A DNA stretch of 63,992 nt, the filler included, from Candidatus Hydrogenedentota bacterium (GTDB lineage: Bacteria; JBFMHD01): NCBI GenBank assembly GCA_040752395.1. It is 12 parts of 12 records of this genome, joined end to end, with 100 filler letters (N's around TTAATTAATTAA, not from the genome) between each part and the next. Parts side by side here need not be neighbours in the genome. Positions count along the whole stretch, not along the records: positions 5,805 to 11,417 come from JBFMHD010000181.1; positions 11,518 to 17,116 come from JBFMHD010000182.1; positions 17,217 to 22,812 come from JBFMHD010000183.1; positions 22,913 to 28,496 come from JBFMHD010000184.1; positions 28,597 to 34,139 come from JBFMHD010000185.1; positions 34,240 to 39,781 come from JBFMHD010000186.1; positions 39,882 to 45,386 come from JBFMHD010000187.1; positions 45,487 to 50,975 come from JBFMHD010000188.1; 4 more parts are not named here. One strand, 5' to 3'. Position 1 is the stretch's first letter, and every line of letters starts with the position of its first letter. Below the pieces are notes generated by a model that worked only from the letters and a program-made list of their open reading frames with translations, was not told where the DNA came from and searched no databases. Made by a program: the position numbers and the translations under genes. This document shows, piece after piece, positions 1 to 63,992 of this stretch.

Positions 1-2
1 AT

Positions 3-3000
3 AAGGATGCTATCATTTACGAACTTCACGTGAAATCGTTTTTTGATAGTGTAGATGACGGCATCGGTGATTTTCGCGGGCTTATACAAAAACTCGATTA
101 TCTTGAGGGATTAGGGATAAACTGTATTTGGCTCCTACCATTTTATCCTTCCCCACTTAAAGATGACGGGTATGACATAAGTGATTATTTTAACATTCAT
201 TCCTCTTATGGCGCACTCCGTGATTTTCGCCTGTTTTTAAAACAAGCACACCGTCGTAACATGCGAGTTATTACTGAACTTGTATTAAACCATACTTCAG
301 ACCAGCATTTATGGTTTCAGCGTGCACGGTCTGCTCCCCCAGGCTCTATTTACAGAGATTATTATGTATGGAGCGATACCCCGGATAAATATAAGGATGC
401 AAGGATAATCTTCAAGGATTTTGAAAACTCTAACTGGAGCTGGGACCCTGTAGCAAAATCATACTACTGGCATCGGTTTTATTCGCATCAGCCAGATTTG
501 AATTTTGACAACCGTGATGTACAGAGGGAGATATTTAATATTATAGATTTCTGGTTTAAAACCGGGGTTGACGGACTTCGATTAGACGCTGTACCATATC
601 TTTTCGAAGAGGAAGGGACGAACTGCGAGAATTTACCAAAAACGCATTTGTTTTTAAAAAACTTGCGAAAACATATTGATAAAAAATTTAAAAATAGAAT
701 GCTTCTCGCCGAAGCAAACCAGTGGCCTGAAGATTCAGCAAAATATTTCGGTTCGGGTGACGAATGCCATATGGCGTTTCATTTCCCGATTATGCCGCGT
801 ATGTTTATGGCTGTTCAAATGGAAGACAGTTTCCCTATTATAGATATTTTTGAACAAACTCCCCAAATACCTGAAAATTCTCAATGGGCTCTTTTCCTGC
901 GTAACCACGATGAACTGACGCTCGAAATGGTGACAGAGGAAGAAAGGGATTATATGTATCGGGCTTATGCACAAGACTCACGAGCAAAAATTAATCTTGG
1001 TATCAGAAGACGGCTTGCACCTTTACTGAATAATAACCGAAAAAAAATAGAACTTCTTAACATATTACTCTTTTCTCTCCCCGGCACACCGGTTATTTAC
1101 TATGGTGATGAAATCGGTATGGGTGATAATTATCATCTTGGTGACCGTAATGGCGTTCGCACGCCGATGCAATGGAGCCCGGATAGAAATGCTGGCTTCT
1201 CCCGGGCTAACCCTCAAAATCTATATCTCCCTCTAATCATTGACCCTGAATACCATTATGAAGCAATTAATGTTGAAAATCAGGAAAAAAATCTATCATC
1301 ACTTCTCTGGTGGATGAAACGGGTTATTGCTATGAGAAAAAAATTTAAAGCTTTCAGTAGAGGAGATATTTCTTTCGTCTCCACTAATAATCCTAAAATT
1401 CTCGCATTTAGCCGTAAATTTCAGGACGAGATTATATTAATAGTCATAAACCTATCGAGGTTTTCTCAGGTCGTAGACTTAGGCCTCTCTCAATTCGCAG
1501 GTTTTGTCCCAGAAGAAGTGTTTAGCCAGAACAAGTTCCCACCTATTAGAAATTCACCCTATACTTTAATTCTTGGTTCTTACAATACTCACTGGCTATT
1601 ATTGACTGCTGTTAACGAAAAAATAGAATTACATAGAGAAGCTATTTTAAAAAAGTTAGTTCCTGAAATTACTATAAAACGACACCAGCTAAATTTTCAA
1701 GATAGGGAATTTAAAAATATTATACAGAAGATTATCCCTGATTATTTAAAAAAAGTTCAATGGTTCACAAACCGTTTTAAGACTATCTATAAAATCAGGA
1801 TTGTTGACCAGATAAACATTGTTAAAAATACCTGTATTTTTATCTTCGAAATCGGTTTCACTGAAGGCCCCCCTGAACTGTATCTCATCCCTGTCTCTAT
1901 TGTTTCAAAAAGCGATGGCCTTAAGCTTCAGGAAGAAGACCAGAACAGCATCATTGCAAAACTTCTGCCCGGTAAAAGAGAATACTTTTTATGCGATGCT
2001 TTTTACGATGAAAAGTTCCGCAAGTCTCTTTTATCAATTATCTTAAAAGAAAAGAAAATAAAAGGTGAAAAAGGAGAAATTATACCACACCTTAAAAAAA
2101 ATAATAAAAACTTCATCACTGATAACTCATTACTATTATCCTCAACAATTTTAAAAAGCAAACAGCATAATGCTTTAATAACTTACGGTACTGAACTGCT
2201 CCTGAAATCTTTCCGTCGCCTCGATTATGGGCTTAATCCTGAACTTGAAATTGAAAGAATTTTGAAATTTTCAAATATACCACAATATGCAGGAAGTATT
2301 GAATACAACCAGGGAAAAGAATTAAATATTACGCTATGTGTGTTATCAAAACTTATCCCGCACCAGGGTGATGTATGGTCATATACCTTAGACGCAGTAA
2401 GCAGGTTTTATAGTCATACGCTCTCAAAAAAACAGGAGATTAAGATAATCCCAAAAATATCAGGTGTATTTTCAAGGGTAGACTCTATTCCACAAAACAT
2501 AGAGGAGCTAATCAGAACGACTTTCCTTGGTATGATAAAGTTATTAGGGATACGCACTGCGGAATTACATTTAGCACTTACTTCTGTTTCAGATAATCCT
2601 GATTTTGTGCCTGAACATTTTTCAATGCTCTACCAGCGCTCGGTTTATCAATCAATGCGAAACCAGACCCGTAGAGCGTTCAGTTTACTCTTAAAAAATA
2701 TAAATGATCTGCCGCGGGATATACAGGATGACGCACAGTTTGTATTAAAATCAGAAAAAAATATCATCAACTATTTCCAAAAAATATATCAGAATAAATT
2801 ATCAGTATTAAAAATGCGAATACACGGGAACTATCATCTTGAGCAGATTCTTTTTACAGGTAAGGATTTTATCATTGCGGATTTTGAAGGAGATACAACA
2901 CGACCGATTAGTGAGCGCCGATTGAAACGTTCCCCACTCCGTGATATCGCGGGTATAATCCGTTCGTTTCATTATGTTGCACTTAAGGTTCTTTATCAGC

Positions 3001-3275
3001 ATCCATCTATCAGGAAGGAAGATATGGACTATCTTGAAGATTGGGCTAACATCTGGTGGTATTATGTAAGCAACGCTTTCCTTAAATCATATATAGATAC
3101 CATAAAGGATAAACCGATTGTTCCAGAACAGAAAGATGAGTTCGACCTTTTGCTTAATCTCTTTATTTTGAATAAAGCAATCTACGAACTCGAATACGAA
3201 CTCATCAACCGTTCCAGCTGGGTAATTATCCCGATTAAAGGCATCAAGCATTTTATAGAAAACTATTTAACCTGA
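3..3275 (+). CDS. treS: Trehalose synthase (GH13) fused to maltokinase Pep2/Mak; 5' truncated by window edge
   Basis: Frame open from nt 3 (KDAIIYELHV); GH13 motifs DDGYD, GLRLDAVPY, AEANQWPE, FLRNHDELTLE; C-terminal kinase-like RIHGNYHLEQIL, DFEG, SPLRDIAG. Confidence 0.93.
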   Translation, partial: KDAIIYELHVKSFFDSVDDGIGDFRGLIQKLDYLEGLGINCIWLLPFYPSPLKDDGYDISDYFNIHSSYGALRDFRLFLKQAHRRNMRVITELVLNHTSDQHLWFQRARSAPPGSIYRDYYVWSDTPDKYKDARIIFKDFENSNWSWDPVAKSYYWHRFYSHQPDLNFDNRDVQREIFNIIDFWFKTGVDGLRLDAVPYLFEEEGTNCENLPKTHLFLKNLRKHIDKKFKNRMLLAEANQWPEDSAKYFGSGDECHMAFHFPIMPRMFMAVQMEDSFPIIDIFEQTPQIPENSQWALFLRNHDELTLEMVTEEERDYMYRAYAQDSRAKINLGIRRRLAPLLNNNRKKIELLNILLFSLPGTPVIYYGDEIGMGDNYHLGDRNGVRTPMQWSPDRNAGFSRANPQNLYLPLIIDPEYHYEAINVENQEKNLSSLLWWMKRVIAMRKKFKAFSRGDISFVSTNNPKILAFSRKFQDEIILIVINLSRFSQVVDLGLSQFAGFVPEEVFSQNKFPPIRNSPYTLILGSYNTHWLLLTAVNEKIELHREAILKKLVPEITIKRHQLNFQDREFKNIIQKIIPDYLKKVQWFTNRFKTIYKIRIVDQINIVKNTCIFIFEIGFTEGPPELYLIPVSIVSKSDGLKLQEEDQNSIIAKLLPGKREYFLCDAFYDEKFRKSLLSIILKEKKIKGEKGEIIPHLKKNNKNFITDNSLLLSSTILKSKQHNALITYGTELLLKSFRRLDYGLNPELEIERILKFSNIPQYAGSIEYNQGKELNITLCVLSKLIPHQGDVWSYTLDAVSRFYSHTLSKKQEIKIIPKISGVFSRVDSIPQNIEELIRTTFLGMIKLLGIRTAELHLALTSVSDNPDFVPEHFSMLYQRSVYQSMRNQTRRAFSLLLKNINDLPRDIQDDAQFVLKSEKNIINYFQKIYQNKLSVLKMRIHGNYHLEQILFTGKDFIIADFEGDTTRPISERRLKRSPLRDIAGIIRSFHYVALKVLYQHPSIRKEDMDYLEDWANIWWYYVSNAFLKSYIDTIKDKPIVPEQKDEFDLLLNLFILNKAIYELEYELINRSSWVIIPIKGIKHFIENYLT

Positions 3276-3514
3276 CCGCTATGTAGGTAGTCAAGTCTAA
3301 TGTTGTTTCATATCACGAAATGCATTCTCTAAACTCTAGCGACCTGATATTCGGGTTAACACATCTTCAATGGATAGATTTATATCAGTGCAGAAGAAAC
3401 AAGTAATCCCTTTCTTGTTCGGATATTTTACAATGAATACTCGTATTATCGAACCAGCTGGTTTCCAATATGCTGTAAATGTCTGCAACGAAATAGTAAC
3501 TTTTTTACGAATGA

Positions 3515-3730
3515 ACCGAAATATTTGACCCCTTAGATTTTCTTGCAGCCGTAACTCAGCATATCCCCAACAAGGGCGACCACCTCATCAATTACTATGG
3601 GTGGTATTCAAATAAGTCTCGAGGAATGAGACGCAAACAGTCTGCTGTCTATATACCGCTGCAACTTCAAAATCAGGATGAGCAGGATATTTCAACCAAA
3701 CAAGCAAAAATGTCCTGGGCAGCACGCAGT
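3515..3730 (+). pseudogene. IS91-family (Y2) transposase C-terminal remnant
   Basis: Manual translation from 3521: IFDPLDFLAAVTQHIPNKGDHLINYYGWYSNKSRGMRRK...SWA; in-frame stop just upstream. Confidence 0.7.
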
Positions 3731-3783
3731 CCACCATTGCCTGAAGAATAGGAGAGAAAATTATCTTGTTCCAGTTGTAGGAA

Positions 3784-3882
3784 GTGGAATGTAGAGGATT
3801 ATCCCAAAAGCTCAAACTGAGCAACAGAAATGGGCAAAAGAACTTATATTAAAACTCGCTTTTAAAGAAAATGAGTGGGTTG
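3784..3882 (+). pseudogene. N-terminal remnant of a Tam-like SAM methyltransferase
   Basis: Fragments WNVEDYPKSS and QQKWAKELILKLAFKENEWV, disrupted between them. Confidence 0.4.
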
Positions 3883-3912
3883 CCATCAAGAAAAACTTTA
3901 TGTAAAATCAAC

Positions 3913-3941
3913 TTGACAAAAAGTAATATTATTTGTATAAT
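3913..3941 (+). promoter_or_regulatory. Perfect sigma70 promoter TTGACA-N17-TATAAT
   Basis: TTGACA 3913-3918, TATAAT 3936-3941. Confidence 0.8.
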
Positions 3942-3947
3942 ATAATT

Positions 3948-5117
3948 ATGATTAAACCCAGATTAATCTTAGGGAAGATTAAACCCTATCTTCTTTTACC
4001 TGAAGCAATTATTATTACCGGAATGAGACAAACAGGTAAAACTACACTCTTAAATTATATCTATGACCAGATTAATTCTCGTAATAAAATTTTCTTAGAC
4101 CTTGAAAACCCTTTAAATAGGAGGTATTTTGAAGAGACAAACTATGAAAGGATAAAAAAAACCTTAGAGGTTTTGGGTATAGATTTTACTAAACAAGCCT
4201 TTATATTTTGTGATGAGATTCACTTTGTAAGGAATCTACCTTCTGTAGTTAAATATTTTATTGACCACTATAAAGTAAAGTTTTTCCTCACTGGTTCAGC
4301 CAGTTTCTACTTAAAGAACCTTTTTACCGAGTCTCTTTCTGGGAGAAAATACATCTTTGAGCTTTTTCCGCTTACCTTTGGTGAATTTCTTCTGTTTAAG
4401 GATGTAACTTTAAAGATACCACAAGAAGCAAAAGATATTACCCCTTCAATCTTTGAGACTATCTCCTGCTGGTATGAAGAATATATTTTATTTGGTGGAT
4501 TTCCTGGTGTAGTTTTAAAAACAAATCCTTCTGAAAAGAAGAAGATGCTTGAGGAAATTTTTACCTCCTTCTATCAATTAGAAGTAAGACAAATAGGAGA
4601 TTTTCGCAAGAATGAAATAATCAGGGATTTAATCTTACTTTTGATGCAACGCGTTGGCTTTAAATTAGATATTCAAAGGCTTTCCAAAGAATTAAGGATT
4701 TCTCGCCTCACCCTGAATGAATATATCTCTTTTCTTGAAGGGACTTATTTTATAAAAAGGGTCCGGCCTTTTAGTCAAGGTAAAGATACAGAGATCAGGA
4801 AGATGCCCAAGGTTTATCTTTGTGATAGTGGTCTTTGTAATCATTTTGCCAGATTAGATATGGGTGTTATTTTTGAAAATAGTGTTTTCCAAAATTTAAG
4901 GACAAAAGGCGAGATTAATTATTACCAGAGAAAAAGCGGGACAGAAATTGATTTTATCCTGAATAAAAAAGAGGCATATGAGGTAAAATTAACGCCGCAA
5001 GCCCCTGATTTAAGAAAACTAAAGGAGGTAGGAGACAAACTAAAATTAGAAAGCTCTAACATCATCTGCAAAAACTACTCTGAACTAAGTGATATTATCT
5101 ATGCCTTTATGTTATAA
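3948..5117 (+). CDS. AAA_14 ATPase with DUF4143-type C-terminus
   Basis: Walker A GMRQTGKT, Walker B FCDEIH, LTGSAS, GGFPGVV, EIDFIL; ATG 3948 preferred over TTG 3933. Confidence 0.85.
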   Translation: MIKPRLILGKIKPYLLLPEAIIITGMRQTGKTTLLNYIYDQINSRNKIFLDLENPLNRRYFEETNYERIKKTLEVLGIDFTKQAFIFCDEIHFVRNLPSVVKYFIDHYKVKFFLTGSASFYLKNLFTESLSGRKYIFELFPLTFGEFLLFKDVTLKIPQEAKDITPSIFETISCWYEEYILFGGFPGVVLKTNPSEKKKMLEEIFTSFYQLEVRQIGDFRKNEIIRDLILLLMQRVGFKLDIQRLSKELRISRLTLNEYISFLEGTYFIKRVRPFSQGKDTEIRKMPKVYLCDSGLCNHFARLDMGVIFENSVFQNLRTKGEINYYQRKSGTEIDFILNKKEAYEVKLTPQAPDLRKLKEVGDKLKLESSNIICKNYSELSDIIYAFML

Positions 5118-5272
5118 TTTTGCCATTATGCTATAGCCGAAATGGTGAGAAAAAGCAGTTTGGGGACTTTACGATATCTTTGTTAGAGCAAAACTACCTA
5201 AAGAATTGATGACTTTCACCCCACCTTATGATATACTTATTACAATGTCGAAAGGGATGAGAGAGAGCTTTA

Positions 5273-5408
5273 TATACTGCTCCCCTGAAACGTGAGACAC
5301 TTTAAAGGGGGAGGAAAAGAGGCACAAAGGCACAAAGTGACACAGACACAAAGTTTTTTCTTGTGTGTGTCTTTGCCTGCCTGCCGCACCGAGCGCGGCG
5401 CAGGCAGA
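5273..5408 (+). repeat. Mosaic element copy (CCCTGAAACGTGAGACAC module + GGCACAAA octamers + CCTGCC hairpin)
   Basis: 5273-5337 matches 11580-11645; 5346-5377 matches 28864-28895. Confidence 0.8.
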
Positions 5409-5804
5409 TGTCTTTGATACCTCCTCCCTAAATTTTTTGTAAAATATAATATATCTTTTTCTCCTTTTATTATAAACACAATTTTTGGGTCTTTCGTAAT
5501 TAAGTTGCAATTTAAATTAATAAATTGTATGGGAGGCGGCCGGTGGACAGCGGTTTTTGGGAAGGTTTTAGGAAACCTTTTCTTGAGTTTGACAGTTTAC
5601 GGAGTGGCAGATATCAAAAAAGTCAATTAAACCCCAATAAATGCACTTTATAGGCAAAAAAGATTTTAAAATTCTAAAAGCGTAGTGAAAACTATTTTAT
5701 TAAANNNNNNNNNNNNNNNNNNNNNNNNNNNNNNNNNNNNNNNNNNNNTTAATTAATTAANNNNNNNNNNNNNNNNNNNNNNNNNNNNNNNNNNNNNNNN
5801 NNNN

Positions 5805-6082
5805 TGCTGATATATTTTATTAAATGGATCTTTATCAAAGTAGTTTAAATCACGTGCTATATAAAAAATGCTCTGAACTTCAGCAGCAGATGCTTTAGAA
5901 ATAAATAAAAAATTTGATTGTCTTGAGAAGTCTTCTGGTATATTAGACATTATTGAAACCTCAGCTCGTAAACCTTGATCTTTTCTGAACTTTTCACTAT
6001 TATTTATAGTTTCATAAATCAATTTCACAAGAATTCTTGCCTCTTTCCAGCAATCTAAATCTTCAAACCTCTTTATTCTCAT
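5805..6082 (-). CDS. Four-helix-bundle protein (23S rRNA IVP / bAvd-like); 3' end lost in gap, apparently with small in-frame deletions
   Basis: RFEDLDCWKEA, VSIMSNI, FLFISKASAAEVQS, DLNY. Confidence 0.8.
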
Positions 6083-6118
6083 TCCTTACCTCGCTCCTTC
6101 TTTCTTAACGCAAGAACG

Positions 6119-9100
6119 CTATAACGTCATTAACGCGGCTTCAACAACTGCGGACAGCTGTTCCAGCTTGAAATTTCTGACAAATATTCCGCGTTTCGGG
6201 CAGGTTGCCATACAGTTGCCGCAACCATGACATAATTTTATATCCACCTCAACAGTCTTTTTGACAAGGCCTTCTCTCATGTATTCTATCAACGTGATAG
6301 CTTTATACGGGCAGGGATCAATACAGTATGCGCAGCCATCACAATTAGCATCTATGACTTCAGAGATTCTTGGTTCTATTTCCATTTTGTCTTTGGATAA
6401 AATAACTCCGGCACGTGTTGCAGCAGCCATTGCCTGCAGAATTGTTTCAGGAACGTTTTTCGGACCGTGTGCGGTACCGCAGACAAACACTCCCTCAGTT
6501 GCAAAATCAACGGGTCGTAACTTCATATGAGCTTCAAGAAAAAAGTTGTCGGCATTAAGCGGTACTTTTAATTTCTGGGCTATATCATTGTTGGTTTCAT
6601 TGGCTTCAATAGCTGATGATAATACAACAAGGTCAGTTGGTAAATCAAGTGTGGTATTGAGTATTATATCCTTTACCGACACGTTCAAGGTATCGCCATT
6701 AATGTTAACACCTGGTTTCTCTCCATCAAACCTTACGAATATAATGCCTGACTCTCTTGCTTTTCTGTAAAGTTTTTCATAAAAACCATAAGTTCTGATA
6801 TCTTTATGCAGGATATAAACATTTATATCAGGACTGATTTCCTTTAATTTTAATGCGTTCTTTATTGCGGTAGAACAGCAGACGCGGCTACAGTATTCTC
6901 GTGGTGCTTCGCGCGAACCCACACATTGAATCATAACTACGGTATTTGCGTTGTTGCGTTGTTGCGTTATTGCGTTGTTTGATAATTTTTCTTCGAGTTC
7001 CATCTGCGTTATAATATTTTTGTTTTGACCGTAGAGATATTCAGTTGGTTTATATTCTTTAGCACCTGTTGCAACGATTATAACGCCGTGACTGATCTTC
7101 TTTTCACCATCTGGAGTTTTGAGAGTCGTTTCAAATTTCGGTATACTGCCTTGTATGGCAGATACTTCGGAATTAAGATAAACGGATATAAGCTTGTTGC
7201 TTTTTACTTTGGAGATAACATCGTTCAATTTATTTACGATATCTCCATCAGCGCTGTAATGAATCTTTTTAGTCAGACCGCCGAGTTCACCGGTTTTTTC
7301 AACAAGATGCACGGAAAACCCGCTCCCTGCAAGTTCGAGTCCAGCGGTCATACCCGCTATGCCGCCGCCTATTACAAGCGCAGATTTTGTGATCTCAACA
7401 AACTGTGGATATAAACTATCATTAAACTTGACTTTGGTAACAGCCATTCTTATAAGGTCTTTAGCTTTTTCAGTGGCTAAATTCGGCTGATGCATATGTA
7501 CCCACGAACACTGGTCTCTAATATTAGCCATCTCAAAAAGATAGGGATTTAATCCTGCGGATTTTAAGGTATCCATAAAGAGCGGTTCGTGTGTTCTCGG
7601 TGTGCAGGAAGCTACCACCACGCGGTTTAAACCTTTTTCTATAATAACGTTTTTTATTTTTTCGCAGGTATCAGCTGAACAGGTGTATAGATTATTCTCG
7701 CAATAGACAACGTTCGGCAGAGTTTTAGCGTATTCAACAGTCTCAGGAACGTTTACCACGCTGGCGATGTTTGTACCACAGTGACAGATAAATACACCGA
7801 CTTTTGGTTCCTCTTTGCTCACATCTCTTTCAGGTGGGTATTCTTTTTGGGTTAAAAGCTGGCCTCGTACGTCACTTAACAGACTTAAGCACTTTGAAAC
7901 AGCAGCATCTGATTCCATAACAGTCTCAGGTATATCTTTAGGTCCTGTTGAGACACCGGCTACGAAAACGCCATCGATATTGGTCTTGACCGGATTCAGA
8001 GGGTCAGTATCAATAAACCCGTCATCATTTTCTTTAAGATTGAGTAAACTAGCTAACATTTTTGTAGGTCCTGAATATATGCCGACGCAAAGCACAACAA
8101 GGTCAAACTCTTCTTCAATCACTTCTGCTTCTTTACCTATATATTGAAGTTTAAGGTTTTTTGTGCTTGGGATCTGCTTTAGCGTTGAAGGGCTTGCTTT
8201 AATATAGCGAATACCTTGTTTCTTTGCTCTTTCATAATATAATTCATAACCTTTGCCGAAGGCGCGTATGTCTCTATAAAAGATAGTGCATTCAAGGTCA
8301 TGTTTGTGTTCTTTGGCAATGACTGCTTCTTTTGTTGCGTACATACAGCATACCGAAGAACAATACATTCTTTCAGTATCTCTTGATCCTACGCATTGTA
8401 TGAATGCTACTTTTTTAGGTTCGGTTTTATCATAAGGACGTAGTATATGACCTGCAAAAGGACCGGAAGCTGAAAGTATTCTTTCAAACTCAAGCGAGGT
8501 AATAACGTTCGGATACCTGCGGTATCCGAATTCACCAGCGGCTTCGGGATTAAATACTTCATAGCCAGGTGTTAGTATAACAGCACCGACAGAAAGCTCG
8601 CTTGTTTTATCCTGGTCATCATAATTGATAGCTTCAGCCTGGCATACCATTTTACAAATTCCGCAGTCATCATAGTTAAGGTGGATGCAGGCGTTTTTAT
8701 CAATCACTGGTTTATTGGGCACCATCTGCGGATACATAAGATAAATAGATGAACGACTGTCAATCCCCTGATTAAAATCGTTGGGGATAGGTTTTGGTTT
8801 TCGATTGCTTGAAGATGTAGAGATAGTTTTACCTGTTGGGCAGATAAAATCACAGGCTCTGCAGACCCAGCATTCCTCACTGTTTTTACTGAACGGTGTT
8901 TCAACTTTTCTTCGAGGGCCGCGGCCGATAAAACCGAGTGCTTTTCGTCCCATTCGTTCTTCGCACATCCTCACGCATAATCCACAGTAAACACAATCTT
9001 CATTCTTCTTTTTTATTCTGACCTCTTTCACGCCTAAATCAGAGGCTATCTTTTGTATAATTGGTGAATCTGGACATCTGGCGAGCAATAATTCTGCAAT

Positions 9101-9364
9101 TATTTTTCTTGCATTTTTTACCCGGTCAGTATCGGTTTGGATAGACAGGCCATTTAACGCGGGGTAAGAGCAGGAAGCCTGAAGCGATGGGGCTCTGCCT
9201 TGCTGATGCACCTCAACAAGACATAGTCTGCAAGCGCCATAAGGCACAAGCGCTTTATGATGGCATAAGGTCGGGACTTTTAATCCCATCATTTCAATGC
9301 ATTGAAGCAGCGTTTTATCTTCAGGGAACTCTTTTTTTATACCGTTGATAGTTAATTCAACCAC
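6119..9364 (-). CDS. NuoG/HydA-type 2Fe-2S N-terminus fused to heterodisulfide reductase A-like modules
   Basis: PTLCHH/GACRLC, CVYCGLC; two QCVGSR...YCSxVCC motifs; GVFICHCGTNI, ASCTPRTHEPLF, NIRDQCSWVH, GGGIAG; C-terminal ferredoxin. Confidence 0.85.
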   Translation of the reverse strand: MVELTINGIKKEFPEDKTLLQCIEMMGLKVPTLCHHKALVPYGACRLCLVEVHQQGRAPSLQASCSYPALNGLSIQTDTDRVKNARKIIAELLLARCPDSPIIQKIASDLGVKEVRIKKKNEDCVYCGLCVRMCEERMGRKALGFIGRGPRRKVETPFSKNSEECWVCRACDFICPTGKTISTSSSNRKPKPIPNDFNQGIDSRSSIYLMYPQMVPNKPVIDKNACIHLNYDDCGICKMVCQAEAINYDDQDKTSELSVGAVILTPGYEVFNPEAAGEFGYRRYPNVITSLEFERILSASGPFAGHILRPYDKTEPKKVAFIQCVGSRDTERMYCSSVCCMYATKEAVIAKEHKHDLECTIFYRDIRAFGKGYELYYERAKKQGIRYIKASPSTLKQIPSTKNLKLQYIGKEAEVIEEEFDLVVLCVGIYSGPTKMLASLLNLKENDDGFIDTDPLNPVKTNIDGVFVAGVSTGPKDIPETVMESDAAVSKCLSLLSDVRGQLLTQKEYPPERDVSKEEPKVGVFICHCGTNIASVVNVPETVEYAKTLPNVVYCENNLYTCSADTCEKIKNVIIEKGLNRVVVASCTPRTHEPLFMDTLKSAGLNPYLFEMANIRDQCSWVHMHQPNLATEKAKDLIRMAVTKVKFNDSLYPQFVEITKSALVIGGGIAGMTAGLELAGSGFSVHLVEKTGELGGLTKKIHYSADGDIVNKLNDVISKVKSNKLISVYLNSEVSAIQGSIPKFETTLKTPDGEKKISHGVIIVATGAKEYKPTEYLYGQNKNIITQMELEEKLSNNAITQQRNNANTVVMIQCVGSREAPREYCSRVCCSTAIKNALKLKEISPDINVYILHKDIRTYGFYEKLYRKARESGIIFVRFDGEKPGVNINGDTLNVSVKDIILNTTLDLPTDLVVLSSAIEANETNNDIAQKLKVPLNADNFFLEAHMKLRPVDFATEGVFVCGTAHGPKNVPETILQAMAAATRAGVILSKDKMEIEPRISEVIDANCDGCAYCIDPCPYKAITLIEYMREGLVKKTVEVDIKLCHGCGNCMATCPKRGIFVRNFKLEQLSAVVEAALMTL
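6946..6977. repeat. Intragenic (TTGCGTTR)x4 octamer array inside the HdrA-like gene
   Basis: Encodes NAITQQRNNAN; same unit occurs intergenically at 15039-15054. Confidence 0.8.
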
Positions 9365-9380
9365 AAAGCTCTCCTAAATA

Positions 9381-9644
9381 GGCACAGAGGCACAGAGGCA
9401 CAAAGTTAAGAACCTCTTATTTTCTTTATTAAACTACCGAGCATACGTTCAATCTCACGAGATAATTCATAAATTTTTTCAAAAGTTTCTTTGTTAATAT
9501 AATTTAAATCAAAAGCAATTTCTATTTGGGTCTGCATTTCATAAATTGAACTTTGAGACATTACTCATTGATTTTTGCCAGACTATCAAATCTTTATAAG
9601 TTTTCATACTCTGTGCCTTTGCCACTTTGTGCCTTTGTGCCTTG
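9381..9644. mobile_element. Cassette: inverted GGCACA(G/A)A octamer arrays bracketing the four-helix-bundle pseudogene
   Basis: ggcacaga repeats 9381-9405 and reverse-complementary tgtgcc repeats 9608-9644 abut the stop and start codons. Confidence 0.65.
9406..9607 (-). pseudogene. Four-helix-bundle (23S-IVP/bAvd-like) gene with internal deletion/frameshift; absent from ORF track
   Basis: ATG 9607: MKTYKDLIVWQKSM; second frame: SSIYEMQTQIEIAFDLNYINKETFEKIYELSREIERMLGSLIKKIRGS* (TAA 9406-9408). Confidence 0.85.
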
Positions 9645-10082
9645 TTTAATCACATAATCAAAACTCAAATTCACCTCGGGATGGGTTGCTCTCAATACTT
9701 TCAGAGTTTTCTCTATATCTCCGATGGGTTTCATATCGATATGATCCATCTTAAACGTTGCAATAACCTTTGTGCCTCTGTGCCTCTGTGCCTCTGTGCC
9801 TTCCCCTGTACAACTTTCAATCTTCATTTCGCCTTCTGCTTCCCTGCACGCCTGAGAAAGCATCGATAACCCGAGTCCAAACTTCTTCCCTTGTTTCGTT
9901 GTATAAAACGGATTTGCTGCATTTTCTAAAGATTCTTTATCCATACCTTTGCCGTTATCCTCAATTTCAAGTGTCAGAAAATCATCTTTCTTGTTTTCTA
10001 TCATTCTAATATCGATCCTGCTTGCGCCTGCTCTTAAAGAGTTTTCTACGATATCCATAATATGTAACGATAAATCTTCCAT
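9594..10082 (-). CDS. HATPase_c (histidine kinase-like ATPase) of DRTGG/hydrogenase-associated operons
   Basis: DIVENSLRAGA, EDNGKGM, PFYTTK, GLGL, HIDMKPIGD. Confidence 0.85.
   Translation of the reverse strand: MEDLSLHIMDIVENSLRAGASRIDIRMIENKKDDFLTLEIEDNGKGMDKESLENAANPFYTTKQGKKFGLGLSMLSQACREAEGEMKIESCTGEGTEAQRHRGTKVIATFKMDHIDMKPIGDIEKTLKVLRATHPEVNLSFDYVIKQGTKAQSGKGTEYENL
9768..9801. repeat. Intragenic (CTCTGTGC)x4 octamer array
   Basis: Encodes GTEAQRHRGTK at the G-x-G-T region of the HATPase. Confidence 0.8.
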
Positions 10083-10802
10083 CTATAAAACTACCCTTCT
10101 TCCCTCCTCTCCAAGAAACGACTTTTTTATTTCTAAAAAACTCGGTTCTTTTAAGTAAAATTGTGTGAACCGCTGACCGATCTCATCTAATCTGTGTGCA
10201 TCAGATGATATGATGACAGGTAATAACAGGTTTTCATACTCATATACTTTTGGGGTAGCTATTACTTCAACAGCATCAAGTTTTACATTTGTGGGTATAA
10301 ATCCAAGTTGTCCTATAATGCTGAAACTTTGCCTGTCTATGTGTGAAGCAATCGCAAGACCATTAAGTTCGTGTATCTTTTCAACTATATCATCAACTGA
10401 TAAATTTGTAGCACCGATCAACAATTTCCTGTTAAACTCAACCACCTCGTCAAACTCGTTGACAACCACCTGCTCACCATACAATTTCTCGTTGTTTTCG
10501 CCTGATAAATTGTCGTAAACTATCTTCTGCATATATAACATATTCTCATCGTCATCAAATAATGCAAGTATATGCACTTCTTCTCTTGATGTTACCTCAA
10601 TACCCCTGATCACGGTCAACCCGGTTTTTTGAGCACACTTACGTACAGCGGAAACGTTTTCACAGGAATTGTGGTCACATATACCTATTATGTCCATTCC
10701 TGTCTCGATTGCACGGTTGACAATCTTTCGTGGAGACATCTCGAGTTCGGCACAGGGTGATAGACAGGTATGTAAATGTAAATCTGTTTTAAACATCTTC
10801 AT
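10083..10802 (-). CDS. PHP-domain phosphoesterase
   Basis: DLHLHTCLSPC, CDHN, EEVH, SSDAH. Confidence 0.88.
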   Translation of the reverse strand: MKMFKTDLHLHTCLSPCAELEMSPRKIVNRAIETGMDIIGICDHNSCENVSAVRKCAQKTGLTVIRGIEVTSREEVHILALFDDDENMLYMQKIVYDNLSGENNEKLYGEQVVVNEFDEVVEFNRKLLIGATNLSVDDIVEKIHELNGLAIASHIDRQSFSIIGQLGFIPTNVKLDAVEVIATPKVYEYENLLLPVIISSDAHRLDEIGQRFTQFYLKEPSFLEIKKSFLGEEGRRVVL

Positions 10803-11142
10803 CTTGTCCTCTTATACCGAGTTGATATAATTTACCAACAACCTGAAACGCATTCATTTCAGTATTTAATACTGGTATTTTTTCATCCACAGCCTTCTTC
10901 AATGTTTCCTCATCAGGTCGTCTGTTATTAACAATCAATATAGCGGATAATTCTTTCATACTTGCAACCGCAATAATATTTAAGTGTGTTTGTAAAGTCA
11001 CCCAGAGGTCACCTTTGCTTGAGTGGGCAATGACATCGCTCAGCATATCACTCACATAACCACCGCTGACCTCTCTATCAAGTAAACTATCACCTGCTAT
11101 CACGTTTAATTTTAAATTTTCTACAATGTTTTTAAGTTTCAT
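10789..11142 (-). CDS. DRTGG-domain protein
   Basis: GGYVSDMLSDVIA, WVTLQTHLNIIAVA. Confidence 0.85.
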   Translation of the reverse strand: MKLKNIVENLKLNVIAGDSLLDREVSGGYVSDMLSDVIAHSSKGDLWVTLQTHLNIIAVASMKELSAILIVNNRRPDEETLKKAVDEKIPVLNTEMNAFQVVGKLYQLGIRGQDEDV

Positions 11143-11363
11143 ACTTTGTGCCTCTGTGTCTCTGTGCCTTCTCCTCCTCTGAAAAACGCTGTAACTCTAA
11201 TAATTCGGGGTACAGGCTACAGGCTACGGACTACAGCCGGCTGGAGCCCGAAGCCCGGAGCCTGAAGTCCGGAGCCTGAAGCCAACATATCATCTTTAGT
11301 TTTTCATACGTTGTGCCTCTGTGCCTCTTTCGTTATCTTTCTTTCCGTTATCTTGCATCTTGC
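11143..11363 (-). repeat. Mosaic intergenic element (upstream TAG, GCAAGA heptamers, module C, module B, terminal SD module, octamers, ATG)
   Basis: Terminal module 11171-11204; ATGAAAAACTAAAGATGATATG 11286-11307. Confidence 0.9.
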
Positions 11364-11517
11364 CTATAACAATCTTAATTTAGTAACCCGTGGATCAAGA
11401 ATAACCTCATCATGTTCNNNNNNNNNNNNNNNNNNNNNNNNNNNNNNNNNNNNNNNNNNNNTTAATTAATTAANNNNNNNNNNNNNNNNNNNNNNNNNNN
11501 NNNNNNNNNNNNNNNNN

Positions 11518-11924
11518 AGCAAGAGGCAAGAAGCAAGAAGCAAGATTATGGAATCCCACTGAAGACCGAGGGAATACAGTATACTGCTTCCCTGAAACGT
11601 GAGACACTTTAAAGGGGAGGGAAAGAGGCACAAAGGCACAAAGTATGAAAAAAATAGGAGTTAGGAGTTCGTAATAATAGATACGAGCTCCGAGCTCCGA
11701 ACTTTTTCGAAGGAGTTTTCATGAGCGCGGGTTGCGCTCTACACTATTGTGTTATTGGGTTCTTGGGTTATTGGGTTCTTGGGTTTTTGCGCTCTACACA
11801 ATATATGAAAAACTAAAGATGATATGTTGGCTTCAGGCTCTGGGCTTTTGGCTCCAGCCGGCTGTAGTCCGTAGCCTGTAGCCTGTAGCCCGAATTATTA
11901 GAGTTACAGCGTTTTTTGAAGGAG
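11518..11924 (+). repeat. Longest mosaic element copy (at least 407 bp, 5' end in gap), containing most modules
   Basis: GCAAGAA heptamers, CCCTGAAACGTG module, GGCACAAA, GGAGTTA hairpin, GCGCTCTACAC-(TTGGGTTA)n-GCGCTCTACAC, modules C and B, terminal module 11894-11924. Confidence 0.9.
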
Positions 11925-11934
11925 AGATTAATTT

Positions 11935-12597
11935 TTAATGTTTTATTTTGGCTTTCGGATAATTTATAAGAATTTTTTTGTAGGTCTCGAGTCTTCTTTT
12001 AATTAAATCGAGTTTGTATTTTGCATCCCAGGACCAGGGACTATCTGGAAAATTATTAACAACTTCTTTATAATACTCTTTAGCTAAAGTCAAATCCTGA
12101 TAACGTTCTGTGTATCGTTCAAAGATAGAAATCAATCGAATATGCTTTTTACTTTTTTTTCTTTTTACTCCGATAGAGCCGGCAGATTGAAATGGTCTTC
12201 TAACAGGACTTACTCTGTGTAGACTATGATAAAAAATATGACCGAGTTTATAATAATAATAAGCCTCGTCACCGCCTGCCTCATATCTCGTTCGTGCAAA
12301 TATATCTTTCTCGTAGTAATATTGACCAAGAATTGATTTACCATTATACGCACCTGGTTTTTTAGAAACAACGGCGAGTTGAGAAAGATGTTTATCGAGG
12401 AGATGATAGGCTTCAGTGATTTGAATCATACGTTCACAACATTCTTTAGATAACTCATACGGGTTATTGTCAGGATGATTTTGTTTCACAGCATTTCTAT
12501 ACGCATTTTTTAAAGTCTTTTTGTTATACGGATAGGATATTTCAAGCAGCTGGCAGGCCTCAACAATTTCTGGAGAGATTATAGTTGTGCTCATCAT
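11935..12597 (-). CDS. DnaJ (J-domain) protein with TPR-like C-terminus
   Basis: LKNAYRNAVKQNHPD, ITEAYHLL; YYYKLG and NFPDSPW. ATG 12597 is likely because the 12651 extension reads through repeat-like sequence. Confidence 0.75.
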   Translation of the reverse strand: MMSTTIISPEIVEACQLLEISYPYNKKTLKNAYRNAVKQNHPDNNPYELSKECCERMIQITEAYHLLDKHLSQLAVVSKKPGAYNGKSILGQYYYEKDIFARTRYEAGGDEAYYYYKLGHIFYHSLHRVSPVRRPFQSAGSIGVKRKKSKKHIRLISIFERYTERYQDLTLAKEYYKEVVNNFPDSPWSWDAKYKLDLIKRRLETYKKILINYPKAKIKH

Positions 12598-12718
12598 TTT
12601 AAAGAATAATCCCCTGAATACAGAGAACCAAAGACCGAACTTAAGAACCACACCACAAGACCGATGGAGGATACTTAAAAATTTATATTAAATGATAAAG
12701 AAATGCAATATAAAACAC

Positions 12719-12746
12719 TCAAGAATTATGTAAACCTTGTCGATAT
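12719..12746 (+). promoter_or_regulatory. Possible sigma28 (FliA) promoter
   Basis: TCAA-N16-GTCGATAT upstream of murA-flg operon. Confidence 0.3.
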
Positions 12747-12839
12747 TTAATATTGTGGTTTCTTCTGTAAAATAAAGATGATGAGACCCTAATTTTTATC
12801 ACTTGAATAGAAAAGAGAAACTACGGAGTTAATTAGACT

Positions 12840-14102
12840 GTGGATAAATTTGTTATCACAGGTGGTAGAAAGCTTGAAGGCGAAGCAGAGATTAGCGGCT
12901 CTAAGAATGCTACCTTGCCTCTTATAGCAGCTACTTTGTTATCGCGCGATAGATTCTTACTAAAAAATGTTCCTGATTTAAAAGATATATTAACTATGAC
13001 TGCTGTTTTAAGAACGCTTGGAGCTTTATGTGAAATAGATACTTCAAAAAAAATACTTGAGATTAATACCTCTAAAATTAAACGATACGAAGCTCATTAT
13101 GACCTTGTAAGAAAGATGAGAGCCTCTGTTGTTGTGCTCGGACCACTTCTTGCAAGATATGGGAGAGCAAAGGTATCGTTACCAGGGGGTTGCGCAATAG
13201 GTACAAGACCAATTGATATACATCTTGCAGGATTACAAAGGCTGGGTGCTGATATCTCAGTTAATCAGGGATATATAGAAGCTTTAGCCCCGCGTGGACT
13301 AAAAGGAGCGGAGATAGTATTAAAATTTCCTTCAGTTGGTGCAACTCAGAACATTATGATGGCTGCTACGCTTGCTTGTGGTAAGACCGTTATAAAAAAT
13401 GCAGCTAAAGAGCCTGAAAATAAGACTCTCGCAGAATTTTTAAATAAGATGGGTGCCAAAATAGAGGGGGCCGGAACTCATATTATAATGATAGAAGGTG
13501 TTGACGAACTTAAAGGAGTTGATTTTGATATCCCACCGGATCGTATTGAAACAGGGACTTTTCTTATGGCTGGCGCTATCACAGCAGGTAAAGTGAGTGT
13601 GAGACCAGCTATCCCAGCTGAAAATAAAGCTTTATTAGAAAAACTCCGGGAGATGGGTTATGAGTTTGCACAAGGAAAAGATTTTATAACTATTCTACCA
13701 GAGAAACCAGCTAAACCAACTAATGTTAAAACAGCAGTCTATCCTGGTTTTCCCACTGATTTACAGGCACAGTTTATGGTTCTTTGCTGTTTATGCAAAG
13801 GTAAATCTGTTATGACAGAGACGATTTTTGAAAACAGGTTTATGCATACAAGCGAGTTAAAAAGGCTCGGTGCTGATATAAAAGTTGAGGGTAATAAGGC
13901 GATAATAAATGGTGGTAAAAGATTGATAGGTGCACCTGTTATGGCTTCTGATTTAAGAGCAAGTGCTGCTCTTATACTTGCAGGTCTTGTAGCTAAAGGT
14001 AGAACTGAGGTAATGAGAGTTTATCATATAGATCGCGGTTATGAGAGGTTTGAGGAGAAACTAAGTAAACTTGGTGCGAGTGTTAAACGCATACAGAGAT
14101 GA
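12840..14102 (+). CDS. murA: UDP-N-acetylglucosamine 1-carboxyvinyltransferase
   Basis: SGSKNA, LPGGCAIGTRPIDIH, YPGFPTDLQ, IFENRFMH, HIDRGYE. Confidence 0.97.
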   Translation: MDKFVITGGRKLEGEAEISGSKNATLPLIAATLLSRDRFLLKNVPDLKDILTMTAVLRTLGALCEIDTSKKILEINTSKIKRYEAHYDLVRKMRASVVVLGPLLARYGRAKVSLPGGCAIGTRPIDIHLAGLQRLGADISVNQGYIEALAPRGLKGAEIVLKFPSVGATQNIMMAATLACGKTVIKNAAKEPENKTLAEFLNKMGAKIEGAGTHIIMIEGVDELKGVDFDIPPDRIETGTFLMAGAITAGKVSVRPAIPAENKALLEKLREMGYEFAQGKDFITILPEKPAKPTNVKTAVYPGFPTDLQAQFMVLCCLCKGKSVMTETIFENRFMHTSELKRLGADIKVEGNKAIINGGKRLIGAPVMASDLRASAALILAGLVAKGRTEVMRVYHIDRGYERFEEKLSKLGASVKRIQR

Positions 14103-14125
14103 GCAATGACGGAGGTATCTAATCG

Positions 14126-14950
14126 ATGATACGAGGTCTTTACACAGGCGCTATCGGAATGTATATGAGAATGAACCAGCATGACGTTATTGCTAATAAT
14201 ATTGCCAATGTCGATACTACAGGTTATAAAGCTGATAGAATTATCTTTAAAGCTTTTCCAGATAAAGTAGCAAGCAGATTAAATGATGATATAGAAAGAT
14301 TTATAGATGGTTCTATTATTGATAAGGCGCCGAAAGTTGGTAAAATTGGTACCGGTGTAGAAATTAACGACCTTTATTCTAATATGGCACAGGGACAATT
14401 ACAGGAAACAGATAGCCCGTTTGATTTAGCGATACTTGGTAATGGGTTTTTTGCTGTTCAGACACCGGATGGTATTAAATATACTCGGAATGGTGCGTTT
14501 ACTGTTAATAGTGAGGGTATTTTGATGACAGAGGCGGGTTATTCTGTACTTGGTGAGTCAGGATTAATTGTTGTTTTGGATGATAATAATTTTGTTGTAC
14601 GGGATGATGGCAGTATTGTTGTCAATCTTAATGATGATAAGCGGCCACCAAACGAATTTGAACAGACAATTGTTTCGGATAAAATTAAAATAGTTACATT
14701 TAAAGAACCGCGACAACTTGATAAGTATGGTCATAATCTTTTTGAACCGACTGAAGAGAGCGGTCATCCTGAACCTGCGATTGATGTGAGAATAAAACAG
14801 GGAGCAATAGAAAAATCAAACGTTAATATTGTTGAAGAGATGGTGTTACTTATAGATGTTATGAGGGCTTATGAGGCTAATCAAAAGAGTGTCCAGGTAC
14901 ATGATGATTTGTTAAGACAGGCATGGAGTGAGGTTTCAAGGTTTGCCTGA
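14126..14950 (+). CDS. flgF: Flagellar basal-body rod protein FlgF/FlgG family
   Basis: IANNIANVDTTGYK, YTRNGAF, EKSNVNIVEEM. Confidence 0.8.
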   Translation: MIRGLYTGAIGMYMRMNQHDVIANNIANVDTTGYKADRIIFKAFPDKVASRLNDDIERFIDGSIIDKAPKVGKIGTGVEINDLYSNMAQGQLQETDSPFDLAILGNGFFAVQTPDGIKYTRNGAFTVNSEGILMTEAGYSVLGESGLIVVLDDNNFVVRDDGSIVVNLNDDKRPPNEFEQTIVSDKIKIVTFKEPRQLDKYGHNLFEPTEESGHPEPAIDVRIKQGAIEKSNVNIVEEMVLLIDVMRAYEANQKSVQVHDDLLRQAWSEVSRFA

Positions 14951-14970
14951 TTTTAGTCGATAGTTTAAGA

Positions 14971-15165
14971 GAGGTAAGATAACGAAAGAAGCAAGAAGCA
15001 AGATAATTGGGTTATTGGGTTATTGGGTTATTGGGTTATTGCGTTATTGCGTTATCTTGCTTCTTGCCTCTTGCTTCTTTCGTTATCTTTCTTTTTTGTT
15101 ATCTTGCTTCTTGCTTCTTGCTTCTACTTGATATTATTATAGTTACAGCGTTTTTCAGAGGAGGT
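14971..15165 (+). repeat. Mosaic element between flgF and flgG providing the flgG SD
   Basis: AGATAACGAAAGAAGCAAGA inverted arms around (TTGGGTTA)4(TTGCGTTA)2; terminal module 15133-15164. Confidence 0.9.
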
Positions 15166-15174
15166 ACATAACCT

Positions 15175-15966
15175 ATGATGAGGTCATTATGGACTGCAGC
15201 AAGCGGAATGACAGCTCAACAATTTAATGTTGATGTTATTTCTAATAACCTTGCAAATGTTAATACCACAGGTTATAAGAAAACAAGAACAGAATTTGAG
15301 GATTTATTGTATGAAACATTAAAACTGGCAGGCACACCTGCCTCAGTCGGTTCACAGATTCCAACAGGTATTCAGGTGGGACACGGGGTTAAACCTTCAT
15401 CAACCAAGGGGTTGTTTACACAGGGTGATTTTATGCAGACAGATGACCCATTAAACATTCTTATTGAGGGCGAGGGATTTTTTCAGGTGGAACTTCCTGA
15501 TGGTACTATAGGTTATACGCGGGATGGCTCGTTTGAAATAGATTCAACGGGTCAGATGGTTACAAGTCAGGGTTATAGATTAATCGATTCTGAGATAGTT
15601 ATACCTGAAGATACACTGGATATAATGATTAATGCAGAGGGTGTTGTGAATGTGAGGATTGCGGGTCAGACTGCGTTGCAGGAAGTAGGGCAGATTAACC
15701 TTGCTAATTTTATTAATCCCTCGGGTCTTTTGAAGGTAGGTGAGAACGTGTTCAAGGAAACAGCTGCAAGCGGTGCACCGATTGTTGGTGCGCCTGGTGA
15801 AAATGATAATGGTGTATTAAGACAGGGGTTTCTTGAATTATCAAATGTCAAAGTCGTTGAAGAAATGGTTAATCTTATAACCGCTCAACGAGCTTATGAA
15901 TCTAACTCTAAAACAATACAGGCAGCTGATAATATGCTTGCTACCGCGGTTAATCTGAGAAGATAG
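15175..15966 (+). CDS. flgG: Flagellar basal-body rod protein FlgG
   Basis: MRSLWTAASGM, ISNNLANVNTTGYK, FEDLLY, LELSNV, AQRAYE. Confidence 0.95.
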   Translation: MMRSLWTAASGMTAQQFNVDVISNNLANVNTTGYKKTRTEFEDLLYETLKLAGTPASVGSQIPTGIQVGHGVKPSSTKGLFTQGDFMQTDDPLNILIEGEGFFQVELPDGTIGYTRDGSFEIDSTGQMVTSQGYRLIDSEIVIPEDTLDIMINAEGVVNVRIAGQTALQEVGQINLANFINPSGLLKVGENVFKETAASGAPIVGAPGENDNGVLRQGFLELSNVKVVEEMVNLITAQRAYESNSKTIQAADNMLATAVNLRR

Positions 15967-15982
15967 CAAGGAGACTTAATCC

Positions 15983-16915
15983 GTGAGATTTAAATTGTGT
16001 GCTGTTTTATTATTGATTTTTATCTCTTTTCAATTAGATGCTGTAACTATTAAATTGAAAGACTCTGTAGTTGTAAGAGATGACAATATCTATCTTTCTG
16101 ATATTTGCGAGTCCATTAATGATAAGAATTTATTAATCTGCGAGTCACCAGCTCCTGGAACGAAACGTATTATACCGTCACGTCTTGTTGAAATAAGATT
16201 AAAACAAGCGCATCTACGTGATATAAAATTTGAGGATAGCGACAGGTGCGAGGTATACAGGTCTGCTGATATCGTCTCTGATGAAATGATTAAAGACAAT
16301 ATATTAGAATTCTTAAACAAAAACAGACCCGAAGGCGTTTTTAATCCTGAGTATAGATTCATAAAATTACCAGGTAAAGTTTATGTTAAAGAGGGTAAGA
16401 TAAGATTAGAGGTTCAAGCAAAGAATAGAAAAATTAATTTCTATGGGAGTAATTTTCTTGAAGTGAAAGTTTATGTAGATGATGAGATACAAAAAAATAT
16501 AAATATATGTGTTGATATTGAGAGTATGGTTGAAGTTGCAGTTGCGGCAAGAGAGATTCCGCGTGGAAAAATTATAAGCGAGGAAGATATCTTTCTTACA
16601 CTTAAACGATATAAAGAGATCCCGAAGGATGCTTATGACAAACTTGAACTTTTAATCGCTAAGAGAGTAAGACATTTTATTGATAAGGATATCTGTCTTA
16701 CTCCGCGAGATGTTGAGATACCGCCTGTTGTAAAGAGGGGGGATGAGGTTACTTTAATTTCAAAGATAGGGAATATAGTTATCTCTGTTAAAGGCGAAGC
16801 AAGAGAGGATGCCAGATTAGGAGACAAAATCTGGGTTAAAAATATACAATCAGGTAAAATGGTTCAGGGAGTCGTAACTGATTGTAATAGAGTTAGTGTT
16901 GGAGGTAATTTATGA
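15983..16915 (+). CDS. flgA: Flagellar P-ring formation chaperone
   Basis: Signal peptide, SAF domain VAAREIPRG, VKRGDEV, VKNIQSGK; lies between flgG and flgH. Confidence 0.88.
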   Translation: MRFKLCAVLLLIFISFQLDAVTIKLKDSVVVRDDNIYLSDICESINDKNLLICESPAPGTKRIIPSRLVEIRLKQAHLRDIKFEDSDRCEVYRSADIVSDEMIKDNILEFLNKNRPEGVFNPEYRFIKLPGKVYVKEGKIRLEVQAKNRKINFYGSNFLEVKVYVDDEIQKNINICVDIESMVEVAVAAREIPRGKIISEEDIFLTLKRYKEIPKDAYDKLELLIAKRVRHFIDKDICLTPRDVEIPPVVKRGDEVTLISKIGNIVISVKGEAREDARLGDKIWVKNIQSGKMVQGVVTDCNRVSVGGNL

Positions 16916-17116
16916 AAAGAGTTATAACATTAATTGGATTTATATTTTTATATTCTCAAATCTGTTATGGGGTATCTTTATGGGAGCCAGGCGGTTCGCT
17001 ATTTACTGAATTAAAAGAAAGAAATGTGGGTGATGTTATCACGATAATTGTTACTGAGCGTGCTGATGCTCAGCATAAATCTAATGATGAATTTGATAAA
17101 GAGGTAAAACTCGATG
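16912..17116 (+). CDS. flgH: Flagellar L-ring protein, partial (runs into gap)
   Basis: SLW...SLF...VGDVITIIVTE; synteny. Confidence 0.8.
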
Positions 17117-17216
17117 NNNNNNNNNNNNNNNNNNNNNNNNNNNNNNNNNNNNNNNNNNNNTTAATTAATTAANNNNNNNNNNNNNNNNNNNNNNNNNNNN
17201 NNNNNNNNNNNNNNNN

Positions 17217-17439
17217 GGGTTCTTGGGTTATTGCGTTTTTGCGCTCTACACAAAGGATGAAAAACTAAAGATGATATGAAAAGAGTCGTGAGTCACAAGT
17301 CGCAAGTCGTGAGTCAAAACAGGACTCGAGACTCAAGACTTTTCAGCAGGCTCTGGGCTTTTGGCTCCAGCCGGCTGTAGTCCGTAGCCTGTAGCCTGTA
17401 CCCCGAATTATTAGAGTTGCGAAGTTTTTCAGAGGAGGT
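17217..17439 (+). repeat. Mosaic element (D-C-E-B-terminal) providing SD of the PIN/TRAM gene
   Basis: Closely similar to 55190-55398; terminal module 17407-17438. Confidence 0.9.
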
Positions 17440-17446
17440 GAGAGAG

Positions 17447-18457
17447 GTGATAGTATTAAGGATTATTTTTTTATTCTTATTCATATTTAGTGGTATTTTG
17501 ATAACTGAAAAGTTTAGACCACAACAGGGGATATCTATTATTGGTATATTTGCAGGAATATTTATAGCTCTTTTAGCATGGGGGCTTGAACTGGCTTTAA
17601 TGAATGTTCCTAAAAAGAAGATATTTTTAGGAATGATAGGGTTATTTTTGGGTATACTCTTTTCGCGATATATAACATTATGGCTAATTTCAGGTCTCTA
17701 TGTATTAGGTATGGAGAGAGCAGAGTTTAATTTATTATCCAATGTCTTAAAGGTGCTAATAAGTATACTTGTAATATACCTGACAATGATATTTGTAATA
17801 AGAAAGGTACCGGAGATTGCGAATATCCTTGATAGTTTCAAAGAGAGCAGATTTGTAGAAGGCAGTCCAAAGGTTATTGACACCAGCGTGATTATCGATG
17901 GCAGGATATATGATATTCTTAAAACTGGTTTTATTGAAGGGAATGTAATTATACCGAGATTTATTCTTGAAGAGATACAGCAGATAGCAGATTCGTCAGA
18001 CACGATTAAACGTAATAGAGGCCGGAGAGGACTCGAGATACTTAATCGCTTACAGAAAGAGCTTGAGGACAGGGTTCTGATAGTTGAGGACGATTATGAA
18101 GACATAAAAGAGATAGATTCTAAACTTGTTAAGATCGCTCAAACTTATCATGCTAAACTTATAACCAATGATTATAATTTAAATAAAATTGCTGAGCTTC
18201 AGAAAGTGGTTGTACTTAATGTTAATGAGTTGACCAATGCAATGAAACCCGTGGCAGTTCCTGGTGAAGAGATGAGGATTCAGGTTGTAAAAGAGGGTAA
18301 GGATGCGGGTCAGGGTGTCGGTTATTTATCTGATGGCACAATGGTTGTTGTTGAACAGGGCAAACGATTTATAGGTCGTGAAGCACGAGTTATTGTTACA
18401 AGTCTGCATCAGACCGCAGCTGGCAGAATGATATTTACTAAGTTAAAAGAGATGTAG
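17447..18457 (+). CDS. Membrane PIN/TRAM domain protein (YacL family)
   Basis: TM helices, [36 protein letters not shown] 17447 follows GGAGG. Confidence 0.92.
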
Positions 18458-18641
18458 AAAGTTATCCCCTGAAGTCTTGTAGTAGAGTTCTTAAATTCGG
18501 TGTTCGGTTCATCCAACCACCAATTATTTATTAGACAGCTATTATTTTCTGGCAATTTGTGGGCGGCGCTTGCATCTTGCCTCTTGTTTCTTGCTTCTAT
18601 AACTGAGGAATTCCATAAGAAAGATATTATGGGGTCAATTA

Positions 18642-19307
18642 ATGAAACATGGACTTGTGATTGCATGTGGTGGGATCGGGTCACGACTATATAAATCTAT
18701 CCCTAAACAGTTTGTTTTGATTAAAAACAAGCCCCTCTTGTTCTGGACCCTGAAAAATATCCTCAAGTTTAAGTTTAATGAAATTGTTGTAACTTATCCC
18801 AGAGGGTATAAACTGCATACCGAAGATATCTGTAAAAATTTTGAGAATATACTTTTAGTTGAAGGTGGAAAAAGAAGACAGGATAGCGTTAGAAATGCAG
18901 TCAATTGTTTGAAATCATCAGATGTTCTTTTTATACATGATGGAGTCAGACCATTTGTAAACAAAAGATTAATCAATTCTCTTCTTAAGTCCATTGGTGA
19001 CAATAGTGGTATTATACCTGTTTTAAAAATACCAGAAACAGTAAAAGAGATTTGCTCTGATAGAACGACTAAAACAATAGACCGCAAGAATTTATATCTT
19101 ATTCAGACCCCACAGGTATTTTACCTTAAGCATTACCTTAAAGTTTTGGATAAAGTTGATTTTAGCATTGAATATACTGATGATGCTCAGATGTTTGAGA
19201 TGCTCGGGGAAAGTATTGCTACTATCGAAGGATTGAGATATAATATAAAGATTACATATGACGAAGATATTATTCTGGCTGAAAAGCTACTTGAGATATT
19301 TATATGA
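18642..19307 (+). CDS. ispD: 2-C-methyl-D-erythritol 4-phosphate cytidylyltransferase
   Basis: GGIGSR, PKQF, RQDSV, IHDGVRP, QTPQ, TDDA, NIKIT. Confidence 0.93.
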   Translation: MKHGLVIACGGIGSRLYKSIPKQFVLIKNKPLLFWTLKNILKFKFNEIVVTYPRGYKLHTEDICKNFENILLVEGGKRRQDSVRNAVNCLKSSDVLFIHDGVRPFVNKRLINSLLKSIGDNSGIIPVLKIPETVKEICSDRTTKTIDRKNLYLIQTPQVFYLKHYLKVLDKVDFSIEYTDDAQMFEMLGESIATIEGLRYNIKITYDEDIILAEKLLEIFI

Positions 19308-19780
19308 CCAAGATAAGAACAGGTATCGGTGTAGATGTACACAAATTTAAAAAAGGGAAAGGAATTATACTTGGTGGAGTTTATATTCCCTATATTAAGT
19401 CATTAAAAGGTTATTCTGATGCGGATGTTCTCATACATTCTATTATGGATGCATTACTTGGGGCAGTTTCACTCCAGGATATAGGTTTTTATTTTCCTTG
19501 TTCTGAGCCGGAGTATAAGAACATATCGAGTTTACTATTACTTAAAAGAGTATGTAGTCTGATAAAAAAGAAGAGATTTAGAATAATAAATATAAATAGT
19601 ATGATTTTAGCTCAGGAACCTAAACTCAGTACCTATAGAGAGGCAATGATAAAAAATGTTGAAGAAATTAGCGGTAAAGATACGTTTTCTGTTCAATTTT
19701 CAACAACTGAGCATCTCGGGTTTATTGGTAGAAAAGAGGGGATCTTGAGTATAACCTCAGTTTTAGTAGAGAAGATATGA
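19304..19780 (+). CDS. ispF: 2-C-methyl-D-erythritol 2,4-cyclodiphosphate synthase
   Basis: GIGVDVH, SDADVLIH, DALLGA, DIG. Confidence 0.93.
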   Translation: MTKIRTGIGVDVHKFKKGKGIILGGVYIPYIKSLKGYSDADVLIHSIMDALLGAVSLQDIGFYFPCSEPEYKNISSLLLLKRVCSLIKKKRFRIININSMILAQEPKLSTYREAMIKNVEEISGKDTFSVQFSTTEHLGFIGRKEGILSITSVLVEKI

Positions 19781-21075
19781 TACGAGTCAGGTTTGCACCT
19801 TCAAATACAGGCTATCTTCATATTGGTAACTGCCGCGTAGCATTATATAACTATCTCCTATCGAAAAAACATAATGGAACTTTTATTCTTCGCATAGAAG
19901 ACACTGATAAATTACGTTCCAGCGAAGAGTTTACGCATAATGTTTTAGATTCATTAAAATTTCTTGGTATCGAATGGGATGAGGGACCGTATTTTCAGTC
20001 ACAAAGATTTAACAGGCATCTTGAAATCGCAAACAAACTTGAAAAAGATGGTATATTAAAAAGAAGCAAAAAACAGGGTGGAGATATGAAAGAAGCGTTG
20101 GCGTATAAGTTTCCTTACCAGGACGTAGAATTCAAAGATGAGTTAAGAGGTGTTATAAAGAAAGATAAGGAAACAATAAAAAATATTGAAGAACTTGTAA
20201 TACTACGGAGTGACGGGACCCCAACATATAATTTTTGCTGTGTCGTTGACGATTATGATATGAAGATTACAGATGTTATACGCGGGGAAGACCATATTGA
20301 GAATACCTGGAAACAGATTTTATTATACCGCGTACTAGGGTGGCAGATACCACGATTTGTGCATCTCCCACTTATACTTGGTAGTGATGGTAAACCGTTA
20401 TCAAAAAGACACGGACACACCTCTATAGATGAATTTAGAAAAGAAGGATATGTAAAAGAAGCATTGGTGAATTATCTTGCGCTTTTAGGCTGGTCACATC
20501 CAGAGGGAAAAGATGAGTTCGAATTAAATGAACTTATTGAAAATTTCTCGATTGAAAGAGTTAACAAATCAGCCGCAATATTTGATGAGAAAAAGTTAAA
20601 ATGGCTGAATGGCATAAAGATAAGAAAATTAACCCCCAAAGTATGGGCTGAACGAATTAATGAATATAATAAAGATAACCCTGTAATAAAAAATTTTGTT
20701 GTTAAACCAGAATTTTATAATGCATTTAAAGACCATGGAGAGACTTTGCCGGAAGTACTTGAAAATATGAAAACTCTTACATCTTCTAAAATAGAAGATT
20801 TAAAACTTGTGGATGAGATTAAAACTAAAAAAGTGCTCTTTGATAAAGTCTATGATTATTTTAGCAACCAGGAGAAACTTGATCCTACTTCTATAATGAC
20901 ATTATTAAAAGAAATTCAAAAAGAGACAGGGATTAAGGGTAAGGAGTTGTATCATACTTTTAGAATATTGATAACAGGTAGAGAAAAAGGACCTGAACTT
21001 GATAAATTAATCGGTATAATGAATATTACTTTAATAAAAAATAGACTCAATAAGTTTAAAGAGTCAATCCAATGA
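19777..21075 (+). CDS. gltX: Glutamate--tRNA ligase
   Basis: RFAPSNTGYLHIGN, LRIEDTD, IRGEDH, LSKRHG. Confidence 0.95.
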   Translation: MIRVRFAPSNTGYLHIGNCRVALYNYLLSKKHNGTFILRIEDTDKLRSSEEFTHNVLDSLKFLGIEWDEGPYFQSQRFNRHLEIANKLEKDGILKRSKKQGGDMKEALAYKFPYQDVEFKDELRGVIKKDKETIKNIEELVILRSDGTPTYNFCCVVDDYDMKITDVIRGEDHIENTWKQILLYRVLGWQIPRFVHLPLILGSDGKPLSKRHGHTSIDEFRKEGYVKEALVNYLALLGWSHPEGKDEFELNELIENFSIERVNKSAAIFDEKKLKWLNGIKIRKLTPKVWAERINEYNKDNPVIKNFVVKPEFYNAFKDHGETLPEVLENMKTLTSSKIEDLKLVDEIKTKKVLFDKVYDYFSNQEKLDPTSIMTLLKEIQKETGIKGKELYHTFRILITGREKGPELDKLIGIMNITLIKNRLNKFKESIQ

Positions 21076-22436
21076 GTATCAGGATATTTAATACTCTCAC
21101 AGGCAGGATAGAAGAGATACACTCATTAAGAAACGATAAATCGATAGGAATGTACGTTTGTGGTGTTACTGTATACGATTATTCACATATAGGCCATGCA
21201 CGGGGTGCTATACTCTTTGATGTATTCAGGAGATTTTTAATCCAAGAGGGGTTTAAAGTTACCTATGTAAGAAATATCACTGATATAGATGATAAAATAA
21301 TCAATCGGGCTATTTCGGAAAAGACGCCCTGGGATGAAATAGCAAAAAAATATACAGAAGAATATTACAAAGATATGGAGTTATTACGGGTTGATAAAGC
21401 AACGATAGAACCTAAAGCTACAGAACATATTCCCGAAATGATAGAGATAGTAGCTGGTTTGCTACAAAAAGGGTATGCATACGACTCTTGTGGCGATATA
21501 TATTTTTCAATAGATAAATTTCCTGCTTACGGTAAATTATCTAAAAAAAATTTACAGGAGCTGATAGCAGGGGCCCGGGTGGAGGTAAGCGAGAAGAAAA
21601 GGAACCCACTTGATTTTGTTTTATGGAAATATTCTAAAGAGAACGAGCCTTCGTGGGATAGCCCCTGGGGCAAGGGACGGCCTGGCTGGCATATAGAATG
21701 TTCAGCTATGAGTATGAAATATTTAGGAGAGAGTTTTGAGATACATTGTGGAGGTAGTGACCTGATTTTTCCACACCATGAGAATGAGATAGCACAGAGC
21801 GAGGCATATACAGGCAAAGAGTTTGCCAGATACTGGGTTCACAATGCGTTTGTAACTATTAACAAAGAAAAGATGTCTAAATCTTTAGGTAATTTTTTTA
21901 CTATACGTGAGGCGCTCAAAAGATGGTCACCTGAAGCTATTAGACATTTTATATTAAAAACAAAATACTCCCACCCGCTTAATTTCTCTATCGAGGATCT
22001 CGATGCATCAGAGTCAGCGGTTATGCGCTTAAAAGATTTAAAAACAAGACTTGATGAATTGAATGTTTGTTCAACTACCAAAGAAACCGCTGAGATCGAG
22101 GAGTTTTATAATAGTTTAAAAGACGATTTTAATACTGGTAAAGCTATTGGAATAATGTTTGAGCTGGTATCTGAGATAAATAAATGTATAGAAGCAAATA
22201 ATTTAAAAGAGATTGCAGAACATCGGGACACTTTGTATAGAATGGACGATTTATTCAAGATAATACCTGTTATTAAAGACGAGATCACAAGCGAGGATGT
22301 GGCATTAATTATGGAGCGAGAGCAGGCAAGAGAACGTAAGGATTATAAATGTGCTGATGAGATCCGATTACTCCTTGAAAAACGAGGGATATACCTCAAA
22401 GACACCAAATCTGGCACCAAATGGTATAAAAAATAA
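21072..22436 (+). CDS. cysS: Cysteine--tRNA ligase
   Basis: CGVTVY, HIGH, GRPGWHIECSAM, KMSKS. Confidence 0.97.
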   Translation: MSIRIFNTLTGRIEEIHSLRNDKSIGMYVCGVTVYDYSHIGHARGAILFDVFRRFLIQEGFKVTYVRNITDIDDKIINRAISEKTPWDEIAKKYTEEYYKDMELLRVDKATIEPKATEHIPEMIEIVAGLLQKGYAYDSCGDIYFSIDKFPAYGKLSKKNLQELIAGARVEVSEKKRNPLDFVLWKYSKENEPSWDSPWGKGRPGWHIECSAMSMKYLGESFEIHCGGSDLIFPHHENEIAQSEAYTGKEFARYWVHNAFVTINKEKMSKSLGNFFTIREALKRWSPEAIRHFILKTKYSHPLNFSIEDLDASESAVMRLKDLKTRLDELNVCSTTKETAEIEEFYNSLKDDFNTGKAIGIMFELVSEINKCIEANNLKEIAEHRDTLYRMDDLFKIIPVIKDEITSEDVALIMEREQARERKDYKCADEIRLLLEKRGIYLKDTKSGTKWYKK

Positions 22437-22912
22437 TAAATTGAAATTCTGCAAAAAATATATCTAAAAACTTAATATGAGTGCCAGACGCACAACCATA
22501 TCAATTGATGGAAATAGCAATTTGAAAAGAAAAGAGTTATTCGATTGGTACAAAAATATAAAAACCGGAAGGAGCCAGCCTGTTCCAAGACATACTGAGA
22601 TTGAAGACGGTCTCAATCAAAGAAACGGCGTTTGTGGGTTGGAGGTTTTTTTAACACGGGTTTTATATCAGGCTTATAGTCACCTACTAAATAATCTTTG
22701 ATGGAACGAAATAACAAAGGATATAGATTTTGTGAGGGTAGATCAGTGTGAATGACAATCGCGGTCATAGAAGTATGGGTTAATAAATAATGGCTTTCAG
22801 CTGAATAGGTATNNNNNNNNNNNNNNNNNNNNNNNNNNNNNNNNNNNNNNNNNNNNTTAATTAATTAANNNNNNNNNNNNNNNNNNNNNNNNNNNNNNNN
22901 NNNNNNNNNNNN

Positions 22913-23049
22913 AGCCTGCTGAAAAGTCTTAAGTCTTGAGTCTTGAGTCTCGAGTCCTGTTTTGACTCACGACTTGCGACTCACGACTCTTTTCATATCA
23001 TCTTTAGTTTTTCATACGTTGTGTAGAGCGCAAGAACGCAATAACGCAT
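22913..23049 (-). repeat. Mosaic element starting immediately after the lepA stop (D-C-E), cut by gap
   Basis: TAA then ATGCGTTATTGCGTTCTTGCGCTCTACAC, module C 22994-23015, GACTCAA heptamers. Confidence 0.9.
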
Positions 23050-24843
23050 TTATTCAGGTTCGTTTGCGCGCAGGACAGCGAGGAAGCCTTGTTGCGGGAT
23101 CTCGACCTTACCGATTTTCTTCATTCTTTTTTTACCCTCTTTCTGTCGTTCGAGCAGTTTTCGTTTACGAGTCACGTCACCGCCATAACATTTTGCTGTC
23201 ACGTTCTTGCGAAGCGCTGATATGTTCTCCCGAGCTATCACTCGACTGCCTGTGGCTGCCTGGATCGGGATTGTAAATAGATGTCGTGGGATGACCTCTT
23301 TTAATTTCTTAACAAGATTTTTGCCGTATCTATAAGCCTTTGTTTTATGAACAATGACACTTAATGCATCAACGGGTTCATCATTAACTAAGATATTAAT
23401 TTTAACCATATCTGATTTTTTGTAATGAAGGTTGCTGTAATCCATTGATGCATAACCTCTGCTAATTGATTTTAGTTTATCATAGAAATCAAATATCATT
23501 TCAGTTAACGGCATCTCATATTCGAGCATCACTTTCTCGCAGTCAAGATATATCATCTCTTTTTGTATAGCTCTTCTGTCATTTAAAATATCCAGTATAG
23601 AGCCAACATAAAAGGAAGGTGATACTATCTTCAGGTCAAGATAAGGTTCTTCGACGTAATCAATCATAGCGGTATCTGGGAATTTAGAAGGATTTTCACA
23701 GTAAGCGGTCTCGTTATTTTTCATAACAACTTTATATTTTACGTTAGGCGCGGTAACAATCAGATCGAGATTAAATTCTCGCTCTAATCGTTCCTGAATA
23801 ATCTCCATATGTAATAATCCGAGGAATCCGCATCTATATCCAAAGCCGAGTGCATTAGATGTTTCCTGGCTGAACTCAAACGATGTATCATTTAAGTGAA
23901 GTTTTAGAAGCGCTTTTTTTAATTCTTCGAAATCAGTGCCTCTTACAGGATACATACCACAAAAGACCATAGGCTTTAGTTCTTTATAACCTGGTACAGG
24001 TTTTATTTCAGGGACTGAGACATTATAAAGCGTATCACCTATCTTTATTTCGCGTAAACTTTTAAACCCGGCGATACAATAACCGACCTCACCTGCTGTA
24101 AGTTTATCAGATGGGGCTCTTTCAGGCGTAAGATAACCTATCTCCTGAACCTCATAAACTTTCTCTCCGCTATAAAATTTTACTTTCATCTTTTGTTTAA
24201 TTTTACCATCAAACACTCTGATATAAATGACACCTGCAACGTAATCATCATATTTAGCATCAAAAACAAGTGCTTTGAAAGGGGCGTCAGTTGAGCCAGA
24301 GGGTGGTGGAATCCGCTCTATAATACTACAAAATACGCTGTCAATTCCCTCTCCTGTTTTGGCACTTATATAAAGTATCTCATCTTTAGAAAAACCAAGG
24401 TCTATAATCTGATTTCGTATTCTATCAAGATTTATGTTTTTAACATCTATTTTGTTAATGACAGGTATGACAATCTTACCTGTATCCATAGCGAGATATA
24501 AATTAGCAATGGTCTGGGCTTCAACGCCCTGTGTCGCATCAACAAGTAATATGACGCCTTCGGTTGCCCCTAAAGATCTTATAACTTCGTATGAAAAATC
24601 AACGTGTCCTGGTGTATCGATAAGATTTAAGATATATTCTTCATTACGAAAATTATATTTTAGTCTTGCGGTATTTGCTTTAATAGTTATGCCCCGTTCT
24701 CTTTCTATCTCCATATCATCCATAATGAGTTCTATTTTTTCTTTTTTTTGTAATAGTCCTGCTTTTTCAATGAGTCTATCAGATAAAGTGGATTTACCAT
24801 GGTCTATATGAGCTATTATGGCAAAATTTCGAATATTGTTCAT
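23050..24843 (-). CDS. lepA: Elongation factor 4
   Basis: IAHIDHGKSTL, DTPGHVDF, GFLGLLHMEI, KCYGGDVTRKRKL. Confidence 0.98.
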   Translation of the reverse strand: MNNIRNFAIIAHIDHGKSTLSDRLIEKAGLLQKKEKIELIMDDMEIERERGITIKANTARLKYNFRNEEYILNLIDTPGHVDFSYEVIRSLGATEGVILLVDATQGVEAQTIANLYLAMDTGKIVIPVINKIDVKNINLDRIRNQIIDLGFSKDEILYISAKTGEGIDSVFCSIIERIPPPSGSTDAPFKALVFDAKYDDYVAGVIYIRVFDGKIKQKMKVKFYSGEKVYEVQEIGYLTPERAPSDKLTAGEVGYCIAGFKSLREIKIGDTLYNVSVPEIKPVPGYKELKPMVFCGMYPVRGTDFEELKKALLKLHLNDTSFEFSQETSNALGFGYRCGFLGLLHMEIIQERLEREFNLDLIVTAPNVKYKVVMKNNETAYCENPSKFPDTAMIDYVEEPYLDLKIVSPSFYVGSILDILNDRRAIQKEMIYLDCEKVMLEYEMPLTEMIFDFYDKLKSISRGYASMDYSNLHYKKSDMVKINILVNDEPVDALSVIVHKTKAYRYGKNLVKKLKEVIPRHLFTIPIQAATGSRVIARENISALRKNVTAKCYGGDVTRKRKLLERQKEGKKRMKKIGKVEIPQQGFLAVLRANEPE

Positions 24844-26591
24844 TAATCAAAAGCACCTATTTTTTTGAGTATAGGACCGATAGTTTTTTTCAGTTTTTTT
24901 TCTACTAATTCATGGGAGGGTAGTTCAAGAAGTGGTGGGATTATATTTTTAATCGTGGTTGTATCTAAATGCATAATTATATTTTTCACTTCAAGTAAAG
25001 AGGCTATACTGACACTGAATTCTCTAATCCCAAGACCAATCAATAGTGGAATGAACTCAATTTCAGAAGCCATCTCGCCACAAATCCCCACTTCAATACC
25101 TGCTTCATTAGCTGCGTCAACGGTTTCTTTGATTAATCTAAGGTTTGCGGGGTGAAGCGGGTTATACAAATGTGCCACGTGTTCATTACCTCTATCAACC
25201 GCGAGAGTATATTGCAGCAAATCATTTGTACCTATTGAAAAGAAATCAACAATTTTTGCAAAATGTTTAGCTAAAAGGGCGGCAGCTGGTATCTCAATCA
25301 TTATACCCACTTTTATATCGGTCTCTTTTTTTAATTCTTCTTTTGCCTTCTGTAAGCACTTTTTTGCTTCCTGTAACTCATATATATTCGATATCATAGG
25401 AAACATAACATAAACATTACCGTGTTCAGAGGCACGCAGGATAGCCCGCAGCTGAGTAATAAACATATCTTTGTTAAATAAAGAAAATCTTATTGCGCGT
25501 AACCCAAGGAATGGGTTCTGTTCTCTTATGTATTCACCGTCTTTGAAAACTTTATCTCCACCAACATCAATAGTTCTAATCACCAATGGTTTATCTTTTA
25601 ATAATTTTACAGCCTTTAAATATTCCCTGTATTGTTCATCTTCTTTTGGGAAGTCAAGTCTATCAAGAAATAGGTACTCAGTTCTAAAAAGTCCGACACC
25701 TTCGGCACCTGTTTCAAGGGAGGGCACTATTTCATCAGGGTTCTCAATATTTGCCAGAATTTTTATTTTTATGCCGTCAATAGTGACAGTTCCTCGGTCT
25801 TTCAAAGTGATAAGTGTTCTTCTATGTTCTTCAATTTCGAACTGTTTTTTTATATATCTATTTTCAGTCCTTTTTAGAGGATTTAAAATAACTAAACCTT
25901 CTTCACCATCGATAATCATTTTATCGCCAGGCCTGGCATATATCATAATATCTTTTATTCCAACAACAGCTGGTATATTCAGTGATCGACCAAGGATGGC
26001 GGTATGCGAGGTTCTGCTGCCAACCGCTGTAGCGAACCCGAGAATAAAAGTTTTATCCATACCCGCACTATCAGAGGGTGTTAAATCCTGTGCAACTATA
26101 AGTGATGGTTTTTTAATTTTATGTTTTTCATCCCATTTTGTTAATTTCTTTAATATTCGAAGGCCTACGTCCTGGATATCCATTTTCCTTTCTTTGATAT
26201 ATTCATCATTAATATCTTCAAATCTTTCTTTAAATTTCTCTATGGTTTCAAGTAATGCAAACTCAGAATTAATCTTTTCTTTTCGGATTTTACTTGTAAC
26301 TTCAGTTATTAAAAGCGGGTCTTCGAGCAGTAATATGTGGGCTTCAAAAATATCGGCTCCGATTTCATCTGTTTTACCACCTATCTTTTCTTTAAGATTT
26401 AAAATATCTGCTTTACACTCCTCTATGGCTTGTTTGACTCTTTGTACCTCTTCTTCAATCTTTCTTGTATCAATCACATATCTTGTTACGTCAATCTCCG
26501 GGGTATGAAGATTGACTTCGGCTATAGCGATCCCCGGGGACGCAGGTATACCTTGTAATCTTATCTCTTGTTTCAGTCTTCTGGCGATCAA
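24843..26591 (-). CDS. ptsI: PTS enzyme I
   Basis: TSHTAI, GLFRTE, NPFLGLRAIR, SIGTNDL, CGEMA. Confidence 0.96.
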   Translation of the reverse strand: MIARRLKQEIRLQGIPASPGIAIAEVNLHTPEIDVTRYVIDTRKIEEEVQRVKQAIEECKADILNLKEKIGGKTDEIGADIFEAHILLLEDPLLITEVTSKIRKEKINSEFALLETIEKFKERFEDINDEYIKERKMDIQDVGLRILKKLTKWDEKHKIKKPSLIVAQDLTPSDSAGMDKTFILGFATAVGSRTSHTAILGRSLNIPAVVGIKDIMIYARPGDKMIIDGEEGLVILNPLKRTENRYIKKQFEIEEHRRTLITLKDRGTVTIDGIKIKILANIENPDEIVPSLETGAEGVGLFRTEYLFLDRLDFPKEDEQYREYLKAVKLLKDKPLVIRTIDVGGDKVFKDGEYIREQNPFLGLRAIRFSLFNKDMFITQLRAILRASEHGNVYVMFPMISNIYELQEAKKCLQKAKEELKKETDIKVGIMIEIPAAALLAKHFAKIVDFFSIGTNDLLQYTLAVDRGNEHVAHLYNPLHPANLRLIKETVDAANEAGIEVGICGEMASEIEFIPLLIGLGIREFSVSIASLLEVKNIIMHLDTTTIKNIIPPLLELPSHELVEKKLKKTIGPILKKIGAFD

Positions 26592-26593
26592 AG

Positions 26594-26878
26594 TTATTCT
26601 TCTCCAAACTTGCTGTTAATTAAATCCTCAAAAGCCTTCATAGCTTTGTCCGCATCTTCACCCTCAATCTCTACTTTAATCTTACTGCCTTTAGTTGCAG
26701 CAAGCATCAATACTCCCATTATAGACTTACCATTAACTCGCTCACCATCTTTTATAAGATAAGTTTCTGATTGAAACTTATTGAGGGTCTGAACAATTAA
26801 CGCAGCTACGCGTGCATGTAATCCAAGTTTATTCTGTATCTCAAGTTCTTTCGATATCATTAAAACAGCGGTATTCAT
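26594..26878 (-). CDS. ptsH: HPr phosphocarrier
   Basis: GLHAR, KSIMGVLMLAA. Confidence 0.93.
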   Translation of the reverse strand: MNTAVLMISKELEIQNKLGLHARVAALIVQTLNKFQSETYLIKDGERVNGKSIMGVLMLAATKGSKIKVEIEGEDADKAMKAFEDLINSKFGEE

Positions 26879-26879
26879 A

Positions 26880-27869
26880 TTAAATCTTGTCCTGATTCTC
26901 TATCCATTCAACGAGTTTTTTATTAAATTCTCTTGCTGCATGATAACCCATCATTTTAAGTCTCTGATTCATAGCAGCCACTTCAATAATCACAGCGATG
27001 TTTCTACCTGGTCTCACCGGGATTAAAATAAGCGGTACTTTTATATCCATAACGTTCTGAAACGAATCCTCAAGTCCCAATCTATCATAATCTCTTGTTT
27101 CAACCCATATCTCAAGATTAACTATAACATCTACCCTGTGTTGTTCTCTTATCGCTCTAACCCCATAAATACTTCTTATATTTATAATACCGACACCGCG
27201 GATCTCCATATGATGTTTAATAATATGTGCTCCGCTACCTATAAGGATACCGCCTGGCATACGTTTAATATCAACAACATCATCAGCGATAAGTCTATGG
27301 CCTCTTTCAATTAAATCAAGAGCGCTCTCGCTTTTACCGACTCCGCTTTTCCCTATCATAAGTACGCCGACACCAAATACTTCCATAAACACGCCGTGAA
27401 CAGTAATAGAGGGTGTGAGTTTTTCTTCTAAGAAATCAGTTATTTTTCTTATGAAATCCGAGGTCGGTTCTTTAACTTTTATAAGTGGCAGTTCTTTATC
27501 TACTGCGTATTTCAGAAGTATCGGCGGTATCTCCATATTTTCTGTTATAAAGATACATGGTATGGGAAAACTAAAATATCTTTCTAAATTTTTTTTTAAT
27601 TGTTTTTCTGGGAGACTTAAAAGATAGCTTACTTCATTCTGACCGAAAACCTGAACCTTGTCATAATCAAAATGCTCCAGATAACCTGCTAAAGCGAGGC
27701 CTGGTCGATGTATGAGCGGTTCACGAATAAAATATTTTTTCAAATTATTCATACCTGCGATGAGTTCTATGTTCTCAGCTATAGCCGGGGACTGGATTAT
27801 ATCAACTATAAAGCACTCTTTTTTTTCAGGTTTTATTTCAAACTCGTTCATCTTGTTGCTTCGCTCCAT
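26880..27869 (-). CDS. hprK: HPr kinase/phosphorylase
   Basis: RPGLALAG, GKSGVGKSE, LIADD, EIRGVGII, PVRPGRN; start 27869 or 27851 (the 27932 extension is repeat-derived). Confidence 0.95.
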   Translation of the reverse strand: MERSNKMNEFEIKPEKKECFIVDIIQSPAIAENIELIAGMNNLKKYFIREPLIHRPGLALAGYLEHFDYDKVQVFGQNEVSYLLSLPEKQLKKNLERYFSFPIPCIFITENMEIPPILLKYAVDKELPLIKVKEPTSDFIRKITDFLEEKLTPSITVHGVFMEVFGVGVLMIGKSGVGKSESALDLIERGHRLIADDVVDIKRMPGGILIGSGAHIIKHHMEIRGVGIINIRSIYGVRAIREQHRVDVIVNLEIWVETRDYDRLGLEDSFQNVMDIKVPLILIPVRPGRNIAVIIEVAAMNQRLKMMGYHAAREFNKKLVEWIENQDKI

Positions 27870-27877
27870 TGTAAATT

Positions 27878-27931
27878 GTAAGTAGAAGTAAGAGGCAAGA
27901 AGCAAGATAACGGAAGAAGTGAGAGGTATCA
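27878..27931 (-). repeat. Module F + GCAAGA heptamers beginning at the ptsN TGA
   Basis: TGATACCTCTCACTTCTTCCGTTATCTTGCTTCTTGC identical to 38093-38129 and 51300-51336. Confidence 0.88.
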
Positions 27932-28390
27932 TTTTTGTTTTTCTTCTTCTTTTATTATTTCATAAATCTCTTTTGCATTTTTAGCACTTAATAAAGCATC
28001 ACGAAAATAAGCGTGTTTCAAAAGTCTTGATATATGAGCCAGGGCTTTAACATGGGGCCCTGATTGATCTTCTGGCGCAAGTAAGAGATAAAATATTTTT
28101 ACAGGTCTGCCATCTAAAGCTCCAAAATCTATGCCTTTTAAACTACGTCCAAAAGCTATGATCAAATCAGGTACTGCATTTGTTTTAGCGTGTGGTAACC
28201 CTATATCATTACCTATACCTGTACTCATTAGTTCTTCTCTCTGCTTAACAGCAGCTATAATAGCGGATTTATCGATATTTTTCTGTTTTTTTAATGCCAG
28301 ATCAACAAGCTCCTCAATGACTTCATCTTTTGTGGTGGCTTTTAATGAAGGTTCTATCAAGTCTTCACTCATTATTTCCGTAATCTTCAT
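27929..28390 (-). CDS. ptsN: PTS EIIA (Ntr/fructose type)
   Basis: REELMSTGIG, LPHAK, GIDFGALDG; true ATG 28390. Confidence 0.85.
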   Translation of the reverse strand: MKITEIMSEDLIEPSLKATTKDEVIEELVDLALKKQKNIDKSAIIAAVKQREELMSTGIGNDIGLPHAKTNAVPDLIIAFGRSLKGIDFGALDGRPVKIFYLLLAPEDQSGPHVKALAHISRLLKHAYFRDALLSAKNAKEIYEIIKEEEKQK

Positions 28391-28397
28391 AAAGAAT

Positions 28398-28496
28398 CCT
28401 CCTCTGAAAAACATTGTAATTATAATGATATCAAGTAGAAGCAAGAAGCAAGATAACGGAAGAAGTGAGAAGTATCAGGACAGGCTACAGGCTACG
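28398..28496 (-). repeat. Mosaic element (B-F-G-terminal) providing the ptsN SD
   Basis: Terminal module 28398-28430; cut by gap. Confidence 0.9.
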
Positions 28497-28719
28497 NNNN
28501 NNNNNNNNNNNNNNNNNNNNNNNNNNNNNNNNNNNNNNNNTTAATTAATTAANNNNNNNNNNNNNNNNNNNNNNNNNNNNNNNNNNNNNNNNNNNNTCAC
28601 CTTTGGTTACATAGCCGTTACTTTTATCTTTATACTCAATAACTTTTTTATTATTCATAACCCTTTACTAATAATATTTTACAAATTTTGTCAATAACAA
28701 TTTTTTAAACAAAGGTAAA

Positions 28720-28895
28720 GCCTCGGTCTTCGGTGGAGTTGGTTAATATTAGATCATCTACGGTTTGAGGCGCAAAGGCAGACAGGAGATAAAAAGATTG
28801 AAAGATTAAAAAATTGAAAATTAGGAGACAGGAGACAGAAGACAGGAGGAGAAGGCACAGAGGCACAAAGTTTTTTCTTGTGTGTGTCTTTGCCC
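28720..28895 (+). repeat. Mosaic element (CTCGGTCTTCGGTGG module, AAGATT(G/A)A, GGAGACA, GGCACAGA repeats)
   Basis: Shares modules with 11546-11572 (rev), 49990-50030, 61870-61978 (rev), 5346-5377. Confidence 0.7.
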
Positions 28896-29043
28896 GGCTG
28901 ACAGGATGTCAGTCGGAATAATGTCAGGATGAATTGTTTTTAGAATGGTCAGGTCAAAATGTGCCGAAAATTTACTAAAAAATGTCTCGACAAACGGGGA
29001 GCACTACAAAAGAAGAAGGTAAATATAAAAACTGCGGGTGAAC

Positions 29044-29853
29044 TCACTTGATTTTAGCGGATTTATATGCAAGGTTGTCTTCGAGATGAAAGCCGTATTT
29101 AGAACACCACAAACAGCCTTTTGTATTGTAATTCGGGCATTCTGATTTCCTTACTATCTTCTTCCATAAAGAAATCTCATATTTTCCTCCCACCATATCG
29201 CCTGTAATATCCCAGGATTTTTCAAATGGTCCCTCTTTTAACTCGATAAATTTATAGTCACCCTCTCTAACAATGTCTCTAATCCCTCTTCTATATATTG
29301 CACGAACAAGATAGATCGGACCATCAACCACATAACCTCTTGCTACTATTTTACAGGTCTTTTTTACATTGTCTTTGACCAATCTTGCATCAAAACTGAA
29401 TTTACATCCCTCCTCGGACTTTAACAAAGCTGTATCAGTTTGAGATGAAGACAGAGTAAGTTGACCATATTTATAATCAAGCTGGTTTTCTAAATGATAA
29501 CCATAGGTGCTGCAATACTGGCATCCTGGATTTGTACAATCTTTCTTTTCAACTTTTTTACCCCATAAAGCAACTTCATAGCTTCCATTATTAAAATTTT
29601 CAGGGATAGTTATTGTTTTATTTATTTTTTTATTCTCTACTTTTATTAAATCTGATTTTAAATCTTTTGTCGGGTCAGCATAAGTAGCTGTATATAAAGA
29701 GTAGCCGACATAATAACCGTCCTTGTCTGTCTCAGCTGAAATGACAAGCACCAAATTAGTTTTAATGTCTTTAACTTCAACTTTTAATTTGTTCACCTCA
29801 GCTAAAAGGTTAGTTGTAAAAATCAGAGAGCATATAAACAAAGCCTTTATCAT
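29044..29853 (-). CDS. Secreted hypothetical protein with two repeated Cys-containing domains
   Basis: Signal peptide; YEVALWGKK..C..GCQYCSTYGYHLEN and YEISLWKK..C..GCLWCSKYGFHLED. Confidence 0.7.
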   Translation of the reverse strand: MIKALFICSLIFTTNLLAEVNKLKVEVKDIKTNLVLVISAETDKDGYYVGYSLYTATYADPTKDLKSDLIKVENKKINKTITIPENFNNGSYEVALWGKKVEKKDCTNPGCQYCSTYGYHLENQLDYKYGQLTLSSSQTDTALLKSEEGCKFSFDARLVKDNVKKTCKIVARGYVVDGPIYLVRAIYRRGIRDIVREGDYKFIELKEGPFEKSWDITGDMVGGKYEISLWKKIVRKSECPNYNTKGCLWCSKYGFHLEDNLAYKSAKIK

Positions 29854-29977
29854 AAAAATTAACCCCCTTTCTTAAAAATAATCCAAAATTAGTAAGGGCG
29901 AATTTATCTGCTTCTACTGGTAAAAATATGGTTATGCAGTGGTTTAGATTTAAGATAGACTATCTCTTTTAGCAATT

Positions 29978-30556
29978 TTAATATCCTTCAACTGAAAGGT
30001 TTAAGATTCGCAAATCATTCAAGTTCTTGATATTGCGGTCAGGAATGAGTTTGAGTTTATTGGTAACAAGTGGGTGCCTGAACCTGATTGTCACTTCTTT
30101 ATCTGTTATAGAAAAATCATCCTCTATCTGCCAGCGCTCATCTCTCTCGTTGTAGAAACTTACAGTAATGCCTGTTTTAACAAAATCATTATTAAATGTT
30201 AATTTTAAAGAATCAATCTCTTTAGTTGTTTTAAAATCAACAATTGCATACCAGTGGTCATAACTTTCGGTCTGCACATAATCTTCTGTATCGCCATCAG
30301 TGATTTCTGGTACAGAAATTAATACCTCTATCTCTTCTTTATCAAAAGTCCTCGTCTGTTTTACTGACATATCTTTTTTTAATCTCTCGTTCTCCTCTCT
30401 TAGTTTAGCATTCTCATCCCTTAATCGGACTATCTCATCCTGCATCTCTTTTATCTCTTTTTCACTTATTATTGTTAAGTCATCAAAGAGTCCTGCATAA
30501 GACGGATTGATAAATAAAATTGTACTTGCTATTGTTAAAATAACTTTTTTAACCAT
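29978..30556 (-). CDS. Secreted hypothetical protein (coiled coil + beta-rich domain)
   Basis: Signal peptide ending SYA, heptad segment, SD supplied by element. Confidence 0.65.
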   Translation of the reverse strand: MVKKVILTIASTILFINPSYAGLFDDLTIISEKEIKEMQDEIVRLRDENAKLREENERLKKDMSVKQTRTFDKEEIEVLISVPEITDGDTEDYVQTESYDHWYAIVDFKTTKEIDSLKLTFNNDFVKTGITVSFYNERDERWQIEDDFSITDKEVTIRFRHPLVTNKLKLIPDRNIKNLNDLRILNLSVEGY

Positions 30557-30564
30557 AAAATTAA

Positions 30565-30738
30565 CACTCCTCTGAAAAACATTGTAACTATAATAATATC
30601 AAGTAGAAGCAAGAGGCAAGAAGCAAGATAAACAAACATCTAGTTTTTCATACTTTGTGTAGAGCGCAAAAACCCAAAAACGCAATAACCCAATAACCCA
30701 ATAGTGTAGAGCGCAAACCGCGCTCATGACCACTCCTC
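30565..30738 (-). repeat. Complete mosaic element between the pullulanase stop region and gene 30556
   Basis: AGAGGAGTG at both ends; D, C-variant, G and terminal modules. Confidence 0.88.
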
Positions 30739-30983
30739 TAATACGGCGGTGCTGCTCTAATCTTCTACAAATATACGAAGATTAAGCGGTTCAAGCCTTA
30801 AGTTCATACTCCCTGAATATCTCCTCGTATNNNNNNNNNNNNNNNNNNNNNNNNNNNNNNNNNNNNNNNNNNNNNNNNNNNNNNNNNNNNNNNNNNNNNN
30901 NNNNNNNNNNNNNNNNNNNNNNNNNNNNNNGTGTAGAGCGCAAACCGCGCTCATGACCACTCCTCTAATACGGCGGTGCTGCT

Positions 30984-33968
30984 CTAATCTTCTACAAATA
31001 TACGAAGATTAAGCGGTTCAAGCCTTAAGTTCATACTCCCTGAATATCTCCTCGTATCTATACCATTTAAATCTATTTTATCAATATCCGCAATACAAGT
31101 ATACGTTGAATTTCCCGGTAACTCAAATGAATAATTTACATCTTTATATCTCTCAGGATTAATAATTACAACAATTCTTTTAATGTTGTTAATACCATGA
31201 GAATTAACTATATATCCGATAGCTTTATTATTATCCTCCGGATGTATGAATCGGATATATCCTGGTGGAGGTCCACTGGATATCCGTAAACATCTTCCTT
31301 TATCAGACCTTCTTAATGCTATCAATCCTTTATAAAATTGATACAACTCTAAATACTTTGTTTTTTCAGACCATTTCACTGCATTAACCTCATCACCCGC
31401 GTTGTACGAGTTACCGATCCCTCCTTTTGAGCGATTAATCTCCTGACCCTCTGCAATCATAGGCACACCTAAACTCATAAAAATAAGCGTAGCGCAGATT
31501 TTATTACGCTTAATATCAGTTTCATCAAGAGATAATTTAGCATTATGGTCAGTTCTTCCTGTTAAATCGTCAGCTAATGTTCTATCATCATGCGATTCAA
31601 CATAATTAACACTTGCAGCTGGGTTCGGAGCCCACCAGGCAGTTGTACCATTAATAATAACCTCTATCTCGCTTCTATTGGCTCTTGAATGAGCAAAATC
31701 TTTTGCTTTGTTCCTGAAATCATCATTCCAGTATAGCCATTTTGAATCCTTTACTTTACCTTTAATGTCAGGAACACCCATGCCCCAGGGTTCTGCAATT
31801 AAAATTACATCCTCTTTTATTTTGCGAAGCTCGGTATCGATTTTCTTTAAAGTATCCATATCAATAAGCGCGGCTAAATCAAACCGAAACCCGTCAATAT
31901 GATATTCTTTTATCCAGTGAATGAGTGAATCAATGATTAATTTACGAGCCATAGGTGACTCTGTTTTAAAATCATTACCGCATCCTGAATTATTAGAATA
32001 ACTCCCTTTTTCAGTAAACCTGAAATAATATTTATTATCATATTTTGCATAATAATTAGGGCTACCAACATGGTTGTAAACAACATCAACAATGACAGCG
32101 ATCCCATTACCGTGCAAGGTATCAACAAGTTTTTTAAATTCAGTTACCTGCTTACCAGCGGTCCAGTCAGTAGCATAGGAGGATTCAGGTGGGAAATATA
32201 GACTCGACATATAGCCCCAGTGATAATCTTTTGCTTTATAATTATCATCAAACTCATGCAAAGGTAAAAACTCAATAGCATTAACGCCTAACTCACAAAG
32301 GTGGTCTATACCAGTACCTTTACCTGAGGTTTCAACAAACCCTAAATATTTACCCCTTAATCCAAGAGTTACCCCTGAACTCGGGTCAGCTGTAAAATCT
32401 CTAATATGTATCTCTGAGATGACAAGATCGCTGATTGCAGGGGTTTTATAATCTTCGTCAGTCCATTCTGAAAAAGTGCCGTCAAAATAATTATCCTGCA
32501 GTATTATAGATTTACCATCGTGCTGGACATTTGCTCTTGCATATAAATCAGATAGATAAAAATTCGGGTCATACGCTTCACCTTCGCCTTTATGCCCATC
32601 TATACGATACTTGTAATAATATTTGTCATAATACCCACTAATCGACGTTTCCCATACACCATCTTTATCTTTAATCATATCCTCTTCTATAATCGGCGTA
32701 TTATCGTTATGTTCTTTGAAAATATATAATTTAGCTTTTTTAGCTCTTGGAGAAAACAATCTGAAAACCTGTTTATCAGTTTGAGTATCAAAAAAAGTGC
32801 CGAGCCTTTTGTTTGAATAAAATTTATTTAATATATTAGCCGGGTTTAACATTTTTTTGATCGGCTTTTTCCAGAGCCCTGTAACAGTTAGATAATAATT
32901 ATTCGATATATCAAGCGGTGTTGTTGTTAATTCTATAACTTTTTTGGATTCAGTCTGTGACAAATCCATAGAAAAATTTATATTCCCTTTGCCATCATCT
33001 AAAGCATTCGGTGCTAAAGCTGATGGCGCAATCCACTGGTTCCCATTCACAACAAACTTGAAAGTCGTTTTATCACCTGATATCTGATTTTTATTTAATT
33101 TAAATATCCATAGGTCATCATCTTCATCGTCGGTAAGTTGATAAGAAGAATTGTTAGTAGTCCAGTTATTAAATTCACCTGCAAGAAAGACCCTGTCTTT
33201 AGAAGGGTCTAAATCTCCACAATAAAGTTGTTCTAAAAATAAAAATACTATATAGCCATTCTCACTTTTATATCCCTGGTTATAAAAAATATCTTCTTTT
33301 TCTGATAACAGAGCATCAATGACCGTTGCATCATTATCAATCTCAAATTTTATATTAGATAAAGAATCTATGCCTCTTTTCAGTATAAGAGTAATTTTGT
33401 TAAAATCATCGATGCCTGCATAAGAAAAGAATTCAATAGGTTTATATATTTTACCCTCTTCGTTGATATGTAAAACCCTGTTATCGCCTCCCTCCCATTG
33501 ACCATTTGGTTTAAATTTATACTCATGCCTGCCAAACGGGATTTTATTAGCAGGATAAACAAAAACACCTGGACTTTTCTGTTCCATCATCTCACTACCC
33601 CAGTTAAGCCAGTCACCTGCAATCTCTACATACATCGCATTCTTTGTTCTGTACTCAACCTCATCTAATGTCTTTTCTTCAAAACTATCCTCAGTTATTA
33701 TTATTATCCTGTTTGGTCCATCTTCCCAATTACCATCAGGCTTAAATTTATATTCGTGCCTTCCTGGTTCAATGCCATTAAGTGAGAAATACCATTTGCC
33801 ATCAGCCCGTTTCTCCATCTCGCCAGCATCAGCCCACTCGACCCAGTCACCCGCAACTATAACCTTACTTGCTTTCGGGTTATCATAGGAAAGCTCCTGA
33901 ACGCTTAAAATAGGGGTGGTTAAAATCAGTATTAAGGCGATGCTAAATATAAATCTAGATTTTTTCAT
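30984..33968 (-). CDS. Secreted pullulanase-like GH13 with three N-terminal CBM48/AMPK-like domains
   Basis: Repeated AGDW..W / EYKFKP.G.W; YHWGY, DVVYNH, DGFRFDL, AEPW, YVESHDD. Confidence 0.88.
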   Translation of the reverse strand: MKKSRFIFSIALILILTTPILSVQELSYDNPKASKVIVAGDWVEWADAGEMEKRADGKWYFSLNGIEPGRHEYKFKPDGNWEDGPNRIIIITEDSFEEKTLDEVEYRTKNAMYVEIAGDWLNWGSEMMEQKSPGVFVYPANKIPFGRHEYKFKPNGQWEGGDNRVLHINEEGKIYKPIEFFSYAGIDDFNKITLILKRGIDSLSNIKFEIDNDATVIDALLSEKEDIFYNQGYKSENGYIVFLFLEQLYCGDLDPSKDRVFLAGEFNNWTTNNSSYQLTDDEDDDLWIFKLNKNQISGDKTTFKFVVNGNQWIAPSALAPNALDDGKGNINFSMDLSQTESKKVIELTTTPLDISNNYYLTVTGLWKKPIKKMLNPANILNKFYSNKRLGTFFDTQTDKQVFRLFSPRAKKAKLYIFKEHNDNTPIIEEDMIKDKDGVWETSISGYYDKYYYKYRIDGHKGEGEAYDPNFYLSDLYARANVQHDGKSIILQDNYFDGTFSEWTDEDYKTPAISDLVISEIHIRDFTADPSSGVTLGLRGKYLGFVETSGKGTGIDHLCELGVNAIEFLPLHEFDDNYKAKDYHWGYMSSLYFPPESSYATDWTAGKQVTEFKKLVDTLHGNGIAVIVDVVYNHVGSPNYYAKYDNKYYFRFTEKGSYSNNSGCGNDFKTESPMARKLIIDSLIHWIKEYHIDGFRFDLAALIDMDTLKKIDTELRKIKEDVILIAEPWGMGVPDIKGKVKDSKWLYWNDDFRNKAKDFAHSRANRSEIEVIINGTTAWWAPNPAASVNYVESHDDRTLADDLTGRTDHNAKLSLDETDIKRNKICATLIFMSLGVPMIAEGQEINRSKGGIGNSYNAGDEVNAVKWSEKTKYLELYQFYKGLIALRRSDKGRCLRISSGPPPGYIRFIHPEDNNKAIGYIVNSHGINNIKRIVVIINPERYKDVNYSFELPGNSTYTCIADIDKIDLNGIDTRRYSGSMNLRLEPLNLRIFVED

Positions 33969-33970
33969 AT

Positions 33971-34139
33971 CTCCTCCTCTGAAAAACGCTGTAACTCTAA
34001 TAATTCAGGCTACAGGCTACAGGCTACGGACCACAGCCGGCTGGAGCCTGAAGCCCGGAGCCTGCTGAAAAGTCTTGAGTCTTGAGTCTCGAGTCCTGTT
34101 TTGACTCACGACTTGCGACTTGTGACTCACGACTCTTTT
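33971..34139 (-). repeat. Mosaic element (E-B-terminal) providing the pullulanase SD
   Basis: Terminal module 33971-34004; cut by gap. Confidence 0.9.
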
Positions 34140-34239
34140 NNNNNNNNNNNNNNNNNNNNNNNNNNNNNNNNNNNNNNNNNNNNTTAATTAATTAANNNNN
34201 NNNNNNNNNNNNNNNNNNNNNNNNNNNNNNNNNNNNNNN

Positions 34240-34342
34240 AGCAATCAGGATTTAATCTCCAGTAATGAACCTCACCACTTAAAAGTGGTAGTTCTTTTTT
34301 ATTTAGAATCAATTTTCTGTTTTTGATTTTTATTTTATTCAT
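34240..34342 (-). CDS. GH35-like beta-galactosidase, N-terminal fragment (gap)
   Basis: LLSGEVHYWR; ATG 34342 after TTTTTCAGAGGAG. Confidence 0.6.
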
Positions 34343-34733
34343 ATAGAACTCCTCTGAAAAACATTGATACAGCAAAGTTATAAGATTTAGCAAACGCTGT
34401 TTCCCATAAAAGCACAACTCTTTTTAATTCTATTAATTTGCCAAAATCATCTGAGTATATTTCAACATAAGCATAAGTGACTTGATTGTCATTGTAACCG
34501 AATGCATATTTATCTTCAAAATCTATGATGTTTGTTACCGAAGAATAAATCTTCCATTTTTTGTCAGATGAAACAAAACCGACGTTTGGTCTTAACAGAG
34601 CCTCGTCTTTTATATATTCGGTTTCAAGCTCCCCTGAAAAAGGTCCGCATAATAAAAATGTATTTAAAATTCTGGCTTCTAAACTACTGATAAGTAAAGA
34701 CGTTAATCCGAATAATAAGAGTTTTTTAATCAT
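34335..34733 (-). CDS. Secreted hypothetical protein, probably truncated; C-terminus read through terminal module
   Basis: Signal peptide, LLCGPF; ends SMFFRGVLYE. Confidence 0.5.
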   Translation of the reverse strand: MIKKLLLFGLTSLLISSLEARILNTFLLCGPFSGELETEYIKDEALLRPNVGFVSSDKKWKIYSSVTNIIDFEDKYAFGYNDNQVTYAYVEIYSDDFGKLIELKRVVLLWETAFAKSYNFAVSMFFRGVLYE

Positions 34734-34735
34734 AG

Positions 34736-37150
34736 CTATTTTATCAACTGAAGTAAGATATTAGATTGAGATTCAATCTCTCTGCTAATCTCGTCGTTTT
34801 TACTGTCCCAGGTTAAAGCGTCGTATAAAAATGCTGTATGCCGCGCGTCATTGGTCTGTATCACGGCTGGATATCCATTTCCAAACCTCGCAAGTATATT
34901 ATAATTTTTTTCTGTAATGTTATCTAAAAGAAAAACCCAGGGAGAGCTACCCTTTATCCTGTCATCTCCGAAATTAATCTCAACATAGGAATTATTAACC
35001 TTTCCGGAATTATTGAATGAGACAGCAAAAAGATATATCTCCTCATTATCAGGAAGTATAATAGCATCGAGCTTTTTCATAATATTACAGCTTATATCAA
35101 GATGAGTAATGTAAACGGTTTGATAATTTACTTTTTCTACTAAACCGAGATGGCCAAAATTCGGTTTTTCAAGATACGAAGGTATAGTTGGAGCAAAGTA
35201 TCTCTGCTCTATGGTTCTGTCTTGATACAGAAGACTGATTTTCTCACAGTAATCACTTGATGAAGATGCTATAAGAAAATGGATTTTAGTGTAATAATCA
35301 TCTGCAATGTCGATTTTTTGTTTCATACATTTTAAATAACAGAGATTATCATCAGCTGTTTTTGATATTATAAAATGAGTATTGCAACTGTTACATATTA
35401 TTTCGTTGTTCGAAAAAGAGTAATCAAATGGTAGGGGATGAGTCTGATATTTATCTTTGAGCTCTTTTGTATTAATACCAAGTATCTCAAGATACCAATC
35501 ATCAGTCTTATTATACCCTTCATCCTGTTTCCCGATTTCTCCCAAAGTTATGGTTTTTTTATTTTTTAGTTTTTCCCTATCAGAAAGAGAAATTACCTCA
35601 AGAGATCTGCCTGCTAAAATTATCGGTTTATCATCATTGGGTATCGTATCAGTAAACTTGAAAGGCAACCATAACCTGTCAAAATCAGAGACCAACTCGT
35701 TTAGAGGTTTCTTAATGTTTTCATCAGATGGGCTGTCAAGAGACCGTAAAAGATTATTAATTATCGTTTCATATTTTTTCAGGTATTCGTTTTCAAGTAA
35801 TAGAACAAGTGTTTGATATTGTTTGGAACTTGCGTAATTCGATGAAAAAGCATATTGCGGATAATATATCCATACAATAGGTTCTTTTTCCTGTTTTAGA
35901 TTGATTGGTAATTTTTTGTTTAGAATTTTACCAGTTTTTGAGATAGGTTTTAAACTCACATCATCATTTATATAACCAAAGTCACCCTCAAACCATTTAT
36001 CATAAAACTTAAAATAACCCCAACCTGATATAAAAGGTAAAGCGTTTAGAAGAGTCATCTCGCGTAAATACATTTCAGCTTGATGCTCTTTGTCTCTCAA
36101 TTTAGATGAGGCATACATCATAGCAGGCGGGGTCTGAGAAAGAGGGTCTGTTCTAAAACCAGTTTCGCTGATATAAACTGTCAAGTTCTGCAAATCATAG
36201 TGAAATTTTGACTGAAAAATTAGTTTAGCTGCAGCTATCCAGTCACGGTTAAAATGAGCATCACTATTGTAATGCACAGGTGAGATAAAATCTATACCGC
36301 TGTTTTGTTTTGTTGATAATGGGAAGAGAAATACTTCGGGAAGCTCGGTCGTGTAGGTTATGAGGTAATTGGGATTAAGAAATTTCATATATGTGGTCAG
36401 TTTTTGAAGGAATGAGTTTATGGACCAGTTTGAGAATAAAACAAGGTCCAGCCGATACGGTTTTAGACCTATCGCTTCAGCTTTTATTATTTCCTCGTCT
36501 TTTAACACATCATTAAAATCTAAATAATTTTTATTCCAGATTTTATTAAGAACATCGATAGAATTGTATTTATCTTTGAGCCAGTTTGGAAGATATGAAA
36601 GCGTTTTATCACCGATTTTAAGTTTAGAACCATGAAGTGTTCCGCTCCAATCAGCATCCGCAAGCATCCATCTCTGATCCATATCGATTGCAAGAACGCA
36701 GTGATGATTGTTGATTTTTTTGTAAAACTCGTCATAATATTTTTTGACTTTATCAAAAAAGGCAGGGTCTAAAAAGTCAGGAAAATTTTCTTCTGCGTAT
36801 TTGGTTCTGAAATAAACAGCCATTTTATTTTTATCGCACCAGGGAAGTATAGAATCAAGAAACAAATCACCGTAAAGGTTTAAAGTGTTAAAGCTGTGTT
36901 CCTTTATTATTTCGAGGTCATTTATTACTTTTTCAGGAGTAAGCTTGATTTTAAGCTCAGGGTTTTCAGGACCATAGGCATATACCATACCGATTGAGTA
37001 GAATGTGCTACCGTCGGGATCGCTAAATATCTCTCTGCCATCAATATTTTTTAGAGTAAAATACCCTTTATTTTCCCATCCCACAGCAAGCAAACAAGAA
37101 GAGGCAAACATTAAAAAAAGGTGTATGACCAGAATGTCAGTTTTTTTCAT
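34736..37150 (-). CDS. Secreted clan GH-A-like glycoside hydrolase (family uncertain)
   Basis: Signal peptide from ATG 37150; WLKDKYNSIDVLNKIW, YISETGF, GWGYF. Confidence 0.6.
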   Translation of the reverse strand: MKKTDILVIHLFLMFASSCLLAVGWENKGYFTLKNIDGREIFSDPDGSTFYSIGMVYAYGPENPELKIKLTPEKVINDLEIIKEHSFNTLNLYGDLFLDSILPWCDKNKMAVYFRTKYAEENFPDFLDPAFFDKVKKYYDEFYKKINNHHCVLAIDMDQRWMLADADWSGTLHGSKLKIGDKTLSYLPNWLKDKYNSIDVLNKIWNKNYLDFNDVLKDEEIIKAEAIGLKPYRLDLVLFSNWSINSFLQKLTTYMKFLNPNYLITYTTELPEVFLFPLSTKQNSGIDFISPVHYNSDAHFNRDWIAAAKLIFQSKFHYDLQNLTVYISETGFRTDPLSQTPPAMMYASSKLRDKEHQAEMYLREMTLLNALPFISGWGYFKFYDKWFEGDFGYINDDVSLKPISKTGKILNKKLPINLKQEKEPIVWIYYPQYAFSSNYASSKQYQTLVLLLENEYLKKYETIINNLLRSLDSPSDENIKKPLNELVSDFDRLWLPFKFTDTIPNDDKPIILAGRSLEVISLSDREKLKNKKTITLGEIGKQDEGYNKTDDWYLEILGINTKELKDKYQTHPLPFDYSFSNNEIICNSCNTHFIISKTADDNLCYLKCMKQKIDIADDYYTKIHFLIASSSSDYCEKISLLYQDRTIEQRYFAPTIPSYLEKPNFGHLGLVEKVNYQTVYITHLDISCNIMKKLDAIILPDNEEIYLFAVSFNNSGKVNNSYVEINFGDDRIKGSSPWVFLLDNITEKNYNILARFGNGYPAVIQTNDARHTAFLYDALTWDSKNDEISREIESQSNILLQLIK

Positions 37151-37309
37151 AGTGGAATTATATAATGCAAATTTGATACCATTCTTTATATTTACTCTAT
37201 TAGTTAGATTATTTATGAAAACGTTTTCATACGTCAAGTTATTTTTTTTATTTTTCTTTTCTTTTTCTGTGTCTCATGTTTCAGTGGAGCAGTATAATAT
37301 TATTTTATC

Positions 37310-37447
37310 TTAAAGTGCTACTGCTTCTCTAAAATCAGTTACAGGTACTGTAATGGTCCTTATTGCCTTCTCTTTGACCATAGCTATTCTTTCCACAATT
37401 TTGACAAATTCCTACAGGAACATTCTCAATTATTACTAATTCTCCAT
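37310..37447 (-). pseudogene. YgiT-type zinc-finger remnant
   Basis: KLVIIENVPVGICQNCG then frameshift to ...TITVPVTDF. Confidence 0.55.
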
Positions 37448-37532
37448 ATTACATAACATTTAAAAACTAATTATAAAAATAAATTGCATTTTTTATTAAA
37501 ATAGTTAAACTGGATATAAATATTTAAGCGAG

Positions 37533-37766
37533 GTGAAAACAATGAATTATAAGATAACTGTTGTTATAGAGAAAGATAATAATGGTTTTTATGCATTCTG
37601 TCCTGATTTGGAAGGCTGTCAGACACAGGGAGACACTTTAGATGAAGTTAGAGTCAATATAAGAGAGGCAATAAATTTATATCTTGATTCAATGTCCGAA
37701 GAAGAAAAACAAGAAATGTTAAGTAAAGAAATATTGACTGAAGCATTGGAGGTACAAGTTGGTTAA
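37533..37766 (+). CDS. hicB: HicB-family antitoxin
   Basis: CPDLEGCQTQGDTLDEV..NIREAI. Confidence 0.88.
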   Translation: MKTMNYKITVVIEKDNNGFYAFCPDLEGCQTQGDTLDEVRVNIREAINLYLDSMSEEEKQEMLSKEILTEALEVQVG

Positions 37767-37830
37767 GTTGCTCCGACTGACAGCTTCAGAAGTTGAATCA
37801 TTATTATTTAAAAAAGGGTTTCACTATTAA
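37759..37830 (+). pseudogene. Truncated HicA toxin
   Basis: MVKLLRLTASEVESLLFKKGFHY*; lacks the GSH motif. Confidence 0.55.
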
Positions 37831-37839
37831 AATTACACT

Positions 37840-37915
37840 CGGGGCGTAGCGCAGCTCGGTTTAGCGCGCCTGCCTTGGGAGCAGGAAGTCGGTGGTTCAA
37901 ATCCACTCGCCCCGA
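37840..37915 (+). tRNA. tRNA-Pro(TGG)
   Basis: Acceptor CGGGGCG/CGCCCCG; anticodon arm CCTGC-CT-TGG-GA-GCAGG; T loop GGTTCAAATCC; CCA not encoded. Confidence 0.95.
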
Positions 37916-38087
37916 ATAAAAGTTAAAAATAAAAAGTGGCGAAATGCTGCCAGAACTAAAGATAAATGACCTGTTATATGCTGAAAACATAGGGGCTTAT
38001 ACCATAGTTTCAGCCACGTGTTTTAACGGTTTCCCGCCTGCAAGAGTAGTATATTAATTTTGTATCCCATCAATTATAGGTGGAATT

Positions 38088-38129
38088 AAGAAGCAAGAAG
38101 CAAGATAACGGAAGAAGTGAGAGGTATCA
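38088..38129 (-). repeat. Module F + heptamers beginning at the speB TGA
   Basis: Matches 27895-27931. Confidence 0.88.
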
Positions 38130-38996
38130 GATTTTTAATAAAGTCTTCAGGTAGATCATACTGAAGATTTCGTAAAGAAGCTGGGCAGCTGTGAAATCAG
38201 ACCCTCTGTAAAATCTGTCAGGTATCAGTTCTACAAAATCTAAACCTATAACATTTTTTTTATTTATAATTATTTTAATTATTTCAAGTCCCTGATAGTA
38301 GAATAGACCGCCGGGCACAGGTGTCCCGGTTGACGGGAAAACACTCGGGTCAAACCCATCGCAATCGATTGATAAATAAATATTATCGTTAAGTTTTTTA
38401 AGAACATCAAGGAGAGCTGTTTCATCCCATTTTTCAGGTTTTAGATGAAATACTCTGTTTTTATTCTTTTTTACATATTGGTATTCTTCTTTACAGTAAC
38501 TACGTGCACCAATGATACATAATTTATGGTTTTCAGATATCCGTCTTGAGACAGATGCGTGGGAATATTCTGTGCCTTGATAAGAGTCACGCAAATCAAG
38601 GTGTGCATCAATTACTATTACATCAAATTTTATTTTTAATTTATCCTGATGGGCTTTAACCACTGGATATGATATCGAATGTTCGCCACCGAGTGTACAT
38701 AATATTTTATTTGTTTGTATATATTTAAGAGCCTGTTTATAAATATTTTTCATCATATTCTTTACTGAGCTTAAATCGAGTACTGGTGGGTCACAAATGA
38801 TGAATCCCATCTTGCTTGAATCTTTTTCTAAATACGAAGAAAAATATTCGACTTGCTGTGATGCCTTAAGTATAGAATAAGGCGCTTCAGCTGTGCCGGA
38901 CATATAAGATACTGTTGACTGATATCCGCAGGGTAATATCCGAACAAATGATTCTGTAAAACTTTTTTCTGGTATATCAAGAAAACTTAGATTCAT
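38127..38996 (-). CDS. speB: Agmatinase
   Basis: GGEHS, DAHLDLRD, SIDCDGFDPS, TGTPVPGG. Confidence 0.9.
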   Translation of the reverse strand: MNLSFLDIPEKSFTESFVRILPCGYQSTVSYMSGTAEAPYSILKASQQVEYFSSYLEKDSSKMGFIICDPPVLDLSSVKNMMKNIYKQALKYIQTNKILCTLGGEHSISYPVVKAHQDKLKIKFDVIVIDAHLDLRDSYQGTEYSHASVSRRISENHKLCIIGARSYCKEEYQYVKKNKNRVFHLKPEKWDETALLDVLKKLNDNIYLSIDCDGFDPSVFPSTGTPVPGGLFYYQGLEIIKIIINKKNVIGLDFVELIPDRFYRGSDFTAAQLLYEIFSMIYLKTLLKI

Positions 38997-39005
38997 TTAA
39001 CGACC

Positions 39006-39662
39006 TTATTCTCGAAACTTTTTTATAATAGAGATAAATCTTTTTAATTTTTTTGCGTCTTTGATACCTGGTTCAGATTCAACACCGCTTGCAACATCAA
39101 CAGCGTATGGTTTATAAATAGCTAAAATATCCTTTATGTTATCACAATTTAAACCGCCTGCAATAATGATATTCTTATCTTTGATTATTTCATTATCTTT
39201 CAGAATCTCAAATATATTCCAATCGAAAGGTTTACCGGTACCGCCTAATGTATTAAAAGAGCCAGAATCAAACATTATATTATTTGTATTATATTCTCTG
39301 GTTCTATGTAGAATCAATTTTATTGAATTTTTTGTATGTCTTCTCGTACCAAGATGTATGGTTTTTATAAATTGATAATCTAAGAACTGATTACAGAATT
39401 CAGGGGTCTCGAGACCTGAAAACTGTATCGTATCTATCCCTGTAAAATCAGCGATATATTTAATCGGACCGATGAACTCATTTGCGAAAACACCGACCTT
39501 GTTTATAAACGGTGGTAATTTTTTTATAATCTCTTTTGCATCCTGAGGGTCGATGTATCGTTTTGACGATTGACAGAAGTTAAAACCCAGTGCATCAGCC
39601 CCTGCGTTTACGCAGATCAGTGCATCATCAAGATTTGTTATGCCACAAACTTTTACTCGCAT
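39006..39662 (-). CDS. trpF: Phosphoribosylanthranilate isomerase
   Basis: VKVCGIT, GGTGKPFDW, AGGL, VDVASGVE; true ATG 39662. Confidence 0.93.
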   Translation of the reverse strand: MRVKVCGITNLDDALICVNAGADALGFNFCQSSKRYIDPQDAKEIIKKLPPFINKVGVFANEFIGPIKYIADFTGIDTIQFSGLETPEFCNQFLDYQFIKTIHLGTRRHTKNSIKLILHRTREYNTNNIMFDSGSFNTLGGTGKPFDWNIFEILKDNEIIKDKNIIIAGGLNCDNIKDILAIYKPYAVDVASGVESEPGIKDAKKLKRFISIIKKFRE

Positions 39663-39664
39663 AT

Positions 39665-39774
39665 CTCCTCTGAAAAACATTGTAACTATAATAATATCAA
39701 GTAGAAGCAAGAGGCAAGATAAACAAACATCTGGTTTTTCATCCTTTGTGTAGAGCGCAAACCGCGCTCATGAG
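39665..39774 (-). repeat. Mosaic element providing the trpF SD; collapsed version of 30565-30738
   Basis: Terminal module 39665-39695; single GCGCTCTACAC with no octamer array. Confidence 0.9.
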
Positions 39775-39955
39775 TACTCTTNNNNNNNNNNNNNNNNNNN
39801 NNNNNNNNNNNNNNNNNNNNNNNNNTTAATTAATTAANNNNNNNNNNNNNNNNNNNNNNNNNNNNNNNNNNNNNNNNNNNNTATTATGGTTGTGGGAGAT
39901 GATGCCGCGTAAATACAGGCTCCCTGAACCAGTTAGAGAGACGCATATATATAGT

Positions 39956-40096
39956 AAGGCAGAAGGCAGAAGATAAAAAGATACAAAGATTAAAATTTTT
40001 TCTGATACTTCTCACTTCTTTCGTTATCTTTCTTTTCCGTTATCTTGCTTCTTGCTTCTACTTGATATCTTTAGAGTTACAATGTTTTCGAAGGAG
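39956..40096 (+). repeat. Mosaic element (GGCAGAA heptamers, F, G, terminal)
   Basis: Terminal module 40066-40096. Confidence 0.85.
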
Positions 40097-41680
40097 ATGC
40101 CTATCTGTAAATTAGACAGACTCGCAACTCGAAACCCGCAATTTATAAACTTATTGCTCTGTATTATTTTATTTATTGCGTCATTTTTAAGGATTTACAA
40201 ATTAGATACTATACCAGGTGGATTTTTCTGCGATGAAGCAGCCACTGGTTATAATACTTACAGTATACTTAAAACAGGTTATGACCCGTATAATAGATTT
40301 TTGCCTCTATTTATGAACCATCATAATATTGATTATCCTGAGGCATTATATAATTATTTATCTCTGCCTGTTATATATTTATTTGGGTTAAATATATTTT
40401 CTACAAGATTAACCTCTGCAATAATAAGTATTTTTTCTATAATAACCACCTACTTATTTACAAAAGAATTATTTAATAAAAAAGTGGGTTTAATTACTGC
40501 GATATTATTAACAGTATCGCCCTGGCACTTTCAGTTTTCAAGGATTGCGTTTAGAGCAATACTTTTACCTTTTTTTACCACGCTCTCGTTGTATCTTCTT
40601 TTAAAATCTTTAAAGAACCCGAGATATTTTATTTTAGGTGGATTGGTGCTTGGTTTATCTTTATATACTTATTCTGTTAGCAGAGTCTTTATTCCATTAA
40701 TGTTAATCATATTTTTTACAATTTATATCAAAGATATTTTACAAAAAGAAAACATCAAATATATTATTTTAACTCTTTTTCTATTTTTTTTGATTATTAT
40801 TCCTGTCTATTATTCTTCTTTTTTTGGTAAAGCAAATATAAGGTTTGGCGAGCTTTCAATCTTTAATACGCCGTATCCTTTGAAACAATTCTTTCTCAAT
40901 CTTAGAACTCATCTTTCTTTTAATTTTTTATTTATTAAAGGTGATGCCAATTTAAGACATAATATACCTTTATCAGGACAGATTTTAGTAGCAGTTATCC
41001 CGTTTTTTCTTTTAGGCCTATATCCAATCATAAAATGGAAGAGCAAGCAATCATTATTGCTTTTATGTTTATTTATTGCGGGTTTTATACCGTCTTCTTT
41101 AACCAATGAAGGCATCCCACATTCTTTAAGGTCAATCTCATCATTACCGTTTGCTGAGATAATAGCCGGTTATGGTATATTCGTATTTTTAGAGTATTTA
41201 AAAGATAGAAAGAGATTAATAAGAGTTAGTTTAAGTGTTATTTTTATCTCGTTAATAATTGTTGATATGATATTTTATTTATCAGCTTATTTTTTTATGT
41301 ACGAAGCGATCTCTCAGGACTGGTTTCAATATGGTCTTAAGGAAGCTATAGAATATGCAGAGGGGAATTATGATAGATATGATAACATAGTTTTATCTTC
41401 AAAGATACATTATGCCTATATCTTTCCTTTATTTTTTGGGAGACTCGACCCTGTAAATTATCAGAAATACAAAAGTGCTGGCAAATATATGGTCTGCGAC
41501 GAAAACGTTGAAACGTTTTATAACAAACTTCGCGGGAATAATCTATTTATAGTAACAGAAAAAGAGTTACAAAATTTACCTGTAAAAAAATATATCTATA
41601 ATATGAAAAATAAAATCGTTCTTAAATTAATAGAACAGGGTTCCCCATTTTTAAAAGAATTTTTAGAATATCCGCCTTAA
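40082..41680 (+). CDS. ArnT/GT39-like membrane glycosyltransferase (start uncertain)
   Basis: Many TM segments, FFCDEAATGYN, SPWHFQFSR, KGDANLRH. Confidence 0.8.
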   Translation: MFSKEMPICKLDRLATRNPQFINLLLCIILFIASFLRIYKLDTIPGGFFCDEAATGYNTYSILKTGYDPYNRFLPLFMNHHNIDYPEALYNYLSLPVIYLFGLNIFSTRLTSAIISIFSIITTYLFTKELFNKKVGLITAILLTVSPWHFQFSRIAFRAILLPFFTTLSLYLLLKSLKNPRYFILGGLVLGLSLYTYSVSRVFIPLMLIIFFTIYIKDILQKENIKYIILTLFLFFLIIIPVYYSSFFGKANIRFGELSIFNTPYPLKQFFLNLRTHLSFNFLFIKGDANLRHNIPLSGQILVAVIPFFLLGLYPIIKWKSKQSLLLLCLFIAGFIPSSLTNEGIPHSLRSISSLPFAEIIAGYGIFVFLEYLKDRKRLIRVSLSVIFISLIIVDMIFYLSAYFFMYEAISQDWFQYGLKEAIEYAEGNYDRYDNIVLSSKIHYAYIFPLFFGRLDPVNYQKYKSAGKYMVCDENVETFYNKLRGNNLFIVTEKELQNLPVKKYIYNMKNKIVLKLIEQGSPFLKEFLEYPP

Positions 41681-41941
41681 AACAGTCCCATAAACATTAT
41701 TTCTGTGTATTACTGCCAAAATCCATATCTCATCTTTCATAATTTTATAAACAACTCTATATTTCCCTATTCGTAATTTCCAATGTCTGGCTAAAGGTTT
41801 TCTTAAAGGTTTACCGTATTTTTCGGGTTCAATTGAAAGCCGTTCCTCAATTGTATCTATTATTTTCTTTTTAGTATGCAAATCAAGATGAGAGAAATCT
41901 TTTTCTTTTACTCTATGGTGATAAAGAATTTTATAAGTCAT
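41663..41941 (-). CDS. RelE/ParE-family toxin
   Basis: YGKPLR, WKLRIGKYRVVY, IHRNNVY. Confidence 0.88.
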   Translation of the reverse strand: MTYKILYHHRVKEKDFSHLDLHTKKKIIDTIEERLSIEPEKYGKPLRKPLARHWKLRIGKYRVVYKIMKDEIWILAVIHRNNVYGTVLRRIF

Positions 41942-42165
41942 TTAAGCATGTTCTTCGATGGCAATGCCCTCCTGTGGGTAAAAGTCCTTTCTCTATTTTC
42001 GGCAATCTTTGTAAGAGATGCATCCTCTAAATATTCCAGTGCTTCTAAAACAAGATCTCTTATTTTCTGAGAAAGGGAAACATTGTCTCTATTTGCAAGA
42101 ATTTTGATTGTCTTATAAAGTGGTCTTTCTACTACAACATTTATTCTTGGGTTTTGTCTATTCAT
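41938..42165 (-). CDS. RHH-type antitoxin
   Basis: PRINVV, SLSQKIRDLV; overlaps toxin start. Confidence 0.8.
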   Translation of the reverse strand: MNRQNPRINVVVERPLYKTIKILANRDNVSLSQKIRDLVLEALEYLEDASLTKIAENRERTFTHRRALPSKNMLK

Positions 42166-42186
42166 CTTTTCATTACCTCCGGTTAT

Positions 42187-42216
42187 ATTGTATCATTTTT
42201 GCTACACTTTTGTCAA
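42187..42216 (-). promoter_or_regulatory. sigma70 promoter of TA operon
   Basis: TTGACA-N18-TACAAT, then GGAGG before ATG 42165. Confidence 0.65.
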
Positions 42217-42285
42217 TTTTTAATTCTTCTGGAGATGGAAAATATCCCGGACATCGTATACCCATTAAAGAAGATAAAATCGTTC

Positions 42286-42972
42286 TTAAATTAATAGAAT
42301 AAAAAAGAGAATAGAGATAATTGTAAAACTGATTAATGCTATCTCGAAAAATAAAGAATCGTTCTCTGGATAAAATACAGTTACTCCCTGCTGATATTTT
42401 TTTACAATAACGTTTCTGTTGACTACTATTTTGATCAGTTCATCTTCCCTGTTTTTTCTTTTTACTTTAATATAATGTTCTCCTGAAGTATTAGCCTTTA
42501 TTCTATAATAAATTTCATTCAGGTCCCTGATACTATCCTTTATGATTATATCATCTTTTTCAATACCGATCAGATCATTACTACTATTATCTATGCAGAT
42601 AATGATGTTCTCTCTTTCTTTGAAACTTCGATAATTTAATCTCCGCTCAACCCCGATGTAAATTAGAACGAAAACCATAGATGATAGGATGATAGGTATT
42701 AAAGCCATTGATATCATTGTAAAGAGAACCGAGATTAATCTTTTTAAACATTTCAAAAAATATTTTGTTTTGAATCTATAAAGATAAGCCTCATAGAGTA
42801 TTACCTCAATTTTTTGTAATATTTCTTTTGCCTTCTTTTTATCAAAAAGCATTTTAAATATAATAAATATAAGCAATGATAGTATAAATGAAATATATAT
42901 GGCAGGTAGAATAATATGTGTTTTTTCGAATGGTGCTAATATCAAATCAATAATAGCGTCTATTATAAACAT
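42286..42972 (-). CDS. Hypothetical membrane protein
   Basis: Three hydrophobic segments; downstream of phosphodiesterase genes. Confidence 0.6.
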   Translation of the reverse strand: MFIIDAIIDLILAPFEKTHIILPAIYISFILSLLIFIIFKMLFDKKKAKEILQKIEVILYEAYLYRFKTKYFLKCLKRLISVLFTMISMALIPIILSSMVFVLIYIGVERRLNYRSFKERENIIICIDNSSNDLIGIEKDDIIIKDSIRDLNEIYYRIKANTSGEHYIKVKRKNREDELIKIVVNRNVIVKKYQQGVTVFYPENDSLFFEIALISFTIISILFFILLI

Positions 42973-42992
42973 TAAAGATGTATCCTCTCAAG

Positions 42993-43056
42993 GTTTCCTT
43001 AATCTTGCTTCTTGCTTCTTAAGTAAATTCTACCGCACCAATAACTGACGGATTAC
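42993..43056 (-). repeat. 64-bp element starting right after the stop of 43057
   Basis: Identical to 50006-50069. Confidence 0.9.
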
Positions 43057-43239
43057 TTAAAGATAACCCAGGCCTTTTAATTGTTCATCTGTTTTTTTTG
43101 ATTCTTTATTATTTTTTTCTATCTCTTTTTCTAAGAGATGTATTATCATCTCTTCAACTGATGAGTATCCTTTTTCATTCGAGAGATTTTTTAATTTTTC
43201 ATATAAATCCCTGCTGATAGCTATCTTCTTTTTAAACAT
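43057..43239 (-). CDS. Small CopG/RHH-like protein
   Basis: GYSSVEEMI..LLE; ends LKGLGYL. Confidence 0.7.
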   Translation of the reverse strand: MFKKKIAISRDLYEKLKNLSNEKGYSSVEEMIIHLLEKEIEKNNKESKKTDEQLKGLGYL

Positions 43240-45122
43240 AAATCTTCTCCATCAAAGTCTTCATTCGTTTCTATACCAAACCATCGTATTACAGAGGGTA
43301 TAATATCCATTATATGTGGGTTCTGATTTTCTATCGTAGTATTACATATAAAAACTCCTGGTACTTCTTGCGGGTCTATACAATGGTCAGCACACCATTT
43401 AGATGTATTATCTATTAAAATATCGTCAGTTACCATCCCTTTTGCTGTGGCTGTAGTAACTTTGTATCCTGAATTATAACCTATAATTAAATCGGGTCCT
43501 ATATTTATATATCGACCTTTATATACTTTGTTTGCCTGATAAACTCTCTTTATCACTTTTATTCTGGTTTTCTTATCAACTACGTTTTCAAGGTCCTGAA
43601 TAATGTTTTTTATATCTTGTTCTGAGGCGTTATGTAAATATAAAGCATTAAACCCTATACCATATGCTTTGCTACTCTGTATATCGACGTTCATTAAAAA
43701 CTCGCTTTCTTTATCATATTCATTAATTACTTTTAAATAACCTTTTTCTTTAAGGAATGCGTTGAGATTAAATTCTCTGTATACAGGTTTAAATCCATGG
43801 TCGGATATTATTATTAATAATGTTTTTTCATCAATAACATCCAGCAACCTCTTTATCTTTAAATCTATTTCTTTATAAAAGGTTTCCATAACATCGGTAT
43901 TTGTATAAAACAGATGTGAAATTAAGTCAGAGCTTGAAAGATAGAAGAATAAAATCCCGTCATAAAATTTTTCAAGCTCATAAAAAAGCATCTCCCATTT
44001 CTGATTAGATATTTCCAGAGCATTTAAAAGCCATTCAGTATCATTCAGTACTCCTTTTTCCAGCAGGTTAGGTATCTCAGGCATCCCCTGTGTTGGATAC
44101 CCGCCAAATCTATGATATAATTCTTTTGAATAATTTTTTGGTGTTGAGATAGGCATTGCGGGATAAAGAGGGTCGATCTGTAATGGATATACCACAAGTT
44201 CAAAATATTGCGAGATATTTTTTAGATAGAATTTTGTTATAGCATAGATGGGTTTAAAATAAGATATCGCATAAAATTTTACCCTGACCCAATCTGACCA
44301 CTCCTTTTCTCTTAAGATGATTCTATTATCCTGTATCTTTAAAAGACTTAGTTTATTTGCTTTATCTGCTACTATCTCAAACTCAATCTTCATATTTTCA
44401 GGTCCAATCAGCAAACACTTGCTTCTTAAGTTCGGTGTTTGGTCTTCGATGTTCGATGTTCGGTTCACCGATAACCAAATATCTTGCTTCTTGCTTCTTG
44501 CCTCTTGCCTCTTACTTTTAAGTTCAATTCTAATCACCTCGATTCCATCTTCTTTTTGAAATTTGTTTAATAATTCTATATTATTTGTGTAAATATACAC
44601 TGTTCCATAACCGCCGAGTAGATCAGGTGTTCCCAGACAGGAGATAGTCTTTTGTTTTGTTTTTCGGGGTGGGAAATTACAGGGAGATTTAAAAGCAGTG
44701 CATTGTATTTTATGTTCTTCGAATACCTCAAAAAACGTTTTTCCTTTTAGTAAATTCTCTATTTTATTTTTATCTGTTTTTTTTGAGGTCGAGAGATATG
44801 GCTGATACGTAGTTTTATCTATCTGGATAAAATCAAAGATACTATGGTTACCAGGATTTTTACCGGTTATAAAACTTGACCAGACAACAGGACTTTGCGG
44901 TGGTAAAATAGTTTGTAATCTCTTGAAACAGCCGTTTTGTTCTATAATCTTTTTTATATTTGGCAGCTTGTTTTCTTTTAAAAATTTTTCTATTAAAAAA
45001 GGATCAAAACCATCTATCCCGAGTATAACAACTTTTTTGCCCGTATATCTCCACATGGATTTATCTATTAAAATAAAAAATATAGTAAATACTATAACCA
45101 GTAAAATAAGTATCCTTCTCAT
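43221..45122 (-). CDS. Alkaline phosphatase superfamily / nucleotide pyrophosphatase-phosphodiesterase
   Basis: LGIDG, PPQSPVVWSSFITGKNPGNH, ISDHGF, WCADH. Confidence 0.88.
   Translation of the reverse strand: MRRILILLVIVFTIFFILIDKSMWRYTGKKVVILGIDGFDPFLIEKFLKENKLPNIKKIIEQNGCFKRLQTILPPQSPVVWSSFITGKNPGNHSIFDFIQIDKTTYQPYLSTSKKTDKNKIENLLKGKTFFEVFEEHKIQCTAFKSPCNFPPRKTKQKTISCLGTPDLLGGYGTVYIYTNNIELLNKFQKEDGIEVIRIELKSKRQEARSKKQDIWLSVNRTSNIEDQTPNLRSKCLLIGPENMKIEFEIVADKANKLSLLKIQDNRIILREKEWSDWVRVKFYAISYFKPIYAITKFYLKNISQYFELVVYPLQIDPLYPAMPISTPKNYSKELYHRFGGYPTQGMPEIPNLLEKGVLNDTEWLLNALEISNQKWEMLFYELEKFYDGILFFYLSSSDLISHLFYTNTDVMETFYKEIDLKIKRLLDVIDEKTLLIIISDHGFKPVYREFNLNAFLKEKGYLKVINEYDKESEFLMNVDIQSSKAYGIGFNALYLHNASEQDIKNIIQDLENVVDKKTRIKVIKRVYQANKVYKGRYINIGPDLIIGYNSGYKVTTATAKGMVTDDILIDNTSKWCADHCIDPQEVPGVFICNTTIENQNPHIMDIIPSVIRWFGIETNEDFDGEDLCLKRR
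44418..44517 (-). repeat. In-frame ~93-bp heptamer-rich insertion
   Basis: GCAAGAR x4 and CGAACAT repeats encoding KRQEARSKKQDIWLSVNRTSNIEDQTPNLRSK. Confidence 0.75.
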
Positions 45123-45386
45123 ATTAAGCTTTTGCCATCAATATATTCAGGTATTTTTGTTCCCATAATTTTTAAAACCGTTGGAGCTATATCAATTATC
45201 TCAGGGTCCGCCTTCTGTGTAAAATTCGTTATACAAACCCCTTTAACAAATTCAGGGTCTATACTATGGTCACCAACCCAGCATAACAGATTATCACTTA
45301 TTATTTCCTCTTCAATAATACCTTTTGCAGATTCGAACGACGTTCTGTATCCTTTATTATAACCAATAATGATATCAGGGGCATTA
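45119..45386 (-). CDS. 3' fragment of a second phosphodiesterase paralog (gap)
   Basis: APDIIIGYNKGY...WVGDHSIDP...DIAPTVL...DGKSLI*; TGA overlaps next ATG. Confidence 0.8.
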
Positions 45387-45486
45387 NNNNNNNNNNNNNN
45401 NNNNNNNNNNNNNNNNNNNNNNNNNNNNNNTTAATTAATTAANNNNNNNNNNNNNNNNNNNNNNNNNNNNNNNNNNNNNNNNNNNN

Positions 45487-46879
45487 TCAATAAAAAAGAT
45501 AAACCATATACAATAATTTTATCTTTTTTATTGATGCTTTTTTTTACATTACGGAACAATATATTTTTAAATTTGATAAGGTCACATGCAGTAAGCCCCT
45601 TAAAAAGATTTAACCATTTATGAGGGGTAAACTCGTTTATCGTTTGTTCCGTAATCCTTTCGCAACCGTTATTGATTAATTTTTTAAAGACAGCGATCAG
45701 TTTTTGTGTGTATTGTTCAAATGTCATAATATCCGGTGCATTTCTGATGGTTTTTTGCAACAGGTCAGGATGTTTTACCAATTTTTCTAAACACGTTCTC
45801 AGACTTTTTTTCGATCGATTTTTAAATATAAACCCGTTTCTGCCGTTTTGCACCAGTGATGCCATACTGATAGTGGAGGAAATTACCACAGGTTTTCGAC
45901 AGTAAAACGCCTGAATCAAAGTATGTGGTGCAGAATCAGGTATTGTTGACGGAATAATTACAGCGTCAATTTCATTAAACACTTGTTTGATTGTTGCGTC
46001 ATTAAATCTTGGTTTGATTAATACATTCGAAGGAATATATTGCATAAAACGTTTAAGTAGTTCTTCCTGGCATCCATACACAAATAGCTTTAATCTGTTG
46101 TCATCTGCAAAATATTTAACAAATGTGCGATATAAGAATGGGAATCCTTTCTCTTCATTAAAAACTCCAGCCAGGAACCCGAGGTGCACAGCATCGTGTT
46201 TCTCTGGATTTACAACGGTGAGCGAGAGAGCCGGCTCTAATAATATCTGAATTTTATTCCTATCGAAGCCATTTCTTACAAGAATCGTTTTAGCCACGTG
46301 AGTTGGAACCAGTAATACGTCTACGTATTTGCTGATATAATTGCGATACATAAGATTTCTTAAACGACGATCATATTTTTTCATTTTATCTTTCACACAA
46401 TTATTACATTTCTCTAGCAGGTTCAACTTGCATTTTCCACGATGTACATCATAACTAAGAGTATAGGGACACAGTATCTTAAAATCAAGAATAGTCATTA
46501 CTAACGGTATCCTATGTTCATTTACTATTCGAAGGATAGAGATAGGCCAGGTGAAGATTTGAGTAACGTGCACAACATCAGGTTTTAATCTGATCAATAT
46601 TTTTTCAAAAATTTGTTCGATTTTATGATTATGGCATTCATCGGACAGGTCGGAAAAATCATGAGACGTTAAAGGCGCATTGTATAGAGATGTGTATGTT
46701 ATGTTATTTTTGCGGTACTGTTTATAATGAATTTTACCTGAAAGGTCATACTTTCCAGTAAAAAGATAGTGAACTATAATGCCTTTTTTGAGAAGTACGT
46801 TCATATAACGTTCGGTGAACAGTACGCTGCCACCGGAATTAAAACTACTTCGGCCCCAGCCGACAACCAATACTTTCAT
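45487..46879 (-). CDS. GT4 glycosyltransferase, 3' truncated by gap
   Basis: GGS, KPDVVH, DFKILCP, IIPS, NGRNGFIF. Confidence 0.8.
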
Positions 46880-46914
46880 AATAACATCTCAATATCCTTA
46901 TAGAATGCTTACAA

Positions 46915-47976
46915 TCAAAGATTTATTCTTATACATTGAAGCTCGACCGTTTTATAAGATTCAATCTGTGGATACTCTGCGTAAAAATCATATTCTTCTA
47001 TACCGTAACCCTTTGCTTCATAGAGTTTTTTCAGGTCCACCTCGGTTGTCATCGGTGAATTTTTGTGTACCCCTTCAAAATGAAAGATATATTTTTTGCT
47101 TATCCTGATTAATTCATCAATCGCAATAGATAAATATTTTTGGCTGATATGCTGAATAACGGACGAAGTAAACACAACATCAAAAACCTTATTTTTGAAA
47201 GATAACCCATGTCTTAAATCCACGTTAATTACAGGAATACCATATTTGTTCCTGACCTTTTTAAGCATAAGGCAGGATATATCCACTCCGACTATCAATT
47301 GAACATTTTTATTTTTTTGTAAAATCACGATATTATCACCTGTACCGATTCCGATCTCGCAAAAACTATTACAATCAGGTACAGATAATTTATCACTTAT
47401 AAATTCTCTAAAATATCTGTTTCTTGTTTCAGATATGACACCATTCTTACCACTGTATCTTATTTTTTCATACCAGGTTGTACCAAATATCTCCCAGAAA
47501 TTCTTATTATGGTTCTCGTAAATAATTGTTTGAATAGCCAGTGGTAAGCGGGTAAAAAGTGTTGTAAACAATAACGAGTCGTCCTCTTTTAAGATATCAG
47601 ATATAAAAAAGACTTTATAGCCCGCTGACTTAAATTTATTATGTATCGATTCAAGTTTTTCCCTGGATATAGAAGAACATATTATCATTATTCTTTCAGT
47701 CCCGTCAGATATTTTATCTATATCGGAAATATTCAAGCCATTTACCATAGTGCCCTTCAAATTATTGTCAAAGATTTTGATTACCTTTACATTGTTTAAA
47801 TTTAGATAGTGATGCATGAGCCTACCTGTAATGGAATATCCAAAAATATCAACCTCAGAGATATTATTATTTATTGCAAATTCTTTGGTCTTGTTTAAAT
47901 AAAAATTATTTAAAAATAGAAACATAGACAATATTTCATCTGATGTAAAGAAAGAAGCGATATCCACGTGGTTCAT
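46915..47976 (-). CDS. Class I SAM methyltransferase with N-terminal Rossmann-like domain
   Basis: EIGIGTG, GVDIS, FDVVFTSSVIQHI. Confidence 0.8.
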   Translation of the reverse strand: MNHVDIASFFTSDEILSMFLFLNNFYLNKTKEFAINNNISEVDIFGYSITGRLMHHYLNLNNVKVIKIFDNNLKGTMVNGLNISDIDKISDGTERIMIICSSISREKLESIHNKFKSAGYKVFFISDILKEDDSLLFTTLFTRLPLAIQTIIYENHNKNFWEIFGTTWYEKIRYSGKNGVISETRNRYFREFISDKLSVPDCNSFCEIGIGTGDNIVILQKNKNVQLIVGVDISCLMLKKVRNKYGIPVINVDLRHGLSFKNKVFDVVFTSSVIQHISQKYLSIAIDELIRISKKYIFHFEGVHKNSPMTTEVDLKKLYEAKGYGIEEYDFYAEYPQIESYKTVELQCIRINL

Positions 47977-48107
47977 AAAATAATAATACTGTAATTAAAT
48001 ATAAAATACAAGATAAAATTGTTGTAATCGTAGAGAAATATTGTTATCTTATTAATTTCTATTGGTGGTTATCCTGTTTGTTCTGTATAAGAGAAAGGAT
48101 TGAATTT

Positions 48108-49820
48108 ATGCCATATGATGTAATTTTCAGGACAGGATATTTTGCGATTCTTTTAGGGCTAATTGATGAATTAAAGAACAGGGATTATTATGTGATTGAA
48201 ACAAGCGAGAGGATAATTAGTTCTTATAAAGATAGGATAATAAAGATACCGGATTTCAGCCTATGTTCCATAAAAAATCTAAAGAATATACTACCAGACT
48301 ATCCGACAAGATTATTTATCTTATGTAATTCTCCATATATTTATCATTATCTGCCGATGTATTTTAAAGCCCGATTATTGAGTCCCGAAAACATATTTTT
48401 TATTCTACCAAGCGGCACCGAAATTAAAGCGACACTATCAGGGATAATTAAGGCTATTTATTATTATTGCAAAGACATTCTTGCTGATATGTATCAAGCT
48501 GCATTATTCAGATATACCGGTAATCCGTTTTATAATGTGAGGGTGAGGGAGAGGAAGATAAAATTTTCAGACAAAAAGAAGGTTCTATTTATATCTTATT
48601 TTTTTCCTCCACAAGCCAGTTCAGGATCCTTTAGACCAGCAAAATTTGTTAAGTATCTTAAAAGGTCAGGATGGGATGTTTCAGTTATTACTACTGATAC
48701 AAAACATTATTTGATGTATCCTCCGGATGCAACGATGCTTAAAGGAGTAGAAGATGTTGAGATATTTAGGGTAAGCCATAGGGATAGCGTAGCGGAGATG
48801 ATAGATTTTTTAAAGCCCGATGGATTGAGACTCTTTTTAAAAAAATATTTTCAACCTGATACCGCTGTTTTGTGGAGTAAAAAGACATTTCATAAAGCGG
48901 TCAAGATTATTGAAGATAAAAACATACCTTTGGTCTGGTTAACCGGGAACCCGTTCTCTCTGTTTTATATTGGGAAATATTTGAAACTCGTGTATCCAGA
49001 TATCAAGGTGGTTTTCGATTACAGGGATTTATGGTCGCTTACAGCATTTCAATTCTATGATACCGAATCTCTTAAAACCAATTTTAATATAGAGAAAGAA
49101 CTGATTAAATATGCAGACCATATTACTATAGTACCGGCCAGTGTCATAGAACTCTCAAAAACTTTTAATTATCCGATTGAAAATATAACAGAGATCCCAA
49201 ATGGTTATGACGAAGAGGATTTTGCAGCAAAAACAGATTATGGGCTGAAATTATATTCTGGTATGAAGTTAGGGTATATAGGTTCAGCATATCAGGATTA
49301 TAGTCCCGCAAAAGTGATTGAGGTTGTGGATAGATTAAACAGGAGAGAAAAGACAGATATAAAGATTTATTTAGTTGGATATAGTTTGGAACATTGTTTG
49401 AGGGTTGTGGCTCCCGAGATAATAAATAACAGTTGCATCATAATCTCACATATGGAATACCTAAAAACACTTAGTTTTATGGTCGATATGGATATGTTGT
49501 TATTATGTATACCAGAAAATGCTCCATACAATTATTCCGGTAAATTATTTAATTATATCCGTGCTAACAGACCAATATTACTCATAGCGCCACCCGATTC
49601 AGCCCCACAGCGTGTTCTACAAACGGTTGGCAGTGGTGACTATATCTCAGGGTGGGATGAAGAAGAGATAGCGATGAACCTCAGGAAATGCTATGAGAGA
49701 TATTTAAATGGTCAGCTTGTCTGTTACCATGACAGGGAGAGGTTTATAAAATATTCTCGCGAGGAGCAGACAAAAATGCTTAATAAAATATTTTCCAGCT
49801 TGATAACCTTTAATAATTAA
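48108..49820 (+). CDS. GT4-like glycosyltransferase
   Basis: ISYFFPP...R..KFVKYL, FDYRDLW, IPNGYD, SGKLFNY. Confidence 0.8.
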   Translation: MPYDVIFRTGYFAILLGLIDELKNRDYYVIETSERIISSYKDRIIKIPDFSLCSIKNLKNILPDYPTRLFILCNSPYIYHYLPMYFKARLLSPENIFFILPSGTEIKATLSGIIKAIYYYCKDILADMYQAALFRYTGNPFYNVRVRERKIKFSDKKKVLFISYFFPPQASSGSFRPAKFVKYLKRSGWDVSVITTDTKHYLMYPPDATMLKGVEDVEIFRVSHRDSVAEMIDFLKPDGLRLFLKKYFQPDTAVLWSKKTFHKAVKIIEDKNIPLVWLTGNPFSLFYIGKYLKLVYPDIKVVFDYRDLWSLTAFQFYDTESLKTNFNIEKELIKYADHITIVPASVIELSKTFNYPIENITEIPNGYDEEDFAAKTDYGLKLYSGMKLGYIGSAYQDYSPAKVIEVVDRLNRREKTDIKIYLVGYSLEHCLRVVAPEIINNSCIIISHMEYLKTLSFMVDMDMLLLCIPENAPYNYSGKLFNYIRANRPILLIAPPDSAPQRVLQTVGSGDYISGWDEEEIAMNLRKCYERYLNGQLVCYHDRERFIKYSREEQTKMLNKIFSSLITFNN

Positions 49821-49878
49821 AGAAACAGGCTGTTTTCGGCTACATTTCATCTTACCGATTGTCTCTTCGTAATGCCTC

Positions 49879-49991
49879 AGAACGTGTGAAAAAATTTGCG
49901 TCTTTGGGTTCTTTAATTATAAAACTATCAATGAATTATTTTACTGGACTGAAGTCCCTCACTACATTTGCCGTATTTTTTCACACCTTCT
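49879..49991. mobile_element. MITE-like element with 16-bp terminal inverted repeats
   Basis: AGAACGTGTGAAAAAA ... TTTTTTCACACCTTCT; relative at 56372-56501. Confidence 0.6.
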
Positions 49992-50069
49992 CAGTCTTTG
50001 GTGGAGTTTCCTTAATCTTGCTTCTTGCTTCTTAAGTAAATTCTACCGCACCAATAACTGACGGATTAC
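49990..50069. repeat. Mosaic element copy
   Basis: Matches 42993-43056 and 11518-11572 (rev). Confidence 0.85.
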
Positions 50070-50299
50070 GTCTCTTCAAAGAATTCTCTTGATTTTTTTT
50101 GTAAATTTATTTATCAAGAGACTCGTGCAACAGGCTCATAGACTTTTTGTAGTAATATATCCCCCTATAAAGTTTCAATTTGTAGTTTTCGAAAGTAGTG
50201 CTTCAAAAAATTTATTCTTTTCTTGTTATCGAGGTCTGGCAGATATGATCTCGTACTTTATAATAACCGTACATAAAATGCATAAAATATTAAAAGCAG

Positions 50300-50975
50300 A
50301 TGATTGACATATTATTGATATTCCCGCCTCTAAAGATTCCGATAAAATATCCTGCTATTGCTTTACCGAGTTTAGCCGCCTACTTAGAGAACCATAATAT
50401 TTCAGTAAAGCTCTGCGATGCACCGGTGAATGAACTTAATGAACATCAGATAAAACGTGTGATTGGAGAAACGATGCCCGGGGTAGTAGGTATAACTTTT
50501 ATGACGTCTCAATTCGGCACAGCAAAAATTGTTGCAAAGATGGTTAAGAATATCTCTCAATCGATCCCTGTAATTGTAGGTGGTGTGCATGCTTCGGTAT
50601 TGCCTGAAGAAACATTACGAACTTGTGATTATTTTGATTATGTGGTCTATGGCGAGGGAGAATTGACGCTGCTTGAGTTTATGCAGCAATATCTGGCTGA
50701 TAGATTGCAGCCAGACACAATTAAAGGGTTAGTTTATAGAAACAATGGAGAGATAATCAAAAATGCGCCGAGAGAATTGATCTCGGATCTCGATTCATTA
50801 CCTATGCCTGCCTGGCATCTTTTGCCAGTTGAGAAATATATGGTCAGTTCACCAGAGGAAAGATACAGTGGAGTAACTGGACATGGGATCTCGATATGTA
50901 CTTGTCGGGGATGCCCGTATAACTGTCTTTTTTGCGCATCTCATAGCGTTTTTCAAGGATACCGCTATCGCAGTG
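50300..50975 (+). CDS. B12-binding radical SAM protein, partial
   Basis: GGVHAS, GEGE, LDSLPMPAW, RGCPYNCLFC. Confidence 0.88.
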
Positions 50976-51202
50976 NNNNNNNNNNNNNNNNNNNNNNNNN
51001 NNNNNNNNNNNNNNNNNNNTTAATTAATTAANNNNNNNNNNNNNNNNNNNNNNNNNNNNNNNNNNNNNNNNNNNNTCTAGAACACTCAAAAATATAAGAG
51101 ATATTCCAGATAGCCTCTCTTCACCTAAGCTTGTAAGCACTATTATACACTATTGCTTTCTTTATCACTCTTTTTATTTACACAATTTTTCTATTGACAT
51201 CC

Positions 51203-51379
51203 TGAAAAGAGTCGTGAGTCAAAACAAGACTCAAGACTTTTTAGCAGGCTCCGGGCTTCGGGCTCCAGCCGGCTGTAGTCCGTAGCCTGTAGCCTGTCCT
51301 GATACCTCTCACTTCTTCCGTTATCTTGCTTCTTGCCTCTATTTGATATTATTAGAGTTACAACGTTTTTCAGAGGAGG
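51203..51379 (+). repeat. Mosaic element (E-B-F-G-terminal)
   Basis: Terminal module 51348-51379. Confidence 0.9.
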
Positions 51380-51380
51380 G

Positions 51381-51480
51381 AAGAAAAAGGACAGGGTTAT
51401 CGCCAATTTAGGGAGGCAGGATATTGAGGGAAGAAAAAAATCAGGAAGGCTACTGAAAAGTTTAAGAAAATTTACTGCCA
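51381..51480 (+). pseudogene. IS1634-like transposase N-terminal remnant
   Basis: KKKDRVIANLGR. Confidence 0.4.
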
Positions 51481-51591
51481 GATGTATCAAAAGAAATAGT
51501 GAAATTTACTCCTTAAAAGACTACAAAATAGGGGCTGGGGGACAATATCAATTTTTCTCCGACGAGAACTTTCTTTCTTCGTGGAACTTGG

Positions 51592-51679
51592 GTTTAACAA
51601 ACAACGCTTTCTGACGCTAAAGACGTTCCGTTAGCTTAGGGTCACGGCGAATGTCGTGAACAGAAAGCCTACGTTATCT
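51592..51679. other. attC-like recombination site
   Basis: GTTTAAC...GCTTTCTG/CAGAAAGC stem...GTTATCT, overlapping the vapC stop. Confidence 0.5.
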
Positions 51680-52069
51680 GTTATGACGGCTTTTTTTCTT
51701 CTTAAAATATTTTACATTTGGTAAATTTTTAAAATCATTATCCTGTGTCCATACCTCTGCTTGATTTATTCTTGCTGTTGCATATACAATACTATCAGCC
51801 ATCGGAATTTTATATTCACAACTTATTTTTGCCGCAGTTAAAGATATATCTTCATCTAACAATATATTCTTATATCTTTTTAACTGTGCTATAACCTGCA
51901 AAGCCTATTCTTCACCTGCTTCAAGTAATATCTTTTTAAATATTTCATATAAAATTATTGTAGGTATTATTATATTACCTTCATTTTCTAATATCTCATC
52001 TGAAAAAATTTTAGAATTTGGTCCATCAGTAAAATATTCAACTCATCCGCTTGAATCTATTAATATCAT
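51674..52069 (-). pseudogene. vapC: VapC (PIN) toxin with two in-frame stops
   Basis: MILIDSSG*VEYF...GEE*ALQ...MADSIVYATA..WTQDNDF. Confidence 0.8.
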
Positions 52070-52275
52070 ATTCTGTCATCCCTCTCTCTATCTATATCTG
52101 TATTTATTCCTTTTATAAAACCTTTCATTGTTTTTATATCTTTTCCTAATACCATTTCGATCCTTCCATTATATGGTATCATAACCATTTTTTCACCGGG
52201 TTTTATTTTATAATACTTCCGAATATCCTTTGGAATTACCACTTGATATTTTGGTGATACTAATACTTGTTCCAT
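52066..52275 (-). CDS. AbrB/MazE-type antitoxin
   Basis: VSPKYQVVIPKDIR; ATG 52275 after GGAGG. Confidence 0.85.
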   Translation of the reverse strand: MEQVLVSPKYQVVIPKDIRKYYKIKPGEKMVMIPYNGRIEMVLGKDIKTMKGFIKGINTDIDRERDDRI

Positions 52276-52416
52276 TTTGTTACCTCCAAATCGATATATA
52301 TTATGTGTTACTATAATAGCATCGATATTAATCTTTGCCAACTATTTTTTCGATTTTGTTTTTAAACCTATAGTAAATTTGATTTATGAATAATCAGTCA
52401 TTCATAAGTATAATCT

Positions 52417-53739
52417 ATGAAAAACAGGGATGATTGTCAAGAAAAATTAGTTCAGGCCTGCCTGAACTCTTCCCTTAAATTTTTCATTGATTTTCCATAC
52501 GTTTTTTACTATCTTTCGCTTATGAACGATTATTATATTATTATAGCCTCCAATGAAAAGTATGGAATATGTGAATATTCTCAAAAGCCAGAATGCAAAG
52601 CTCCGGGAGAAAAGTGTCCGTCATTTACAACTCACTATACTCTTTACGATGAATTGCCTATCTATGCTGCGGAGTTGCAAGAGTGGGAACCGAGGGTTTC
52701 TGAGGAATTTTTCAGATGTGCAGCCGGGATTTGCTATTGTGGGGAACCGAAACGAACAGGCGAAGTAATCAGAGCAGTTTCCAACCGGACAAAGGCTTTA
52801 AGGAAAATGTGGGAGGAAAAGGAGAAACCTCTCCCTAATTCCGTCATAGAACAAGATCCATGGGAAATCATTATCCGGAGTTTAGGTATTAGTAGTAAAA
52901 AGGTGCTTAGCTCGATATTACAACTTTGCCAATTGGAATTACAGGGATCCCAAGACGAGTTATTTAAAGCTATTCAATCAGTTCAATCTAAACTCAGGTT
53001 TGATATTGGTGTATCATGGCCAACGATAGATGAAATTTGTGAATTTGCAGAGAGAGCTGGGCTCGCTGCAAAATTAACAGGAGCAGGAGCTGGTAGTGAT
53101 GTAGTGGTTTTTGGCAAAACAAAAGCACAAGTTGGTAATTTTCTTAGAGGACTGGTGATTAAGCGAAGAGGGAGAAAGTATAATCCGATCCTTCATTTTA
53201 AACAATCTTACTGGGCAGATGGAGATTTCACCTCGTCTCCTGTTTCATTTATCAAGAATGAACCAAGGAATATTTTGTTCAAAATTGATGTTTCAGAGAG
53301 AAGCCAAAATAGAAGAAAGGTCACAGAAGAGCTAAATCGAATTAAAGGAGAATTATTGAAAAAAACAAACGGAATAGAAATTTATCCAGCTGGCGATGGA
53401 TTTGTTGCCTCTTTCACCTGGCCGGAGGATGCATTAGAGATGGCAAGGCGCCTTTATAGGAGAATTGAAATAGAAGTACCAGAAGCTATATTGAGGGTTG
53501 GCGTTTTTTCAGGAATAAAAGATTTCTACAAATATCCTGGCGGTAAGGAAATGGAAGAATTTGTCCATGTCACACATATAGAAGAGGCGTTAAAGGAACT
53601 CAATAAGGAAAACCATGTATTGATTTGTAAAAATACTTATGAAAGACTTCCACAAGAATGGCAAAAGGAATTTGAAGAATCTATCAAAGTTCGTAATAAA
53701 ATTCCCACTTATATAACTCGAAAACCATGGATCATATAA
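52417..53739 (+). CDS. GHMP-kinase C-terminal-like region fused to a class III nucleotide cyclase-like domain
   Basis: AKLTGAGAGS; ILFKIDV, AGDGFVASF, ALEMA, LRVGV, HIE, VLICKNTYERL. Confidence 0.6.
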   Translation: MKNRDDCQEKLVQACLNSSLKFFIDFPYVFYYLSLMNDYYIIIASNEKYGICEYSQKPECKAPGEKCPSFTTHYTLYDELPIYAAELQEWEPRVSEEFFRCAAGICYCGEPKRTGEVIRAVSNRTKALRKMWEEKEKPLPNSVIEQDPWEIIIRSLGISSKKVLSSILQLCQLELQGSQDELFKAIQSVQSKLRFDIGVSWPTIDEICEFAERAGLAAKLTGAGAGSDVVVFGKTKAQVGNFLRGLVIKRRGRKYNPILHFKQSYWADGDFTSSPVSFIKNEPRNILFKIDVSERSQNRRKVTEELNRIKGELLKKTNGIEIYPAGDGFVASFTWPEDALEMARRLYRRIEIEVPEAILRVGVFSGIKDFYKYPGGKEMEEFVHVTHIEEALKELNKENHVLICKNTYERLPQEWQKEFEESIKVRNKIPTYITRKPWII

Positions 53740-53772
53740 AGGACTTTACAAATGAGCAAGCTTGTCAACTTC

Positions 53773-53863
53773 GGCTAACAGAGCGTATCTGGCTATGTGC
53801 CTTCGGCACTCCGTCTAAATCCAGCCTATCGGCTGGACTTCAGATACGTTCGGAACGTTATAT
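53773..53863 (+). other. attC-like recombination site
   Basis: GGCTAAC-AGAG-CGTATCTG...CAGATACG-N8-GTTATAT with two internal hairpins. Confidence 0.6.
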
Positions 53864-53908
53864 GGAATTCGGCAACATAAAAAGATTGGGAAATTGAGGT
53901 AATCTGTA

Positions 53909-53989
53909 ATGGAGGGAAAAGAAAAGTTGAAATTATATCTGAAAACAACTATTCCTAACTATAAATTTGCTGAATTAAAGAATATCTAA
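53909..53989 (+). pseudogene. PIN-domain N-terminal stub
   Basis: MEGKEKLKLYLKTTIPNY, preceded by GAGG. Confidence 0.35.
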
Positions 53990-54008
53990 AAAGAAACTGA
54001 AGTATCCT

Positions 54009-55151
54009 GTGTTAAAAATAGCTATTGATTGCAGAGAACTTGAAAAAATAAGATTTGGTATCGGTAGGTTTGTTAAAGGAATAATTGATTATCTTAATAA
54101 CTATCCAGTAGATATTGACATAACGTTAATCGTGTATGAGGGATATGATAAAACTCTATTTGATCTTAGCAAATACAGACTTATGGTATTTAAAAAGAAT
54201 TATCCCTTAATTATATTAGACCATATAATTATTCCGATTGAACTTAAAAAACATACCATAGATTTATTTTATTCGCCATATTATAAAATACCGATAAGAG
54301 GTAGATTTAAAAAAATAGGAATGATACATGATCTAAATATTATAAAAAGAGAGGTCGGTTACCCTCTCTGGAAACGGCTTTTATATAGATATCTTTTTAA
54401 GTTTTATTCAAGACAGATGAACAAAATAGTAACAGATAGTAATTATTCAAAACAGGATATAATTAATTATTTAAAGGTTGATGAAAAAAAAGTAAAAGTT
54501 ATATCTATACCGCTTGATAAAATATTTTTAATAGACTCTGCCCCTGGTCGCGAGCAGCAAACCAGAGATATATTCTTGTTTGTCGGTAATATTTTAAAAC
54601 ATAAAAATATTGAATTCCTTTTAAAAGTATATTCAAAACTTGAAACCTCTATAAGAAAGAGATATAAACTTATACTTGCAGGAAAGATAAATGATTATTA
54701 TAAAAAAAGACTGGAACGTTTGGGGTATTCTTTTGGACTTGGTAAAGAAGAGTTTGAGTTTTCTGGTTTTGTATCTGAAGAAGAGCTCGTCAATTTATAC
54801 AGAAGAGCAAAGATATTTTTGTTCCCTTCGTTGCTTGAGGGGTTTGGTGTGCCAGTAGTAGAAGCACAGGCTATGGGTGTCCCTGTTATCGCATCTGATA
54901 GGACATCTATACCTGAGGTTGCTTGTAATGCCGCGGTTTTATTGAATCCGTATAATGTGGATGAATGGGTTGAAACGATTCTAAAATTATTGAATAATGA
55001 AAATTTCAGGGATGAATTAATAAAAAGAGGCAAGAGTAATGTATCAAGGTTTAGTTTAGATAAGATTGGTTTGGAATTTTTTGATTTTATCCGCAACCAG
55101 GTCGTTTATTCTAACTCCGAACCCCAAACTTTTTCGCAGGAGTCAACATGA
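54009..55151 (+). CDS. GT4 glycosyltransferase
   Basis: IAIDCR, IHDL, HKN, FPSLLEGFGVPVVEA. Confidence 0.9.
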   Translation: MLKIAIDCRELEKIRFGIGRFVKGIIDYLNNYPVDIDITLIVYEGYDKTLFDLSKYRLMVFKKNYPLIILDHIIIPIELKKHTIDLFYSPYYKIPIRGRFKKIGMIHDLNIIKREVGYPLWKRLLYRYLFKFYSRQMNKIVTDSNYSKQDIINYLKVDEKKVKVISIPLDKIFLIDSAPGREQQTRDIFLFVGNILKHKNIEFLLKVYSKLETSIRKRYKLILAGKINDYYKKRLERLGYSFGLGKEEFEFSGFVSEEELVNLYRRAKIFLFPSLLEGFGVPVVEAQAMGVPVIASDRTSIPEVACNAAVLLNPYNVDEWVETILKLLNNENFRDELIKRGKSNVSRFSLDKIGLEFFDFIRNQVVYSNSEPQTFSQEST

Positions 55152-55398
55152 GCGCTTTTGCGCTCTACACTATTGTGTTATTGTGTTATTGTGTTATTGG
55201 GTTATTGCGTTTTTGCGCTCTACACAATATATGAAAAACTAAAGATGATATGAAAAGAGTCGTGAGTCAAAACAGGACTCGAGACTCAAGACTCAAGACT
55301 TTTCAGCAGGCTTTGGGCTTTTGACTCCAGCCGGCTGTAGTCCGTAGCCCCTAGCCTGTACCCCGAATTATTAGAGTTACAGCGTTTTTCAAAGGAGG
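55110..55398 (+). repeat. Complete mosaic element between two GT genes; supplies the upstream stop and the downstream SD
   Basis: AACTCCG heptamers, TTTTTCGCAGGAG, D-C-E-B, terminal module 55367-55398. Confidence 0.9.
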
Positions 55399-55402
55399 CC
55401 TT

Positions 55403-56353
55403 ATGTATAGAGATAAAAAAGTCGCGCTTGTTATACCTGCATATAATGAAGAAAAATTAATTCGACCCACTTTGCTTAATGTCCCGACAATAATAGACCA
55501 TATATATGTGATAAATGATGGCTCAATTGATAAGACAGAAGAGGTTGTAAAAGAAATGGCAAAAAATGATCCAAGAATTGAACTTATTAATCAAAAGAAA
55601 AATATGGGTGTTGGTGAGGCCATAATTACAGGATATAAAAGAGTGTTAAATGATGGTTACGATATCGCTGTTGTAGTTGGTGGTGATTACCAGATGCCAC
55701 TTAATGAAGTAAAAAATTTTTTAGACCCGTTAATTGAAAAAAGAGCTGATTATACTAAGGGAAACAGATTTTTGCCAGGGATGGGTGCTTTTGATCGGAT
55801 GCCAAAGATAAGATTAATAGGTAATATGTTGATAACTGCAATGACAAAAATTTCATCAGGTTATTATAATTTACTTGATGTTGTAGATGGTTATACCGCA
55901 ATCACAAGAGATACGATTAAACTTATAAACTGGGATATCGCATGGAAAGGTTATGGTTATCCTATGGATTTTCTTATTAGATTAAATACTGTGGGTGCAC
56001 GAATTCTTGATATACCACGAAGCGCTATTTATCTTGAGGGTGAGAGACAAAGCCAGATTAAAGGGTTAAGATATGCTATAAAAGTATCACCTATGCTTCT
56101 GCGTGGCTATTTCTGGCGATTATTTACAAAATATGGTTTTTATAATTTTCATCCGCTTTTGTTATTTTTTATTTGTGGTCTAACTTTTTTACCAGCAGGT
56201 TTAATTTTTGGGTTCTATCTTGTATATAAACAGTTTTTCATACAGATAGGGGTTAGTGGTCCGCAAGCGGTTTTTTGTGCACTCTTAATTATTACTGGTT
56301 TACAGTTTCTATTATTTGGTATGCTTTTTGATATGCATGAGAACAAGAGTTAA
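55403..56353 (+). CDS. GT2 glycosyltransferase (DPM1-like) with C-terminal TMs
   Basis: VIPAYNEE, NDGSID, KGNRF. Confidence 0.9.
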   Translation: MYRDKKVALVIPAYNEEKLIRPTLLNVPTIIDHIYVINDGSIDKTEEVVKEMAKNDPRIELINQKKNMGVGEAIITGYKRVLNDGYDIAVVVGGDYQMPLNEVKNFLDPLIEKRADYTKGNRFLPGMGAFDRMPKIRLIGNMLITAMTKISSGYYNLLDVVDGYTAITRDTIKLINWDIAWKGYGYPMDFLIRLNTVGARILDIPRSAIYLEGERQSQIKGLRYAIKVSPMLLRGYFWRLFTKYGFYNFHPLLLFFICGLTFLPAGLIFGFYLVYKQFFIQIGVSGPQAVFCALLIITGLQFLLFGMLFDMHENKS

Positions 56354-56371
56354 AGTAAATTTTACCCATCA

Positions 56372-56501
56372 CTGAGAACGTGTGAAAAAATTGTAGTGAG
56401 CATCTTTAGATGCGTTTTTAAGATGAGGTATTTATATTATTTTTAACAGATTATTAAAACGGGTCTTGGGACCCTCCCTACATTTAATATATTTTTTCAC
56501 A
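56372..56501. mobile_element. MITE-like element, second copy (right end at gap)
   Basis: CTGAGAACGTGTGAAAAAAT ... ATTTTTTCACA. Confidence 0.55.
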
Positions 56502-56601
56502 NNNNNNNNNNNNNNNNNNNNNNNNNNNNNNNNNNNNNNNNNNNNTTAATTAATTAANNNNNNNNNNNNNNNNNNNNNNNNNNNNNNNNNNNNNNNNNNN
56601 N

Positions 56602-57430
56602 TTTTTATTTTGTTTTTTCCTATCTCTCTGAAAAATATAACAATCAAAGCATCTTTATGTTCTCTGAGATAATTTATTAGATCCTCGGTATCACCAGCGG
56701 TCGCACGTATTTTTTTCATATCATTCATTGTTAAATAAGAATAAATACAGAGATTATCTTTTGTTAAAAGAGCACGTTTAAGAACTATTCCAGCAAGTTT
56801 TAATGAAGAACTTGAACGGGATTGATATATTTGCTGGTATATAGAAAAAGGGTCCAGACCATAACTGAGTAAATCACCTGCAATTGTCATAGCTTCTTTA
56901 GTCGTATTATTCTGTGAGAAGTTCCCTGTATCAACCACAAAACCGACATATAACCATAGAGCAATGGTTTTCTCTATAGGGATTTTAGTGTATTTCAAAA
57001 AATTATAGATAATCTCTGAAGTCGATGAGGCATTAACATCTGTTATAGATAGTGAAACCACGTCTTCACCAGACTGGTGATGGTCAATAATAACAATTGC
57101 GCTGCATTTATTTCTATCTATAAAATGACGCATCCTGCCTATTCTATTAAGTGAATTTGTATCAGTTATAATTAAAAGGTCAAAGTTCTGACAGAGATAT
57201 TCTTCAGAATACTGTTTTATCGAATCTATTTCTGGCAAAAATTTTATTCTATCCGGGATCCTGTCATCGATTATTACTTCGACTTTTTTATCGTATAATT
57301 TTAGAACCTTTTTCAACGTTAAAGCACTGCCTATACCATCTCCATCAGAATTAATATGGGTAGTAATAAGAAAGGAATCTTTTTGTTCAAATAACTCTTT
57401 TAATTTAAGAAAAATATTATCTTCTATCAT
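56602..57430 (-). CDS. nrnA: DHH-family oligoribonuclease/PAP phosphatase, partial
   Basis: THINSDGDGIGS, IDHH, DTGNF. Confidence 0.88.
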
Positions 57431-57770
57431 CCTTCTTCCATCTATCCATAATAGAAATAATTCTCATTCCATCTCTTATCCTGTGGTCGAGCGCAAATAC
57501 AAGTTCAGGTATCTTTTTTAATCTCAGTCGTTTTTTCAGGATGTATCTTATTTCACCAGAAGATTCATTAAGATAGGATATCTGTTTTTCTTCATCTTCT
57601 TTCTCTAAATTGATAAAACTGATATATACCTTAGCTAAAGAGAGGTCATTTGTTAGAGCCACTTCTATTATTGAGAAAATACCTATTTTTTTTTTTAGAT
57701 CATTATATAATATGTTGTTTATCTCTTGTTGAAAAAGAGATTCAATTTTTTTTAAACGAATTTCATTCAT
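57417..57770 (-). CDS. rbfA: Ribosome-binding factor A
   Basis: DLSLAKVYIS, LRLKKIPELVF; synteny. Confidence 0.9.
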   Translation of the reverse strand: MNEIRLKKIESLFQQEINNILYNDLKKKIGIFSIIEVALTNDLSLAKVYISFINLEKEDEEKQISYLNESSGEIRYILKKRLRLKKIPELVFALDHRIRDGMRIISIMDRWKKDDRR

Positions 57771-58075
57771 GATAATAACTCCGGGTGATAAAACTCTTCT
57801 TTATGTTCAAGTATGTTCATTTCTGAGATTTCCTCGATTATTCTTTTTATTTTCTGTATTCTGTCATTTAAAAAAGAAGAGTCTCCATTTATAAAACTAA
57901 AACCAATTAATCCTAATTTTTTATCATCATTAAAATTTATCTCACAAGCAGAAAAACCAAGATTTTTTGCTTTTTCTAAAAGCGGTAAAACTACCGAGCG
58001 TTTTTCTTTAAGTGACCGAGAATAAGGTATCTGAATCTTTATAATTAATGTATATAATATAATTTTTGTTTTCAT
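57767..58075 (-). CDS. DUF503 (YlxP) protein
   Basis: SLKEKRSV; between infB and rbfA. Confidence 0.8.
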   Translation of the reverse strand: MKTKIILYTLIIKIQIPYSRSLKEKRSVVLPLLEKAKNLGFSACEINFNDDKKLGLIGFSFINGDSSFLNDRIQKIKRIIEEISEMNILEHKEEFYHPELLS

Positions 58076-58094
58076 CTTCTATGTCTCTCATTCG

Positions 58095-60218
58095 TTATGT
58101 ATCAACCTCTTTAGAGATGTAACATTCAAGTATATCTCCTACTTTGATGTCATTAAAATTTTCTACCAGTATCCCGCATTCAAAACCTTCTTTAACTTCT
58201 CGTACATCGTCTTTGAACCTCTTAAGAGAAGCTGGTCTGCCCTCGTAAAGCATAACACCATCCCTGATAATCTTTATTCTGCCTTTTCTATGAATATTCC
58301 CGCTTGTTACCAAACAACCACCAACGGTACCAAGATGCGAGATTTTAAATAGTTCTTTTATCTCAGCTTTACCATACAATTGTTCCACAATCTCAGGTTC
58401 AAGCATACCTTTTATCGCCATTTTTATATCATCAATGATTTGATATATAATATCATAGATTCGTATCTCGACTTTCTCTTTTTTGGCAAGCTCCAAAGCA
58501 CTCTCCAGAGTCCTTACCTGAAACCCAAGTATCATAGCATCTGAGGCACTTGCAAGAAGCACGTCACCATCATTGATAGCTCCGGTGCCGGTCGAAACAA
58601 GATGTACATTGATCTCATCTGTGCTTAATTTCAATAACATATCTGTTAAAGCTTCTACTGATCCTTTTCTGTCTGCTTTTAAAATAATGTTGAGTTGTTG
58701 TTTCACACCCTCTTTAACCTGTTTTGATATCTCTTCGAGTGTTATTTTTTTTCTAACGTTTAATCTGTCTGTTTTAGTCAGCTCTTTTCGCTTCTCAGAT
58801 ATAATTCTCGCTTCCCTTTCAGTTAGTGTAGCAGTTAATTTATCGCCCACCTCAGGTAACTCATTAAACCCAAGTATAAGAACAGGGTGCGAGGGATGAG
58901 CAACAGTAATTGGCTCCATTTTATCGTTAAACATATTTCTTATCTTACCAAAAACAGAACCACAAACAAAAGTATCACCAACTTCTAATGTTCCACGTTT
59001 AACAATCGCAGCACCTATTATACCTATCTTGGGGTCGATCCTTGACTCTATTATAGTAGCAGTGGCTTTTCTATGAGGATTGGCTTTTAATTCCATCATT
59101 TCAGCCTGAAATAATATCGCTTCAAGTAGTTGAGGTACAGCCTCGCCTGTTTTAGCAGATATCTTAATTACAATCGTTTTCCCACCCCATTCCTCAGGTG
59201 TAAGATTATACTCAACAAGTTGCTGTTTAATTCTGTCAGGACTAACATTCGGTAAATCACTTTTATTAATAGCAACGATAATGGGACAATTTGCTGATTG
59301 TGCGTGTCGTATAGCTTCAATTGTTTGTGGCATAATACCATCATCAGCAGCTATTACCAGAACTACAATATCAGTGACCTGTGCTCCGCGTGCCCGCATA
59401 GCTGTAAACGCCTCGTGACCAGGTGTATCTATAAAAGTTATAGTTCTACCATCATCTAAAGTTACCACACTTGCGCCTATATGTTGTGTTATACCACCGG
59501 CTTCAGTAGCAACTATATTTGTTTTTCTTATATAATCGAGCAAAGTTGTTTTGCCGTGGTCAACATGTCCCATCACTGTTACAATTGGTGGTCGTGGCTT
59601 TAAATCATCCACCCTGTCCTCTTCTTCACGACCTTCCTCAATATATAAACCAGAAACCCTGGCCTCAAACCCGAAATCAAGCGCTATTGTAGATGCTGTC
59701 TCTGCATCAATAGGCTGACTGAGCGTACAGAGATATCCTCCATCAACAAGTTTTTTTAAAACTTTAGCAGGTTCTACATTCATCTTTCTTGCAAGATCTC
59801 TAACTAAAATAGGGTTCTGAATCTCAATAACCCTTAATTCTTCTTTCTCTTCTTTTAGTTTACGTTTCTGTTCTGATATAATCTTATTAAGTATAATGTC
59901 TTCTTCTATGACCTCTCTTTGTTTCTTGGTTTTTATTTGTTTTTGGGGTTTCTTTTTTTCGATTTTTTGGGGGATTAAAGGTATCTCTTGCAGAGGTGGA
60001 GGTTTTACTTCAAGTGGTTCAATTTTTTTTTCTTCTTCAATTAAAGCCTTTGGTTTTTGTTTTGCTTTTTTTTCTTTGAACTTGTCTAGAATGAGTTTTA
60101 CAGTTTCATCATCAAGATTCTGCATTCTGTTTTTTACAGTAATGTTTTTATCTTTTAAAAATTCTATTATCGTATCACTTTTAACACCGCATTCTCGAGC
60201 CACTTCAAAAATTCTCAT
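58095..60218 (-). CDS. infB: Translation initiation factor IF-2
   Basis: MGHVDHGKTTLLD, DTPGHEAF, SLKRFKDDV. Confidence 0.98.
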   Translation of the reverse strand: MRIFEVARECGVKSDTIIEFLKDKNITVKNRMQNLDDETVKLILDKFKEKKAKQKPKALIEEEKKIEPLEVKPPPLQEIPLIPQKIEKKKPQKQIKTKKQREVIEEDIILNKIISEQKRKLKEEKEELRVIEIQNPILVRDLARKMNVEPAKVLKKLVDGGYLCTLSQPIDAETASTIALDFGFEARVSGLYIEEGREEEDRVDDLKPRPPIVTVMGHVDHGKTTLLDYIRKTNIVATEAGGITQHIGASVVTLDDGRTITFIDTPGHEAFTAMRARGAQVTDIVVLVIAADDGIMPQTIEAIRHAQSANCPIIVAINKSDLPNVSPDRIKQQLVEYNLTPEEWGGKTIVIKISAKTGEAVPQLLEAILFQAEMMELKANPHRKATATIIESRIDPKIGIIGAAIVKRGTLEVGDTFVCGSVFGKIRNMFNDKMEPITVAHPSHPVLILGFNELPEVGDKLTATLTEREARIISEKRKELTKTDRLNVRKKITLEEISKQVKEGVKQQLNIILKADRKGSVEALTDMLLKLSTDEINVHLVSTGTGAINDGDVLLASASDAMILGFQVRTLESALELAKKEKVEIRIYDIIYQIIDDIKMAIKGMLEPEIVEQLYGKAEIKELFKISHLGTVGGCLVTSGNIHRKGRIKIIRDGVMLYEGRPASLKRFKDDVREVKEGFECGILVENFNDIKVGDILECYISKEVDT

Positions 60219-61804
60219 TAAATTTGTTTCTCCATTTTTTTATTTATTTCTTTCATAAATTTGCTAATCTCCTTTTTGTTATAACCGGCATAGGAAAGCC
60301 AGGCATCGAAATCACCCCGCTCTACATAACCCTTCAACTCATCTAAAGATAGGCTCAAAGAGAGCTCTTTTAATTCTTCTATGTTTGCTGCTTCTTTACC
60401 ATCTTCGAAAATAAAAGATTCTATTTCGAGTTCTTTTTTCTCTGGTTCTTTCTTTTCTTCTTTTGGTTCCTTGACTTTTTCTTTCTCCTTCAGCTCTTTT
60501 ATAACCTTCTCCTTCTCTAAATCAGCTTTTTCTTTAAGTTTTAATACCGCCTTCAATATCTTCTCAGCACTCTTTAACCCGATACCATCAATTTTTGCAA
60601 GGTCTTCAGGTGTTTTATCAAGTAAATTACGCACAATGGTATAACCACTTGCGATAAGTTTCTGTAAAGTCTTTTCACCAATACCATCAAGGTCCTTCAC
60701 AGCTGTATCTTCAAATGCTCTCTGTATCCCCTGGATAGCATCAAACTCAGAAAAAGCCGCTTTCTTTTTAATCTCAGCATCACTCTTTATATCTATCTTC
60801 CAACCAGTAAGTTTAGCAGCTAATCTCACATTCTGTCCTGCTTTTCCTATGGCGAGTGATTGTTTATCCTGCGGAACTATTACTGATGCTTCCTTTTCTG
60901 CTTCATTTATTTCTATTGTAATAACAGGTGCGGGTGATAATGCATTTATAATAAAATTATTTATATTTTCATCCCATTTAATTATATCTATTTTTTCACC
61001 GTTTAATTCTCTCATAATAGTCTGAATCCTTGTTCCGCGCTGCCCAACACAGGTGCCGATAGGGTCTATCTCCTGCTTTGTACTCTTTATAGCTACTTTT
61101 GTTCTGTAACCGGCTTCTCGCGCTATCTCTTTAATCTCAAGGGTATTGTCTGCTATTTCAGGAACCTCAGACTCAAATAACCGTCTGACTAAATCAGAAT
61201 GAGTGCGAGAGACAATCACCTGAGCCTGGGAACCTTTTGTAAGCTCTTTAACCTCAAGTATTATTACGCGTATCCGCTGCTCAGGTACATAGGTATCATT
61301 TGGCATCTGCTCTTTTTTAGGTAGCAATGCCTCAACCCTACCTATTGTCAAAAATACATTGCCTTTGCTGATACGCTGAATCCTTGCATTAACAAGTTCT
61401 CCTTGTTTGTTTTTAAACTCATCATATATCATCCCTTTTTCAGCACGCCTTAACTCTTGCTGAAAAACGTTTTTTACTGTTAAAGCAGCTATTCTATTAA
61501 AATCTTTTGGTTTGATCTCAAGTTCAATAAAATCATCTATTTTCACGGACTTCTTATAATTCTTTGCTTCTTCAAAAGATATCTCATACTGTTTGTCTAT
61601 CAGGTTTTCAACAACCCGACGTGTTGAAAAAATTCTTATGTTACCTTTCTTTTTATCAAACTCTACTTTAACATTATCAGTTTCACCATAATTCTTCTTG
61701 TACGCTTTCAAAATCGCTTCTTCAATGATATCGATTAATATATTTTGCGGTACACCCTTTTCTTCTTCTAATTCTTTTAATGCTGATACAAACGCTGTTT
61801 CCAT
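60218..61804 (-). CDS. nusA: Transcription factor NusA with HhH and extra C-terminal domain
   Basis: AREAGYRTK, CVGQRGTRI, AIGKAGQNVRLA; true ATG 61804. Confidence 0.95.
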   Translation of the reverse strand: METAFVSALKELEEEKGVPQNILIDIIEEAILKAYKKNYGETDNVKVEFDKKKGNIRIFSTRRVVENLIDKQYEISFEEAKNYKKSVKIDDFIELEIKPKDFNRIAALTVKNVFQQELRRAEKGMIYDEFKNKQGELVNARIQRISKGNVFLTIGRVEALLPKKEQMPNDTYVPEQRIRVIILEVKELTKGSQAQVIVSRTHSDLVRRLFESEVPEIADNTLEIKEIAREAGYRTKVAIKSTKQEIDPIGTCVGQRGTRIQTIMRELNGEKIDIIKWDENINNFIINALSPAPVITIEINEAEKEASVIVPQDKQSLAIGKAGQNVRLAAKLTGWKIDIKSDAEIKKKAAFSEFDAIQGIQRAFEDTAVKDLDGIGEKTLQKLIASGYTIVRNLLDKTPEDLAKIDGIGLKSAEKILKAVLKLKEKADLEKEKVIKELKEKEKVKEPKEEKKEPEKKELEIESFIFEDGKEAANIEELKELSLSLSLDELKGYVERGDFDAWLSYAGYNKKEISKFMKEINKKMEKQI

Positions 61805-61810
61805 TTTAAA

Positions 61811-61980
61811 TCCTCCCTCAAAAAACCTCGTAACTATAATAATATCAAGTAGAAGCAAGAAGCAAGAAGTCTGACTCCTGACTCCTAACTCCTAATTTTG
61901 AATTTTTAATTTAACTTTCTGCCTCTGTGCCTTTGTGCCTCTGTGCCTTTCCTTTGAATCTTTCAATCTTTCAATCTGTA
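61811..61980 (-). repeat. Mosaic element providing the nusA SD
   Basis: AAGATTGA, GGCACAGA, GGAGTCA, GCAAGAA repeats; terminal module 61811-61843. Confidence 0.88.
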
Positions 61981-62321
61981 GAGTAGAGCGCTGGCGCAGT
62001 AGGATNNNNNNNNNNNNNNNNNNNNNNNNNNNNNNNNNNNNNNNNNNNNTTAATTAATTAANNNNNNNNNNNNNNNNNNNNNNNNNNNNNNNNNNNNNNN
62101 NNNNNTTTTATATAAATTATACTTTTTAAGTTTTTAAGTAATAAAACATAAAAAGTATATCAAATAGAAACATATAGTAAATAATAAAAAGAAAACTTGT
62201 TTTTATAGAAAATTTAGCAGATTTTTTAGTTCTAACTTGAATAAATTATTTAAATATCGAGTATAACCACTAAAAATAAACTCGCAGTTTAATTCGAAGC
62301 AATCTTTGTTGATAAAATAAA

Positions 62322-62386
62322 ATGAGTGGTCGGCGTGTTTTTTCCGACTGCTCATCCTGAAGCCCGAAGGGCTGAAGTATCTCTAT
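62322..62386 (+). repeat. Hairpin-containing repeat with a diverged direct copy at 63745-63810
   Basis: ATGAGTGGTCGG..CCGACTGCTCAT..GCTGAAGTATCTCTAT. Confidence 0.7.
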
Positions 62387-62402
62387 GTATCTTTGAAAAG
62401 TC

Positions 62403-62422
62403 TGTGAATAACCTGTGAATAA
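62403..62422 (-). promoter_or_regulatory. Two tandem DnaA boxes (TTATTCACA) just upstream of dnaA
   Basis: TGTGAATAA at 62403-62411 and 62414-62422. Confidence 0.7.
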
Positions 62423-62425
62423 TTT

Positions 62426-63748
62426 ATGGAAATTTCAGATGTCTGGCAAAAATTAAACGAACAATTACGAGAGCTCCTCAGTAAACATACGTATCAAACT
62501 TACTTCTCTACCTTGAAACCTCATTCATTATCGAACAACATTTTATATATCAAGACAGACAACGCATTTCTCAAAGACTGGTTAACAGAGCATTATAAAG
62601 AAATAGTAGATGATTGTTTACTAAAAACGTTCTCTAAAGAAATCTCTGCAAACTTCATCTGTGAAAATACATCTACTACAATTACTACAATTGAACCAGA
62701 AACCCCGCAATATGTAAAAACCAATAAAAAATTTTTTTCAGTTTATACTTTTGAAAACTTTATTATAGGTGAATCAAATCAATTCGCTTATGCATCATGT
62801 AAATCTGTTGCCTCTAAACCTGCAAAAACCTATAATCCTTTACTTATATATGCTGGTTCAGGTTTAGGCAAGACCCATTTACTTCAAGCGATAGCGAACA
62901 AAATTCTCGAAACTAATAAAGATGCAAAAGTAATATATTTAACCAGTGAACGTTTTATAAATGAATATATTGATTCTCTTGCTAAACATAAGATAAAAGC
63001 ATTCCAATATAAATACAGAAATGCAGAGGTATTACTAATTGATGATATCCACTTTCTTGCTGGTAAAACCCGTTCCCAGGAAGAATTCTTCCATACATTT
63101 AACACCTTATATGAATCAAAATGTCAAATAGTAATGACAAGCGACAGACCTCCAAGAGATATAAAAGAGCTGGAGGAGAGATTACGTACAAGACTTGAAT
63201 GGGGTTTAATAGCAGACATACAGCCTCCATCACTTGAGACCCGTATAGCTATTCTTAAGTCCAAATTAAAGAATCTTAATGTTAAAATTCCTGATTCTGT
63301 GCTTGAATTTATCTCACAGAACGTATACTCAAACATTAGAGAGTTAGAGAGTGCCTTACTAAAAATTATTGCTGCAAGCAATTTAACAAACAAGGAAATT
63401 AATTTAGAAAACTCAAAAAATATACTTAAAGATCTTATTAAAACAGAAAATTCATCTCAATCAACAATAAGCATAGATAATATAAAACAGCGTGTTTCCA
63501 AATATTTTAATATCTCGGTCAATGATTTACTATGTAAGAAACGCTCTAAAAATCTTGTATTACCCCGGCATATAGCTATGTATCTTTCAAGAAAACTTAC
63601 CCCATATTCTTTACCAGAATTAGGTCAAGCTTTTGGTGGTAAAGACCATGTTACTATCTTACATGCTCATAAAAAGATTCTTTCTTTGATAGATAAAGAT
63701 ATAAAACTTAGACAGGATATCCATAATTTAGAACAATCATTAAAATGA
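62426..63748 (+). CDS. dnaA: Chromosomal replication initiator
   Basis: YTFENF, GLGKTHLL, LLIDDIHF, EEFFHTFN, GGKDHVT. Confidence 0.98.
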   Translation: MEISDVWQKLNEQLRELLSKHTYQTYFSTLKPHSLSNNILYIKTDNAFLKDWLTEHYKEIVDDCLLKTFSKEISANFICENTSTTITTIEPETPQYVKTNKKFFSVYTFENFIIGESNQFAYASCKSVASKPAKTYNPLLIYAGSGLGKTHLLQAIANKILETNKDAKVIYLTSERFINEYIDSLAKHKIKAFQYKYRNAEVLLIDDIHFLAGKTRSQEEFFHTFNTLYESKCQIVMTSDRPPRDIKELEERLRTRLEWGLIADIQPPSLETRIAILKSKLKNLNVKIPDSVLEFISQNVYSNIRELESALLKIIAASNLTNKEINLENSKNILKDLIKTENSSQSTISIDNIKQRVSKYFNISVNDLLCKKRSKNLVLPRHIAMYLSRKLTPYSLPELGQAFGGKDHVTILHAHKKILSLIDKDIKLRQDIHNLEQSLK

Positions 63749-63992
63749 GCAGTTCGGCGAGTTTTTTCCGAATACTTATCTTAAAGTCTAAAAAGCTGAA
63801 GGATCTCTATAGTAGGGGCAAATTTATTCGTTTAAGTAGTGGCGCAGAGAGAGTTTGTCTGTAAAAAACTTGTTGCAAATTTGTTCATTTATTGTTAATA
63901 TTTAATAAAAAAAGAAATTATTAAAAGGTTATTAAAAATCTATTAGTAATTTTTTAACATTTTTTTAGCATATTTATTTGTAATGAGGTTAA

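Follow-up and report, generated by a model that had tools for sequence, protein, structure and literature searches.

What is a broken copy of a small four-helix-bundle gene doing between two mirror-image runs of 8-base repeats in the middle of an operon? To answer this question, we examined a stretch of 63,992 nucleotides from Candidatus Hydrogenedentota bacterium (GCA_040752395.1; hereafter the window), with emphasis on positions 9644-9380 of the minus strand. The original prediction was that this locus is a four-helix-bundle gene enclosed by inverted octamer arrays, and that it represents a mobile, intervening sequence (IVS)-like system acting in mRNA, whose emptied shells litter the genome. 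The observation itself was confirmed by our analysis. However, the interpretation was only partly supported, as shown below.

A decayed cassette at an operon junction

Read on the minus strand, the locus runs GGCACAAAGGCACAAAGTGGCAAAGGCACAGAGT, ATG, MKTYKDLIVWQKSMSNVSKFNL-stop, continues in another frame as ...SQSSIYEMQTQIEIAFDLNYINKETFEKIYELSREIERMLGSLIKKIRGS-TAA, and is followed by CTTTGTGCCTCTGTGCCTCTGTGCC. The 5′ arm (9608-9644) includes about four tandem 8-mers of the GGCACARA type (GGCACAAA GGCACAAA GTGGCAAA GGCACAGA GT), and TRF reported 4.0 copies of period 8 at 9612-9643. The N-terminal remnant of the gene (9538-9606, ATG at 9606) is a 22-codon frame. It aligned with the start of a homologue at locus L077 of another genome, but matched positions 1-17 of our own family profile only weakly (E = 2.7), as expected for 16 residues. 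The C-terminal remnant (9406-9561, 51 aa, helices 3-4), which ends ...EIERMLGSLIKKIRGS-TAA, matched PF05635 at profile positions 65-105 of 106 (E = 2.1e-9, 38 bits against a cut-off of 33.8) and TIGR02436 (40.9 bits against a cut-off of 24). It was 59-64% identical to intact genes at loci L060, L063, and L077. An intact gene of this family has about 115-135 residues covering all four helices. Here, about 47 codons (profile positions about 18-64) are missing and the two pieces are in different frames, and therefore the copy is a pseudogene.

The 3′ arm (9380-9405, CTTTGTGC CTCTGTGC CTCTGTGC CT) is the reverse complement of the 5′ arm unit. Positions 9380-9406 pair with 9608-9642 at 78-95% complementarity over 19-27 nt, and the pattern GGCACARAGGCACA with at most one mismatch occurs 15 times in the window against 0.01 expected from shuffles. 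In addition, the predicted fold of the cassette RNA closes on the arms (−74.3 kcal/mol, z = −4.08, 0 of 200 shuffles as good). Thus, like a 23S rRNA IVS, the locus has terminal inverted repeats able to form a stem around the ORF and tandem short repeats next to the ORF start. However, it is not located in a 23S rRNA helix. Rfam found only a tRNA in the window, and no Rfam family was found on the arms of the window or of nine other cassette loci.

The cassette lies between a HATPase_c gene (9594-10082, minus strand) and a 2Fe-2S/HdrA-like gene of 1081 aa (6119-9364, minus strand), whose GTG start lies 15 nt after the 3′ arm. Homology of the HATPase to its relatives ends near residues 144-146, and the last ~16 residues come from the cassette. 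The ORF runs through the 5′ arm, stops inside the old start of the dead gene, and ends ...QGTKAQSGKGTEYENL. This agrees with the original prediction that the arm encodes the HATPase C-terminus. The DRTGG-PHP-HATPase-HdrA-like gene order is shared by six genome relatives (52-56% HATPase identity) and three metagenome relatives. In eight of these nine operons (L001-L005, L198, L199, and L202), the HATPase stop and the next start are −14 to 17 nt apart, whereas about 230 nt plus a 16-residue ORF extension are found here. A scan of metagenomes for closer relatives of the operon gave at best 62% identity, so that these empty sites are not at strain level. By our reading, removing 9381-9644 (264 nt, a multiple of three) would leave an ORF whose stop overlaps the GTG of the next gene. 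No target site duplication was visible at the junction.

The ninth operon (L009) has 143 nt made only of other 7/8-mer arrays, which look like tandem duplications of the native sequence next to the stop and start codons. Furthermore, the window includes 49-54 arrays of period 7/8/14/16 in 64 kb, of many unit types (abundant units include AGCAAGA, CTGTAGC, and ATTGGGTT). These two results could suggest a coincidence, in which a decaying small gene merely happens to lie between two slippage-born arrays at a gene boundary. However, the two arrays here share one unit in inverted orientation, and L077, which is 64% identical to the window fragment, has the same GGCACAAA/CTTTGTGCC arms in another genome. 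Together with the controls given below, these results make coincidence very unlikely.

Other arrays and family members were found nearby. A GGCACAGA array inside the HATPase coding sequence (9767-9801, minus strand) is an 8-residue in-frame insert (GTEAQRHR) absent from all six genome relatives. It is complementary to the 3′ arm at 26 of 26 positions, and a longer predicted RNA fold pairs it with the 3′ arm (z = −7.41). A second PF05635 gene (5753-6082, minus strand; E = 1e-16, 61.5 bits) lies right after the 1081-aa gene, and its only structural link is a sequence match to PDB 2gsc (E = 6.8e-5). Its 3′ end and any 3′ arm lie under masked N (5705-5804), one of the periodic masked stretches of the window. 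An 8-mer array of the TAACGCAA type (6106-6136, minus strand) lies between the stop of the 1081-aa gene and this second gene, and is 77-85% complementary to an array inside the upstream coding sequence at 6946-6979. A protein-level search of the window found PF05635 pieces only at the cassette and at this second gene, and no PF13366-like piece was found.

Inverted arrays around PF05635 genes in other genomes

To test whether this layout is peculiar to the window, we scored each gene by a local alignment of its 150-nt upstream flank with the reverse complement of its 150-nt downstream flank. A score of 30 or more was reached by 13 of 27 PF05635 genes in four relatives' genomes, 15 of 30 taken from 30 Bacteroidota genomes, 22 of 29 from Desulfobacterota (one of 30 loci gave no gene), and 8 of 17 from three further genomes (five of 22 loci gave no gene). 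Thus, 58 of 103 family genes lie between inverted tandem 7-8-mer arrays, and 45 score below 30. It should be noted that these loci are the best-scoring matches of each search, ORF starts were set by simple rules, and relatedness was not controlled. In the controls, the score was reached by 1 of 267 ORFs in 392 kb (itself a PF05635 gene), 3 of 107 neighbour ORFs (two of them mis-centred PF05635 genes), and 2 of 840 ORFs from 30 genomes (one PF05635 and one PF13366). Among about 1,200 other ORFs, only two that are not themselves PF05635 genes were bracketed in this way. The absence of such flanks in other members had been named beforehand as a result that would count against the original prediction, and this was not what we found.

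Of eight plasmid-borne copies, three reached 30 (Geminocystis, Stanieria, and Gemmatirosa). Three of the other five show arrays by eye, namely Nostoc punctiforme on both sides, and Nostoc PCC 7120 alpha and gamma on the 3′ side only. One plasmid locus of Azospirillum lipoferum (L238) lies inside a 23S rRNA gene (LSU rRNA, Rfam 2537 bits) and is a true IVS. Its ORF is preceded by AGGACGG/ATGACAG-type heptamers and followed by the complementary CCGTCCT/CTGTCTT-type heptamers, just before the rRNA sequence resumes. For Coxiella burnetii, three tandem GACAGAT heptamers before the S23p ATG, copy number varying among strains, RNase III cleavage at the first repeat, and a decaying ORF have been reported (PMC4990558). 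Both rRNA cases share with the cassette the gene family, the inverted arms of tandem short repeats with a G/A-rich 5′ arm, and the sense orientation of the gene. However, the copy here lies between protein-coding genes and not in helix 25 or 45 of 23S rRNA, its unit is 8 nt, and RNase III excision is shown for Coxiella only.

The arms are tandem repeats, with period 7 in 27 and period 8 in 8 of 57 arms, and no clear period in 19. The unit differs from cassette to cassette (for example, CGTGAAA, ACGTGGG, AGGGTCG, TCGTAAA, TAGCAGT, and GACTCAG), and arm words are shared only between cassettes whose proteins are at least 60% identical. Thus, the two arms change together and faster than the protein. 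The sense strand of the 5′ arm has G>C in 51 of 54 cassettes. Furthermore, of 89 cassettes with both neighbours called, 75 lie between co-directional genes and 68 of those are in sense, with median spacers of 73 and 54 nt. The intact proteins are under purifying selection (dN/dS 0.06-0.27 in four syntenic pairs, while two further pairs were saturated). Among 10 pairs of near-identical cassettes in different genomes, six have both flanks homologous, and therefore many copies are long-term residents rather than active movers.

Members of the family are also related to Avd, the accessory protein of diversity-generating retroelements (DGRs). The window fragment matched Pfam bAvd at E = 0.0046. Avd is described as a positively charged pentamer like S23 proteins that binds an RNA stem-loop, and distal sequences flanking the template pair in the DGR RNA (10.1101/2023.10.23.563531). 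However, no reverse transcriptase or transposase was found among the 37 ORFs scanned, in agreement with the original prediction, and no template/variable repeat is nearby. Meanwhile, the DivGenRetAVD model (NF033474) scored 28.7 against a cut-off of 80 for the closest intact homologue and did not list the window's pieces.

Turnover of cassettes and solitary arrays

A second family of small genes, PF13366 (PD-(D/E)XK-type, GxxExxY), is bracketed alike. Of 27 genes (three of 30 loci were dropped), 12 scored 30 or more, and their arms are often of the CACAGAG/GGCACAAAG type, the window's unit. We then compared two orthologous cassette sites of one genome (G005) with its family relatives (other G numbers). 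Site 1, that of cassette L015, lies between a RecX-like gene and its neighbour, which are adjacent and co-directional. The spacer is 6-9 nt in G235, G247, and G238, about 45 nt in G234, 21 nt with a mini-palindrome built of one arm-like unit in G260, and about 110 nt of arrays without a gene in G236. G005 and G255 carry PF05635 cassettes, while G248 carries a PF13366 cassette with the same promoter-like motif as the G005 cassettes. At site 2, that of cassette L018, G260 and G236 have only a 28-30-nt direct array of the arm's unit type, G005 has the cassette, and G248 has a homologous gene in the opposite orientation with other arms. Therefore, gain, loss, replacement, and inversion occur, although the direction of change was not polarised with a tree. 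At the better-resolved polymorphic site the cassettes are antisense to the flanking genes and carry their own promoter-like motif, and therefore they are not mRNA introns there.

Across 32 Bacteroidota genomes, array density in samples of 20-340 kb rises with the number of PF05635 matches (Spearman 0.62, P = 1.5e-4), from a mean of 1.4 arrays per 100 kb in genomes with two matches or fewer to 8.1 in those with eleven or more. However, this correlation was not corrected for relatedness, and two samples were not random. Arm units also recur at gene-less sites of the same genome. For instance, the arm of cassette L024 has 7 sites in 340 kb of G005 and 0 in 1.09 Mb of other genomes.

Gene-less shells do exist, at 11143-11934 of the window, as hairpin elements in L181, and at the G236 site. 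The block at 11143-11934 is intergenic and partly masked, including the core of the element at 11.3-11.6 kb. It holds nested inverted arrays (TACAGGC/CTGTAGC 650 nt apart and GTGCC/GGCAC 311 nt apart) and two inverted copies (11281-11309 and 11803-11831) of a module that resembles the PF05635 5′ end. This resemblance, which the original prediction had claimed for the cassette junction, is real. The local alignment score with the module at 11281-11316 was 28, above the 99th percentile (21) of 4,974 window segments, and 12 segments reach 28, including the module's own copies. However, only 14 of 49 arrays in the window, and 3 of 71 in the G005 sample, have an inverted partner within 1.5 kb. Most free arrays are solitary, and the claim that emptied shells litter the genome is poorly supported and holds only in part.

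Two rival explanations should be considered here. In the first, PF05635 proteins are resident nucleic-acid-binding regulators that recognise tandem heptamers, each gene being flanked by its own sites for autoregulation and the free arrays forming its regulon. Purifying selection and synteny, the correlation of copy number with array density, the units shared by free arrays and cassette arms of the same genome, and the binding of RNA stem-loops by Avd agree with this view. In addition, most TAACTGA heptamer arrays in one Beggiatoaceae genome lie just upstream of start codons, and such arrays, some near starts, were found in five Bacteroidetes (PMC4679880). However, the free arrays show no orientation preference relative to neighbouring genes (24 against 25, and 18 against 15 within 60 nt of a start), which also led us to drop the idea that they are sense-strand leader elements. 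Moreover, the unrelated PF13366 is bracketed in the same way, cassettes sit inside 23S rRNA, and the copy here is dead yet its arrays persist. We consider this explanation doubtful.

In the second, the cassette is a foldback/MITE-like DNA element whose arms act as DNA hairpins or terminal repeats for an enzyme encoded elsewhere, possibly PF13366, and the RNA stem would be incidental. The polymorphism at orthologous sites, the recurrence of arm units at gene-less sites, the 15 occurrences of GGCACARA arrays in the window, and the rise of array density with family copy number are in favour of it. In addition, an identical protein record (WP_010994075.1) sits on two Nostoc PCC 7120 plasmids beside transposases. 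Furthermore, mismatches in 63 arm pairs gave no RNA-strand signature (88 G:U-type against 70 A:C-type, P = 0.18), and transversion-type mismatches were commoner still (181), and thus the stem could equally matter as DNA. Foldback transposons and MITEs have inverted arms of short tandem sub-repeats and unequal length, and some copies carry genes while many do not. However, we found no transposase link, the arms differ between cassettes so that no common protein-binding end exists, and many copies are syntenic and conserved. At the window, inverted arms are present and the arm unit is dispersed, but no target site duplication was seen and whole-element copies were not found in the 64 kb. The sense-orientation bias and the G-rich 5′ arm are also not required by a symmetric DNA palindrome. 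This explanation is possible but unlikely.

Interpretation of the cassette and its family

We propose, with moderate confidence, that 9380-9644 is a decayed copy of an IVS-type gene cassette, a PF05635/TIGR02436 gene enclosed by two inverted arrays of tandem 8-mers, inserted at the stop codon of the HATPase gene. Our analysis establishes the insertion relative to related operons, the death of the gene, the complementarity of the arms, the same anatomy as the family norm in several phyla and in a true 23S rRNA IVS, the turnover and cargo exchange at orthologous sites in another lineage, the fast change of arms that stay complementary and polar, the purifying selection on intact proteins, and the mostly sense placement between co-directional genes. 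The reading of the locus as an IVS-like cassette in an mRNA operon is supported. By contrast, the RNA step is inferred by analogy only. In this view, the arms would pair in the host transcript into a stem of 24 bp or more that loops the gene out, and RNase III would cut it as demonstrated for the Coxiella 23S IVS. The insert would thereby be removed or insulated from the host RNA, making insertion in rRNA or inside operons tolerable. It is likewise inferred that the Avd-like protein probably binds this stem, and that at DNA level the inverted arms promote gain, loss, and inversion.

We found the general rule of the bracketed anatomy nowhere in the literature searched on PF05635, IVSs, Avd-like proteins, RNase III processing, and PF13366, although subscription papers, such as the original Leptospira IVS reports, were outside this search. 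The short tandem heptamer arrays (STRR) of Cyanobacteria, Beggiatoaceae, and Bacteroidetes are likewise intergenic 7-mers in a few copies, often next to start or stop codons, sometimes inside ORFs, and absent from close relatives' intergenic regions. However, PMC4679880 found essentially direct repeats, and its main text does not hold the words S23 or intervening, while the arrays here form an inverted pair around a gene. Integron gene cassettes are also small, often promoter-less single-gene units with a hairpin-forming repeat, and alternative cargo can occupy one site. However, they have a single attC at one end and need an integrase and attI, whereas there are two arms of tandem units at scattered operon junctions here.

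A broader reading is tentative and, at present, rather unlikely. PF05635 and PF13366 genes may be the cargo of one widespread, so far unnamed class of hairpin-armed cassettes that colonise rRNA helices and operon junctions in many bacterial phyla. Their fast-evolving arms, left behind singly or in pairs after gene loss, would be the source of the enigmatic heptamer arrays of Bacteroidota, Cyanobacteria, and relatives. The four-helix-bundle protein would act on the arm stem, and the PD-(D/E)XK protein might cut DNA for homing.

PF05635 genes gave matches in 96 of 121 sampled Bacteroidota genomes, with up to 19 matches per genome (matches are not exact copy numbers), and in 58 of 101 Desulfobacterota genomes, and a control hit was obtained in Bacteroides thetaiotaomicron. 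The anatomy predicts RNase III cuts in the arms, binding of the protein to its own stem, and gain or loss at operon junctions. Furthermore, this shared anatomy ties together the origin of 23S rRNA intervening sequences, the biology of a very large uncharacterised family related to the DGR protein Avd, and the scattered heptamer arrays described since the early cyanobacterial work.

Arrays within and between the operon genes

A GGCACAGA x4 array was found inside the HATPase coding sequence (window 9767-9801), where it forms an in-frame insert of 8 residues (GTEAQRHR) in the G-x-G loop region. This insert is absent from six relatives, and the array is perfectly complementary (26 of 26) to the 3' arm of the cassette, 362 nt away. 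In addition, a second PF05635 gene follows the 1081-aa gene, with an 8-mer array of the TAACGCAA type lying over the stop of the 1081-aa gene (window 5753-6136), and the 3' side of this second gene is masked. A TTGCGTTG x4 array with 77-85% complementarity to this 8-mer array lies inside the 1081-aa coding sequence (window 6946-6979), in a linker that varies among relatives. Meanwhile, at the same HATPase/HdrA-like junction in another genome (locus L009, positions 5858-6000), there are 143 nt made only of four or five different 7/8-mer arrays. The units of these arrays resemble the native sequence at the stop and start codons, as if they were born by local tandem duplication.

Gene-less and possibly composite repeats

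A recurring module (...GCGCTCTACACAAAGTATGAAAAACTAAAGATGATATG...) was found at window 17249, 23010, 30646, 39737, 11302, and 11803, where it sits in gene-less intergenic blocks together with other arrays (AGTCTTG, GACTCAC, AGCAAGA, and ATTGGGTT). It looks like a family of composite, MITE-like repeats. It should be noted that paired 44-N masks around a TTAATTAATTAA spacer recur at regular intervals (window 5705-5804 and every ~5.6 kb), that there is one 100-N gap (window 30831-30930), and that these hide parts of repeat elements. In addition, at locus L181 (positions 2840-3570), a PF13366 gene is flanked on each side by a copy of a gene-less hairpin element, which consists of CGCAGAG x4, a loop of about 32-57 nt, and then CTCTGCG x4, and a PF05635 cassette lies 4 kb away. 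Furthermore, a ~55-nt element of locus L285 (about 3909-3967, query 2409-2467 of the similarity search) occurs at 86-93% identity at many loci of the genomes G242, G248, G255, and G005. In the same search, the long GTGGGAC array (query 1043-1155) matched many loci in G236, G244, G248, and G255 at 75-91%.

Promoter-like motifs and genomic context

A conserved promoter-like motif (…ATATAACCTTT…GGATTAAT…) lies between the 5' arm and the ATG in five PF05635 cassettes of genome G005 (loci L015, L018, L022, L024, and L030). In G248, it lies outside the 5' arm of a PF13366 cassette (locus L272). Meanwhile, the same protein record (WP_010994075.1) is annotated on two plasmids of Nostoc sp. PCC 7120, gamma (locus L232) and alpha (locus L233), in each case next to transposase genes. 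Both of these copies have a TTGACT...TATAAT promoter-like site, and both have a CTTCTGC/CCTCTGC heptamer array on the 3' side only.

Flagellar rod genes, FlgA, HPr kinase, and PTS enzyme I sit in the window (14126-16915 and 24843-27932), and the operon proteins of this window are closest (55-60%) to Bacteroidota MAGs. As an inference only, the organism may belong to a flagellated lineage of that group.

Follow-up and report, generated by a model that had tools for sequence, protein, structure and literature searches.

What is a module that ends a few bases before the start codons of functionally unrelated genes, and what does it bring to them? We asked this of T, the last module of a repeat family in a 63,992-nt stretch (hereafter the window) of the genome of a Candidatus Hydrogenedentota bacterium (GenBank assembly GCA_040752395.1). 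A first-pass annotation, made from the sequence alone, had counted 13 copies of T and proposed an undescribed element that colonises translation-initiation regions and donates Shine-Dalgarno sequences. In the window, 13 contigs of ~5.6 kb, sorted by size, are chained via N linkers into a pseudo-molecule, so neighbours across linkers are not real neighbours. Copy numbers and orientations of the T family refer to this 64 kb window, a biased sample because its contigs break at repeats.

A fuzzy search of the whole window for the 31-nt module (≤7 substitutions) returned 10 copies with 0–5 mismatches (Table 1). The other three claimed copies are real and more diverged: 34349(-) is a 16-nt partial, ~40066(+) carries a 1-nt deletion and 61811(-) has ~8 mismatches. 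A 14-nt core of T, at ≤2 mismatches, gave 13 matches versus 0.67 ± 0.85 in shuffles, three of the 13 falling outside the family (34629-, 51995-, 56414+). For 11 of the 13 T copies, the number that the annotation had given as co-oriented, a co-oriented gene start lies ≤35 nt from the 3' end of T, against 6.1% expected from random non-coding positions and strands (binomial P = 2.9e-12). These 11 copies behave as oriented repeats, pointing forward to a start codon and ending a few nucleotides before it. The gap from GGAG to the start codon is 0–11 nt in 10 of the 11; at the DRTGG-domain gene, T lies 31 nt from the start with three GGCACARA octamers between. No gene start follows the remaining two (11894+, 51348+). 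In each of the four cases that keep both flanking genes on a single contig (flgF-flgG, GT4-GT2, pullulanase-F5/8 and the gene at 34341), these genes run in the same direction. Pfam scans of the window ORFs revealed no function common to the T-linked genes, which agrees with the earlier description of them as unrelated.

T gives these genes their putative ribosome-binding site, as its position and the strength of the site both indicate: the longest Shine-Dalgarno match averages 5.7 nt in the 11 T-linked genes versus 3.8 nt in 36 others (Mann-Whitney P = 2e-4). The annotation's description of T as donating a Shine-Dalgarno sequence was therefore well founded. A U-rich tract of T stands immediately 5' of the ribosome site. 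With 110 nt of upstream context, the site in eight T copies is predicted to be unpaired with a probability of 0.10–0.48, lowest where CU-rich G arrays precede T; in that setting the cassette could repress initiation and not promote it.

Similar sequence before unrelated genes also brings to mind a promoter. Putative mobile promoters, as the cited part of one study presents them, are highly similar upstream regions before non-homologous genes in one genome (Nijveen, Matus-Garcia and van Passel, 2012; PMC3575422), and the family's arrangement fits this notion of a reused or mobile promoter. T contains TATTAT, TATAGT and TACAAT-like hexamers; on this reading its conserved AT-rich 5' half would bear a -10-like element from which every downstream gene begins its own transcript, a few bases before the ribosome site, and the upstream hairpins would end or stabilise the preceding transcript. 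In a distantly related genome (G001, discussed below), two of the 29 copies of a sister module stand before tRNA genes, something that a role in translation alone leaves unexplained. Against this, a scan with the sigma-70 consensus, which may not be the host's and so is weak evidence either way, flagged one of 13 T copies (30619->30590, 9 of 12 matches). Three stretches contained 64, 107 and 44 promoter-like sites, where shuffles averaged 68.9, 84.3 and 50.8; only the middle stretch exceeded its shuffles, by under 2 sd. Most T copies have no -35-like hexamer at 16–18 nt, the B-linked class of T has a weak -10-like hexamer only, and E alone among the hairpins is followed by a terminator-like T-run, a short one. 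The contexts are moreover typical operon-internal junctions (flgF-flgG; rimP-nusA in relatives). What the copies demonstrably share, unlike the mobile promoters described in that part of the study, is a leader and a ribosome site; the consensus scan does not support a promoter, and we regard this function of T as unlikely.

The annotation's account of the six modules upstream of T (B, C, D, E, F and G) proved correct. Thirteen elements share the order D-C-E-B-F-G-T, from which single members may be missing and in which unit counts vary, and they make up a polar, modular, high-identity family of tandem 7- and 8-base arrays together with the unique sequences C and T. Most of these hepta- and octamer arrays are inverted and can form long imperfect hairpins (B, E and F/G), and D adds a small GC hairpin. 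B is an imperfect hairpin of 26–31 bp with periodic mismatches and G.U pairs in 7/7 copies; hairpin copies vary too little for a covariation test. Predicted RNA folds are at least as stable in the gene-sense as in the antisense orientation in 11 of 12 elements, by 9–23 kcal/mol in six, an advantage that could merely reflect the G+T richness of the strand. The TGA at the head of a module doubles as the upstream gene's stop codon in three cases, and the element there reaches from that codon to the ribosome site. Words that resemble a ribosome site recur as the unit of some arrays (the TAGGAGT array and the GGCACAGAGG array). Stop codons, false TTG starts and in-frame arrays all lie inside the repeats, so ORF calls can be extended or interrupted by them.

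Table 1. Family elements and related arrays, by position in the window. T copies listed are those with 0–5 mismatches.
Context	Position	Strand	T copy	Composition and remarks
DRTGG-domain gene (start 11142)	11143–11363	-	11174–11204	inverted F/G piece, GGCACAR array, C, B hairpin, T, three GGCACARA octamers
Long orphan, begins at contig end; faces 3' end of convergent DnaJ-domain gene	11519–11928	+	11894–11924	inverted G array, K, TAGGAGT array, D, C, B, degenerate T
flgF-flgG spacer, contig-internal	14976–15166	+	15133–15163	AAGAAGC / CTTGCTT arms around (TTGGGTTA)n loop, then F, G, T; flgG ATG at 15175
PIN-TRAM gene	17217–17441	+	17407–17437	D-C-E-B-T; contig begins inside D; GTG at 17447, 8 nt past GGAGG
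Downstream of lepA	22931–23048	-		D-C-E, truncated by contig end
ptsN-hprK spacer	27867–27931	-		F-G without T; F's opening TGA is the ptsN stop codon (27931–27929)
Before ptsN (ATG 28390)	28395–28496	-	28399–28429	B(end)-F-G-T; contig ends inside B
Pullulanase / F5/8-type-C-domain gene (ATG 30556) spacer	30567–30830	-	30567–30597	D-C'-G-T
Before pullulanase gene (ATG 33968)	33961–34139	-	33974–34004	E-B-T; contig ends inside E
Partial T, within 3' end of upstream ORF	34349–34364	-		16 nt (ATGTTTTTCAGAGGAG), ~6 nt before ATG of a gene running off the contig
Arginase-family gene end	38072–38139	-		F-G without T; F's TGA is the gene's stop codon (38129–38127)
Before trpF (ATG 39662)	39663–39779	-	39665–39695	'empty' D (no octamer array), then C'-G-T
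Before PMT-family glycosyltransferase	40001–40098	+		F-F'-G, degenerate T; ATG at 40097 abuts GGAG, so true start uncertain
Orphan, contig-internal	51203–51388	+	51348–51378	E-B-F-G-T; no gene start after; convergent vapBC-like pair downstream
GT4-GT2 spacer, contig-internal, filled	55115–55398	+	55367–55397	complete D-C-E-B-T; GT4 stop codon (55149–55151) is TGA of D's CATGAGCGC; GT2 ATG 55403
Before nusA	61809–61970	-		GGCACARA array, AGGAGTY array, G, diverged T
Inside HATPase_c gene	9767–9801	-		octamer array (GGCACAGA)n, in frame
Inside ORF 43221–45122	44430–44517	-		inverted G units and CGAACAT units, in frame

The window holds 93 tandem arrays after merging, 36 of period 7 and 23 of period 8; 46 of these 59 lie in non-coding DNA, which makes up ~15% of the window. 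Such enrichment of 7-nt (or 5–11-nt) arrays in intergenic DNA also characterises the cyanobacterial short tandemly repeated repetitive (STRR) sequences and long simple sequence repeats. We know of no STRRs described as ordered mosaics with unique modules or a shared terminal ribosome-site module, and a literature search returned no description of STRRs as an ordered mosaic ending in a shared ribosome-site module. Array gain and loss is directly visible in the DNA: D occurs with and without its octamer array, which is flanked by an 11–13-nt direct repeat, and the HATPase_c gene, compared with its orthologue in G001, carries its array as an in-frame insertion of 24 nt (8 residues). The T variants track the upstream module, position 8 being G in 5/5 B-linked copies and T in 5/7 G-linked copies, and mixed forms exist (15133+, 51348+, 40066+), a pattern that we count as pointing to recombination.

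We compared the family with known classes of repeat. As the annotation had expected, it matches no Rfam family: at the gathering threshold the sole match in the whole window was a tRNA, and at E ≤ 1 the stretches 51076–55420 and 11100–17480 gave only generic hairpin matches of 18–32 bits against cut-offs of 47–135. BOX elements of Streptococcus pneumoniae and BIME/REP elements of enterobacteria are modular intergenic mosaics of fixed order with hairpins, transcribed with their neighbours and lacking a transposase; they are not anchored to start codons and give no ribosome site, and REP/BIME usually lie after genes. Our family has the fixed module order and variable internal copy number of BOX, a likeness of architecture only, in a host of a different phylum, for which we claim no BOX membership. 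It has no known sequence relationship to BOX, BIME or REP and, unlike them, is built of modules that are themselves 7–8-mer arrays. REP and REPIN elements are short imperfect palindromes, often inverted doublets, in genomes with a RAYT transposase gene. Palindromic modules are present in our family; the 40 window ORFs scanned include no RAYT or Y1 transposase, and start-codon polarity is not a REP feature.

Two further candidates were rejected. A MITE or Correia-type element does not fit, since the left ends vary (D, E, F, other) while the right end is always T, and the inverted repeats are module-internal. Mycobacterial interspersed repetitive units (MIRUs) occupy in-operon spacers, oriented with transcription, with ends touching the upstream stop and the downstream initiation region, and consist of 40–100-bp tandem units with small relay ORFs. 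The present family likewise sits in co-directional spacers and ends at the upstream stop and downstream initiation region, with the upstream stop in a module's first bases in the three cases above. Unlike MIRU, it has no conserved small ORF joining upstream stop to downstream start: its small ORFs vary in frame, length and end point, the one from D's ATG ending after ~10 to 42 codons at differing modules.

The claim of colonisation implies a transposing parasite, and a selfish non-autonomous mobile element (MITE- or REPIN-like) could have been moved in trans by an enzyme from elsewhere in the genome, preferring sites just upstream of start codons, with copies that give a ribosome site tolerated. 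The near-identity of T copies (0–5 of 31 mismatches) contrasts with 67–76% DNA identity between orthologous genes in the nearest available genome, and a 95–97% identical family copy lies on a contig binned with a distant genome. Contigs are broken at the elements, as the annotation had noted, with 9 of 24 internal contig ends ≤40 nt from a family repeat. Orphan T copies away from gene starts, arrays and element pieces within ORFs, and the filled and empty forms of D with their flanking direct repeat would also suit a mobile element. Loss of the array by deletion between its direct repeats would, however, account equally well for the two forms of D, and this octamer array is the only place where such a flanking repeat was seen. 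Element-level terminal inverted repeats, rightly reported as lacking, and target-site duplications are absent, and neither a transposase nor a RAYT or reverse transcriptase turned up among 40 window ORFs scanned with Pfam. A variable left end and a linear module order with optional members fit recombination or deletion better than cut-and-paste, and unrelated arrays occupy the same junctions in distant relatives. We consider a mobile element unlikely, and the notion of colonisation is not supported.

Another reading takes the family as a neutral by-product or artefact: replication slippage would generate 7–8-mer arrays wherever DNA can be spared, and part of the mosaics would be chimeras from assembling a short-read metagenome bin. 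Heptanucleotide repeats have been ascribed to polymerase slippage (Mrazek 2007, as cited in the relevant part of PMC4679880), and the assembly is fragmented: the contig ends either side of the 30831–30930 gap share one sequence, an unmerged overlap. Yet four elements are internal to contigs between unique genes (14976–15166, 51203–51388, 55115–55398 and, after merging the overlap, 30567–30830), and contig C128 of the independently assembled G001 has the same C-B-T order with 97% identity over 130 nt. Slippage also leaves unexplained modules C and T, their near-identity and their polarity (P about 3e-12), which makes this reading very improbable.

We compared orthologous spacers in relatives, as the annotation had proposed. 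At all five G001 junctions orthologous to those of the window (flgF-flgG, rimP-nusA, and upstream of ptsN, trpF and yacL), other heptamer arrays run up to the ribosome site. These junctions are conserved by gene order and not as alignable spacers; NusA of G001 is 42% identical to that of the window, and G001 and its phylum are distant, with NusA identities of 40–47%. G001 has a family of its own with 53 copies (0 matches in a reversed control). Among 29 distinct copies, a ribosome site, start codon and long ORF follow 21 by a strict automatic count and 23 by eye, and the module ends a median of 6 nt before the ribosome site. Upstream of nusA (≤260 nt), period-7/8 arrays occur in 9 of 22 genomes of G001's phylum; a control placed within the nusA coding sequence gave 0 of 22. 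Across genomes the inverted-array layout persists while its repeat unit varies. Because G001's orthologous junctions carry other heptamer arrays, the spacer architecture is older than the T family, and T looks like a species-specific, homogenised version of it.

The arrays and T might instead recruit one global protein that binds RNA or DNA, such as a CsrA-type regulator, a cold-shock protein or ribosomal protein S1, and the family would then form a post-transcriptional regulon. MacGregor (2015; PMC4679880) proposed as much, in the portion cited here, for TAACTGA repeats ending beside start codons. The U-rich tract just before the ribosome site and the ribosome-site-like words in the TAGGAGT and GGCACAGAGG arrays are compatible with this, and the octamer TTGGGTWA is found in 6 of 41 related genomes versus one match in a reversed control. 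At one and the same junction, related genomes nevertheless have wholly different repeat units, which speaks against a single conserved specificity of binding; the T-linked genes have no shared function, and we identified no candidate protein. We judge such a regulon improbable.

The TAACTGA repeats themselves bear on how novel the family is. As given in the cited part of that paper, they are directly repeated heptamers found in marine Beggiatoaceae and in some Cyanobacteria and Bacteroidetes, with a single unit type in 2–6 copies per set; 147 of 170 sets point to a start codon, and the repeats mostly replace the ribosome site, which ~10% of repeat-bearing spacers have (PMC4679880). Like these repeats, to the extent described there, our family consists of tandem intergenic heptamers oriented to a downstream start codon and ending a few nucleotides before it, lies upstream of functionally unrelated genes, sometimes falls in ORFs or overlaps ORF ends, and has a patchy phylogenetic spread. 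Such repeats were thus already in print, and 'undescribed' was too strong. Unlike them, as far as that description goes, it combines many unit types in a mosaic of hairpins and unique modules, and its last module has a near-consensus ribosome site. The window's tandem-repeat table contains no TAACTGA arrays; the G001 units TGGTAAC (TAACTGG read cyclically) and TTACTGA are one base from TAACTGA, such near-variants occurring in G001 only. Heptanucleotide repeats are also the commonest long simple repeats in many bacterial genomes (Mrazek 2007, per the cited part of PMC4679880), and our arrays resemble STRRs and long simple repeats of 5–11-nt units in their period-7 dominance, their mostly intergenic location and their differences between related genomes. 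We regard the family as a version of known oriented heptamer repeats (TAACTGA, STRR, BOX, MIRU-like) and no new kind.

The reading that we favour, with a probability that we put a little above even, is that T is the 3'-terminal ribosome-site module of a species-specific, high-copy mosaic intergenic repeat that serves as a transcribed spacer or 5'-UTR cassette. The repeat would be the local version of an architecture apparently common to distantly related uncultured bacteria, in which a heptamer-array hairpin fills a co-directional gene spacer and ends a few bases short of the ribosome-binding site. We infer that the mRNA includes the element, as intercistronic spacer or 5'-UTR, and that its hairpins may act in the RNA as signals for processing, stability or insulation. 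By analogy, the best experimental model for the possible action of B, E and F/G is hmw1A of Haemophilus influenzae, where a heptamer repeat transcribed in the 5'-UTR forms a long hairpin, a CU-rich array pairing with a purine-rich arm upstream of the gene; RNase III cutting raises expression, and processing controls expression and even repeat-number changes (the cited part of PMC12721329). Unlike the present family, hmw1A as reported there is a single phase-variable pathogen locus, with neither dispersal nor a shared ribosome-site module. T would supply an AU/U-rich leader and a AGAGGAGG ribosome site at working distance to the start codon, and copies would spread and homogenise by recombination or gene conversion and array slippage, with no dedicated transposase.

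Less probably, a whole lineage of uncultured bacteria would keep hairpin spacers of self-renewing inverted heptamer arrays between co-transcribed genes, with units that turn over completely from species to species while the architecture persists, as does its place just ahead of the ribosome site, and with T as this species' copy-and-paste cassette for translation initiation. If so, selection would act on RNA structure, array-making might be coupled to transcription or RNase III, and T would be a natural counterpart of the insulator-plus-RBS parts of synthetic biology. Layout and junction that stay constant while units differ offer a testable case of structure selection with free sequence turnover. 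In practical terms, short-read assemblies of this lineage are broken by these repeats. If the cassette reading is right, many unrelated housekeeping genes, among them those for flgG, nusA, trpF, ptsN, glycosyltransferases and a pullulanase, have been given one standard leader and ribosome site behind a structured spacer. This would be a rare natural case of initiation signals copied between genes, and it would bring together simple repeats of heptamers, mosaic repeats between genes and the control of translation, which are usually treated apart.

We located copies of T, the 31-nt terminal module of the mosaic intergenic repeat family, by a core search, a full-length search and sequence reading. 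A 14-nt core matched the window 13 times at two or fewer mismatches, compared with 0.67 ± 0.85 in shuffled sequence; 10 of these matches were family copies and three were at chance level. A fuzzy search with all 31 nt returned 10 copies carrying 0-5 mismatches each, and reading the sequence supplied three diverged copies (see table). The 13 copies reported in the first-pass annotation are therefore all present, as is each of the modules that it had placed upstream (B, C, D, E, F and G).

The position of T relative to genes was then compared with chance, using a curated list of 52 genes. A Pfam scan covering 40 window ORFs confirmed flgF/flgG/flgA, nusA, trpF, the ptsN-hprK-ptsH-ptsI-lepA group, pullulanase, several glycosyltransferases and ispD/ispF/gltX/cysS. 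In 11 of 13 copies a co-oriented start codon lay within 35 nt of the T 3' end, compared with 6.1% of random non-coding positions and strands (binomial P = 2.9e-12). Placement within the window is thus not random, and the claim that eleven copies sit co-oriented 5' of genes was upheld, along with the claim that most do so at Shine-Dalgarno distance: GGAG was 0-11 nt from the start codon in 10 of the 11 gene-linked copies. Ahead of the DRTGG-domain gene, three octamers separate T from the start codon, a distance of 31 nt. The other two copies are orphans (see table). Convergent with one of them are two ORFs whose translations read as AbrB/SpoVT-like (the small one) and PIN-like, probably a toxin-antitoxin pair of vapBC type. 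The best match to the ribosome-site consensus was 4-9 nt long (mean 5.7) at the 11 T-linked genes vs 0-6 nt (mean 3.8) at 36 others (Mann-Whitney P = 2e-4), so the strongest ribosome-binding sites of the window come from T.

In its full-length context, the ribosome site had a predicted unpaired probability of 0.10-0.48 across eight T copies, leaving aside nusA and the gene that starts at 34341, and some copies may mask the site instead of exposing it. The lowest predicted accessibility in this small sample fell behind CU-rich G arrays, a hint that these arrays might lower accessibility in G-linked copies. No consistent sigma-70-type promoter accompanied T, with 1 of 13 copies flagged by a consensus that may not be the host's. 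Promoter-like sites in three stretches numbered 64, 107 and 44, compared with shuffle means of 68.9, 84.3 and 50.8, an excess in the middle stretch only and by less than 2 sd. Sigma-54-type and other promoter motifs, sought by eye, gave no basis for a claim. Separately, three arrays carry a ribosome-site word in their unit (TAGGAGT, AGGAGAC) and produce tandem ribosome-site-like motifs. A longest-ORF rule also yields false TTG starts in the CTTGCTT units of the G/T modules, so that five genes are drawn out into the repeat, and N-termini in the source genome will tend to be called too long by automatic annotation.

Coordinates of features along the window
Feature	Position	Strand	Detail
Module K	5273-5377	-	
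N run with linker	5705-5804		
Array in Fe-S/FAD oxidoreductase gene	6946-6979		
Second array in HATPase_c gene	9612-9643		encodes C-terminal tail
Array in HATPase_c gene	9767-9801		in frame
N run with linker	11418-11517		
Module K	11560-11643	+	
Ribosome-site-word array	11655-11669		
C-B-T copy matched by C128	11787-11916		
Orphan T	11894	+	points at 3' end of convergent DnaJ-domain gene
Hairpin with octamer loop	14976-15090		
False TTG start	17417		
False TTG start	27929-28444		
Ribosome-site-word array	28823-28848		
Identical flanks of plain gap	30704-30830 and 30931-31057		3' of pullulanase gene and D start
Plain gap	30831-30930		
Diverged T	34349	-	partial
False TTG start	39006-39710		
False TTG start	40052		
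Diverged T	~40066	+	one-base deletion
Array in phosphodiesterase-family gene	44430-44517		ORF 43221-45122
Orphan T	51348	+	no gene start behind it
AbrB/SpoVT-like and PIN-like ORFs	51674-52341	-	convergent with orphan T 51348
False TTG start	60218-61858		
Diverged T	61811	-	~8 mismatches
Ribosome-site-word array	61871-61893		upstream of nusA

The make-up of the window bears on how this sample is read. Twelve runs of 100 N divide its 63,992 bases into 13 pieces, 11 of them 5.4-5.7 kb with sizes descending along the window, and the linker TTAATTAATTAA occupies 11 of the 12 runs. The window as a whole is thus a pseudo-molecule, joining size-sorted contigs of a ~35% GC draft genome; pieces across linkers are therefore not neighbours in the genome, and the sample is skewed to contigs with repeats at their ends. 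Self-comparison found 31 repeat-bearing intervals summing to 3.5 kb, and 9 of 24 internal contig ends lay within 40 nt of one, in agreement with the breaks at copies noted earlier. The one plain gap has ~127 nt that are identical on either side. This gap is an unmerged contig overlap, so that the element sits without interruption between the pullulanase gene and the F5/8-domain gene.

Short-period arrays are the material of the family. The 93 merged tandem arrays in the window include 36 of period 7 and 23 of period 8, and 46 of these 59 lie in non-coding DNA (~15% of the window). The modules are themselves composed of tandem 7- or 8-base units, and most are inverted arrays able to fold into hairpins. 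All seven copies of B form a hairpin of 26-31 bp around CAGCC/GGCTG, interrupted by a mismatch roughly once in seven pairs and containing several G.U pairs, and vary little in sequence. In E, GTGAGTC-type units pair with GACTCRA-type units; elsewhere a loop of TTGGGTTA octamers is enclosed by a stem in which AAGAAGC units face CTTGCTT units. A G-quadruplex role for (TTGGGTTA)n was rejected as not conserved, four GGG runs being retained in just two of four complete arrays. Module K, of ~80 nt, was seen on two contigs in opposite orientations and carries a small hairpin of its own, after which come GGGGAGG and GGCACAAA octamers. In 11 of 12 elements the gene-sense RNA was predicted to fold with a stability equal to or above that of the antisense RNA, consistent with structure at the RNA level, a bias that strand composition could also cause.

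Module D begins with a 6-bp GC hairpin, and its array has an 11-13-nt direct repeat, GCGCTCTACAC, on each side. In the trpF copy the array is missing and GCGCTCTACAC is single, so D occurs in filled and empty forms, which fit insertion with duplication and deletion between repeats equally well. The 5' edge of D resembles a degenerate T followed by ATG. Small ORFs opening at this ATG stop after ~10 to 42 codons at differing places, and a MIRU-like relay or leader peptide was rejected because neither frame nor length is conserved. A whole intergenic spacer can be taken up by an element: ptsN and an arginase-family gene each terminate at the TGA with which F begins, and a GT4 gene terminates at the TGA within D's CATGAGCGC. 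T itself has two subtypes, matching the upstream module, with mixed forms that we read as recombination between copies.

Arrays also occur within genes, where we compared them with G001, a distantly related metagenome-assembled genome. In the HATPase_c gene, an octamer array coincides exactly with an insertion of 8 residues (24 nt) when the G001 orthologue is taken as reference; a second array lies in the same gene. A CAACGCAA-type octamer array encodes the linker NNAITQQRNNAN of a 1081-residue Fe-S/FAD oxidoreductase, and the G001 linker is unrelated and equal in length but for one residue. The ORF of a 633-residue member of a phosphodiesterase family includes, in frame, ~90 nt of CGAACAT units and inverted G units, and the G001 homologues (436-563 residues) align only to the flanks of this region. 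These in-frame arrays in three genes indicate that arrays come about, or are inserted, at the level of DNA, with retention in genes where the reading frame survives.

We then compared orthologous spacers. Different heptamer arrays, and not T, reached the ribosome site at all five G001 junctions read: flgF-flgG, rimP-nusA, and upstream of ptsN, of trpF and of yacL. G001 has its own hairpin family (L029-L058), in which TGGTAAC arrays and their inverse are combined with a 23-nt end module; 53 copies matched at three or fewer mismatches and none in a reversed control. Among 29 distinct copies, 21 passed a strict automatic filter that demanded a ribosome site, a start codon and an ORF of 50 codons or more, and 23 passed by eye; two more precede tRNA genes and four are in other or no clear context. 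The median gap from end module to ribosome site is 6 nt. One copy separates a tRNA gene from tuf. Throughout the subgroup made up of G001 and five sister genomes of its phylum (G002-G006; L070-L076), an inverted-array hairpin occupies the rimP-nusA spacer and stops right before AAGGAGG, with the unit TGGTAAC in G001 and G004, GATTTTR in G002, G003 and G005, and TAAGTCR in G006. Period-7/8 arrays occurred upstream of nusA in 9/22 phylum genomes vs 0/22 in a control within the nusA coding region. TTGGGTWA octamer arrays were found in 6 of 41 related genomes (one match in the reversed control), at loci with many further 7-8-mer arrays. Because the same junctions and hairpin layout recur with differing units, what the relatives have in common, as judged from genome comparison, is architecture and position and not sequence.

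A genome-collection scan with T found at least one locus; among the matches listed was C128, a 2.2-kb contig of G001, which opens (L013, 1-140) inside C-B-T and is 97% identical over 130 nt to a window copy. T was found nowhere else in G001, and C128 was the only occurrence among 40 relatives of G001 and 25 genomes of its phylum. The single match in metagenome contigs, in a coding region of a contig of 42.5% GC, was dismissed as chance. Plasmid collections gave just a 45-nt simple-repeat match to a Vibrio plasmid, without T, and phage collections gave no match. NusA is only 42% identical between G001 and the window, and DNA identity across the flagellar cluster is 67-76%. C128 could have been mis-binned, its true source being a close relative of the window organism, or it could have been acquired by transfer. 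Window NusA is 40-47% identical to all 23 matches in the phylum of G001, and a NusA query of a protein atlas returned matches from mixed phyla, without a placement; given such identities, the window organism may belong to a different phylum.

No Rfam family matched the window, and Pfam found no transposase among the 40 scanned ORFs. Terminal inverted repeats, whose absence had been claimed, were not found at the element level, nor was a target duplication. Our literature search returned no account of a mosaic repeat with a ribosome-site-donating end module or of a lineage-wide inverted-heptamer spacer. Calling the element undescribed is too strong, since its components are known: heptamer repeats oriented toward start codons, intergenic mosaics of modules, and reuse of upstream regions. 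The nearest descriptive precedent is the TAACTGA repeats of MacGregor, 147 of 170 sets of which are directed at a start codon, most ending a few nt from it (PMC4679880). The nearest experimental precedent is the hmw1A leader of Haemophilus influenzae, whose heptamer repeat is transcribed into a long hairpin and cut by RNase III; this cut increases expression and is needed even for repeat-number change (PMC12721329).

As the probable mode of spread of the family we favour recombination, gene conversion and slippage, given the near-identical copies, subtype mixing, optional modules in fixed order and lack of transposon ends. The family would be a transcribed spacer cassette, in which hairpin modules in the mRNA would act as processing, stabilising or insulating signals, and a U-rich leader plus a near-consensus ribosome site would come from T.
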